A stretch of 64,000 nucleotides of DNA, taken from the NCBI GenBank assembly GCA_030390025.1, contig CM059431.1:156428001-156492000 (forward strand). The letters are read 5' to 3'. Shown here in pieces: positions 1 through 64,000 of this stretch (positions within the stretch are counted from its first letter, which is position 1; each line of letters starts with the position of its first letter). The stretch is from Squalus acanthias (taxonomy: Eukaryota). The position numbers and the translations under genes are program-made. Below the pieces are notes generated by a model. That model had not been told where the DNA came from. It did not search any database and saw only the letters and a program-made list of their open reading frames with translations.

Positions 1-1540
1 CAGAGCTACCCTTTCCTCCTTTTCCTTTCTGTCTATCCTTCGGAAATGACAAATACCCCTGAATATTCATTTCCCAGCCTTGGTCACCTTGCAACCACGT
101 CTCTGTAATGGCTATGAGATCATACCCATTTAGTTCTATTTGCGGCGTCAACTCATCTATCTTGTTAGGAATGCTGCGCGAATTCCGATAAAGAGCCTTT
201 AATTTTGGCTTTTTACCATGTTTCTATATTCTGACACTATTTTCTGGTGCCCGCTTAGGTCCGTAAGCTCTGTCTCCTACTGTCACACTCTTGTTAACAA
301 TAGTCCTATTGCTACCCTGCACTATTACCGTGTCCATTCTCTTTGAAGTTCTACGTTCCCCTTCACCTGAAATCCCCTCCCCCATCCCACTATTTAGTAT
401 CAAGCCCTATATACCGCCCTAGTTATTCGATTCGCCAGGACACTAGTCCCTGCATGGTTCAAGAGAAGCCTCTCCCAACGGAACAGCGCCCTTTTCCCCC
501 AGTACTGGTGCAAGTGCCCCATGAATCAAAACCCATTCTCCCACACCAATCTTTGAGCCATGCATTCATCTCTCTGATCTTATTGACCGCATGCCAATTT
601 GCTCGTGGCTCAGGTACCTTTGTGGTTCTGCTTTACAATTTGGCCCCTAGCTGCTCATAATCACTCAGCAGAACCTCTTTCTTTGTCCTACCTATGTCGC
701 TGTTAACTATGTGTACCACTACAACTGGTTCTTTCCCCTCCCACTCCACGTTCCTCTCCAGCCCCGAGGAGATGTCCTTAACCCTGGCACAGGGCAGGAA
801 ACACTGCCTCCGGGATTCATGCTTTCGGCTGCAGTGAACAGTATCTACATCCCCCGAAGTATACTGTCCCCTACCACGACGACATTCCTTTCACTCCCCC
901 AACACAGTGGCACAGTGGTTAGCACTGGTGCCTCACAGCGCCAGAGACCCGGGTTCGAATCTGACCTCGGGTGACTGTCTGTGTGGAGTTTGCACATTCT
1001 CCCCGTGTCTGCGTGGGTTTCCTCCGGGTGCTCCGGTTTCCTCCCACAGTCCAAAAATGTGTGGGTTAGGTTGATTTGGCTATGATAAATTGACCCTTAG
1101 TGTTAGGGGGGATTAAATATGTGGGGTTATGAGGATAGGATGGGATATGTTAGGGGGAATTAAATACGTGGGGTTACGGGGGTAGGGTGGGATATGTGTA
1201 CTGTGGGGATTAAAGCAGGGACAGGGTACTGGATTTGGATGATCAGCCATGATCGTATTGAATGGCGGAGCAGGCTCGACGGGCCGATTGGCCTACTCCT
1301 GCTCCTAGATTCTATGTTTCTAACTACAAAACCCCCTGCACCGCGGTGCTTTTGTCAGTTTTCTCACCCAACCTGCGTTCCCTGCTCTCGTCCACACAGG
1401 CTGCAAGGACCTCGTACCTGTTGGAGAAATGCAGGGGTTGAGACTCCTCCAATGCTACCTTCTGGATCCCCATACCTGCCTCACACGTAAAACGCCCTCC
1501 TGTTCCTGACCACGAACTAGATTTGAAGTATTTAACCTTT
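1..1540 (-). mobile_element. CR1-type LINE 5' part (ORF1 esterase region and start of ORF2 endonuclease), degenerate, interrupted by a SINE at ~900-1322
   Basis: Reverse strand of 1-180 translates to RSIPNKIDELTPQIELNGYDLIAITETWLQGDQGWEMNIQGY, paralleling ORF 13092..15008; VVVVGDSILRG (ORF 845..1054) matches the ORF1 GDS motif. Confidence 0.85.
900..1322 (+). mobile_element. HE1-like tRNA-derived V-SINE with CR1-type 3' tail
   Basis: Pol III A-box-like TGGCACAGTGG (908-918) and B-box GGTTCGAATC (952-961); V-domain-type GTGTGGAGTTTGCACATTCTCCCCGTGTCTGCGTGGGTTTCC; tail GATCAGCCATGAT..GAATGGCGGAGCAGGCTCGA shared with the CR1 3' end at ~15965-16050; near-identical copy at 26599. Confidence 0.88.
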
Positions 1541-1544
1541 GGTT

Positions 1545-1810
1545 CTTTTACTATCCAAATATCATCCGATCTCTGTCTTGAACATACTCAACGACTGAAC
1601 ATCCACAATCATCTGAGGAAGAGCATTCCAAAGGTTCACAACTGTTTGACTGGATAAATCGCTCCTGATCTCCTTCATAAATGGTAGAGCTCTTATTCAG
1701 ATACTGTGCCTTGTAGTATAGACTCCCAGCCAGGGGAAACATCCTCCCAGCATCTACTCTGTGAAGTCCTGTAAGAGCTTTACATATTTCACTGAGATAA
1801 TCTCTCATTT
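1545..1810 (-). mobile_element. CR1 ORF2 C-terminal fragment
   Basis: ORF 1551..1808 KALTGLHRVDAGRMFPLAG resembles KILTGLDRLDAEGMFPLAG of ORF 15148..15957. Confidence 0.75.
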
Positions 1811-1812
1811 TG

Positions 1813-3612
1813 TTGATTCCTTCCGGGATGTGGGCGTCGCTGGCAAGACCAGCATTTATTGCCCATCCATACTTGACGTTAAGACGGTGGTGGTGAGCAG
1901 CGTTCTTGAAACGCTGCCGTCCTTGCGGTGAAGGTACTGCCAGAGATATGTTAGGGAGGGATTTCCAGGATTTTGAACAGCGAAGAAATAGGAATGGCGA
2001 TACACTTCCAAGTCAGGATGATGTGTAAGTTGGACGGGAACTTGGAGATGATAGCATTCCTATGCGTCTGCTGCCTGCTAGATGGTAGAAGTCGCGGCTT
2101 TGGGAGGTGCTTCCGAAGAAGCCTTGGCGAGTTGCTGCAGTCCATCTTATAGAAGGTACACGATGCAGCCACGATATGTCGGTGGTGCAGTGCCTGAATG
2201 TTGAAGGTTTTTGATGGGGTGCCAATCAAGCACGATACTCTATCCTGGATGGTATAAAGCTTCTTGGTTGTTGTGGTAGCTGCACAAATCCAGGCAAGTG
2301 AAGAGTATTCCATCACACTCCTGACTTTTGCATTGCAGATGGTGGAAAGGCTTTGGTGGGTCAGGAGGTGAGACACTCGCCACAGCCTCTGACCTGCTCT
2401 TGTTGCCAAAGTATTTGTGTGGCTGGTCCAGTTACGTTTCTGGTCAATGGTGACCACAGGATGTTAATGGTGGGGGATTGAGCAGGTTATTGGTGAGTAA
2501 TTGTCGCTTGACAGCACTGTCGACGACACCATCCATCAATTTGCTAATTATTGAAATTAGACTGTTGGGGCGGTAATTGGCCTGATGGATTTGTCCTGCT
2601 TTTTCTGGACAGCAGAAACCTGGGCAGTTTTCCATATTGTCGGGTCGATGCCAGTGGTTTAGCTGTACTAGAACAGCTTGGCTAGAGATTCGGCTAGTTC
2701 TGAAGCACAAGTCCTCAGAACAACAGCTGGGATGTTGTAGGGGCCCATAGCCTTTATTGTATCAAGTGCACTCAGCCGCCTTTTGAGATCACGTGAAGTG
2801 AATCGAATTGACTGAAGACTGCTGTCTGTGATGGTGGGGACCTCGGGAGGATGCCGATATGGATCATCCACTCAGCACTTCTAGCTGAAGATGGTTGCAA
2901 ACGCTTCAGCCTTGGCTTTTGCACTTGCACGATTGGCTGCACCATGATTTATGATGGGTATATTCATGGAACCTCCTCCTTCCGTTAGTTGCTTAATTGT
3001 CCACCACCATTCACGATTCGATGCAATAGGTTTGCATAGCTTTGATTTGAACCGCTGTTTGTGGGATCGCTTAGCTCTGTTTATAACAAGCTGCTTCCGC
3101 TATGGAGCATGCATGTAGTCATGTGTTGCTGCTTCCCTAGGTTGGCACCTCATTTTTAGGTACGCCTGGTGCTGCTCCTGGCATGCTCTTCTGCAATCCT
3201 CATAGAACCAGGGTTCGTAAACTGGATTGAGGTAATGGTAGGGTGGGGAATATGCCGGGCCAGGAGGATACAGGTTGTGTTGGCATACATTTCTACTGCT
3301 CCTGCTGATAGCCCACAGATTCTTACGGATGCCCAGTTTTGACCTGCGAGATCTATTCTCAATCTATCCCATTTAGCACAGTCATAATGCCACACAGAAC
3401 GATAGAGAATAACTTTAGTGTGAAGACGGGACTTTGTCTCCACAAGGACTGTCAGGTGGTTACTTCTACCAATGCTGTCATTGAAAGATGCATCAGCGAC
3501 AGGTAGATTTGTGAGGACGAGGTCAAGTAGGTTTATCCCTCTTGTTGTTTCTCTCACCAACTGCCACAGGCCCAGTCTGGGAGCAATGCCCTTCGGGACT
3601 CGGCCAGCGAGT
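1813..3612 (-). mobile_element. Degenerate non-LTR retrotransposon of a second CR1/L2-group family (endonuclease end, RT pieces, 3' end)
   Basis: ORF pieces TRGINLLDLVLTN..SNHLTV, KAMGPYNIPAVVL, ANYRPNSLISIISKLMD, KVRSVMEYSSLAW; 3' end similar to the plus-strand copy at 33120-33502. Confidence 0.8.
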
Positions 3613-3614
3613 CC

Positions 3615-5740
3615 TTCAGAGATTCAAAGTGATTTAGTTAACTCCGAAAATAGGGTCTTACATCTAAACAAAACAAACTAGGTAGGTACGATGGGTAAGT
3701 TGGCTAAGGTAGATTGGGAAACTACGCTAAAATGTATGACAGTAGAAATGCAATGGTTGGCATTTAAAGAACTAATACATAATTTACATCAAATATACAT
3801 TCCTTAACGGCAAACCCAAGGAAAAGTGGTCCAACCGTGACTAAGTAGAGAAGTTAAAGATAGTATTAGATCAAAGGAAGAGGCTTATAATGTTGCCAAA
3901 AAGAGAAGTAACCCGGAGGATTGGGAGGATTTTAGAAATCAACAAAGGAGGACCAAGCATTTGTTAGAAAAGTGATAATAGAATATTTGAGTGAATTCGA
4001 GAGAGACATCAAGACAGACTGTAAATGCTTCTATAGGTATGTAAAAAGGAAAAGATTAGCGAAAGTAAATGTGGTTCCCTATACAGGCTAAGGCAGGATT
4101 ACATTATATTGGGGAATAAGGTAATGGCAGTGAAATTAAACAAATACCTGGTGTCTGTCTTCACGGAAGAAGACACAAAACATTTCCCGGAAATAGTGGA
4201 TAACAAAGGGCCTGGCCAGAATGAGGAAATGAAAAACATTATTCGTATTAAAAAGTAGAACTGTAGAAATTCACGGGACTGATAGCCGATAAATCCCCTG
4301 GACCTGATGTCCTACATTCTAGGGTTTTGAAAGTGGTGGCTGTAGAGATAGTGGATGCATTGGTTGTCATTTTCCAAAATACCATAGATTCTGGAACGGT
4401 TCTCGCGGATTGGAAGGTAGCAGATGTAACGCCACTATTTAAGAAAGGAGGGAGAGAGAAAACGGGGTCTACAGACCAGTTAGCCTGACAACAGTCGTAG
4501 GGAAAATGTTAGAATCTATTATTAAGAGCGTGGTAACAGGGCACTTAGAAAATAATAATAGAATTAGTCTGTCAACACGGAATTATGAAAGAGAGAAGCA
4601 AAATACAGCGGATTCAGGAAACTGAAATAAAAACAGAAAATGCTGAAAATACACAGCAGGTGAGGCAGCATCTCTAGAGAGAGAAACAGAGTTAAAGTTT
4701 CAGGTCGATGACCTTCTGACGAAGGTCATCGACCTGAATCGTTGTCTGTTTCTCTCTCTAGAGATGCTGCCTGACCTGCTGAGTATTCCCAGCTTTTTCT
4801 GTTTTTATTTATTTAAGATAAATCGTGTTTGATATATCTATTAGCGTTTATTGAGGTTCTAACTATCAGAATAGATAAGAGGGAACCAATGGATATGGTG
4901 TATTTGAATTTTCAGAAGGCATTAGATAATGTGCCACATATGAGGATATTAAACAAAATTAGGGCTCCTGGGATTGGAGCTAATATACTAGCATGGATTG
5001 AGAATTGGTTAACGGACAGAAAACAGTGTATAGGAATACACGGGTCATTTTGGGATTTGCAGGTTGTAACTAGTGGGCGACCGCAATGCTCAGTGCTTGG
5101 GCCTCAGCTATTCACAATCTACATCAATGATTTAGATGAGGGGATCAAATGTAATATATCCAAGTTTGCTGATGATACCAATCTGGGTGGGAATGTAACT
5201 TTTGAGGAGGATGCAAGGAGCCGTCAAGGGGATACAGACAGGCTAATTGAGTTGGCAAGAACATGGCAAATGTAATATAATGTGGAGAAATGTGACTTTA
5301 TCCACTTTGGTAGGAATAATAGAAAAGCAGTGTTTTTTATAAATGGTGAGAGATTGGGAAATGTTAGTGTTCAGAGGGACCTAGATGTCCTTGTACAAGA
5401 ATCACTGAAAGTTAACATGCAGGTACTGCAAGCAATTAGGAAAAAAATGTCATGTTGGTCTTTATTAAAAGAGGATATGAGTATAAGATTAAAAAGGTCT
5501 TACTGCAATTATATAGGGTCCTGGTGAGACTACACCTGGAATATTGTGTATAGTTTTGTTCTCCTTATCTAAGGAAGGATATACTTGCCACAGAGGGAGT
5601 GTAAGGAAGGTTTAGCAGACTGGTTCCTGGGATGGGGGATTGTCCTATGGGGGGAGATTGAGTAGCCTAGGCATATATTCCCTAGAGTTTAGAAGAATGA
5701 GAGATGATCTCATTGAAACATACACAATCCTTACAGGGAA
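3615..5740 (+). mobile_element. Degenerate CR1 ORF2 fragment (RT region), interrupted at ~4596-4810
   Basis: ORFs 4829..5275 (VYLNFQKALDNVPH, SVLGPQLFTIYINDL, KFADDT) and 5282..5527; colinear with 13.8-15.7 kb. Confidence 0.9.
4596..4810. mobile_element. Penelope-derived foldback (inverted terminal sequence) mini-element with hammerhead-like core
   Basis: Perfect 18-bp stem 4699-4716/4721-4738 with TGAC loop; outer arms 4625-4690/4745-4810; arms match both termini of the Penelope element at 35025-36496. Confidence 0.8.
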
Positions 5741-5744
5741 TTAA

Positions 5745-8700
5745 GCGGGTCAGAGAGCCTGGGATATTGGGCATTAAGTGCATCAGAGAAACATGGATAT
5801 TTAGCCTTTAGAGGATCTGAGATCCCTCAACTTTCAGCCTGTGGAAATTTAGAGTACCTGAGCTATTGCGCCGGAAAATGATCAGCGTACACTGATGTAT
5901 ACAGAGGGACAGACTAACATGGCTGTAGGGCGTGTACATGATTTAGAATAACTGCGTTACTGATTCTGTACAAGGTCAGAATACCTGGGCTATTGAATCG
6001 ACGGAGGGTCAGAGTACCATGAGCTAATGAATCTGTAGATGGCCAAAGTACCCTGAACTATGTAGATTGTTGGTATAAACTGGGCTTATGAGTCTGTATA
6101 GGGTCAGTATTCCTGGGCTATTGAGACAGCAGATGTTCAGAGTATCCTGAGCTATTGGTCTTCTAGATGGTCAGAATTATATGGTCTACTGGGTCTTCAG
6201 ACGGCCCGATTAACTTGGGCTATACAGAAGTTTCCTCAGGTACTGAACTTATAGAACGTCGGATTATCTCAACAATTGGGCATGTAAAGGATCAGAGTAC
6301 CTTACCTATATAGCAGCACAGTGTATGATGATTCTTTAGGACTTTACAATGTCAAATTACACTGGGATGAGGGCCTATCGTGTGTCAGAGCACCCTGGGC
6401 TATTGGGAGGTTAAAAGTAAACTGCGCTTTTGGCCCTATTGAGGGTCAGATTACCCTGGAAATTTCAGAGGGCATAAGTACGTTGGGCTATGAAGAGGGT
6501 CACATATCGTGGGGTATTTGGCAGAGAGGGTCAGATTATCCTGGGCTTTGCGGCCTTTAGAGGATCACAGTACCATGGGCTATTGGAACTATAGAGGGAC
6601 AGTGATCCCTGACAATAAGAGAGTGAGAGTACAGGGGGGTATTTGGCCAGAAGAGGAACAGAGTATTCTGGGCTTTGGGTCCTTTAGAGGATCACAGGAC
6701 CATGGGCTATTGGTATTTTAGAGGGTCAGTGAGCTCTGGTAATAGGAGAGACAGAGTACCTGTGCTATTGGCCCTGTAGAGGGTCAGATTATCCTAGGCT
6801 ATTGGACATGTAAGGGGTCAGTATGCCCTGGCATATTAGGTCTGTCGAAGGTCAGAGCATCATGGTCTATAGGGCCAGTTTAGCATCAGAGTAAACTGAT
6901 CTATTTGGCCTGTGAAATGTCAGGGTACCCGGTACTTTTTGAGGAAGCAGAGATGCAGAGTTCTCTGGGCAATTTGGGCTATAAAGGGTCAGAGTAACGT
7001 GACGATTTGGGTCGGCAGATGGTCAGCGTAAACTGGCCTACATAGAGTATTAGAGTACCCTTGACTATACAGACTGTTAGAGTACCTTTTGGCTACACAG
7101 AGTGTTAGAGTACACTGGACTACACAGAGTGTTAGAGTACCCTGGGCTACACAGTGTGTCAGAGTACCCTTGGCTACACAGAGTGTCAGAGTACCCTGGA
7201 CTACACAAACTGTCAGAGTACCCTGTGCTACACAGAGTGTCAGAGTATGCTTGGCTACACAGAGTGTCAGAGTACCCTGGGCTACACAGAGTATCAGAGA
7301 ACCCTGGACTACACAGAGTGTTAGAGTACCCTGGACTACACAGAGTGTCAGATTAACCTGGACTACACAAAGTGGCAGAGTACCCTTGGCTACACAGAGT
7401 GTCAGAGAACCCTTGGCGACACAGAGTGTCGGAGTACCCTGGAATACGCAGAGTGTTAGAGTACCCTGGGCTACACAGAGTGTCAGAGCACCCTTGGCTA
7501 AACAGAGTGTCAGAGTACCCTTGGCTACACAGAGTGTCAGAGAACCCTTGGCTACACAGAGTGTCAAAGTAACCTGGACTACACAGAGTTTTAGAGTACC
7601 CTGGACTTAACAGAGTGTCTGCGTAGCCTGGACTACACAGAGTGTCAGAGTACCCTGGGCTACACAGAGTGTCAGAGTACCCAGGACTACACAGATTGTC
7701 AGAGAAGCCTGGACTACACAGAGTGTTAGAGTACCCTGGGCTATGTATCCTGTAGACGGTAAGAGTACCGAGGTCTTTGGGCATGCAGAGCATAAGATTA
7801 TCCAGTGTAATGCGGAGAATCAGAGTAACATATGCTATGCAGATGGACAGAGTAACCTGCGATATTGGGAGGACTATATTATCCTGGGCTCTATAGAACG
7901 TCAGAGTATCATGGGATATTAGGCCTCTCAGAGCACAGATTACCCTGGTCTGTTGGGCCTGCAGAGAGTAGGTATCCCCTAGGCCATTCAGGGACTCAGA
8001 GTATCCTGGGCTATAAAGAGGTTCATTGTTATCCATGGCTATTTAGGCCTCTGGAAGATAAGAATACCCTGGGCTATTGGGCCATCAGAGGTACAGATTA
8101 CCCAGGGCTATTGGCCTGCAGAGGCAAAGTACTCTCAGTTTCAATCCTGGAGAGGTTCAGAGTAGCTGAACCATTGGGCGTGTAAAATGTCAGAGTACCT
8201 TTGCTATAAAGTGGTTCGGAGTACTGCGTGTCTTTGGAGTATGCGTGTCAGAAAACCATGGGCTGTTCAGAGGGATAAATTACCCTGGGTTAGTGGGTCT
8301 GTATAGGTTCAGGGTACCCGGGACACGTAAGCAAGTAGAGGGTTAGATTATTTTGGTCAATTTGGCCTATAAAGGGTCAATGCACCTTAGTGAATTGGGC
8401 CTGCAGAGGATCAGAGTACCCTAATGTACACAGAGTGTCAGAATTGTCTGGGCTATTGCCCTGCAGTGGGACAAAGAACACTCAGATATTGATCCTGCAG
8501 AGGGACAGAGCAGCTGGGCTATTCGGCGTGTAAAGTGTCACCGTACCCTGGGCTATAAAGAGGTTCAGTGTTCCCCGGGATATTGGGTTATTCAGAGTGT
8601 CAGAATACTATAGCCTGTTCAGAGTGTTATAGTAACCTGGGCAAGTGATCTGTAGAGGGTCAGATTACCCTGAGATATTGGTTATGTCAGTGGAGTGTCA

Positions 8701-8760
8701 GAGGAACCGGGGTGATTGAGCAGGTAGAGGGTCAGAGTAGCGTGGGCAAATGTGCCTAAA
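5745..8760. repeat. Degenerate tandem repeat, ~27-34-bp units built on CAGAGTACCCTGGGCTA
   Basis: Recurrent GGGTCAGAGTACCCTGGGCTATTGGGCCTGTAGA-like units throughout. Confidence 0.85.
7036..7742. repeat. Homogeneous 27-bp minisatellite core (CAGAGTACCCTGGGCTACACAGAGTGT)n
   Basis: About 26 consecutive 27-bp units; gives 9-aa periodic ORFs on both strands. Confidence 0.92.
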
Positions 8761-10597
8761 AGTTAAATATAGTATTAGATCAAAGGAAGAGGCATATAAA
8801 GGTGCCAAAAAGACTAGCAATCCTGAGGATTGGGAGGATTTTAAAATTCAGCAAAGGAGGACCTAAAATTTGATAAAGAAAGGGAAAATAGAATATGATA
8901 GTAAACTAGCGAGAGACATAAAAACAGACTGTATAAAGCATCTCTAGGTATGTAAAAACAAAAAGATTAGCGAAAGTAAATGCGGGTCCTTTACAGGATG
9001 AGACAGAAGAAATTATAATGTGGAATAAGGATTTGTCAGAGAAATTAAACAAATAATGTGTGTCTGTCTTCACGGAAGAAGATGCAAAAAACTTCCCGGA
9101 AATAGTGGATTACCAAGGGTCTAGCGAGAATGAGGAAATGAAAGATATTAGTATTAGTAAAAAGTAGTACTGGAGAAATTAATAGGACTGAAAGCCGGTA
9201 AATGCCCTGGACCTGATGGCCTACAACCTAGGGATTAGAAAGAGTTGGCTATAGAGATAGTATTTGCATTGGTTGCCATTTTCCAAAATTCCCTAGATTC
9301 CAGAACGTTTTCCGTGGATTGGAAGGTATCAAATGTAACCCCACTATTTAAGAAAGGAGGAGGAGAGAAAACGGGGAACTGCAGACCAGTTAGCTTGATA
9401 TCAGAAGTAGGGAAAATGCTCGAATCTATTATTATGGACGTGGTAACAGGGAACTTAGAAAATAATAATAGGATTGATCAGCGTCAACACGGATTTATGA
9501 AAGGGAAATCTGTTGGGTTTCTTTGAGGTTGTACATAACAGAATAGATAAGGGGGAACCAGTGGATGTGGTGGACTTGGATTTTCAGAAGGCATTCGATA
9601 AGGTGCCACACAAGAGGTTATTAAACAAAGTTAGAGGTCATGGGATTGGGGTTAAATTACAAGCATGGATTGAGGATGGATAACAGGTAGAAAACAGAGA
9701 GTAGGAATAACCGGGTCATTTTCAGGTTGGCAGGCTGTAACCAGTGCGTTACCGCTAGGATCAGTGCTTGGGACTCAGATATTCACAATCTACATCAATG
9801 ATATGCATGAGCGGACCAAATGTAATATATTCCTGTTTGCTGATGATTCAAAGCTGGTTGGCAATGTAAGTTGTGAGGAGGATGCAAGGAGGTTTCAATG
9901 GGATATGCACAGTTTTGTTGAGTGGGCAAAAAAATCGCAAATGGAATAGAATGTGGAGGAATGTGAAGTTATCCACTTTGATCGGAAAAATAAAAAAGCT
10001 GAGGACTTTTTTAAGGGTGAGCGATTAGGAAATGTTGGTTTTCAGAGGGACCTGGGTGTCCTTGTACACGAATCACTGAAAGTTAACATGCAGGAAAAAC
10101 AAGCAAGTAGGAAAGCAAATGGTATGTTGGCCGTTATTAGAAGAGGATTTTAGTATAAAAGTAAAGACGTCTTACTGCTATTATATAGGGCCCTGGTGAG
10201 ACCTCACCTATGAGAACAGTTTTTTCTCCTTACGTAAGAAGGATATACTTGCCATATAGGGAGAGCAATGACGGTTCACCAGACTGGTTCCTGGAATGAG
10301 GGGATTGTCCTATGCGGGCAGTTTGAGCAGGCTAGGCCTATATTCTCTAGAATTAAGAAGAATGAAAGGTGATCTCATTGAAACATACACAATTCTTACA
10401 GGGCTTCAGGGGGTAGGTGAAGCGTGGATATTTCCCATGGCTGGGGAGACCAGAACCAGGGGTCAGAATCTCAGAATAAGGGGACGGCCATTTAGGACTG
10501 AGATGAGGAGAATTTTCATCACTCAGAGGTTGGACAAGCTTTGGAAGGGCTAAATGGCCTAACCCTGCTCCTATTTATTATGTTCTTATGTTCTTAT
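8761..10597 (+). mobile_element. 5'-truncated degenerate CR1 inserted in the tandem repeat
   Basis: ORFs 9245..9526, 9764..9949, 9953..10153 and 10296..10553 are RT/C-terminal pieces; ends in TATGTTCTTATGTTCTTAT tail. Confidence 0.9.
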
Positions 10598-11365
10598 AAC
10601 GGGTCACTGTACACTGGTATATTTTGCATGAAGAGGGTCAGAGTCTAGTGGGCAATACAGAGTGCCTGATCAGAAAGTCCTTTTTGGCCTGTAGAGGGCC
10701 AGTCAATATAGGCTATTGGGCATGCAGAGGGTCAGATTACCCTGGGTTATGCCGAGGTTCAGAATAATTTGGGATATACAGCGGGTAAGATTACAATGGT
10801 TTATTGGGCCTGTGGTGGACCAGATCACCCTGGTCCATAAAGTGTGTCAGGTTAAGCTGGGCTATTGAATCTTTAGATGGACAGCGTACGCTGGTCTTAA
10901 GGCCTGCAGAGTGTAAGTGTACACTGGGTTATGCAGAGGTTCAGTGTATCCTGGGCTATAGGGCCTGTAGCGGTTCAGCATACCCTCAGGTATTGAGCCT
11001 GCAGCGGATCTGAGTAGCTGTGCGAATGTGTGTCTAAATTTTCCGAGTACCCAGGACTGAAAAGATAGACAGAGTACCCTGGGCTTTGGGGTATGCAGAA
11101 TTTCCGAGTAACCAAGGCTATTGGGCTCTGCAGAGGTTCAGATTATCCGCAGCTATGGTGTAATGCAGTGGGTCATATTAACTTGGGCTATGGTCCAGCA
11201 GTGGGTCAGAGTATCCTGGGCTATTGGGCCTGTACATCGTCATTCCTGCCTGGTATTTTGGGATAATCAGACAGTTTGACTACCCTGGAATATGAAGCTG
11301 TCGAAGATCAGAGTACCCAGGTCTATTGAGAGAGTCAGAGCCCCCTGGGATATGCAGCTTTAGCT
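10598..11365. repeat. Continuation of the CAGAGTACCCTGGGCTA tandem repeat
   Basis: Same units resume immediately after the CR1 tail. Confidence 0.8.
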
Positions 11366-11774
11366 GGGAGCCAGGTGATTGGTGCGGCGAAGTTACTAAG
11401 AACATCCCTTTTGTACCGGATTATCAATGAGCCAGGCCTCTCACTACCAATCACTATCTTCTAGCTCTTGCTTACAAATTTAGATGAATGACTTTCATTC
11501 TGGAATCTATCGTCTGAAATTTGCTCTCACTCGCGATAACAGCATGATATACATGCTATGCAGGCTCACACTAAAAACACTATGCAGAGGGCTCGCATGA
11601 TGTTCTGCATCAGTTGGATCAGGGCCATTTCGTGACAGACTGACAATTTGACTGGCGCCGAAAAAATACATAAAGGTGCATATATGTACATTTAGGCCCG
11701 CTGTTGGCGAGTATCTATCATTCCAGATATGGGGCACAATTTCGAGGCTGAAAATCCAGTGCGGGATTGTAGCT

Positions 11775-11935
11775 GTGCTGTCCAGGACACGGGGAACTTC
11801 CCTGCTCTCTTTTGAAATAGTGCCATGGGAACTTTAACATCTACATGAGCGGGAAGGCAGGACTTCGGTTTAACGTCTTATCCGGAAAACGGCACCCCTG
11901 ACAGTACTGCAGTCCGTCAGTACTGCATTTTAATG
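11775..11935 (-). mobile_element. DeuSINE (SacSINE1/AmnSINE-like) core fragment
   Basis: Reverse complement is similar to 45975-46125 (GGATGAGACGTTAAAC..TATTTCGAAGAAGAGCAGGGAAGTT). Confidence 0.65.
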
Positions 11936-12096
11936 TAAGCAAATAGCTCCAATTTTCCACAATAAGACCGAAGAGAACTCAACTCTAAGTCATGTATACC
12001 ATCGAACTCACAGTCGTGCCAAAATGAGTTTATTTACACTTTTCATTTGTGCTGGGCTGTCCAGCACTCAGTCATGAGTGAGCATATTCTGAACAT

Positions 12097-13017
12097 GCTC
12101 CTCCTGTAACATGTGGGAAATCAGGGACGCTTCCTGTATCCCTGACAACCATGTGTGCGGGAAGTGTGTCCAGCTGCAGCTCATGTGGGACCGCATGACG
12201 GCCCTTGAGCTGCGGATGGACTCACTTTGGAGCATCCACGATTCTGAGAGGGTTGTGGATAGCACATTTAGTGAGTTGGTCACACCGCAGGTTAAGGCCA
12301 GCGTAGATAGTACATGGGTGACCAAAAGGCAGAGCAAGGGCAGGAAGGTAGTGCAGAAATCCCCTGGGGTTGTCTCCCTTAGCAACAGGTTCACCGCCTT
12401 AGGTGCTGTTGTCGGGGGGGATGACTCATCGGGAGAAGGCACCAGCAGCCAGGCTCATGGCACCATGACTGGCTCTGTTGCAAAGAAGGGAGGGAAAAAG
12501 AGTGGCAGGGCTATAGTAATAGGGGATTCGATTGTAAGGGGAATAGATAGGGGTTTCTGTGGTTGCGACCGAGACTCCAGGATGGTATGTTGCCTCCCTG
12601 GTGCAAGGGTCAAGGATGTCTCGGCGCGGGTGCAGAACATTCTGGAGGGGGATGGGGAACAGCCAGTTGTCGTGATACATGTTGGTATCAACGACGTAGC
12701 TAAAAAAAAGGGAAGAGGTCCTACAAGTAGAATTTAGGGAGTTAGGAGCCAAGCTAAAAAGTAGGACCTCGAAGGTAGTAATCTCTGGATTACCACCAGT
12801 GCCACGTGCTAGTAAGAGTACAGAGAACAGGATAGTTAGGCTAAATACGTGGCTTGAGCAGTGGTGTAAGAGGGAGGGTTTTAATTTTTTGAGGCATTGG
12901 AACCAGTTTTGTGGTAGGTGTGACCTATACAAAATGGACGGTCTACACCTGTGCAAAGATGGAACTGATGTTCTCGGGGTAATTTTTAATAAAGCAGTTC
13001 GGGAGCATTTAAACTAG
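12097..13017 (+). pseudogene. CR1 ORF1: CxxC..CxxC zinc-finger/leucine-zipper region plus SGNH/GDSL-like esterase; frameshift at A-run 12702-12709
   Basis: CSSC..CGKC, LQLMWDRMTALELRMDSL, AIVIGDSIVRG, CCLPGARVKD, IHVGIND, DGLHL split over ORFs 12111..12737 and 12799..13017. Confidence 0.85.
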
Positions 13018-13091
13018 TATGGCAGGGGGCTAGAAACCTATGTAGTGAAACAGAGGAAAGTGAAAGGCGGACAGAAATAAATGGTAAAAGG

Positions 13092-15957
13092 GTGAGGAAC
13101 AAAAAACAAAGGGCCAAACTAATTCATAAAAAATGTGAGCATAAAAAAAGCCTGAGGGTTTTATACCTTAATGCGAGAAGCATCAGGAACAAGGTAGATG
13201 AATTAGCTGTGGAAATAGAGGTTAATAATTATGATCTAATTGGGATTATGGAAACATGGTTGCAGGGTGAGCAGGGCTGGGAGCTTAACATACAGGGGTA
13301 TTCAGTATTTAGGAAAGATCGACAAAAAAGAAAGGGAGGAGGGGTAGCATTGCTGGTAAAAGAGGGGATAAATGCAATTGAAAGGAAGGATATTAACTCA
13401 GTTAATACAGAATCTATATGGGTGGAGCTAAGAAATAGCGAGGGGCGAAAAACATTAATAGGAGTGGTATATAGGCCTCCAAATAGTAAAATAGAGGTTG
13501 GGGAGGGTATCACGAGGGAAATTAGAGAAGCGTGCAATAAGAGCACAGCTGTCATCATAGGTGACTTTAACTTTCATATAGATTGGACTATCCTAATCAG
13601 TAAAAATAATGAGGAGGAGGAATTCCTTGAGTGTTTAAGGGATGGTTATCTGGATCAATATGTCGAGGAACCAACTCGGGAACAGGCTATATTGGACTGG
13701 GTACTGTGCAATGAGAAGGGACTAATTAGTAATCTTTTTGTACGGGGACCCTTGGGTCAGAGCGATCATAACATGATCGATTTCTCACTCGAAATGGAGA
13801 GCGAAGAAATTGACTCAGAGACTAAGGTCCTGAATTTAAACAAGGGGAATTATGATGCCATTAGACGGGAACTGAGTAGGTCTGATTGGACAACGTTCCT
13901 GGGAGGACTGGAGGTAGATAAACAATGGCAAGCATTTAAAGATAGAATGACAAAATTGCAAAAATTGTTTATACCAATCTGGCATAAAAGGAAATCTAAA
14001 AAGGTGACTCAACCGTGGATAACAGGGGAAATTAGAGACAGCATAAAATCCAAAGATAGGGCGTATAAAATAGCCAAAAAAAGCGCCAGAGCGGAAGATT
14101 GGGAACAGTTTAAGATAGAGCAAAGGAGGACAAAGGGCTTAATCAAGAGGGGCAAAATAGCTTACGAAAGCAAGCTGGCGGAAAATATAAAAACTAACTC
14201 CAAAAGCTTTTATAAGTATATCAAGAGGAAAAGACTGGTGAAAACCAAAGTTGGTCCATTGCAGTCAGATACGGGGGAATATATAACGGGAAATAAGGAA
14301 ATGGCAGACCAACTAAATACATACTTTGGGTCAGTCTTTACGAAGGAAGACACAAAAAACCTCCCTGGGATATCGGGAAAAATAGGGACATTGGCAAAGG
14401 AGGAACTGACGCAATTCAATATCTCTAAGGATATGGTGTTAAGGAAGCTAAAGGGATTGAAGGCAGACAAATCCCCAGGGCCTGATAACATGCATCCTAG
14501 GGTACTGAAGGAGGTGGCCCTAGAGATAGCGGATGCACTAAGTATGATTTTTCAGAATTCATTAGACTCGGGAAAAGTGCCCATGGATTGGAGGGTAGCT
14601 AACGTTACCCCACTATTCAAAAAGTGGGGTAGGGAAAAAGCAGGTAATTACAGACCTGTAAGCCTTACATCAGTTGTGGGCAAAATGCTGGAGTCCATCA
14701 TTAAGGATGAAATAGCGGAGCACTTAGCAAATGGGGACAGGATAGGACAGAGTCAACATGGATTTACAAAGGGTAAATCGTGCTTGACTAATCTATTGGA
14801 ATTTTTTGAGGGAGTAACTGGTAAAATAGATGGGGGAGAGCCAGTAGATGTGGTGTACCTGGACTTCCAAAAGGCCTTCGATAAGGTCCCACATAAAAGA
14901 TTAGCATGGAAAATTGAAGCTCATGGGATAAAGGGGAAAGTATTGACGTGGATAGAGAACTGGCTGTCAGATAGAAAACAGAGTTGGAATAAACGGCTCA
15001 TTTTCTGAATGGCAGGCAGTAACAAGTGGGGTACCGCAGGGATCTGTCCTGGGTCCCCAGCTGTTCACAATTTACATTAATGACCTGGATCAGGGAGTCG
15101 GATGCAGCATTTCCAAATTTGCAGACGACACTAAACTAGGAGGGGGGGTGGGCTCAGAGGAGGAGACCAGGAAGCTCCAGAGCGATTTGGACAGACTGGG
15201 TGATTGGGCGGATAAATGGCAGATGCACTATAATGTGGACAAGTGCGAAGTTATCCACCTTGGGTGCAGGAACGGGAGGGCAAATTATTATTTAAATAGC
15301 AATAAATTGGGAGAGGGGGAAGTACAGAGAGACCTGGGTGTTCTTGTACACCAGTCACTGAAGGCGAGCATGCAGGTGCAACAGGCGGTCAAGAAGGCAA
15401 ACGGTATGCTGGCCTTCATAGCAAAAGGGTTGGAATACAGGAACAGGGATACCTTGCTGCAGCTGTACAGGGCACTGGTGAGACCACACCTCGAGTACTG
15501 TGTACAGTTTTGGTCGCCTCATCTGAGGAAAGATGTTCTTGCCATGGAGGGGGTGCAGCGGCGATTCACCAGGCTGATACCTGGAATGGCGGGATTGACC
15601 TATGAGGAGAGACTATGTAGTTTAGGGATGTACACACTGGAGTTTAGAAGATTGAGAGGGGACCTCATAGAAGTGTATAAAATTCTGACAGGTCTAGACA
15701 GACTAGATGCAGAAGGAATGTTTCCCTTGGCGGGTGAGAACAGAACTAGAGGACATAATTTAAGGATAAGGGCTAAACCATTTAGGACAGAAATGAGGGG
15801 GAATTTCTTCACTCAGAGGGTGGTGAACCTGTGGAACTCATTGCCACAGAGGGCAGTGTACACCAGCTCATTAAATATATTTAAGAGGGAATTAGATATA
15901 TTTCTACAGGCAAAAGGGGTTAAGGGTTACGGAGAGAAGGCGGGGACGGGATACTGA
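13092..15957 (+). pseudogene. CR1 ORF2 (APE endonuclease plus reverse transcriptase), one frameshift near 14975-14985
   Basis: YLNARSI, ETW, VYRPP, GDFN, SDH (APE); KSPGPD, NYRPVSL, QHGF, LDFQKAFD, then [10 protein letters not shown] and FADD in another frame continuing into ORF 15148..15957. Confidence 0.93.
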
Positions 15958-17677
15958 ATTGAAGGATCAGCCATGATCTCATTAAATGGCGGAGCAGGCT
16001 CGAAGGGCCGGATGGCCTACTCCTGCTCCTATCTTCTATGTAATCTATGTAATCCAGAATCCCTCTCTTGTGTAATTAAATCAGCACTCCATTGAAAACG
16101 TCGTGCATTTTAATATTACTTTACAGGATTCTTCAATTAGATGATTTTGTAATATATTAAAAAGCTTCTGTCTCTACACACCTACATTATACATTCAGAT
16201 GTCCACATTTCTAATTGATATTGTGGATCAAGTTCTTATGCGTTAATTACAAACTCCGAACATTGGCGGAGCTGCATCGACTATAAATATCATTGTCCAG
16301 CTCCGTGCCGCGAAATCGCATGACCTGAACTGAACTCTACTTACCTGTAAGCTAAATTGTCAAATGCTTTGTTAATATGTAGCACAAGTAATAGCGATAC
16401 AAAATATTAATGTAATATATAGGACGGAATGAATGCCTTTAAAATTGGAATATAATTATTTCTGCCCACCCCTGGTAATAACTCCTCTTCAATTCTGGAC
16501 ATCCCATTCTTGGAAATATTCTTCCTCTGAATCACAAAGTACAGGTTTCGAACACTGATCGCAGCGAGCTGAAACCAAAGCTGCGGCACTGAATTCTGCG
16601 ATAATAACCAGCGGCATACTCACCTATGGTGGGTGTAGATTGCCCACTCCTCCTGAGCGTATCGGTCATCGGAGCCCTTAAAACCTACCGACCTCTAGTA
16701 TCTAACGGCTCTAATCGCAGGTATTAAGATGGTTATGGATATTGATGGAGTATTCCATTGAAGCCTGTCAGGCTGTAACTTCACCCTGAAACCTTCGACA
16801 ACTTCAGCCACAAAATCAAGAATTCACCTGATTTTGACTAGACATAATCTTCTCTATGATTCCTATCTCATTTTCCACCAACTTTTTCATGTATAATTTC
16901 TTGAGCAGTCATGTGCAGCATAATCATTAATGTAATTTTTCACGCTTTAATATTGTCCTGCAGCCAGTGCTGATGCCAGAGCAACTCGTTTTTGCATCGC
17001 CCGGATATTAAGCCTGATCAGCGGAAAAACTGGTTGCTGCACCAACTCTCTTTCGCCAATCGCAATATTGCTGTGTGAGTAGATATTTAGCAATCAGTAA
17101 AATCAAGGTGTTTTTAAGCTGTTTTCAATAAAACGAGGATATAGCATGTTATAATCACAAATAAATTGATACGTAAATGAGAGACAATCATGACGACAGA
17201 TTATGTGTTTCTGATAGCTGGGAACGCGCAAAGGGGTAAGAAATTTAATATTTTCTTTTGCATATATAGATCAGGGTAGTATAGGACAAATCAGATGAAG
17301 TTGTTGGGAATATCTGAGGTAATTCTGATTCGGAAATTACTTGTGCTTCGTGATTTATCAATGTTAAAAGTCAATTAAATTCCTGTCTTACTTGGCTAAT
17401 TCTACCTGAGAACAAGATGGAAAATACTTTCCGAATACTAAGGATATATTGAATGATTGTTGAGATAAGATATAACGAAGTAAATTTGAAATCGCTCCTT
17501 TAACTTGGTTGGAGTTACATTATTAGGGGACACTTCATCAGTTGTAGGTATCAGTTAGAATTATATGTTTTCGATTTTAAGGTAAGTTTATTATTTGTTT
17601 TTTTCATTAAAATATATTTCATCAAAGTTGTATACATATATGGCACGGTATGTGAAACAATATATTGGAGAATTCAC

Positions 17678-19565
17678 AGAATCATAAATACTTTCAGCAC
17701 AGAAGGGGAACTGTCAGACGACCGTGCCTGTGCCGGCTCTTTGAAAGAACTGTCCAATTTAGTTCCACAACCCAGATTTTTCCGCATAATCCTGCAAATT
17801 GGTCCTCTTCAAATACAAGTCCAATTGGCTTTTGAAAGTACCTATGTCATTTGATTCCACCAACCTTTCAGTTAGTGCATTCTGGATAATAAAATTCCTA
17901 GAGAGAAATAATTTATCCTCATTTCCTGTCTTGTTCGTTTGCAAATTATTTTAAAAAGACGATGTCTGCTCATCAAACTACTTGCTATACCAAAACCCGT
18001 CAGAATTTTGATTACTTCTAGTAGGTTTCCCTTTAGCATTCTCTGCTCTAAGGAGTACAATCATAAATTCACCAAACTTTCCACATAACTGAAGTCCCTC
18101 CACCCTGGTATCTTTCTGATAAACTTCCTCTGTAACCTCTCCAAGGCCTTAAAATCCTGCCGAAAATTTTGTCCCCAGAATTGTGCACAGTGCTCATGCC
18201 TATCCCTAACCAATTATTTGCATTACTTCCTTGTTTTGTATTCAATGTCCCTCTTTACAAAGCCCAGTACCACATAGGCTTTCTTAACTTAACGTTCCCT
18301 GGCTGTTTTAGGAATTGTGATTTTGTACCCCTTGTCCCTCTGCTCTCGCGCCGTTTATATTATACATCTTGTTCGTCCCAATTGTATCACGTCACACTTA
18401 TCCGCAGTAACTTGCATCGGCCGTGTGTCAGCTCATTGCACCAGTCTGTACATGTCCTTCTGACGTCTTCTACTATCTTGTTCAGTACGTAATACGTTGC
18501 CTAGTTTTGTATCACCCTCCAACTTCACAACCGTATTAAATATACCCAAATCCAGGTCATGCATGTATAACAATAAACACAATGGTCCTAATAACAATCC
18601 CTGGGGTCTTCACTGCATATTTACATCCAATCAGAAGAACAGCCGTTCACCACTAATCTCTAACTCCTATCTCTTAGTCAATTAGGTACCACATTTACCA
18701 CTGGCCCTTTAACACCATTTGTTTCTGTTTACCGAATAAGTCTGTTTTGTGGTACTTTATCACATTTCTTTTGATAGTGAATAGGCACATCTACTGTTAG
18801 ACTGATTCGCCTATAGATACTAGGATTATCCATCTCCCATTTTTTTAACAGGGGTGTAACATTTACAAACCTCCAGTCCTCTGGCAGCACTCCCATTTCG
18901 AAGCAGGTGTGACAGATTGAGGTTAAAGGTTCCTGTATCTCCACCCTCGCTTCCCTCGCAACATAGGATGCGTCCCACGTGGTCCGCGTGACTTGTTAAC
19001 TTTGAGTGATGCCAACCTATCTGGCACCTACTTTCTATCTATATTTGTCCTTCACACTTTATCAACTCCCCTCCTCTACTGCAACATTAATTGGCCCCAC
19101 CATTCAATTAACTATCTGTTTACTTTTTATCAGTTTATAAAGATGTTTCTTGGTTCCATTTTATGTCACCCGCTAATCTTGTCTTACCATCTCTTTAACC
19201 TGCTTACATCTGTTTCTTCAATTTATTCCTGCATTGTCTATATTCTGTCTGTTTTTTTACAGAAAGCTGTACCTGATATTTGTCATAAACCTCCACTTTC
19301 TGTTCTATTTTGAAGTCTATTTCCTTTGTCATCCGGGAGCTTTAGCTTCCGAAGTCCTACCTTTCCTCCTTATGTGAGTGTGCTTTATTTGTACCCTTTA
19401 TATATACCTGCCACGAAGGCCTGCTATTGCTAATTTACTGTTTTCCTGGCCAATCTTTGTTTCCAGTCAAGCTCTGCTCGATCCCTTCTCAAATCAATGA
19501 ACTTGGTTCTGACCAAGGTGGGTATTTTCACCTTTGCGTTCCATTTGACCCTTTCCACAACAATT
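17678..19565 (-). mobile_element. Old, heavily deleted CR1 fragment with 3' end
   Basis: ORF pieces YSLEQRMLKGNLLEVIKILTG and GVLPEDWRFVNVTPLLKK..YRRISLT. Confidence 0.75.
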
Positions 19566-20136
19566 TTAAACATAGGAACATAAAATATAAAAGAGTTTCT
19601 TTCGAAGAGGTATCAAATCTCGCCACAGCAATTAATTAAGAAAGGGAACAATATGTTCTAATAAATCTTGTTACCCAATGCTGTAAAAAAATAATGCAAA
19701 TTAATCGATAATATTGTCACATCGATCCCAGAGACGTCAGTGAGGGAAGCAGTGGGCCTTTATAATAACTGAGCTCCCCTCTCCCTTGAATGTACAGAGA
19801 AGGCTAGCAGGGCGATTAATGCGGGTAAAACCCGACACACTTGTGGCATTGATAGTAATCAGTGCGAGGTTTTGTTTTAATAGAATCCTTTCATTATTTG
19901 GCTATAGGCTCACGCTCCCAGTATCGCTATGTTGAATGTTGAGACGGCGCCCCCGGCCCCATCAGTCTGTAGCCGTGAGTTTAAATCCCCCCGACATTAC
20001 ACAGTCCTACTGAGTGCATTGTTTTCGTCTGAGAACGTTCCGACAACGTGTTAAAGATTGGCCTGATTGTATAGAGTATAACCGGAAAAAATAATTGAAA
20101 TATTTACATAAAACAGTCTTCATTATAAACAATCCT

Positions 20137-20224
20137 TCATTCTTTATTTACAGTGAAATTATCCTTTATATTGATTGAGGTCAGAATTTGTTCATCTTCT
20201 GCAATGTGCTGATTGAGCATCAAC
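20137..20224 (-). CDS. NLR probable terminal coding exon
   Basis: ttttttttcag|G TTG ATG CTC AAT..GAA TGA; LMLNQHIAEDEQILTSINIKDNFTVNKE*; AATAAA overlaps the last codons. Confidence 0.65.
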
Positions 20225-20469
20225 CTGAAAAAAATATTAAGATAACCAAAAAATATTATCAATAATGAGTACTCTGTTGCCTGTGAGTAGCGATCTTGTT
20301 ACATTCATTAAAAAAAAACGTTTTTACTCGCATGATGGAAACAAATTCTGCAGAAAATAATGAGTTTATTTATTTTCCATTAAAAGTTCAGTGATTAGGT
20401 AAAAATATGATATTATATTTTAAACGTGAAAGAACATTTAAATAATAAAAATTTAACACGCAAACTCAC

Positions 20470-20661
20470 CTGATTTCCTTGAGATTCGCTCTACTCTGGA
20501 TGAGACGGCGCAATGCCGGAACAGAATTGTTAGTCAATCTGTTGGCCTGTTCGTCATCCTCAATATCGTTACTCAGGTCCAGTTCCATCAGTGAAAGGTT
20601 TACACGGAGAGCAGAGTCAAGAATTTCCACACAATCATCTGTGAGACCATTAGATTTTAAC
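20470..20661 (-). CDS. NLR LRR exon (192 nt, two repeats)
   Basis: ctgcag|G TTA AAA..ATC AG|gtgagt; LKSNGLTDDCVEILDSALRVNLSLMELDLSNDIEDDEQANRLTNNSVPALRRLIQSRANLKEI. Confidence 0.88.
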
Positions 20662-20933
20662 CTGCAGTGATCGAAAAATAAACAGAGATTATATAAAAAA
20701 CACACAGTCACGTTAAATTTTCGCCACTTCCAAATAATTACTTTGGAATTCCTAAATGATGTGTAGAATCCTGTTCCTGATGTATGCACGACTTTCCCCT
20801 TTCTAAATGACTTCGGTGTTAAGATAAATTGAATAGTGAGATTCACTGATCATCATTAACACCATAATTAGTATTATTATACATAGATAACTCTCTAGTA
20901 GTGCTGTTCGATATTTTTTTCAAAATTACTCAC

Positions 20934-21020
20934 TCCAGTCTCTGTATTTTACAATCATTGTTCTTTAGAACGGCAGAGAGCCGTTTCACTCCCGAATCTC
21001 CCAGTTTATTATCATTGAGT
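20934..21020 (-). CDS. NLR LRR exon (87 nt, ribonuclease-inhibitor-type repeat)
   Basis: ttttag|A CTC AAT..CTG GA|gtgagt; LNDNKLGDSGVKRLSAVLKNNDCKIQRL. Confidence 0.92.
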
Positions 21021-21894
21021 CTAAAAACAAATAAACAAAATCATTAATGAATATGCAATAAAGCATCAGACAGGAAATATTGTCAATTAAGTAATATATT
21101 TAACGTGGGACACGTTGGACTTCCAAGTATATAAAACACATTATTCAAATTCAATTCTATGTTTTGCATTAAGTTAATTGCATACAGGAGATGTGGTAAA
21201 ATCAATGGCTACCAGAGAGTGTGGTTGCTTAACTCCGAAGTTAGTCTAATGCCCGTGCTCAATTTTAACCATATATTATAAAACGGTTACATGTAAAGTT
21301 GGCGTTGAGTAGTTGACAGTTTACATGCTTTAACGTGGTGATCTGAAACGAAGAGGAATCCCGGACAAAATTACTCTCACAGGACAATTATCTTCATTAA
21401 AAGGAGAATTTAGGGTAAATTAGGGACCGTCCCTCCGACCTTGTCTCTATTTGAGGAAAGTTATCTATGTGACGCACTGAGGTTCAAAATGCACTGAAAT
21501 CATTCTCAAGTCGATTGGAGAATCCAATGACGTGGATTGTAACAGATCGCTCGAATGTGCATCAGAACAGGTGGAGAGACATTCCCTCTCATTTTTCATC
21601 TCTCCCGACCTCTGATGATGCCTTGGAACAGCAGTGCCGCTAGAAAGAGCACTCAGAAGTTGAGGAATGGCAGACACGAACCCACATGGAACTGTCACAG
21701 TTGGTATCATTGTGCTCAACAACAACGTTATTAGTTCCGAAAATCCGATCGTATCGAAGAATTGGTAACTTTCTAACGGTACATCTAAAACTTGCTTGTA
21801 AATTAATCAAACTTTGTTTACAGTTTCAAAAAAAGATAATTTTTTTCTTCCTGATTATGTTCCAGTGGCAAACGTGTCGTTAACCAGTGGACGC

Positions 21895-22172
21895 AGACTG
21901 AAGATCTGATAAAAAGTCACATGAGAGATGAGGGAAAAAAAATCGTCAACAAGTTATGAGGATCCGAAATGCACTGCCTGAAAGGCTGGCGGAAGCATAT
22001 TCAACATACCGTTCAAAAGGCAATTGGATAAATACTTGAAGGAGATAAAATTACAGGGCAATGGAGAAAGAGCATGGGAGTGGGACTAATTGGATAGCTC
22101 TTTCGTAAAACCAGAACAGGCAAGTGGGGCTGAACGGCCTCCTTCTGTGCTGTAAGATTCTGTGATTCTGTG
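21895..22172 (+). mobile_element. CR1 3'-end fragment in NLR intron
   Basis: GAGATGAGGGAAAA..AATGCACTGCCTGAAAGG..TTCAAAAGGCAATTGGATAAATACTTGAAG and GGCCTCCTTCTGTGCTGTAAGATTCTGTGATTCTGTGA tail. Confidence 0.75.
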
Positions 22173-22523
22173 AAATTATGTTATATCCAAATACAAATCT
22201 AATATATGGTGACTAAGAGGATAGCTCACTGAATAATCCAGAATCCCCCGTGGTGCGAAAAGTGCGCAACTTTCGGATGTAATGTTGTCAACACTCAATC
22301 TGATTTAATAAAATGAGCACCAAAGCTTTTTCAGGTATTACCAGAACAGACACTCCGCTGCCGTCTCTTACCGTCCCTTTTAGCACAGCAGATAATTAAA
22401 TGAGAGAATGTGCCCATTAATTGATCGAATTCAGTATATGTTTTTGCCATTAAGTAATATTATGCCACATGCCTGTAAAACAGTTATTGTTCATAATGTT
22501 ATTTATCGATTTTGATGAATTAC

Positions 22524-24228
22524 CTGAGTATTTTACATTTGTGCAGCACGGGCTCCAGCTGATGGATGCCTTCATCTTGTACACCACAACTACAGAGATT
22601 CAGCTCTTCCAAGACTTCAACGGCCATTAATACGCTTGAAAGGACTGCACAGTCAGAAGATTTAAGAGGACACTGTGTGAATTTCATTGTCTTCATCGGT
22701 GTTAATGCGGCCTTCATCTGTTTTAAGTCGCCAAATTCAAGAAAATAATGTAATATCTTGAAGAATGTCCTTTGGCTGTTCCCATCTTCCAAGTTCTGAA
22801 CATATCTTCTGATATTTTCTGTGAGCCAATCCGACACACACTGGAATGCTTCAGAAGGAAATTTCCCCAAATTTCTTTCAAGCTGAAAGGTTGAATTCCT
22901 TGAGGAAAGACCAACAAGAAACCGTGAAAATGTTTCAAATCTGTCGTCAGTGCACGCGTTCCATTCTTTGAGCAATCGTGTCAGGTCAATTCCTGGTGTG
23001 CTTAGGTATTTCATGAGTGCAGCGACAAAGTCCTGCATACCGGAGTGAGTGAATGTGTAGACAACACTGCAGAGGCTTTCGTCTCGAATCTCCATCATAA
23101 ACGCAGAGATAAAATTGGAAAGTTCGAGTCCGTGGTAATTGATTTGTTCTTTCTTGAAAACAACGTTTTTGTTGCAAAGTCCCTTGTACGCTAACTCGCC
23201 CAGTTTCAGCACCGTGTCGTGAGAGGTTTTCGCGTCACAGCCACATCTCTCCAAAAGGATTGTGACGTACGCGGAGAACACCTGTGTGCTGGTTATGATG
23301 GACAATGGTCTCTCCCGCGCTCCTTGTGCCCGGTGTGACTCTAATAATGAAGCGAGGACCGAGCAGTACAGAGGATTATAGCACATGGTGTAGATTGTGT
23401 CATTCTGCTCAATGTACTCTATTACATCTGTCGCAAACTGCTCATCTCCAAAATAACGGCGAAAATATTGTTTTATTGTATCAGGGGTGAAACCCAGGAT
23501 TTCTACCGTTGGAATTATGTTTGCCTTTTCCAGATACTCCAGCTTCCACGGCCGACTTGTGATCAGTACTGAGCAGCCCTTGAGCAGTTCCCCCTGTATG
23601 AGGCAGCGCACGATGTGTGACACATCACAGCAGCACTCGGGATCGAAACGCTGATATTGGGGGTCGTTTTTTCTCTGAAGATCTGTGAAATCGATGGGTT
23701 GCCGAAATTCATCTAAATCATCAAACATGAACAATATTTTTCCGGGTTCTTTCCACAGAAGTCCCAACTCAGTTTCGAAATCGGGGTAGGAATCCAGGAT
23801 CAGGCTTTTTAGAGATGTTTTTCCTTTTATTAAATTCAATTGTTGAACTTTAAAAGGAAAGACAACTTTAAACTGTTGGTATTATTTCCCTGCGGCCCAG
23901 TCACTGATTATCTTTTGTATCATGGTGCTTTTCCCAATCCCTGCGGCCCCAATTACCGCAGTTGTCCCTGTCCTGCCTGATTTAGCGAAACTCAGCAACT
24001 GATCCAGTTCATTCACGATGTTTTTCCTCTGTAATTCTTCACGCTCTCTACCTGGGGGCTTCAGTTCATTTTCTACTTGTCTCAGCTCACGCAGGGAAGC
24101 AACAATCGTTGCATTAGTATATTTTTCATCCAGAGAAAATCTTTGAAATCTTTTTTTTCCTTCAGTGCTTTTGACTGTTATTTTCTCGTTCTGTTTGCGG
24201 AGAAAGTCTTTGTGCTGTCGTTCTATCC
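22524..24228 (-). CDS. NLR large exon: FISNA-like linker, NACHT, winged helix/HD2 and first LRR
   Basis: Walker A GAAGIGKS (23950-23927), Walker B LFMFDDLDE, sensor-1 VLITSRP, CYNP, FTHSGMQDFVAA, FLVGL, LEELNLCSCGV; ORF 22520..23839; stop codon at 23884-23882. Confidence 0.93.
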
Positions 24229-25101
24229 CTTGAATATGAACAACGTCATTGGTGTAGTCATTGCAAATAAGGAGGTAAATATTTAACAGATCAGTTCTAT
24301 AATGAAGAATCTAATCGTCAAAAAATATAAAAAATATCTAAAATATCTCAACGATGAGTGATTCCTTAATTAATTTACAGTTTATTGCAATAGACAGTCA
24401 TAGAATAAAAAACAGTAGCATTTCTAAAGTACCTGGAAAATGTAACATGTAGCAAGCTTGAGGATTTGCTGCTGGATTTTCAACTTCTGGTAATGAAGAT
24501 TTCTAAACTTCGATATAAATTGCAAAGTACATGTTGCTGGTATTTTATGTTCACAGGTCAATTTGAGTTAGGAGCGACTCCTGCTTTCGTCGTGCAACAA
24601 ACAATGTTGGGGACACGCGGGTCTGGCCAGAAAACGAGTTCGTTCATTATATTCTAACCCCGGGGATTCCATTTGTTCTGATTCTGCTGTTCAATGCTTT
24701 AACCGTTAGACACATTTTAGTGGCCAGCGGAGCCCGCAGGAGACTCCGGGGTCAGAGTAGTGAGGAGAATCGCAGAGACCCAGAGATGGAAAGCCGAAAG
24801 AAATCCATCATTTTACTGCCTGTTATGTCGGGAAATTACATATTATTATGGACTCTCTTTATGGTGCATTATATTTGGTGGCAAATGTGGTTTTTTTTGC
24901 GTTTCAGTCTGTATTAATACCTAGTTATTTTACAAGAAGTTTGCTATTATTTTCTATATATATCTACACAAACACAAAAATATTTACATGCACATATACA
25001 TAAAATACAGATGTAAACATACATTGGTATCAATATATGAATTTACCATATTTTAAAGCGCAGTGGAGATTTCTTACACCCATAGATACTAATAATGTCA
25101 A

Positions 25102-25712
25102 TGGTGAAACCTCCGCTCTAAATAGCTAAACGAATTATGAGACCAGCGCATGACACAAACGACATCAAGTCAGGCCGGCTGGTATTCAGTTCCATTGGTC
25201 AATGGAAAGCAACATCGTACTGAGTGCATAACGGGAGTCAGATGTAATACCGCCCGTTTTGCTTCCCCGCCCAATTCAATTTTCACCCACATGATGTTAA
25301 ACTAACCAATTTCACAATAAGGCACAATCAGTCAGCTTCCCTATATACACTGCCACGTTGATGCATGAACAATTTGCATTTCGATAAGTTTACTGAAATA
25401 TGGCATGCAAATTTTGCGATGTCAATAACGTTTTGGGAAACACGTCGAAATAATCCGTTGTGACCTCATTATATTTTATCTCATTGTTTGGTTATATTGT
25501 AATTATACATTTGTCAAATATAATTGATACGGGGTGAAATTGGCCATGGGCGGGGGACGCAAAACAAGTGGTATTGCATCGACCGCCTGTTATAAGCTTC
25601 GCTCAATATTCAGATCCATTGACTTTAATAGAACGGATAATCTGCCGTGTGTTAATACGGTCGGAAATGCGATTAAGCCTGTTTTGCGTCCCTGCTCCTG
25701 ACGTACTTCACC
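25102..25712. mobile_element. Two short degenerate palindromic MITE-like elements (~25102-25290 and ~25531-25712)
   Basis: GGTGAAA...TTCACC ends, central TCCATTG-nn-(T)CAATGGAA dyad, internal GGGACGCAAAAC/GTTTTGCGTCCC inverted pair in the second. Confidence 0.55.
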
Positions 25713-25800
25713 ATCATAAAATTTAAGTTCAAATCAATTTCTCGTCATAAATAATAAACATTGTTATTTTGACTGTAAATTAGATTCGGATACCACCTAC

Positions 25801-25999
25801 CTTCTAGGTATTTTTTTCCCTCTGTATCTCTGTTCTGCATCTCTAACAATATCGCTTTCAATTTGGGGTTTGTTTCCTGCAGTTGAAAAAAAATGCTCCT
25901 AATGTCTCTTTCGCTCCGATCTCCCTTTTCCAGCACGGCTTTGAAAATGAATTGGGAGGCATCGTTTCTGCGTTGACTTTCAGCTAAAGTTGTGATTGT
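25801..25999 (-). CDS. NLR N-terminal domain exon B
   Basis: ttttag|ACA ATC..CTA GAA G|gtaggt; TITTLAESQRRNDASQFIFKAVLEKGDRSERDIRSIFFQLQETNPKLKAILLEMQNRDTEGKKYLE; 199 nt, phase 0 to 1. Confidence 0.78.
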
Positions 26000-26159
26000 C
26001 TAAAAATAAAATATATTGCAATCATATATAGCGAAGTAATTTTCGTTATCGGAAAGGAAGCGTTTTTTTTCTCAGAATCGGGTGTTAATGCAGAAAACAT
26101 TTAAAGGCATCATTAGTCAGACGGAGGGCGTGAAATACATTGCAAATTAAGTAGAAACT

Positions 26160-26500
26160 ATAATAACTCACGTAGCAGAGCGTCCCAAGGCGCTTCAGAG
26201 GATTATTACCAAACAACATTTAACATCAAGCCTCAGAGCTAGATATTCGGACAGATGAAAGAAGCTTGGACATAGAGATAAATTTTAAAGAGAGTCTTAG
26301 AGAAGAGAGATTTAGAGATTCAGAGAGGTTTAGGGACGGAATTCCAGAACTTAGGGTCTAAACCGCTGAATGCACGGCAGGCAATGGTGGAGTTATGAAA
26401 ATGGAGGATGCACAAGAGGCCTGAATCGGACGAGCGCCGGGATCTCGACAGGATTCTAGGATTGGAAAAAGATTACAGAAATAGAAAGGGCCAGCGTTGA
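26160..26500 (-). mobile_element. L2-type LINE 3' fragment
   Basis: CCCAAGGCGCTTCA..AGAGAGGTTTAGGGACGGAATTCCAGAACTTAGGG is the reverse complement of sequence like 46370-46570. Confidence 0.6.
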
Positions 26501-26598
26501 GTCACCCAGGTCGCCTGTATTTTCTGTCATTATATCCAGGCACATTATCTCCCAATCCTGACGTTATATAAGGCACGTCGATCACATCTTTATATCAC

Positions 26599-27038
26599 GG
26601 CAACACGGTGGCATAGTGGTTAGCACTGGTGCCTCACAGCGCCAGAGACCCGGGTTCGAATCTGACCTCGGGTGACTGTGTGGAGTTTGCACATTCTCCC
26701 CGTGTCTGCGTGGGTTTCCTCCGGGTGCTCCGGTTTCCTCCCACAGTCCAAAAATGTGTGGGTTAGGTTGATTTGGCTATGATAAATTGACCCTTAGTGT
26801 TAGGGGGGATTAAATATGTGGGGTTATGGGGATAGGATGGGATAGGATGGGATATGTTAGGGGGAATTAAATACATGGGGTTACGGGGGTACGGTGGGAT
26901 ATGTGTACTGTGGGGATTAAAGCAGGGACAGGGTACTGGATTTGGATGATCAGCCATGATCGTATTGAATGGCGGAGCAGGCTCGACGGGCCGAATGGCC
27001 TACTCCTGCTCCTAGATTCTATGTTTCTATGTTTCTAT
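26599..27038 (+). mobile_element. HE1-like V-SINE, second copy
   Basis: Near-identical to 900-1322; ends TTCTATGTTTCTATGTTTCTAT. Confidence 0.88.
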
Positions 27039-27775
27039 AACCGCAGACAATCTGTACCTTGAAATAATGAGCTAATTCACAGTACTTTGTTTATTCACAT
27101 TTGTGTAACATAACTGAGGAGATATTGGACAAATTGAGAAGATTCACTTCATAGATTAGTTAGGGTTTTTTTTAAGAAATGGGACATTATGACATTCCTG
27201 GGGAGAGAGGATGTGGCCTCGGGAGATGCCACTGAGCATTGTGCCGAAGTAGGGGTGGGATTAAAGAAGACGTAGAATGGAAGAAAAGACGTGGATATGT
27301 TCAGTAGAAATTGTTTAAATCCGCGCCACCTGCAGTGGCTCAATCGAGTTGGATGGTTTACTGGAAACGCACGGCCGATTTGATAGAGAACCGGCGGAAA
27401 ATCTCGGCAATGATCGTAGGGAAATTCCTACAGTTAATTTTTATATGCCAGTTAATGCCAGTTAATTTATTCACATGGCATTTGAAGTATGTGGTTATTA
27501 CAGTTTTGATCTAGCTTCAGGTTTTCCACTGGGACTGTAATGAGGACGCCTGATGCTTGCGCTGCTCGCTGTGTCGTTTCGAGGGATCTTGGCTACTGGA
27601 ATTACATTAACTGCAAGAAGTTTCGCAGTGAATTCTCAGAGCTGATTTCAGTGGTGATCCCCAGGTTACTCATGGTGGCAGAACGCCGAAGGCAATGCCA
27701 TTGAATGTCAACAGCAATTGGTTATAATTTATCTATTTGCAGGCAGCAAGTACCTGGGACTTCGGCGGCATAAAT

Positions 27776-30700
27776 AAGAACATAAGAACATAAGAAATAG
27801 GAGAAGGAGTAGGCCAATCGGCCTCTCGAGCCTGCTCCGACATTCAATAAGATCATGGCTGATCTGATCCTAAGCTCAAATCTAAAGAACACAAGAAGTA
27901 GGAGCAGGACCCGGCCACTCAGCCCCTGGGCCCGCTCCGTCACCCACAGGGCCTTGACCGATCCGAACTCAGCCTCATGTCCAATTTCCTGCCCGCTATC
28001 CGTAAACCCTAATTCCCTTTACTTCTAGGAAACTGTCTATCTCTGTTTTAAATGTATTTAAAAATGTAGCTTCCACAACATCCTGGGGCAGCAAATTCCA
28101 CAGATCCACTACCCTCTGAGTGAAGAAGTTTCTCCGCATCTCAGTTTTGAAAGAGCAGCCCCTTATTCTAAGTTTATGCCCCCTAGTTCTAGTTTCACCC
28201 AACCTTGGGAACAACCATACCGCATCCACCCGATCAAGCCCCTTCACAATCTTGTATGTTTCAATAAGATCGCCTCTCATTCTTTTGAACTACAATGAGT
28301 AGAGTCCCAATCTACTCAACCTCTCCTAATATGTCCAGCCCCTCATCCCCGGGATTAACCGAGTGAACCTTCTTTGTACTACTTCGAGTGCAAGTATGTA
28401 TTTTCTTAAGTATGGACACCAAAACTGTATGCAGTATTCCAGGTGCGGTCTCACCAATACCTTATATAACTGCAGCAACACCTCACTGTTTTTATAATCT
28501 AGCACCCAAGCAATAAAAGCCAACATTCCGTTGGCCTTCTTGATCACCTGCTGCACCTGCATACTAACTTTTTGATTTTCTTGCACTAGGACCCCCAGAT
28601 CCCTTTGTACTGCAGTACTTTCCAGTTTCTCGCCATTAAGATAATAACTTGGTCTCTGATTTTTCCTGCCAAAGTGCATAACCTCACATTTTCCAATATT
28701 TTATTGCATCTGCCAAGTCTCCGCACACTCACCCAGCCTGTCTATATCCCCTTCTAGGATTTGTATGTCCTCCTCACTTTCTACTTTCCCTCCCATCTTT
28801 ATAACATCTGCAAACTTTGATATGTTACACTCGGTCCTCTCCTCCAAATCGTTAATATAGATGGTAAAGAGTTGGGAAACCAGCACCGACCCCTGCGGAA
28901 CACCACTGTCTACTGGTTCCCAGTCCGAGAATGAACCATTTATCCCAACTTTCTGCTTCCTGTTAGATAACCAATCCTCCACCCATTCCAGAATATTACC
29001 CCAAATCCAGTGATTTTTTATCTTGAGCAATAATCGTTTATGTGGCACCTTGTCGAATGCCTTCTGGAAGTCTAAATTCACTATGTCCACTGGTTCCCCT
29101 TTATCCACCCTGTACGTTATGTCTTCAAAGAACTCAAGCAAATTTGTCAGACATGACTTCCCCTTCATAAAGCCATGCTGACTATGTCCTATTAAATTAT
29201 GTTTATTTAAATGTTCCATTACTGTCTCCTTAATAATAGACTCCAAAATTTTACCCACCACAGATTTTAGGCTAACGGGTCTATAATTTCCAGCCTTCTG
29301 CTTGCTACTCTTTTTAAATAAGGGTGTTACATTAGCAGTTTTCCAATCTGCCGGGACCTTTGCTGAGTCCAGGGAATTTTGGAAAATTATTACCAAAGCA
29401 TCCACAATCCCTACTGCCACTTCCTTCAAGACCCATGGATGCAAGCCATCAGGTCCAGGGGATTTACTCGCCTTGAGTCCCATTATTTTACTGAGTACCA
29501 ATTTCTTAGTGATTTTAATTGTATTTAGCTCCTCCCCCCCTAGAGCCCCCTGTTTGTCCAGTGTTGGGATATTCTTATTTTCCTCTACCGTAAAGTCTGA
29601 AACAGAATGGCCTGAAAATTAAACCTAATACGCAAGAGTACGCATTGTGTACTCTCGCGTATTCGATCCCGAATTGCCGGTTTCCTGCATGCACTGCGCA
29701 TGCGCGGAAAACCGGCACTTCGTGAATTGCAAAGGGGGCGGTTCCTAAGTGAACCGTTTGCGCGCTACAGGCTGTGCGCACGCAGTGCACTTCGTTTTGT
29801 TTCAGCTTTGAATGCGCAGGCAAGTGGTGAAGATTTTACACACAAAGAAAACAGGCGTAGGACCCCCTTTTGACCAGGTAAGTAGTTAATTAAGTGTTAT
29901 TTTAAATTTTTTTCAACAGGTTTATCTTTTTTAGAGACTTTAAAGAAAGGTAAGTTTATTTTTAGAACATTTAAAAAGATTTTTAAATTTTTCAAAATGT
30001 TTTTGGTTAAAGTGGTTAATTTATTTCACTATACTTATTTTATTAATGTGTTGGCTTTTTTAAAAATTTAATTGAGGTTTAGCTGTTCTTTTTGGGGTTT
30101 GTAGTATTCATAGCTTTGACAGCTCTTGCCGTCAAAACTATGAATGAAAGATGGTGTGCTGCCATTGTCTCCAACTAAATCACTTGATCCCAGAGCTCGC
30201 ACGAACTAATTGCGCCTTTGGGACACGCACACACTGCACGGTTGCAACAGGGAGAGGCTTTGAATCTAAAGTTCGTGTGAATGTTTGTTCAACATTTCTG
30301 ACATCTCCGTGTTTCCCACCTTTAATTTCCCGGTCTCATCCTCTAAGGGACCTACGTTTCCCCAAGCCACCCTTTTTTATTTTTATATAATTATAGAAAC
30401 TCTTGCTATCTGCTTTTATAGTTTTTGCTAATTTATTTTCTTAATCTATCTTCCGTTTCTCAATCAATCCTTTAGTTACTTTTTGCTGTCTTTTGAACAC
30501 TTCCCAATCTTCTATCCTCCCACTAAGGTTGGTTACCTTATATGTTCTGTTTTTTAGTCGGATACTATCCTTAATTTCTTTACTTAGCCAAGGATGGCTA
30601 TCATTTCTCTTACACCCTTTTTTCCTGAGTGGAATATATATTTTTTGAGAGTTGTAAAGTAACTCCTTAAATGAAAACCACTGCTCATGTACCGTCTTAC

Positions 30701-31903
30701 CCTTTAATCTATTTTCCCAGGCCACTTTAATCAATTCCGCCCTCATACCATAATCGTCTCCTTTATTCAAGCTCAGTACGCTTGTTTGAGAAGCAAACTT
30801 CTCACCCTCTAATTGGATAAGGAATTCAACCATGTTATGGTCACTCATTCCAAGTGGATCCTTAACTAGGACATTATTAATCCTGACTCATTACACAGGA
30901 CCAGGTCCAAGTTTGCTTGGCCCCTTGTATGATCAGTTACATACTGCTCCAGAAATCCATCAATAATACAGTGAATAAATTCTTCTTCAACGCTGCCCTG
31001 CCCAATTTGATTTGTCCAGTTAATATGATAGTTAAAATCCCCCATAATTATAGCTGTTCCCTTATTACATGCCCCAACTATTTCCTCATTAATACATCTT
31101 CCAGCAGAGTTGCAACTATTAGAAGGCCTATATACTACTCCCACTAGTGTTTTTTGCCCCTTATTATTCCTTATCTCCACCCAAACTGTTTCATTATCCT
31201 GATCCTTTGACCCAATATCATTTCTCTGTATTACAGTGATTCCTTCCTTTATTAACATAGCCACCCCACCTCCCCTTCCTTCCTGCCTGTCCTTCCTGAT
31301 TATTAAATACCCTGACATATTTAATTCCCAGTCGTTGTCACCCTGCAGCCATGTTTCTGTAATGGCCACAAGATCATACCCATACGTAGTTATTTGTGCC
31401 GTTAACTCATCCATTTTGTTACGAATGCTACGTGCATTCAGATAAAGAAATTTCAAATATGTTTTGTGACACTTAGTTCCTGCTTTTTCCTTTTTTACCC
31501 CTATAACTTTTACTCCGTACCTTCTGTCCCTTCCTGACACGCTTTCCTCTGTCTCCCTGCTCAGGTGCCCAACCCCCTGCCACTTTAGTTTAAACCCTCC
31601 CCAACAGCACTCGCTAACACTCCCCCTAGGACAGCGGTCCCGGCCCTGCCCAGGTGCAGGCCGGCCGGATTGTACTGGTCCCACCTCCTCCAGAACCGGT
31701 TCCAATGTCCCAGGAATTTGAATCCCTCCCCCTTGCATCATTCCTCTAGCCACGTATTCATTTGAAATATTCTGCCATTTCTACTCTGACTAGCACGTGG
31801 CACTAGTAGGAATCCTGAGATTACTACCTTTGAGGTCCTACTTTTTAATTTACCTGCTAACTCCCTATATTCTGCTTTTAGGACCTCATTACCTTTTTTA
31901 TCT
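27776..31903 (-). mobile_element. CR1 LINE (ORF1 end to 3' tail), multiple stops, with a double 3' tail and candidate TSD ATAAAT
   Basis: ORFs 30866..31753 (APE), 30441..30848, 28701..29501 (RT), 28326..28679, 27996..28280; ATAAAT at 27770-27775 and 31904-31909. Confidence 0.93.
29610..30278. mobile_element. Non-autonomous (MITE-like) insertion in CR1 ORF2
   Basis: Interrupts CR1 codons LNKH|SVS; GAATG duplicated at 29605-29609 and 30279-30283; internal hairpins at 29675-29716 and ~30106-30144. Confidence 0.65.
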
Positions 31904-32369
31904 ATAAATGTTACCTTTCACTTATCGGCCCAAACCCGGATGTTGACCAGTTCTTGCTTCATGCGGGCATGAACTGCCTCATTTACTGATTAATTGCGAA
32001 TGGAACTGAACAGTGTGCAGCGATCAGCGAGGAGCACCAATTCTGAATTTTTGAAGGAAGGTCAATGATGAAGCAGCTGACGAGAATTATGCCTAGCTGG
32101 CTACCGTTTAAAAATCAAGGTTAGTCCATGACATCCTGTACTCTTATTACGGATGTATTCATTGAAAGTTCCAGGAAGAATAATTTGACAGAGAGATATT
32201 TCAGAAGAGCACACATGTTGTTTACACAATTTCAGGGTGGCTACTGAGGTTAATTAAGTATAGCATAAAGTATTACTTATATCGTTAATTGCACAGAACA
32301 ATGTCTGTCTAAACAGTCATTCATATGACTCATTTAACACAATACGATTCGAAGATATATGAAGCATAC

Positions 32370-32503
32370 CTCATGATCTGTTTCAGTAAATATTTTTGCC
32401 TTTACAAACGACTGACTAACGTCCTCCACTACCGGTTCAATTGACTGTTCTAGTCTCTGACGGTAGAGAAGGATCATTCTGCGCAGATCGATATCCGATG
32501 TTT
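32370..32503 (-). CDS. NLR N-terminal helical (death-fold/CARD-like, inferred) domain exon A
   Basis: ttgacag|AA ACA TCG..CAT GAG|gtatgc; TSDIDLRRMILLYRQRLEQSIEPVVEDVSQSFVKAKIFTETDHE; 134 nt, ends phase 0. Confidence 0.75.
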
Positions 32504-33119
32504 CTGTCAAGGTGTAAATTAGAACAAATCAATATACAATGGCCGCTATGAAACAGTCAATACACTGAACTAACTGCTATCACAACAGCAGTTGTTTAGA
32601 GTCTGTCAAGCAGTGACACGGCCATTGGTATTCAGACTTAACGCTGCCTTTTCTTGCTGGAGTTAAGAGAAACAACCCAGGCCTTTCAACATTTGGTCGC
32701 TGTTTAAAATAATTAAGAATTAGAGAGGTGGAAGCACATAGGAACCTATTCCAGTCAGTGGGGATGGATTCTATGTCTGGAATCTGGAGCTGATGAACCG
32801 ATACATTGAGGACTACAACAAGGGGAGAGGAGGGACTGGAGTGCAACAGAGAGGAAGTGAAGATGTTTTTAGAGACAAGGTGGGCGAGGGATTTGCAGAT
32901 GAATAGGAGTATTTCACAAATGATCAACGTGGGATAAGGAATCAAAGGTCAGTTAATGATGGCATTACGGATCCGTGGAACTAAGGGTTTATTTGAATCG
33001 GAGTAGTGGAGCTCTGTCCAAGCTGAAATTTATAACGGGCTGTGCCAAAGGTCGTTTAAAGAATTGAGTCTAAAACTCACACAAGCATGCATAAAGTAAC
33101 ATCATTCAGTTCCTTCCCA

Positions 33120-33502
33120 TCAACGGTGCACCGTGGCTGCAGAGCGTACCATCTATAAGATGCACTGCGGCAATTCGCCAAGGCTTCTTTGGCAGCAACT
33201 CCTAAACCCGCGACCTCTACCACCTAGAAGGAGAAGTTGAGCAGGCGAATGGGAACACCACCACTTGCAATTTCCCCTCCAAGTCACACACCTTCCTGAC
33301 TTGGAAGTATATCGCCGTTCCTTCGCCGTCGCCTGGACAAAATCCTGGCACACACTCCCAATAGCATTGTGGGAGTACCTTCACCATACGGACTACATCA
33401 TTTCAAGAAAGCTGCTAACAAATACCTTCTCAAGGGCAATTAAGGGAGGGCAATAAATGCTGGCCTTGCCAGCGACGCCCACATCACTTAAATGAATAAA
33501 AA
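33120..33502 (+). mobile_element. 3' end of the second LINE family (as 1813-3612)
   Basis: TATAAGATGCACTGCGGCAATTCGCCAAGGCTTCTT..GGGCAATAAATGCTGGCCTTGCCAGCGACGCCC is the reverse complement of ~1825-2190. Confidence 0.8.
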
Positions 33503-35750
33503 TATATATATTTATATTAAAGCGCATGTCCAGAAAATTAACATATAATTATTTCTGAAGATGATCTGAGATTTCAGGTTACATTTCACAGTGTATCAGG
33601 AGCAGATCAGGTGTGTATGCGGTTTCACAGTGTATCAGGAATAAGCCAGATGCGCGTGGCTTTCAAAGCCTAACGGTATCCTGCCAGGATTGAATGGGGT
33701 TTCAAATTTTATCGGGATAATATCAGCTATCTAAGGGCTGAACTGTGTATACGAATTCTGCCAGGTGTCAAAGAGTCATACGGCACAGAAGGACGCCATT
33801 TGCCGATCGAGCCCGTGCCGGCTGTCTGTAGAGCAATCCAGTCAGTCCCATTCCCCCGCTCTATCACCGTATCACTGCAACTTTATTTCCCTCAAGTGAC
33901 TGTCCAGTCTCCCCCTAAAAACATTGAGTCTCTCCGCTTCCACCACTTCCGTCGGCAGCGACTTCCACGTCATCACCACTCTCTGTGTAAAAAGTTTTTC
34001 CTCACGTACACCCTTTTTCTCTTACACAAAATCTCAAATCTGTGTCCCTAATCCTTCTACCATCAACTAGTAGGAACAGCCTTTCCCCGTCTAGCCTATT
34101 CAAATCCGTCATAATCTTGTACACTTTTATCAAATCACGCCTCAAACTCCTTTGCTCTAATGAAAACAAATCCAGCTTCTCAAACGTGTCCCTGTAGCTA
34201 AGGTCCCCCATCCTTGGAACCATTCTGGTGAATCTCCTCTGCACCGTCTCAAGGGTCTTCAGATCCTCCCTAAAGTGTGGTGACCAGAACTCCAGCTGTG
34301 GCCCAACCAGCACTTTATAAAGGTTCAGCATAAATTCTCTACGTTTGTACACAATACCTCTATTTATGAAGCCCAGGATCCCATCTGCTTTGCTAACCAC
34401 TCTCTCAATATATTCTGCCACCATCAGGGACCTATACACATTAACTACCAGGTCCCTCTTTCACTGCACATTCTTTAAAATTGTGCCATTAAGTGTATAT
34501 TTGTTCCCCCTTTTCCTTCTGCCAAAATGCATCACCTCACATTTCTCTGTAATAAATTCCATCTGCCACTTGTCTGCCCATTCTGCTAGCCTTTCTATGT
34601 CCTGTTGCAGTCGATTGGCATCATATGTAATGTTTGCCATGCCCCCAACTTGGTATCATCGGCAAATATAGAAATTCGAATCAGTATTCCAATATCCAGT
34701 TCATTTCTATATAACATAACGAAGCAGTGGCCCCAGCAATGACTTTTGGGGAACACTACTGTCTACCATCCTCCAGTCTAAAAAACAGCCATTTACTGCA
34801 ACTCACTGATTTCTGTCCTTAAGCCAATTCCTTATCCAAGCTTCCACTGACCCACACATTCCATGAGCTTCAATTGTGTTAACCAATCTTCGATGTGGTA
34901 CTTTGTGAAACGCCTTCCTAAAATCCACGTTGACAACATCCATTTAATTCCCTTCATCAATTCTTTCTGTTACTTCATCAAAAAATTCAATTAGATTATT
35001 CAAACAAGATCTGCCTTTTACAAAAGCAAAATACTGCGGATGCTGGAAATCTGAAAAATCCCCAGAAAATGCTGGAAATACTCAGCAGATCAGGCAACAT
35101 CTGTGGAGATAGTAACAGAGTTAACGTTTCAAGTGTAAATGATACTGGCAGAACGAAAGACAGCTGCCATGTGGGAGAGAAAAATATATATAAAAAAGCA
35201 TAATATAGCCCATTGACTCCCACAGCTACCTGGACTGCACTTCCTCCCACCCCGCTTCCTGTAAGGACTCTATTCCATTCTCCCAGTTTCTCCATCTTCG
35301 CTGCATGTGCTCTGACGATGCCACCTTCCATACCAGTGCTGCGGACATGTCTTCCTTTTTCCTCAGCCGAGGATTGCAGTCTACTGTGGGTGACTGTGTC
35401 TGTTCTATTTCCCGCACTTCTGCTCTCACCCCTTCCCCTCCCTCCCGGAACCACGATAGGAATCACCTTGTATCACCTTTCACCCCACCAGGCTCCACAA
35501 TCAACGGATCATCCTCCGCCATTTCCGCCAGCTCCAGCGTGATCCCACCACACAACACATCTTCCCCTCATCTCCCTTTTCAGCATTCCGACGGGACCGC
35601 TACCTCCGCGATACCCTTGTCCTCTCCTTTATCACCCTCAACACTCCTTCCCCTTCACCCAGCACCTTTGCGTGCAAGCGCAGGAGATGCAATACAAGCA
35701 TTTTTATAACCGGCCTTATAACTGTCCAGGGCCCCAAACAGTCCTTCCAG

Positions 35751-36080
35751 GTGAAACAGCGATTTACTTGTACTTCTTCAAATTTGATATACTCTATTCG
35801 CTGCTCACGATGCAGTCTCCACTACATTTGGGAGAGCAAATGCAGATTGGCTGACCGCTTTGCGGAACACCTCCTTTCAGTAGGTAACGGTAAGCCCGAG
35901 CTTCCTGTCACCTGTCACTTTAATTCTCCACTCCACTCCCACTCAGACCTCACCGTCCTCTGCCTCTTACTCTGTTTCAATGAAGCTCAATCTAAGCTCG
36001 AGGAACAGCACCTCATTTTTCGATTAGGAACTTTACAGCCCACTGGACTCAACACAGAATTCAACAATTTCAGGCCATTA
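35751..36080 (+). pseudogene. Penelope GIY-YIG endonuclease domain remnant
   Basis: RFTCTSSNLIYSIRCSRCSLHYIWESKCRLADRFAEH..HFN..EQHLIFRLGTLQPTGLN (YIG mutated to YIW). Confidence 0.88.
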
Positions 36081-36393
36081 CCTCTGGTCCTATACTTTTT
36101 TTTACCATTTATTTTATTTCATTTTTTTTATTTATTTGTTTTCTCTCTCCCACATGGCAGCTGTCCTTCATTGTGCCAGTGATATTTACACTTCATCTCG
36201 AGAAATCTTTTGTTTCTTTACTTGTTCCATTACCATCTCCTTTTCCTTGAACCATCTCTTAATCTCTCTTAATATCTCTTAATCTCTCCTGCCTTCCATC
36301 CTTTCACAGGCCTTCCCTTTTGTTCTTTCCTTACCTCCCCCCTTTCCCTGCCCCTGCACTTGCTTAAAAACCTGTTCCATCTCCAGCTACTTC

Positions 36394-36432
36394 CAGTTCT
36401 GACGAAGGATCATCGAGCTGAAACGTTGGCTC
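36394..36432 (+). ncRNA. Minimal type I hammerhead ribozyme motif (degenerate) in the Penelope 3' terminus
   Basis: AGTT-CTGACGA-stem II (AGGATC ATC GAGCT)-GAAA-CGTT; the inverted left copy (~35116-35130) preserves GAAACGTTAACT, restoring stem I AGTT/AACT. Confidence 0.65.
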
Positions 36433-38039
36433 TGTTTCTCTCTCCACAGATGCTGCCTGACCTGCTGAGTATTTCCAGCATTTTCTATTTTCATTTCTGC
36501 CTTTTACAAATCCCTGTTGGCTCTCCTTAATTAGTTTATACCTCTCCATTGCCCGTAAAATTTTCCTTGATTATTGCTTCTAAAACTTTACCAACTACTG
36601 ATGTTAAACTGACGGACCTATAGTTACTGGATTGTCCTTACACCCTTTCATTGAACAATGGTGCCACATTTGGCACTTTCCAATCCTCAAGCCCTCCCCC
36701 GCATCTAAGGCAGTTTGGAAAATTATGTCAAGCGCTTCCACTAACTCCGCCCCCAAATTACCTTCTGAACCTGGGATTCAAGCCATCTGGGCCAGGCGAC
36801 TTGTCCACTCTAAGCATACCCAACCTTTTCTAGTACATCCAGTCTGTCAATTTTCACCCCTTCCATTGCTTCTAACTTTTCCACTCCTGCCGATATTTTG
36901 TCAGCATCCACCTCCTTAGTAAACACCGATACAAATTACTCATTGAGTATTTAGCCTTGCCCTGCACCTCCAAGCATCTATCACCTTCTTTGTCTTGAAT
37001 AGGCCCCAGCCCGGTTCTTACTACCCGCTTACTGATTACATGCCGGTAGTAGATTTCTCGGTTCTCTTTTATGTTAAACGCCATTCTACACTCATATTTT
37101 CTCTTTGCCAATCTTATTTTCATCTTCACTTCCCCTCTCAACTTATTGTATTTGGTCTGGTCCTCCCTGTCTTGAAGAATTAACCTGAAATGCATCATAC
37201 ACCCTCTTTTTGTGTTATCATCTTCTCTATCTCCCTCGTCATCCAAGGAGCACTTGCTTTTGTTCCTTTACCATTCCCTCTTGTTGGAATGTACCTAGCC
37301 TGTACTTGGAACATCTTCTCCTTAAAGATTGTTCCGTTACAGATTTTCCTGTCAGTCTTTGGTTCCATTTTACCCTGGCTAGATTGTTTCGCATCCCGTT
37401 GAAGTTAATCCTATTCCGGATTAAAAGCTCCAATCTAGATTTGTCCTTGCTCCTCTCCATTGCTAATCTAATTTTTATGAGACGATGATCACTCATGCCC
37501 CAAATGTTCTCCCACAGACACTTGTTCGACCTGGCCCATCTCATTCCCCAGCACGAGATCCAGCAATGCTTCCTTCCTGTTTGGTCCTGAAACATATTGG
37601 TCAAGGAAATTCTCCTGAACACATTTCAAAAATTCCTCCCCCTCCTTTCCCTATATCCTAGTATTATCCCAATCAATATTTGGGTAACTAAAGTCCCCCA
37701 ATATCACCTCTCGGCAGCTCTTCAATATATCTGCGATATCCCTGCAGATTTGCTGCTCTACCGCCCTCTCACTATTTGGAGGCCTATAGAATAACCCCAA
37801 AAGCGTGATGTTATGCTTTTTGCTCCTCAACTCTAACCAAATGGATTATATCCTTGTCCCCTCAAGAACATCCTCCCTTTCCAACACTACAATGAGTTCC
37901 TTTATCAGCACTGCCACCGCACATCCGTTTTTTCCTTCCTTATCTTTTCTGAACACCATGTAACCTTCAATATTAAGTGCCCAGTCCTCACCGTTTTAAG
38001 CCACGTTACCGTTATTGCCACAACATCATATTTCTACAC

Positions 38040-38415
38040 GGGGTTTCAGATAGTAACAGGATTCTGAGAAATATACCTGGGGTTTTAAATTATATCATGA
38101 TCCTGCCATATGTTTAAGGGTTTTGTAGTATATCGGGAATCCTGGCAGGTGAGCATTTGGTTCCACAGTATATAGGGATCGTCTCATGTGCGTCTGTGGT
38201 TTCTAAGTGTATCTGGATCCTACCAGGTGTCTATGCGGTTTCACGGTCTTTTGGGTTCCTGCCAGGTGTATATGGGTGCTCAAAGTGCATCAGTATTCTG
38301 CGGGGTGTGTATGGCCTTCCACAGTGTATCACGATCCTGCTCGGTGTGTATGGGGTTTCATGGTGTATCAGGATACTGACAATTGTCTATGCGGTTTCAA
38401 AGTTCATCAAATCAG
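38040..38415. repeat. Degenerate ~38-bp tandem repeat (GTGTATCAGGATCCTGCCAGGTGTGTATGGGGTTTCAC-like); its other half lies at ~33560-33770
   Basis: Same units flank the CR1 at 33771-38038 on both sides. Confidence 0.7.
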
Positions 38416-40236
38416 GGGGAGTGCGTGACGGGCGCGTGTGTCAGGGTGAGTGCAGAACGTGTTGGTTGGTCAGTTTGAGTTCGCGATGTGCGCGAGGTTC
38501 AGGGGCTGAGTGCGTGACGTGCGGGTGGATCAGGGATGAGTGCGGGACGGGCGGGTGGGTCAGTAGGTGAGTACAGGACGTGTGGCTGGGTCAGGGGTTG
38601 AGAGCGGGACGTGTGGGTGGGTCAGGGGGTGAGTAAAGGGTGTGTGGGTTGATCAGGGTTAGTACAGGAGGTGTGGGTGGGTCAAGGTGAGTACAGCGGG
38701 TGTGGGTGGATCAGGGTGAGTACAAGTGTGTGGGTTGACGAGGGTAACTGCAGAAGGTGTGGGTGGGTCAGGGTGAGTAGAGAGGGTGAGGGTGGATCAA
38801 GGTGAGTACAGGAGGTGTGGGTGGATCAGGGTAACTGCAGAAGGTGCGGGTGGGTCTGGGTGAGTACAGGTGATGTGGGTGGGTCAGGGTGAGTACAGGA
38901 GGTGTGGATGGATCAGGGTGAATACAGGAGGTGTGGGTGGGTAATGGTGTGCGTACAGGGGTGTGGGTGGGTCAGGGTGAGTACAAGAGGTGTGGGTGGG
39001 TCAGGGTGAATGCAGGAGGTGCGGGTGTGTCAGGGGTGCGTACAGGGCGTGTGGGTGCGCAGGTTGTGAGTACACGGGATATGGGTGTGTCAAGAGGTGA
39101 GAACAGGGGGCGTGGGTCGGACAGGGTGAGTACAGGATGTGTAGGTGTGTCAGGGTGAGTACAGGAGGTGCGGGTGGATCAGTTTGAGTACAGGATGTGT
39201 GCGTGGGTCAGGATGAGTGGAGGAGGTGTGGGTGGGTCAGGGTGAGTACAGGTCGTGCGGATGGGTGAGGGTGAATACAGGAGGTGTGGTTGGATCAGGT
39301 TGATAACAGGGGGTATGGGTGGGTTAGCGTGAGTACAGGAGGTGTGGGTGGGTCAGGGTGTGTACCGGAGATGTGGGTGGGTCAGTGTGATTACAGGAGT
39401 TGTGGGTGGGTCAGGGTTAGTACATTGTGTGTGATTGAGTCAGGGTGAGTACAGGGAGTGTGGGTGGGTCAGTGGGTGAATACAGGGGATGTGGGTAGCT
39501 CCGGGGGTGAGTACAGGGGTTGTTGATGGGTCAGGGTGAGTACAGGGGTTGTGGGTAATTCAGGGTGAGTACAGGACGTGTGGGTGGGTCAGGGGGTGAG
39601 TACAGGGTGTTTGGGTGGGTCAGGATGAGTACAGGAGGTGCGGGTGGGTCAGGGGACGAATACAGGAGGTGTGGGTTTGTCAGGGTTAGTCCAGTGGGTG
39701 TGGGTGGGTCAGGGTGAGTACAGGGGATGCGGGAAAGTCAGGGGGTGAGCACAGGGTGTGTGGGTGGGTCATGGTGAGTACAGGAGTTGTGCGTGGGTCA
39801 GGATGAGTACAGCAGCTGTGGGTGAGTCAGGGTGATTACAGGAGGTGTGGGTGTGTCATGGTGAGTTAAGGAGGTGTGGGTGGATCAGGGTGAGTCCAGG
39901 AGTTGTGGGTGGGTCATGGTGAGTACAGGAGTTGTGGGAGTGTCATGGTGAGTTTAGGAGGTGTGGGTGGATCAGGGTGAGTACAAGAGTTGTGGGTGGG
40001 TCAGGGTGAATACAGCAGCTGTGGGTGGGTCAGGGTGAGTACAGGAGTTATGGGTGGGTCACTGTGAGTACAGGAGGTGTGGGTGAGTCAGGGTGAGTAC
40101 AGGGGTGTGGGTGGGTCAGGGTGAGTACAGGGGGTGTGGGTGGATCAGGGTGATTACAGGGGGTGTGGGTGGGTCAGAGTGAGTACAGGAGGTGTGGGTA
40201 GGTCAGCGTTTAGTACAGGAGCTACCGGTGTGTCAA
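38416..40236. repeat. G-rich ~29-bp minisatellite (GGGTGGGTCAGGGTGAGTACAGGAGGTGT)n
   Basis: About 60 consecutive units with strong G/C strand skew. Confidence 0.93.
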
Positions 40237-40689
40237 GTTCATTTACCCAATGTTACACTAGCTCCCATATTTAAAATACCTCACAATGAAATTCAATCTT
40301 CAGCTTTCAAATCTTGGTAAGTCAGTCAATGTCGAGGAGCATCTATTTGTTTTGGAGGTTCTCGCGTGAAACAGTTTCAGTGCAATTCAATAGGATGTGA
40401 CTGTACAGCAGGATTCACATTGAACAGGAAAGCTCAGAAAACCACTATAATGGTTGAAGGTGCAACCTTAATGAAGACTTTCAAGCGCAACAGGGAAACA
40501 TTATGACAATGTTGAAGACTGTACATGTGACTCCTGGTGTGTGGGTGAGATGTTACTGTCTGCACTGTTCACGACTGGAGAGCAGATCAGCGCCGCAGCC
40601 AATACCGGCTCTTCTCCGAGTATAGCTGATGGCGATACACAGCACCGCACCAGAGATTAGCAACACAATTGAATGCTCACATAACTGGA

Positions 40690-41260
40690 AGTAACCGCTT
40701 GACATTGATTGGTGATTGGCTGGGAGATAGGGGACAGAGTACGGGTATAAAGAACCTTCTCCGATTGGAGGGATGCGACTAGTGATGTTCCCCAGGGAAC
40801 TGTACTGGGGCTGCACTTTTTGTATCAATGATTTGGATGAAGGTAGCGAAGAGTTGTATATCTACCTTTGCAGAGTGCCGGAGGTTATGGTGCTCAGTGG
40901 GTTATGTAGAACGGAAGAGGAAGGTACAACGGGAAATAGACAAAATAAGTGAGAGCCAAAAGTAAGGAAGGCGGAATACAATGAGGAAAGTGCGAGGTCA
41001 TCCACTTTGGAACCGTGAAAGAAAATTCCGAATATTAGCAAGAGACTAGGAGGCGTGGAGGGATTTGGGTGCCTCTGTACACAAATCACTAAAAGCTAGT
41101 GCACAGGCACAAAAATTAATCATAAATTAAGGGACTTTTGGGCGTTAACTCGAGAGTTGTTGCAATACAAAGAGGAGGACGTTAAGCTTCACGACCCCAG
41201 AGCCTCGGTCAGGTCGATCTGGAGTACTGCATTCGGGCAACAGGCTCGGGACACGATATG
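40690..41260 (+). mobile_element. Old CR1 RT fragment (paralogous copy at ~44145-44585)
   Basis: GATTGGCTGGGAGATAGGGGACAGAGTACGGG..GATGTTCCCCAGGGA..TGTACTGGG (VPQG motif) present in both copies. Confidence 0.7.
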
Positions 41261-41904
41261 GCCACCGCCCGCAACGGATCTGCCAAGATAAAGATAATTC
41301 CGGCCACTGCATTTAAATTAAAGAAATAGGAGCAAGCGAGGCCTTCTTTGCGGCCACGTGATTGGGCGCGCGTTCAAAGGCGCGGTGCCCACCTTGGGCA
41401 CTAAAAGAAATTTCTATCGTATTAGCATTTTAGTCTGAAAACCCTGAAATAATAGATTACTGGGGTAGCGAAAATAAACCAGAAAATACACTAATTATAA
41501 CCATTAACTAATGTTTCATTTTTGTAACTGTATTGCATATTCGTTTTCTTCCAGTCGGTAAGTGAATGGACAGATATATTGTAACGGTTGAAGTTTGCAG
41601 ATTTAAAACAAAATTGTAATGAGTTTCATTCTATGTTGCTTTTTTTGTCAGAGCTTGGAGTATTATCTAGTAATACATCTCGGGGAGATCGATTCGCTTC
41701 AGTTGTATTGGTTCCTGTGGCATGATCACCTTACCCAGGAGCAGGGCGTTGAATATGAATTTATTCACCTGAATCAAGTGCTTTGCTTTTAAGGCACCCC
41801 ATCTCAGTCAATTTGTTAGCTGAAAGGCAATCAATAAAATATTATTTTAGAACAGAGCAGAAACAAAATGATTCAATATAATTCCAATGCACTGCTGTTA
41901 CAAA

Positions 41905-42604
41905 CATAAGAACATAAGAAATAGGAGCAGGAGTAGGCCAATCGGCCCCTCGAGCCTGCTCCGCCATTCAATAAGATCATGGCTGATCTGATCCTAACCG
42001 CCAATCTACTATCTATCACAGAACCATCTCCTGCATCTAACACAATTGCACACACGAAATAGGAGCAGAATCAGGCTACACAGTCCCTGGGCCCGCTCCA
42101 CTACCCACAGGGCCATGACCGATCCGAACCTAGACTCATGTCCAAATTCCTGCCCGCTCCCCGTAACCCTTAATGCCCTTTACTTCTAGGAAACTGTCTA
42201 TTTCTGTTTTAAATTTAATTAATGTTGTAGCTTCTACAGCTTTTTGTGGCAGCATATTCCATGGACCTACCACCCTCTGAGTGAAGTAGTTCCTCCTCAT
42301 CTCAGTTTTGAAAGAGCAGCCCCTTATTCTAAGACTATGTCCCCTAGTTCTCGTCTCACCCGTCATCGGGAACATCCTCCCCGCATCCACCCGATCCAAC
42401 CCCTTCACAATCTTATATGTTTCAATAAGATCGCCTCTCATTCTTCTGAACTCCAATGAGTAGAGTCCCAATCTACCCAACCTCTCCTCATATGACCACC
42501 CCCTCATCCCCGGGATTAACCGAGTGAACCTTTTTTGCACTGCTTCGAGAGCAAGAATGTCTTTCCTTAAGTAAGGACACCAAAACTGTATGCAGTATTC
42601 CAGG
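41905..42604 (-). mobile_element. 5'-truncated young CR1 with double 3' tail
   Basis: ORF 42136..42615 is an intact ORF2 C-terminus; (AACATAAG) tail; candidate TSD TACAAA at 41899-41904 and 42605-42610. Confidence 0.9.
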
Positions 42605-42676
42605 TACAAAATCAAGAGCTGAGGCCCTCCACTTGTAGATTCTAGAAGCGCGAAAAATATTTCCCTCGATTGTTAA

Positions 42677-43460
42677 TCAGGGTGTGAGTGCGGGATGTTC
42701 GGATGGATAAGGGGGTGAGCTCAGGACGTGCGGGTGGGTTAGGGAATGAGTGCAGGATGTGCGGGTGTGTCAGGGTGTGAGTGCGGGACGTGCGGGTGGT
42801 TTAGTGGGTGAGTGCAGGATGTGCGGGTGGTTTAGGGGGTGAGCGGAGGAACTGCGGTTGGATCATGGTGAGGCCGTGAGATGCGGAAGGATCAGGGTGC
42901 GTGTGGGACGTGTGGGTTGGTCAGGGTGAGTGCGGGACGTGCGGGTGTATCAGGGTGATTGCGGGACGTGCGGGTGTGTCAGGGTGAGTGCGGGACGTGC
43001 GGGTGTGTCAGGGTGAGTGTGGGACGTGCAGGTGGGTCAGGGAGTGTATGCGGGACGTGGGGGTGGGTCATGGTGAGTTCGGGACGTGCAGGTGGGTCAG
43101 GGAGTGTATGCGGGACGTGGGGGTGGGTCATGGTGAGTGCGGGACGTGCTGGTGGGTCAGGGTGAGTGCGGGACGTGCAGGTGGGTCAGGGAGTGAGTGC
43201 GGTACGTGCGGGTGTGTCAAGGTGAGTGTGGGACGTGCGGAAGGGTCAGGGGGTGAGTGCGGGCGTGCGGGTGGGTCAGTGGGTGAGTGCGGGCTGGGCG
43301 GGTAAATCAGGGTGAGTACAGGACGTGTGGATGGGTCAGGGTGAGTGCGGGATGTGCAGTTGAATCAAGGTGAGTGCGGGACGTCTGGGTGGGTCAGGGG
43401 TTGAGTGCGGGACGTCCGGGTAGTTCAGGGGGTGAGTGCAAGACGTGTGGTTGGTTCAGT
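42677..43460. repeat. CpG-rich variant of the 29-bp G-rich minisatellite (GGGTGAGTGCGGGACGTGCGGGTGGGTCA)n
   Basis: About 26 consecutive units. Confidence 0.92.
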
Positions 43461-45589
43461 TTCGACTTATTATTCACTTCAACAGTTTGTTTATTCTGTT
43501 AATTATTTAGCAGCACATGGTTAGTACTGCGGTAAATCTTTTGAAATTAAATACATAGAGCCTTGCGCCAAATGGCTGCAATATCTAGTGATATCGAATT
43601 ATGGCCTATTTTACACACGTCTGATTTTCCATTCCATTGACCAAACGGAAAGCATAGTTTATATTGGGCGACAATTCGATAGCGGCCATGTTACACTATC
43701 GCCCAAAATTAAAATTACTCCCAATTAAGAACACTCTGCAGCCTGTAACATTTAGGAATTTAATGTTAAGAATCGTAGAATATTTTTCTTCTATTTAGTT
43801 TTAAGGCTCTCGCGTGAAATGGTTTAGAAACATGTCGTTGCATTTCAATGGGATGTGACTGGAAAGCAGGTTTCACATTGGACAGAAAAGCTCGGAACGT
43901 CCACTATAAAGGTTGAAGGTGCAAAAACAAAAGACTCTCAATCAAAACAGAGAAACCACAGACAATGATGCAGAATATATCTGTCACTGCTTTAGTGTGG
44001 GTGAAAACTACAGTCCACACCATCCACGGCTGGAGAACAGATCAGCGCCGCAGGCTATACCCGTTCTTCTCCGAGTATAGATAACCGGGAAACACTGCAG
44101 CGCACCGGAGATTAGCAACATAATTAAAAGAACACAGAATTGGAGGTAACCTCGTGCCATAGGTTGGCGATTGGCTGGGAGATAGGGGACAGAGTACGGG
44201 GATAAAAAACCCTCTCTGATTGGCGGGATGTGACAAATGATGTTCCCCAGGGATCTGTACTGGGTCCGCAGTTTATCACCATATATATCAATGACTTGGA
44301 TGAAGGAATAGAGAGTTATTTATATACAGGTTTGCAGATTGCACGAGTTTCGGACGCTCAGTAGGTTATGTAGATTGGAGCAGGAAGTTAAAACGGGACA
44401 CAGACCGAATAACTGAGTGAGCTAAACCATGGCTGGTGAAACGTGGGAAATTGTGAGGTCGTTCACTTTGTACCAGAGAAAGAAAAACCGGAATGGCGAG
44501 AGACGAGGAACCGTGGTGGGATTTTTGTGCCCTGTACACACATCACTAATGCTAGTGCGCAGGTACAAAAATTAATCAAAAGGTTTAAATGTCGGCCGCT
44601 TGTTATACAGCCCGCCTTTATTTCCTTTCTGTTGAAATCAATGGAATGGAAATCGAGCGCTGTGTGGAGGGAGGTCGATCCGCTACCACCCGCTTTTCAC
44701 TCTTTTGAAACTAAATTTCCTGGCTTCATTTCCCGACTGTTGCAATTATGTCAGCATTCCCTCTCCAAGAAAGATTTAAAAAGTGCAAACATGCAATGAC
44801 TTAACCTTTTACTGTCGAACGATTGAAGAAAGGATGGCCTGAACAACATAGGTGTCATCATTTTAATTTTATACAGTAGTTTAAAATGCGCATTCTGGAA
44901 TTGGCGCTTATCCAATTACATCAACGTCAACGAAATTCGGGCGTGATGTTTAGCGGGCAGCCAATTCGCTCCCATACCTTTATCACCATTGTCCGAAGTT
45001 ACAATTATGCACAAGGAGTGAAATTCAAATTGAACAAGGGCACAAAACTGTTGGGAGTGAATCACTTCTCCGTTATACACTCGTCCTAATTTCCATTCTA
45101 TTGACAGGTTGGAGGGGAGTTGAAGCACCGGAATTCAATGGAAAATAAAACCAGGTGATTTGTATAACCAGTGGCCGATCTGCTATCGCCCATGTCTTTC
45201 CCCATTTCAACCCCAATGCTTTTCTCAACACAGCGCCAACCATTTTCGTGCTACCAAAAACGTGGAGAAAAGCTGATCGCAGGCACCCAATCTGATCACA
45301 ATTTACATGCAATTTTCAAACTAATGCTTGTTCAGGTCCAGCAACAACTAAATAAACGCTCAATATTAAGGTATTATCTGAAAGGCTCACTGGTGGAATG
45401 GCTGGAATGATGGGATAGATATTCTGCTATCCGGCTCGGTCTTCAGCATCATATGTGATAAGGAGGAAGGAAAATCGGAAGATTCATCACATGCCCGAAA
45501 CAAAACTCGCCTTTTTTTGCTTCTAATTAAGTTTATGATAAAAAAAAAAACCTCAGGAGGACCCTGCGATGGTGGATGATCCTTACCCG

Positions 45590-46605
45590 CAGACTCTCAG
45601 CTCTGCCGTCATCTGTATTCACTTGAAGTCATCTAAAACTCTGCTGTCCGTGTTTCAACTCGCACCAAGGCCCATTCACCCTTCACCCCTGTGCTCGCTG
45701 ACGTGCGTTGGCTCCTGGTAAAGCAACGCCTCGATTTTAAAATTCTCATCCTTGTTTTCAAGTCCTTCAACGTCCTCGCCCCTCCCTCCTCTCGAATCTC
45801 CTCCAGTCCCACAACGCCCCCCGCCCCCTGAGATATCTAATTCTGGCCTCCTGCATCCCTCTTGCGTGTCAGCAATGGTTAAGTCAGTTGCACTGTCGGC
45901 TCTCAGTCAGAAGTTTGTCGGTTCAAATCTCACTCCTGAGACTTTAAGCACAGAAATCCAGGCTGACACACCAGTGCAATGCTGAGGGAGTGCTGCAGTG
46001 TCAGAGTTGCCGTGTTTCGGATGAGACGTTAAACTGAGACCCCGTCTGCTCTCTCAGGCGGACGTAAAAGATCCTCTGACAATATTTCGAAGAAGAGCAG
46101 GGAAGTTATCCCCGGTGCCCTGGCCAATATTTATCCCTCAATCAACATCAGAAAGAAAGATTATTCGGTCACTAACTCATTGCTGTTTGTGGGAGCTTGC
46201 GGTCCGCCAATTGTCTAATACATTTCCTAAATTACAACAGCGACTATAGTCAAAAGTAAATCATTGGCTGTGAAGCGCTTTGGATCGTCCTGAGGACGTG
46301 AAAGGCACTATCTATCGGCAAGTTGTTTTTTCATTTGATCCCCGATTTTAATCGCTCCGTCATTGTTGGCCGTGCCTTCAGCTGCCAAGGCCCTAATCTC
46401 TGGAATTCCCTCGCGAAAACACTTCGACTCTCTCTGTCTCTTTTCTCCTGAAGAGTCTCCTGAATACCTATATGATTGACCAAGCAATTCGTCACCTGTC
46501 AAAACACGTGGATCGGTGTCAACTTTTGTTTTATATCGCTCCTGTGAAGCATCTTGGGATGTTACTACATTAAAGGCGCTGTATCAATACAAGCTGTTGT
46601 TGCTG
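45590..46605 (+). mobile_element. L2-type LINE 3' region interrupted by a DeuSINE
   Basis: TCACCCCTGTGCTCGCTGAC..GCAACGCCTCGATTTTAAAATTCTCATCCTTGTTTTCAA..CTCTGGAATTCCCTC..TAAAGGCGCTGTATCAATACAAGCTGTTGTTG tail. Confidence 0.7.
45866..46312 (+). mobile_element. SacSINE1-like DeuSINE (tRNA-derived head, Deu domain, L2-like tail)
   Basis: B-box-like GGTTCAAATCTCACTCC; core CGGATGAGACGTTAAAC..CATTGCTGTTTGTGGGAGCTTGC; tail GTGAAGCGCTTTGG..GTGAAAGGCACTAT. Confidence 0.75.
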
Positions 46606-46659
46606 TCATCCTCAGCGTTGCTCAGGCGGTAAAATCATGTGATAGAATGTATCCTTCTA

Positions 46660-46912
46660 TAAAGATAAATGTATGGTCACTCAGAGACTTGTCGGGATCT
46701 TGAATGCTCGAACTGAAAAGGTGGTGGAAGCTGATTCCTTCAATATTTTAAAAGGGAGTTTGACAAGTACTTGAAGATGAGGAACTTATAGGGCTACAGA
46801 GGAACAAGGGAATGTTGTGATTAGCACGACTGCTCCTTCAAAGAGCCAGCAAAGGCACGACGGACCGAATGGCCTCCCTCTGCGCTGTCCGTTTTTATGA
46901 TTTAATGATTCT
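46660..46912 (+). mobile_element. CR1 3'-end fragment
   Basis: AAAGGTGGTGGAAGCTGATTC..AAAAGGGAGTTTGACAAGTACTTGAAG..GGACCGAATGGCCTCCCTCTGCGCTGT tail. Confidence 0.7.
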
Positions 46913-47439
46913 AATTGCACGTGTTTGCAGCCTTTTGAAAAGGTTCTAAAATTGAACTGATTCTTTCGGGTGCAAGAACTCCAATAGGAAGATTTTAAAA
47001 GCTTTGAGTCTTTTTTTAATTTACGAAGAATCTGACGAGTGTATGCGAATGTAACTAGAAATGGTTCTGTACATTTTTTTGGATTCAATTCGTAATATAA
47101 AATTATATTACTCACTTGTGGTGGATTGACACTGTCATTAAAATGCTTATTATATTGTGATAATCCCGTATCAGATTACTAGTAAAAATGCTACTAGTTA
47201 CCACTCTTAAATATGTTTTTGAAAATTTTGAAGCAAAAAGTAGTTTAAAAAAAATACCTTTCATTACTGTGCCCGACTGCTTTGGTTTATTTAAGGTTTT
47301 GCGCTTGGCGATATGCAAAATGAAATTGAGTGGAACCGAAAAAACATTCTTCAGATCAAGCACAATTTTCGGCGCCATTTGCGCTCGAATCGCCGGTTGT
47401 AACGAAAGCATAAAATCTACCCAAGAATATGATTTCATT

Positions 47440-50400
47440 GAGCCGATCCTCACTGGGTTACACACTGCCTGATCTCACTGGGCCATCCTTCCCGGGTTAC
47501 AGACTGACTGATATCATTAGGCCCATCCTCCCCTGGTTACACACTGTCCGATCTCAGTGGGCCCATACTCCCTTGGTTAAACATTGTCTGATCTCACTGG
47601 GTCCATCGTCCCCGGGCTACACACTGTCTGATCTCAGTGGGCCCATCCTCCCCTGGTTACACACTGTTCGATCTCAGTGGGCCCATACTCCCCGGGTTAC
47701 ACACTGTCTGATCTCAGTGGGCCCATCCTCCCTAGGTTACACACTGCCTGATCTCACTGGGACCTTCCTCCCCGGGTTACACACTGTCTGATCTCACTGG
47801 GACCTTCCTCCCCGGGAAACACAGTCTGATCTCACTGGGACCATCATCTCCAGGTTAAAAACTGCCTGACATAACTGTGCTCATTCTCCCGGGTTACACA
47901 CTGTCTGATCTCAGTGGGACCATCCTCCCAGGGTTACACACCTTTTGATCTCACTGGGCCCATCCTCCTGGGTAACAAACGTTGTGATCTCAGTGGACCC
48001 ATCATCTCCAGGTTACACTCTGTCTGAACTAACAGGGCCCATCCATCCCGGGTTACACACTGTGAGCTCTCACTGGATCAATCCTCCCGGGAACGCACTG
48101 TCTGATCTCACTGGAGCGAACCTCCCAGGGTTACACATTGTCAGATCTCAGTGGGCCCATCCTCCAAGGGTTACACCCTGTCTGCACTCATAGGACCCAA
48201 CCTCTATGGGTTACACAATGTCTGCTCTCACTGCGCCCATCCTCCCCGGGTTACACACTGTCTCATTTCACAGGGCCCATTGTCAATTAGTTCCACATTG
48301 TCTGATCTCACTGGGCACAGCATCCATGGTTTACACGCTGTCTGATCACATTTTGCCCATCTTCCATTTGTTGCACACTGCCTGATCTCACTTAGCTCAT
48401 CCTCCCGGGTTACACACATTCTGCTCTCACTGTGCTCATCCTACCGGGTTACACCCTGGGTGATCTCACTTGGCCCATCCTTCCCGGATTACTCAGTGTC
48501 TGATCTAACTGGGCCCGTCCTCCCCGTGATACATGCAGTCAGATCTCACTAGTTCCATCCTTCCCGGGGTTACACACTGTCTGATCTCACTGAATTCATA
48601 GTCCCTTGGATACACACTAGCCAATCTCACTGAGTCCATCTTCCATAGGTTACACACGGTGTGATTCTAATGATACATCCTCCCCGGGTTACACACTGTC
48701 TGAGCACACTGGGAACATCCTCCCCGGGTTACACACTGTCTGATCACACTGGGACAAATCTCCCCGTGTTACACACTGTCTGATCTCACTGGGCCCATTC
48801 TCCTCGGGTTACACTCGATGCGATATCACTGAACAATTCTTCTCCACTTCTCCCCGTGTTACAGATTGTCTGATCTCAGTTGTCGCATCCTCCTCGGATT
48901 ACACACCGTCAGCTCTCAGTGGGCCCATCCTCCCCGGGTTATACAATGTCTGATCTCACAGTGCCCGTCGTCACCGGGTTACACACTGTGAGATTTCAAT
49001 GGGCCTCTCGTTCTTTTGTTAAACATTGTCTGATTTCACTTGGCCCACGCTCCCCGGGTTACACACTGTCTCATGTCACTGGGCCCATTGTCCGTTAGTT
49101 AGACATTGTCTGATCTCACTGTGCAGAGCATCCATGGTTTACACACTGTCTGGTCTCATTTTACTCCTCTTCCATGTGTTGCACACTGCCTGATTTCACT
49201 GGTCCCATCTGCACGGGTTACATACATTCTGATCTTAATGGACTTATGCTCCGGGTTTACAATGTCGCAGCTAACACTGTGCCCATCCTCTACGGGTAAC
49301 ACACTATCTGCTCTCACTGGACCCATCCTCCCCGGGTTATACACTGTCTGATCTCACTGGGTCCATCCTCACCGGGTTACACACTGCCTGATCTCACTGG
49401 GTCCATCCTTCCTGGGGTTGCACACTGTCTGAACTCACTGGATCCATCCTCAACGGGGTTACACACTGTCTGATCTGACTGGGTCCATCTTACCCGGGGT
49501 TACACACTGTCTGATCTCACTGGACCCATTCTCCCCAGCTTACATACTGTCCAATCTCACTAGGTCCATCCTTCCCGGGTTACACACTTTCTGATTTCAT
49601 TGTACCCATCCTCGCCGGGTGATAGTGTGTCCGATCTCACTGAGCCCATCTTCCACTTTGTTATCCATTGATTTTCCTCATTCACCCCATCCTGACCGGG
49701 TTACAGACTGTCTGATCTCACTGGGCACATTCTCCCAGGGTTAAAAACTGATTGTTCATTTTGGGCCAATCTTCCTGGGGATGCACACTGTCTGATCTTA
49801 CTGGTTCCATCCTCTCCAGGTAACATACTGTCTGATATTACTTGGCCCATCCTCCCCGGGTTATACACTGTCTGATCTCACTGGGAGCATCCTTCCGGAA
49901 TTCACACTGTATTATTCACTGGGCCCCTCCTCTCCGGTCTACACACGGTCTGCTCTCACTAGACTCATCCTCTACGTGTTACACAATGTCTTTTCTCACT
50001 GGGCCCATCCTACCCTGATTACACACTTTTTGATCTTAATGGGCCCATCCTCCCCTGGAAATACACTGTCTACTCTCACTGGGCCCATCCTCCACGGGTT
50101 ACACAATGTCTAATCTCACTAGGCCCATCGTCCCCGGGTTACACACTGTCTGATCTCACTGGGCCCATCCTCCACGGGTTACACAATGCCTAATCTCATT
50201 GGGCCCATCCTCCCCTGATTACACACTTTCTGATCTCAATGGGCCCATCCTCCCCTGGATATACACTGTCTACTCTCACTGGGCCCATCCTCCACGTGTT
50301 ACACAATGTCTAATCTCACTGGGCCCATCGTCCCCGGTTTAAACACTGTCTGATCTCACTGGCCCCACCAGCTCCGAGTTACACTCTCTCTGCTCTCACT

Positions 50401-53400
50401 GGACCAATCCTCTACGGGTTACACACTGTATGCTTTCATTGGGCCCATCTCCCCCGGGTTACACGCTGTCAGATCTCTATGGCTCCAACCTGCCCTGGTT
50501 ACACAATGTTTGATCTCACTGGAAACATCCTCCCCGGATTATAAACTGACTGATCTCACTGGGCACATCCTCCCTTTGTTACAACTTGTCTGTTCTCACT
50601 GAACCCAACCTCCCGGGTGACAAACTGTTTGATCTCACTGGGTCCATCATCCCCGGGTTACACAGAGTCTGATCTCAGTGGGCCCCTCCTTCCCCGGTTA
50701 CACACTCTGCTCTCTCTGGACCCATCCTCCCCGGGTTACACACTGTCTGTTCTCGTTGGGCCCATCTTCCCCGGGTTACACGCTGTCAGATCTCACTGGC
50801 TCCACCCTGCCCTGGTTCAACAGTGTCTGATCTCACAGGACACATGCTTTTCGGATTATAAACTGAATGATCTCACTGGGCACATCCTCTCTTTGTTACA
50901 ACTTGTCTGTATTCACTGCGCCCATCCTCCCCGTGTTACACACTGCCAGATCTCACTGGAGCATCATCCCCCGGTTACACACTGTCTGCTCTCACTGGCC
51001 CCATCATCCACGGGTTAGACAACGCCGGATCTCACTGGCACCATTCTCCCCGGGTTACACACTATCTGATTTCACTGAGCCCATCATCTACAGGTTACAC
51101 ACTGTCTGCTCTCACTGGACCCATCCTCTCCGGATTACACCCTGTCTGATCTCACTGGGCTAATCTTCCCCGTGTTACACCCTGTCTGATCCCACTGAGG
51201 TCTATATCCCTTTGTTACACATTGTCTGTTATCACTGGCCCACCCTTCCCGTTTTACACACTGTCTGATCTCACTGTGCCTATCCTCCCGGGTTACACAC
51301 TGTCCGCTCTCACTAGATTCATCCTCTACGGGGATCTCACTGTCTGCTCTCACTGTGCTCCTCCTCCCAGGATTACAAACTGTCTGATTATCACTGTTCC
51401 CATCATCCCTGAGTTAAAGACTGTCTAATCTCACTGGGCCAATCCTCCCCTTTGTTATACACTGTTTTGTATCATTAGCCCTATCCTCCCCGGTTTACAG
51501 ACTGTCTGATCTCAATGTGCCCATCCTCTCCGGGTTATACACTGCCTGATCTCACTGGATCATTCTCACCGGGATACAAACTGTCTGATCTCACTGGAAC
51601 CAGCCTCCCGGCTTACACACTGTATTATCTCCCTGGGCCTCTACTCCACGGGCTGCACACTGTCTGCTCTCACTGGACTCATCCTCTACGGGTCTCACAC
51701 TGTGTGCTCTCACTGTGCTCGTCCTCCCCGGATTACACACTGTCTGATCTCACTGGGCACATCCTCCCCGGGTTACACACTGTCTGATTTCACTGTACCC
51801 ATCCTCCCCGAGTAACATACTGTCTGATCTCACTAGGCCCATCCTCCCCTGGTTACACACTGTCTGATCTCACTGGGCCCATCCTCCCCGGGTTACACAA
51901 TGTCTGATCACACTCGGACAATTCTCCTCGGGTTACACTCTATGCGATCTCACTGGACAATTCTTCCCCACTGCTCCCCGTGTTACAGATTGTCTGATCT
52001 CAGTCGGCGTATCCTCCTCGGATTACACACCGTCAGCTCTCAGTGGGCCCATCGTCACCGGGTTACACACTGTCAGATTTCAATGGGCCCGTCTTCGTTA
52101 TATTCTTAAATATTGTCTGATTTCATTTGGCCCATGCTCCCCGGGTTACACACTGTCTTCTGTCACAGGGCCCATTGTTCCTTACTTACAAATTTTCTGA
52201 TCTCACTGGGCACAACATCCATGGTTTACACACTGTCTGGTCTCATTTTGCCCATCTTCCATGTGTTGCACACTGTCAGATCTCACCGGGCCCATCCTCC
52301 GCGGGTTACAAACTGTCTGATCTCACTGGGCCCATCCTTCCCGGGATAAACGCTTTATGATCTCACTGGGACCATCCTCCCCGGGTTATACACTTTATGG
52401 TCTCAATGGGCCCACCCTCCCTAGGTTACAGACTGTCCGATCTCACTGGGCTAATTTTTCCTTTTTTACACATTGCCTGATCTCTCTGGGATCATCCTCC
52501 CCGAGTTACGCAATTTCTGTATCACTGGAAAAATCCTCCCCGGGTTTAACACTTTCTGATATCCCTGGGCCTTTCCTCCTCGGGTTACACACAGTCTGAA
52601 GTCATTGGTGCCAACTTCCCCCGGTTGAAAACAGCCTGATTTAACTGACACATCCTCCCCGGGTTACACACTGCCTGATCTCAATGGGCTCATCCTCCGG
52701 GGTTACATACTGTCTGATCACACTGCGTCCAACCTCCCCGGGTTACACAATGTCTGATCTCAGTGGACCCATCCGCCCCGGGTTACACACTGTCTGATCT
52801 CACTGACTCCAGCCTTCCCGGGGTTACACACTGTCTGATCTCACTGGACCCATTCTTCCCAGGTTACACACTGTCCAATCTAACTAGGTCCATCCTCCCC
52901 GGGTTACACACACTTTCTGATTTCATTGTACCCATACTCGCCGGATTATAGTCTGTCCGATCTCACTGAGCCCATCCTCCCCTTTGTTATTCATTGTTTG
53001 GCCTCATTCACACCATCCTCCGCAGGTTACAGACTGTCTGATTTCACTGGGCCCATTCTCCCAGGGATACAAACTGATTGTTCTCCTTGGGCCTATCCTC
53101 CCGGGGTAATGGACAGTCTGATCTCACTACGTCCATCCTCTCCAGTAACATACTGTTTGACATCACTGGGCCCATCCTCCCCGGTTACACACTGTCTGAT
53201 CTCACGAGACCCACCCTTAACGGGTTGCCCGCTCTCTGTTCTCACTCGGCCCCAATTCCCGGGTTTCAAACTGTCTGATCTCACTGGGTCCGTCATCCCT
53301 GGTTTACACACAGTCTGATCTCAGTTTGCCCCTCCTTTCCCGGTTACACACTCTCTGCTCTCACTGGACCCATCGTCTACGGATTACACACTGTCTGTTC

Positions 53401-56400
53401 TCATTGGGCACATCCACCCCGGTTTATACGCCGTCAGATCTCACTGGTTGCAACCTGCACTGGTTACACAATGTCTGATCTCACTGGACACATCCTCCCC
53501 GGATTATAAACTGACTGGTCTCACTGGGCACATCTTCTCTTTGTTACAACTTGTCTGTTTTCACTGGGGCCATCCACCCCGTGTGACAAACTTTTTGATC
53601 TCACTGGGCCATTATCCCCGGGTTACAGACTGTCTGATCTCAATGGACTGATCGTCCCCGGGTTACACGCTGTATGATCTCACTGGGCACATCCTCCCCT
53701 GGTTACATACCGTCTGCTCTCACTGGAACCATCCTCTCCGGATTATACACTGTCTGATCTCACTGGGCCCATCCTCCCCGTTTTATACACTTTCTGATCT
53801 CACTGGGCCCAGCCTCCCGGGATACACACTGTATTATCTCACTGGGCCTCTCCTACCCGGGCTACACACTGTCTGCTCTCACTAGACTCATCCTCTACGA
53901 GTTTCTCACTGTCTGCTCTCACTGTGCTCATCCTCCCCTGATTACAAACTGTCCGATTTCACTGAGCCCATCCTCCCCGGGTTCAAGACTGTCTGTGCTC
54001 ACTGGGCCCATCCTCCCCTTTGTTATACACTGTTTTGTATCATTCGCCCTTTCCTCACCGTTTTAAAGACTGTCTGAACTCACTGGGCCAATCTTCGCGC
54101 GTTACGCACTGTCTGATCTCACTGGGCCCCTTCTCCCCGGGTTACAAATTGTCTGATCTCACTGGAACAGCCCTCTACGGTTTGGAGACGGTCTGATCTC
54201 ACTGGTCCCATCCTCCTGGGATACAAACTGTATTATCTCACTGGGCCTCTCCTCCCCGGGCTACGCGCGTTCTGCTCTCACCAGACTCAACCTCCACGGG
54301 TTTCACACTCTCTCCTCTCATCATGCTCATCCTCCCCGGATTACACACTTTCTGATCTCAGTGGGAACATCCTCCCCTTGTTACACACTGTCACATCTCC
54401 CTGGGAACATCTTCCACGGATTTCACATTGTCTGCTTTCACTGGACCCATCCGCTCCGGATTATACACGCTCCGATCTCACTGGGCCCATACTCCCCGGT
54501 TTACACACTGTCTCATCCGACTGGGTCAATGCTTTCCGGTTAACACAATGTCTGATCTCACTGGACCCATCCTTCCCGCGCTACACACTGCATGATCTCA
54601 CTGGTCTAATCTTCCCTTTGTTACACCTTGCCTGATATCACTGGGCACTTCCTCCCCGGGTTACACACCGTCTGCTTTCACTGGGCCCATCATCTACGGG
54701 TTACACACTGCATGGTCTCGCTGGACTCAACATCCCCGGGTTACACCCTTTCTTATCTCAGTGGGACCCTCCTCACCGGGTTACACACTCTGTACTCTTA
54801 ATGGACGCATCCTCTACGGGTTACACACTGTCTGCTCTCTCTGGGCCTATCCTTCCAGGATTATAAACTGTTTGATTTCATTGGTCCCATCCTCACCGGT
54901 TTAGAATCTGTCTGATCTCACTGGGTCATTCAAACCCGGGTTACACACAGTCTGATCTAAGTGGGCCCCTGCTTCCCAGGTTACAAACTCTCTGCTTTCA
55001 CTGGACCCATCCTCTACGGGTTACACACTTTCTGTTCTCATTGGGCCCATCCTCCCCGGGTTAAACACTGTCTGTTCTCATTGGCTCCAACCTGCCCTGG
55101 TTACAGAATGTCTGATCTCACTGGACTCATCCTCCCCGGATTATACAATGACTGGTCTCACTGGGCACATTCCTCCCTTTGTTACAACTTGACTGTTTTC
55201 ACTGTGCCCATCCTCCCCGTTTTACAAATTATCTGATCTCACTGGGCCCATCCTCCCTGGATACACACTGTATTATCTCACTGGGCTTCTCCTACCCGGG
55301 CTACACACTGTCTGCTCTCACTAGACTGATCCTCTGAGGTTTTCTCACTGTCTGCTCTCACTGTGCTCATCCTCCCCGGATTACAAACTGTCTGATTTCA
55401 CTGTACCCATCCTCCCCGGGTTCAAGACTGTCTGTGCTCACTGGGCACATCCTCCCCTTTGTTATACACTGTTTTGTATCATTCGCCCTTTCCTCACCGG
55501 TATAAAGACTGTCTGATCTAACTTGTCCAATCTTCCCGTGTTACGCACTGTCTGACCACACTGGGCCCCTTCTCCCGGGATACACAATGTCTGCTCTCAC
55601 TGGACACAACCTCCACGGGTTCCACACTCTCTCCTCTCATCGTGCTCATCCTGCCCGGATTACACACTGTCAGATCTCCCTGGTTACATACTCACCGGGT
55701 TACACACTGTCTGATCTCAGTGGGAACGTCCTCCCCGGGAGAGACACTGTCTGCTTTCACTGGGCCAATCCGCTCCGGATTATAAACGCTCTGATCTCAC
55801 TGCGCCCATCCTCCCCGGTTTACACACTATCGGATCTCACTGGGTCAATGCTCTCCGGGTTACACAATGTCTGATCTCACTGGACCCATCCTCCACGCGT
55901 TACACACTGCATGATCTCACATATCTAATCTTCCCTTTGTTCCACCTTGACTGATTTCACTGGGCCCATCCTCCCCGTGTTGTACACTGTCTGTTATCAC
56001 TGGACACTTCATCATCGTGTTTGACACTGTCTGATCTCACTGGGCTCATCCTCCCCGTGTTACACACCGTCTGCTTTCATTGTCCCATCATCTATGGGTT
56101 ACACACTGTATGATCGCGCTGGGCTCTACATCCCCGGGTTAAACACTTCCTCATCTCAGTGGGCCCCTCCTCACCAGGTGACACACTCTGTACTCTAAAT
56201 GGACGCTTCCTCTACGGGTTACAAACTGTCTGCTCTCAGTGGGCCTAACCTCTCAGGACTATAAACTGTCTGATTTCCTTGGTCCCATCCTCCCCGGTTT
56301 AGACATGGCTGATCTCACTGGGTCCATCAAACCCGGCTTATAAACAGTTTGATCTCAGTGTGACCCTGCTTCCCAGGTTACACACTCTCTGCTGTCACTG

Positions 56401-59400
56401 GACCCATCCTCTACGGGTTGCACACTGTCTGTTCTCATTGGGCCCATCCTTTACGGTTTGCACAGTCAGATCTCACTGGCTCCAGCCTGCACTGGTTACA
56501 CGATGTCTGATCTCACTGGACACGTCTTCCCCGGATTATACACTGACTGATCTCACTGGGCACATCATTCCTTTTTTACAACTTGCCTGTTTTCACTGCG
56601 CCCAACCTCCCCGGATTACACACTGTCTGATCTCAACGGAACCATCCTCCCCGCGTTACACGCGGTCAGATCTCACTGGGCACATACTCCCCGGGTTACA
56701 CCCTGTCTGCTCTCACTGCACCAATCTTCTCCGAATTATACACAGTCTTATCTCACTGGGCCCATCATCCCGCGTTACACACTGTCTGATCTCAATCTGC
56801 CCATCCTAAGCGCGTTATAAACGGTCTGCTCTCACTAGACCCACCCTCTACGGGTTGCACGCTATCTGTTCTCAATGGGCCCAACCTCCCGGTTTACAAA
56901 CTGTCTGATCTCACTGAGCCCAACCTCCCCGGGTTACACACTGTCTGATCAAACTGGGCCCATCATCATCGGGATACACACTGTCTGAACTCACTGGGCC
57001 CATCGTCCCCGTGAAAGACAACGTCTGATCTCAATGGACCCATCCACCCCGGGTTACACGCTGTCTGATCTCACTGGGCCCATCCTCCCCGGGTTACACG
57101 CTGTCTGATCTCACTGGGCCCATCCTCCCCCGGTTACACTCTGTCTGATCTCACTGGGCAAATACTCCCCGGGTTACACACCGTCTACTCTCACTGGGCC
57201 CATCCTCCCCTTTGTTATACACTGTTTAGTGTTATTCGCCATTTCCTCACCGGTATAAAGACTGTCTGATCTCACTGGGCCCATCTTCCCGAGTCACACA
57301 CTGTCTGATCTTAATGTGCACATCCTCCGCGGCGTGTACACTGTCTGCTCTCACCGGGCCCATTCTCCCCGGGTTACAAATTGTCTGGTCTCACTGGACC
57401 CACCCTCTACGGTTTGCACACTGTCTGATCTCACTGTGCCCATCCTCCCGGGATACACACTGTATTATCTCACTGGGCCTCTACTCCCCGGGCTACACAC
57501 TGTCTGCTCTCACTGGACTTATCCTCTCCGGATTTCACACTGTCTGATCTCACTGGGCACATCCTCCCCTTGTTACACACTCTCAGATCTACCTGGGAAC
57601 TTCCTTCCCGGGTTTCACTTTGTCTGATTTCACTGTACCAATCCTCCTCGAGTTACAGACTGTCTGATATCCCTGGACCCATGATCCCAGGGTTACACAC
57701 TGCCTGATCTCACTGGGTACATCCTCCCCGGGAGAGACACTGTCTGCTTTCACTGGGCTCATCCTCTCCGGATTATACACGCTCTGATCTCACTGGGCCC
57801 ATCCTCCCCGGTTTACACACTCTCTGATCTCCCTGGGTCATTGCTCTCCGGGTTACACAATGTCTGATCTCACTGGACTCATCCTCCCCGCGTAACACAT
57901 TGCCTGATCTCACTGGTCTAATCCTCCCTTTGTTACCCCTTGTCTGTTTTCACTGGGCGAATCGTCCCCCTTGTTATACACTGCCTTTTATCAATGGGCC
58001 TTTTCTCCCCGTGTTACAAACTGTCTGATCTCATTGGGCCCATCCTCCCCGGGTTAAACACCGTCTGCTTTCACTGGGCCCATCATCTACGGGTTAAACA
58101 CTGTATGATCTCGCTGGACACAACATCCCCGGGTTACACACTTTCTGATCTCAGTGGGCCCCTCCTCACCGGATTACACGCTCTCTACTCTCAATGGATC
58201 AATCCTCAACGGGTTACACACTGTCTGCTCTCACTGGGCCTATCCTCCCATGATTATAAACTGTATGATTTCATTGGGCCCATCCACCCCGGTTTAGACA
58301 CTGTCAGATCTCAGTTGGCCCATCCTCCCCGTGTTGCACACTGTCAGATCTCACTGGGTCCACGCAGCTCTCGTTACACAATGTCTGATCTCACTGGACA
58401 CATCCTCCCTTTGTTTCAACTTGACTGTTTTCACTGGGCCCATATTCCCAGTGTTACACACAGCCTGATCACACAGGGCCATCATCCCCGGGTTACTCAC
58501 TGTGTATCACTCTGGATCCATCCTCCCCGGGAACATTCTGTCTGATCGCAATGGGCTCATCCTCCCCGGGTTACACACTGACTGCTCTCACTGGGTCCAT
58601 TCTCGTCGGGTTACACGCTGTGTGTTTTCACTGGGCCCATCCTCCCCGGGTTACATACTGTCTGCTCTTACTGGGCCCATCCTTAACGGATTACACATCG
58701 CCTGCTCTCACTGGACCCATCCTCCCCGGGTAACACACTGTCTGCTCTTACTGGGCCCATCCTTAACGGGTTACACATCGCCTGATCTCACTGGACCCAT
58801 CCTCCCCGGGGTACTTGCTGTCTGATCTCACTGGACACATCCTCCCCGGATTATACAATGACTGGTCTCACTGGGCACATTCCTCCCTTTGTTACAACTT
58901 GTCTGTTTTCACTGTGCCCATCCTCCCCGTTTTACACACTATCTGATCCCACTGGGCCCATCCTCCCGGGATACACACTGTCTGCTGTCACTAGACTCAT
59001 CCTCTGCGGGTTTCTCACTGTCTGCTCTCACTGTGCTCATCCTCCACGGATTACAAACTGTCTGATTTCACTGTACCCATCATCCACGGGTTCAAGACTG
59101 TCTGTGCTCACTGGGCCCATCCTCCACTTTGTTATACACTGTTTTGTATCATTCGCCCTTTCCTCACCGGTATAAAGACTGTCTGATCTCACTGGGCCAA
59201 TCTTCCCGCGTTACGCACTGTCTGACCTCACTGGGCCCCTTCTCCCGGGATGCACACTGGCTGCTCTCACTAGACACAACCTCCACGGGTTCCAAACTCT
59301 CTCCTCTCATCGTGTTATCCTCCCCGGATTACACACTATCAGATCTCCCTGGGAACAACCTCCCCGGGTTACGCACTGTCTGATCTCAGTGGGAACCTCC

Positions 59401-62400
59401 TCCCCGGGAGAGACACTTACTGCTTTCAATGGGCCCATCCGCTCCGGATTTTAAACGCTCTGATCTCTCTGCGCCCATCCTCCCCGGTTTACACACTATC
59501 GGATCTCACTGGGTCAATGCTCTCCGGGTTACACAATGTCTGATCTCACTGGACCCATCCTCCACGCGTTACACACTGCATGATCTCACATATCTAATCT
59601 TCCCTTTGTTACACCTTGACTGATTTCACTGGGCCCATCCTCCCCGTGTTGTACACTGTCTGTTATCACTGGACACTTCATCCTCGTGTTTGACACTGTC
59701 TGATCTCACTGGGCCCATCCTCCCCGGATTCCACACCGTCTGCTTTCATTAGGCCCATCATCTATGGGTTACACAGTGTATGATCGCGCTGGGCTCTACA
59801 TCCCCGTGTTAAACACTTTCTGATCTCAGTGCGCCCCTCCTCACCGGGTGACACACTCGCTACTCTAAATGGACGCATCCTCTATGGGTTACCCACTGTC
59901 TGCTCTCACTGGGCCTAATCTCCCAGGATTATAAACTGTCTGATTTCTTTGGTCCCATCCTCCCCGGTAAGACACTGTCTGATCTCACTGGGTCTACCAA
60001 ACCCGGCTTACACACAGTCTGACCTCAGTGGGCCCCTGCTTCTCAGGTTACACACTCTCTGCTGTCACTGGACCCATCCTCGACGGGTTGCACACTGTCT
60101 GTTCTCATTGGGCCCATCCTCCGCGGGTTACACGCTGTCAGATGTCACTGGCTCCAACCTGCCCTGGTTACACAATGTCGGATCTCACTGGACACGTCCT
60201 CCCCAGATTATATACTGACTGATCTCACTGGGCACATCCTCCCTTTTTTACAATTTGCCTGTTTTCATTGGCCCAACCTCCCCATGTTACACACTGCCTG
60301 ATCTCACTGGGCCATCATTTCCGGATTACACACTGTCTGCTCTCAGTGGACCCATCCTCCCCGGGATACACAACGCCTGATCTCAATGGAACCATCCTCC
60401 CCGGGTTACACGCTGTCTGATCTCACTGGGCACATACTCCCCGGTTTACACCCTGTCTGCTCTCACTGCACCAATCTTCTCCGAATTATACACAGTCTTA
60501 TCTCACTGGGACCAACTTCCCGCGTTACACACTGTCTGATCTCAATCTGCCCATCCTCCGCGCGTTATAAACGGTCTGCTCTCACTAGACCCACCCTCTA
60601 CGGGTTGCACGCTATCTGTTCTCACTGAGCCCAACCTCCCGGTTTACAAACTGTTTGATCTCACTGAGCCCATCCTCCCCGGCTTACACACTGTCTGATT
60701 ACACTGAGCCCATCCTCCCCGGGTTACATACTGTCTGATCTAATGGTCCCATCATCATCGTGTTATACACTGTATGATCTCACTGGGCCCATCGTCCCCG
60801 TGAAAGACAACGTCTGATCTCAATGGACCCATCCACCCCGGGTTACATGCTGACTGATCTCACTGGGCCCATCCTCCCCGGGTTACACACCGTCTGATCT
60901 CACTGGGCCCATCCTCCCCGGGTTACACACCGTCTGCTTTCATTAGGCCCATCATCTATGGGTTACACACTGTATGATCGCGCTAGGCTCTACATCCCCG
61001 TGTTAAACACTTTCTGATCTCAGTGCGCCCCTCCTCACCGGGTGACACACTCTCTACTCTAAATGGACGAATCCTCTATGGGTTACAAACTGTCTGCACT
61101 AACTGGGCCTAACCTCCCAGGATTATAAACTGTCTGATTTCTTTGGTCCCATCCTCCCTGGTTTAGACACTGTCTGATCTCACTGGGTCCATCAAACCCG
61201 GCTTACACACAGTCTGATCTCAGTGGGCCCCTGCTTCCCAGGTTACACACTCTCTGCTTTCACTGGACCCATCCTCTACGGGTTGCACACTGTCTGTTCA
61301 CATTGGGCCTATCCTCCCGGGGGTTCACGCTGTCAGATCTCACTGGCTCCAACCTGCCCTGGTTACACAATGTCTGATCTCACTGGACACGTCCTCCCCT
61401 GATTACACACTGACTGATCTCACTGGGCACATTCGCCCTTTTTTACAACTTGCCTGTTTTCACTGGGCCCAACCTCCCCATGTTACACACTGCCTGATCT
61501 CACTGGGCCATCATTTCCGGATTACACACTGTCTGCTTTCAGTGGACCCATCCTCCCCGGGATACACAACGCCTGATCTCAATGGACCCATCCTCCCCGG
61601 GTTACACGCTGTCTGATCTCACTGGGCACATACTCCCCGGGTTTCACGCTGTCTGCTCTCACTGCACCAATCTTCTCCGAATTATACACAGTCTGATCTC
61701 ACTGGGCCCATCCTCCCGCGTTACACCCTGTCCCTTCTCAATCTGCCTATCCTCCGCGCGTTATAAACGGTCTGCTCTCACTAGACCCACCCTCTACGGG
61801 TTGCACGCTATCTGTTCTCACTGGGCCCAACCACCCGGTTTACAAACTGTCTCATCTCACTGAGCCCATCCTCCCCGGGTTACGCACTGTCTGATCACAC
61901 TGGGCCCATCCTCCCCGGGTTACACACTGTCGGATCTCATGGGCCCATCATCATCGGGATACACACTGTCTGATCTCACTGGGCTCATCCTCCCTTCTTT
62001 ACAACTTGTCTGTTTTCACTGGGCCCATCCTCCCCGGTTACACACTGCCTGATCTCACTGGGCCATCATCCACGGGTTACACAATATCTGATCTCACTGG
62101 GCCCATCGGCCCCGGGAAAGACAACGCCTGATCTCAATGGAACCATCCACCCCGGGTTACACACCGTCTGATCTCACTAGGCCCATCCTCCCCTTTGTTA
62201 TACACTGTTTAGAGTTATTCGCCATTTCCTCACCGGTATAAAGACTGTCTGATCTCACTGGGCACATCTTCCCGCGTCACACACTGTCTGATCTCAATGT
62301 GCACATCCTCCGCGGCTTATTCACTGTCTGCTCTCACTGGGCCCATTCTCCCCGGGTTACAAATTGTCTAATCTTACTGGACCCACCCTCTACGGTTTGC

Positions 62401-64000
62401 TCACTGTCTGATCTCACTGTGCCCATCCTCCCGGGATACACACTGTATTATCTCACAGGGCCTCTCCTCCCCGGGCTACACACTGTCTGCTCTCACTAGA
62501 CTTATCCTCTCCGGATTACACAATGTCTGATCTCACTGGGCACATCCTCCCCTTGTTACACACTCTCAGATCTCCCTGGGAACATCCTCCCCGGGTTTCA
62601 CTTTGTCTGATTTCACTGTACCCATCATCTCCGAGTTACATACTGTCTGATATCCCTGGACCCATCATCCCAGGGTTACACACTGCCTGATCTCACTCGA
62701 TCCATCCTCCCCGGGAGAGACACTGTCTGCTTTCACTGGGCTCATCCTCTCCGGATGATACACGCTCTGATCTCACTGGGCCCATCCTCTCCGGTTTACA
62801 CACTGTCTGATCTCCCTGGGTCAATGCTCTCCGGGTTACACAATGTCTGATCTCACTCGACGCATCCTCCCCGCGATACACATTGCCTGATCTCACTGGT
62901 CTAATCCTCCCTTTGTTGCCCTTGTCTGTTTTCACTGGGCGAATCCTCCCCCTTTTTATACACTGCCTGTTATCAATGGGCCTTTTCTCCCCGTGTTACA
63001 CACTGTCTGATCTCATTGGGCCCATCCTCCCCGTGTTAAACACCGTCTGCTTTCACTGGGCCCATCATCTACTGGTTAAACACTGTATGATCTCGCTGGA
63101 CACAACATCACCGGGTTACACACTTTCTGATCTCAGTGGGCCCCTCCTCACCGGATTACACACTCTCTACTCTCAATGGATCAATCCTGAACGGGTTACA
63201 CACTGTCTGCTCTCACTGGGCCTATCCTCCCATGATTATAAACTTTATGATTTCATTGGGCCCATCCACCCCGGTTTAGACACTGTCAGATCTCACTGGG
63301 CCCTTCCTCCCCGTGTTGCACTCTGTCAGATCTCACTGGGTCCAAGCTGCCCTCGTTACACAATGTCAGATCTCACTGGACACATCCTACCTTTGTTACA
63401 ACTTGTCTGTTTTCACTGGGCCCATATTGCCCGTGTTACACTCAGCCTGATCCCTCAAGGCCAGCATCCCCGAATTACTCACTGTGTATCGCTCATAATC
63501 CTCATAATCCATCCTCCCGGGAACATACTGTCTGATCTCACTGGGCCCATCCTCCCCGGGTTACACACTGTCTGCTCTTACTGGGCCCATCCTCACCGGG
63601 TTACACATCGCCTGATCTCACTGGAGCCATCCTTCCCGGGTTACTCGCTGTCTGATCTCACTGGACCCATCCTCCACGGTTTATACACCGTCTGCTCTCA
63701 CTGGGCCCATCATCTCCGGATTACACACTGTCTGATCTCACTAGGCCCATCCTCCCCGAGTTACACACTGTCAGATACGACTGGGCCCATCCTCCCCGAG
63801 TGACACACTGTCTGCTTTCACTGGATACATCCTCCAGGAGTTACACATTGTCTGATCCCACAGGGGCCATCCTCCCCGGGTTAAACACTGTCTGCTCTCA
63901 CTGGGCCCATCCTCCCCGGTTTAGCCAGTTATCAGATTTCACTGGGTCCAAACCTGCCCTCGTTACACAATGTCTGGTCTCACTGGACACCTCCTCCCCG
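47440..64000. repeat. 40-bp satellite array (CTGTCTGATCTCACTGGGCCCATCCTCCCCGGGTTACACA)n, running off the window end
   Basis: Uninterrupted tandem units for ~16.5 kb (~400 monomers), diverged monomers, kb-scale internal duplications. Confidence 0.97.

Follow-up and report, generated by a model that had tools for sequence, protein, structure and literature searches.

The window (the whole stretch of 64,000 nucleotides analysed here) is rich in LINEs that we take to be of the CR1 type rather than of L2 or related clades; this label comes from the original prediction and from typical motifs, while it is the domains that are confirmed. They make up about 36% of the non-satellite part of the window (1-47400). 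Copy D, which is near-intact, carries an ORF2 with an APE-type endonuclease and a reverse transcriptase (RT) (Pfam Exo_endo_phos, 3.4e-09; RVT_1, 1.3e-14), and both of the copies discussed below, A and B, align to it. Copy A is decayed (RVT_1, 3.1e-09 on 4817-5272) and is 81% identical to its sibling A2, while copy B belongs to a distant subfamily and is 58% identical to copy A in the RT region. Six CR1 copies span this part of the RT gene, and two of them, A and B, are interrupted by an insert. Insert 1 splits the plus-strand copy A between QHG.MK and ..KSCL, and insert 2 splits the minus-strand copy B between ESQQGFVKGR and SCLNNLIEFF. The homologous site is empty and intact in copies D and C, and about 180 bp have been lost across it in copy E. 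In copy A2, the empty site is followed by a 14-bp deletion, which lies between two AAATC words at the right edge of the site. The coordinates of all features are collected in Table 1.

Table 1. Host LINE copies, inserts, target duplications and empty sites in the window
Feature	Position	Strand	Evidence or remark
Host CR1-type LINE copy A, decayed ORF2 (endonuclease end and RT), split by insert 1	3620..5740	+	tblastn with copy D ORF2
Insert 1, left copy of degenerate 15-bp target duplication	4582..4596	+	10/15 to right copy, best diagonal
Insert 1, head-to-head foldback of two Penelope pLTR ends	4597..4807	+	
Insert 1, right copy of target duplication	4808..4822	+	11/15 to empty sibling site; copy D alignment resumes at 14763
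Empty homologous site, CR1 copy A2, perfect inverted repeat	9492..9510	+	
Empty homologous site, near-intact CR1 copy D, perfect inverted repeat GATTT-N9-AAATC	14761..14779	+	
Empty homologous site, CR1 copy C, imperfect inverted repeat	29157..29171	-	
Host CR1-type LINE copy B, distant subfamily, split by insert 2	33850..37990	-	sequence alignment
Insert 2, left copy of perfect 15-bp target duplication	35010..35024	+	
Insert 2, truncated Penelope-like copy	35025..36495	+ (sense part)	
Insert 2, inverted 5' arm	35025..35197	-	
Insert 2, frameshifted Penelope ORF remnant: RT thumb, CX4CXXC-type linker, GIY-YIG endonuclease (Neptune-type layout)	35209..36080	+	tblastn, alignment
Insert 2, sense 3' pLTR, tail-less end	36124..36495	+	
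Insert 2, right copy of target duplication	36496..36510	+	

Insert 2 is a truncated copy. In its inverted 5' arm, a tail and a pLTR end (35025-35134) are joined to an internal piece, likewise inverted (35131-35197), that matches 36124-36193 of the sense part. Insert 2 is flanked by two identical copies of TCTGCCTTTTACAAA; the duplication named in the original prediction is thus present, and its length is 15 bp, one base more than the 14 given there. The last AAA of the left copy is common to the end of the tail, as the A run of the element starts at 35022. Insert 1 is a foldback whose two arms are 87% alike over 188 nt: the left arm is inverted and ends in a tail of about 30 nt, and the right arm is sense and tail-less. 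The turn between them lies at a candidate minimal hammerhead core near 4716, where the motif scan found CTGACGA-stem-GAA with the final GAAA word decayed; the region 4500-4900 gave no Rfam match to a hammerhead, only sub-threshold hairpin matches. A decayed hammerhead motif can also be read by eye in the pLTR of insert 2 (about 36400-36424), where it failed the motif scan. As DNA, insert 1 would fold into a hairpin of -87.5 kcal/mol; the RNA folds of the arms are unremarkable (z 0.52, -0.89 and -1.79). No duplication had been described for insert 1, and we add one here: the two 15-bp copies at its ends agree at 10 of 15 positions, on the best diagonal among 30x30 offsets, and against the empty sibling site (9494-9508) the left copy agrees at 12 of 15 positions (counted by eye) and the right copy at 11. 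The first TTT of the right copy is common to the element end.

Both inserts carry the same type of terminus, and they are the only two copies of it in the window. Their termini are 82-89% alike, and in both the pLTR has an inverted 5' copy with the optional tail of 30-40 nt, the extension of about 30 nt being on the left arm and absent from the right arm. Because the tail is on the left arm in both, the two inserts share polarity in the window, and since host A lies on the plus strand and host B on the minus strand, they sit in opposite orientations relative to their hosts; for the foldback insert 1, we infer the polarity from the tail alone. Over 98% of its length, the ORF remnant of insert 2 shows 55-58% identity to the shark and ray proteins P0011-P0013 (whale shark, devil ray, zebra shark), which marks the window as DNA of a cartilaginous-fish-type animal, and a stretch of the translated terminus matches part of a gene model from horn shark at 80% identity. 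The remnant itself has no Pfam match. Its relatives P0011-P0013 match GIY-YIG (PF01541, E 8.6e-05 to 0.0019), P0011 also matches RVT_1, and the relatives carry a CxRRKCxTC linker and a CxRC...H...H (CCHH) motif; the third cysteine of the linker is no longer present in the window copy. By way of these relatives, the element is identified as an endonuclease-bearing Penelope-like element, with a C-terminal GIY-YIG domain after a telomerase-like RT. A CX2-5CxxC linker with a CCHH motif marks Neptune and Nematis elements in the consulted portion of PMC8557442, and by these motifs the element may be called Neptune-type, the RT core being missing from the window copy. The Penelope assignment of the original prediction is thus borne out by the GIY-YIG-bearing relatives, the pLTR arms and the tail.

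The two insertions share their register to the base. In both cases the downstream flank picks up the copy D sequence again at base 14763, where a Phe codon has its first T, and therefore both duplications begin at the Phe codon of QxGFxKG(K/R)S and end at its Lys/Arg codon. In both inserts, AGCAAAATAC follows the left copy of the duplication. The claim that the same codons of the CR1 RT gene were hit twice thus holds, and it now extends to a common 15-bp register. Two to three bases of microhomology are found at the junctions: in insert 2, these are AAA where the tail ends and TC on the internal side, and in insert 1, TTT at the internal, right end.

The codons form a symmetric site. In copies D and A2, they spell the perfect inverted repeat GATTT-N9-AAATC, while the right arm in host B is AGATC. 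The motif GATTT-N9-A(A/G)ATC occurs twice in positions 1-47000 of the window, both times at an empty CR1 site. TTT-N9-AAA is found at two of about 3,900 positions of copy D, and a TTT-N9-AAA core with an A-rich left and a T-rich right flank at one position of 3,901, the insertion site, a motif and a ranking defined post hoc from the two insertions (n=2).

Could both inserts go back to one event, by segmental duplication, by conversion or by copying of an already interrupted CR1? The same register and the likeness of the termini would fit such an origin. However, the hosts are only 58% identical and the inserts lie in opposite orientations relative to them, which makes the insertions independent events; their internal structures differ as well, and each duplication fits the codons of its own host. 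We therefore rejected a single origin, as the original prediction had done, and regard it as extremely improbable.

Whether the family is a CR1 specialist was addressed with the flanks of its relatives. Contigs of four runs among 21, X1 and X2 (organism A), X6 (organism B) and X11 (organism D), were aligned to 27900-37990 at 80% likeness; these runs contain at most 22% of the words of the stretch and thus stem from relatives, or else from other individuals. Loose ends ahead of the tail end are found in 1,277 contigs of X11, and the consensus of their flanks is all A/T, with no G/C in 30 positions and an agreement of 0.40. Past the sense end, 1,335 contigs of X11 (agreement 0.40) and 631 of X2 (0.45) become T-rich once the letters of the element stop. 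Across the family, the flank ahead of the tail is rich in A, with T's at -6 to -13, and the flank beyond the sense end is rich in T. We discarded a strict TTT-N9-AAA rule for the whole family, as the plurality consensus of the 1,277 X11 flanks has AAA rather than TTT at -12 to -10; the spread of the T's over -6 to -13 suggests duplications of variable length. In simulated mixtures built from five CR1 sites of the window, with an assumed background composition, G/C letters appear in the consensus from a CR1-site share of 20-25% upward. The all-A/T consensus together with this simulation limits the share of the CR1 site to about 15-20% or less of these junctions in the related species. Elements are called target-specific when more than 20% of their flanks are of one sequence type, as given in the consulted part of PMC4494074; the share of the CR1 site, an indirect estimate for the related species, lies at or below this value, and close to it.

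In the ten tail-to-pLTR joints listed (374 contigs, four runs), which concern one subfamily and one orientation, the shorter side is never longer than 44 letters, and none visibly enters a host-B-like flank. Among the 15 joints listed of 3,827, with three of the four runs incompletely counted, there was neither a terminus-to-CR1 joint nor the expected empty-site joint, which served as the positive control, so that we give the lack of the former no weight as a negative. Nine representative proteins matched the terminus, of which P0003 was spurious and dropped; in none of the remaining eight element-like proteins that read into the terminus does the QxGFxKG motif lie upstream, a small set that gives weak evidence. 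In one of the matches, P0007, what lies upstream is the RT of a different LINE at another position, which may reflect an exon join. A search for CR1-to-insert junctions in predicted proteins matched one of 23 and one of 15 candidates, small sets, and the two matches are one and the same gene model of a GPCR. A third insertion at the CR1 site was found neither among the joints listed for the relatives' contigs nor in the predicted proteins covered. Terminus patterns gave 0 loci in the viral, metagenome or genome contigs searched, and a relative's protein used as query gave no loci.

The original prediction had gone further and made the family a CR1-targeting hyperparasite, with a safe landing site and the disabling of RT genes as supposed purposes. 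In this strong reading, the family or a subfamily would choose this RT motif for most of its insertions. The two copies that the window contains do lie at the site, and retroelements that target other transposons exist (Tx1L and Tx1-Mar; PMC4494074, in the portion seen), as does a Penelope-like group that targets 28S rDNA (PMC8557442, likewise in part). Nevertheless, the heterogeneous, A/T-rich flanks of the relatives and the eight proteins without the motif upstream speak against it, as do the ten joints within their scope of one subfamily and one orientation, and we consider specialisation very unlikely.

We propose instead that the site is a local hotspot that arose as a by-product of a broader preference and is not the mark of a CR1-specialised family, a reading to which we give a probability of about 0.6. 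By its flanks, the family is dispersed in the relatives. In the proposed reading, a very abundant Neptune-type Penelope-like element, spread over the whole genome, would prefer targets that are A/T-rich and quasi-symmetric, and the CR1 RT, through its conserved G-F-x-K-G-K/R-S codons, would by accident spell a very good one, GATTT-N9-A(A/G)ATC. The GIY-YIG endonuclease, perhaps as a dimer, may cut at R-A^T-C on either strand, with the two nicks about 15 bp apart. The freed, A-terminated 3' ends could then anneal to U-rich start points on the element RNA, one at the end of the tail and the other about 30 nt inside, and the outcome would be a 15-bp duplication around a head-to-head insert of which a single arm carries the tail. 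Since the site is symmetric, insertion may occur in either orientation, and since the codons are conserved, distant CR1 subfamilies would offer the same site.

The main alternative is coincidence, given a weak generic preference for AT-rich DNA: the copies are many, about one third of the genome is CR1 and many windows were scanned, 147 of them annotated in this genome alone. If insertion were uniform, two hits in one register of CR1 would have p of about 2.5e-4, or about 3e-5 when the chance that both fall in CR1 is included. End-weighted models on copy D give 1e-4 to 1e-3 for duplication lengths of 9-17 and 1e-3 to 1.2e-2 for a fixed length of 15. Expressed per 1,000 windows with one pair, and including both in CR1, about 0.03 (uniform) to 1.6 cases are expected, with 0.03-0.13 from the uniform to the weak models. 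By the uniform figures, the pair lies well outside chance if one window is considered, and not clearly so once the scanning of many windows is taken into account. The CR1 share of the window, the heterogeneous flanks in relatives and the commonness of ATT/AAT words (177 in copy D) also speak for luck. Against it, both ends of both duplications coincide, and they do so at the top-ranked symmetric T..A site of copy D; this site's share of the modelled coincidences ranges from 0.5% to 44% across models (0.5-7.5% with lengths of 9-17), and weak models assign it only about 0.5-10%. That both ends fall on the most symmetric site speaks for a genuine preference rather than luck, and we regard coincidence as possible, yet clearly the less probable account. 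A preference of the GIY-YIG endonuclease for this site, as originally suggested, is plausible, with generic AT preference or coincidence as its alternatives.

Several observations weigh on the by-product reading itself. It is built on two events; the right arm in host B has AGA and not AAA; the duplication of insert 1 agrees at just two thirds of its positions (10/15); and the site of copy D is perfect yet empty. The data on both-strand cutting and on a dimer that inspired the mechanism come from a Poseidon element, not from Neptune. A stronger version would hold that the shark Neptune endonuclease reads approximately GATTT-N9-AAATC, that the CR1 RT codons are a leading hotspot genome-wide in all CR1 subfamilies, with a few percent of all insertions, and that insertion-free repair leaves deletions such as those in copies A2 and E; one retroelement would then continually inactivate the RT gene of the LINE that dominates this genome. 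We hold this version to be rather unlikely.

Tx1-clade non-LTR elements have an APE-type endonuclease. As with Tx1 LINEs (Tx1L in Tx1D; Tx1-Mar in Mariner-N4_AMi), a retroelement is found here at a fixed spot of another transposon; the Tx1 elements are target-specific by the 20% convention, whereas the shark family is dispersed and probably falls below it (PMC4494074, consulted in part). The closest experimental system is PAc, a Poseidon-type Penelope-like element of Anolis carolinensis (Frangieh et al. 2024, PMC11167929). According to the accessible text of that paper, both DNA strands are cut and extended by PAc, which has a preference for AT-rich targets (ATT), is a predicted dimer and starts reverse transcription at two adjacent sites that bracket the tail. 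Like PAc, the shark element has a C-terminal GIY-YIG domain and a pLTR with an optional tail of 30-40 nt; the PAc pLTR also has a hammerhead, for which the shark element shows a decayed candidate motif (PMC11167929, same text). It differs in the added Neptune/Nematis cysteine linker and in the two to three bases shared at its junctions, whereas PAc RT starts at RNA sites that are non-homologous to the cut DNA; a recurrent site in another transposon is not described for PAc in the accessible part of the paper (PMC11167929).

Much of the anatomy is otherwise standard. Inverted arms, tails and nested insertions are known from Penelope-like elements such as Pen2a_Av of Adineta vaga (PMC3846280, as excerpted), from which the present case differs in the 15-bp length of its duplication and in the double hit on one set of codons in a LINE gene, and minimal hammerheads are standard in these elements as well (PMC4209133, as excerpted). 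With the Neptune clade (Craig et al. 2021, PMC8557442) the element shares the linker, the CCHH motif and the C-terminal endonuclease; the bias discussed in the consulted part of that paper concerns microsatellites, whereas the targets here are inverted repeats in coding sequence. The accessible portion of a preprint (10.64898/2026.07.22.740005) contains nothing on targets. In the open-access literature, Repbase reports lying outside the search, we found no Penelope-like element that targets or recurs at a CR1 site. The element type and the insertion anatomy are thus known, and the novelty lies in a candidate symmetric target whose stagger would be 15 bp, seen in two events.

How Penelope-like elements choose and cut their targets is barely known, and the one in-vitro system that we found is a Poseidon element. 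The pair described here, whose members face opposite ways at an inverted repeat and duplicate the same 15 bp of it, hints at symmetric nicking of both strands, and it also hints that each end primes one of two RNA start points. The CR1 site offers a concrete substrate for an assay of the Neptune endonuclease. If the double hit is luck, the locus consists of two ordinary nested insertions. If the hotspot is real, such insertions would carry a risk of homoplasy when used as markers, and one retroelement would repeatedly break the RT gene of another.

The near-intact CR1 copy of the window changes frame near 12700, and its ORF2 is interrupted by one frameshift near 14956-15008. Its ORF1 piece, which carries a GDS esterase-like motif, gave no hit in Pfam. 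The insertion of about 680 bp in CR1 copy C is covered deeply by contigs of runs X1 and X2 (both from organism A) aligned to the window and is almost missing from those of X6 and X11, from organisms B and D. Further downstream, each of two units that are 76% identical to each other joins unrelated sequence to a CR1 reverse-transcriptase fragment and has a 29-bp satellite array upstream of it; the pair is likely a local duplication. The NLR-type gene remnant includes a leucine-rich, exon-like piece at 20466-20849.

Features of the window outside the two Penelope insertions
Feature	Position	Strand	Content
Near-intact CR1 copy	12000-16050	+	ORF1 piece and ORF2
Insertion of ~680 bp in CR1 copy C	29600-30281		MITE-like by eye
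Two units, 76% identical	40342-41125 and 43790-44581
NLR-type gene remnant	20466-24310	-	NACHT, NOD2_WH, NLRC4_HD2 domain hits
Fragment resembling shark GPCR-like family of predicted protein P0001	24567-24917	-	Transmembrane segments, by eye
Satellite array	47430-64000		40-bp unit
Satellite array	38436-40221		29-bp unit
Satellite array	42684-43459		29-bp unit
Satellite array	7022-7743		27-bp unit

Two CR1 copies have lost sequence at the target motif. Copy A2 has a 14-bp deletion between two AAATC words (9508-9510), beginning at the right edge of its empty target site; this could be a scar left when a cut was repaired with no element inserted, or the product of slippage. Copy E, on the minus strand, lacks about 180 bp across the same reverse-transcriptase motif (~18790-18795); given the age of copy E and its many indels elsewhere, the loss may be due to chance.

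In predicted protein P0007, found by the terminus search, a different LINE reverse-transcriptase fragment continues into the same Penelope terminus; the junction lies about 45 residues beyond the equivalent motif, and the fusion may be an exon join. The word GATTTCC occurs both in the Penelope element's own tail (35040-35056, read on the minus strand) and in one arm of the CR1 site (14770-14780). Speculatively, the endonuclease may recognise a motif that is also carried by the element itself.
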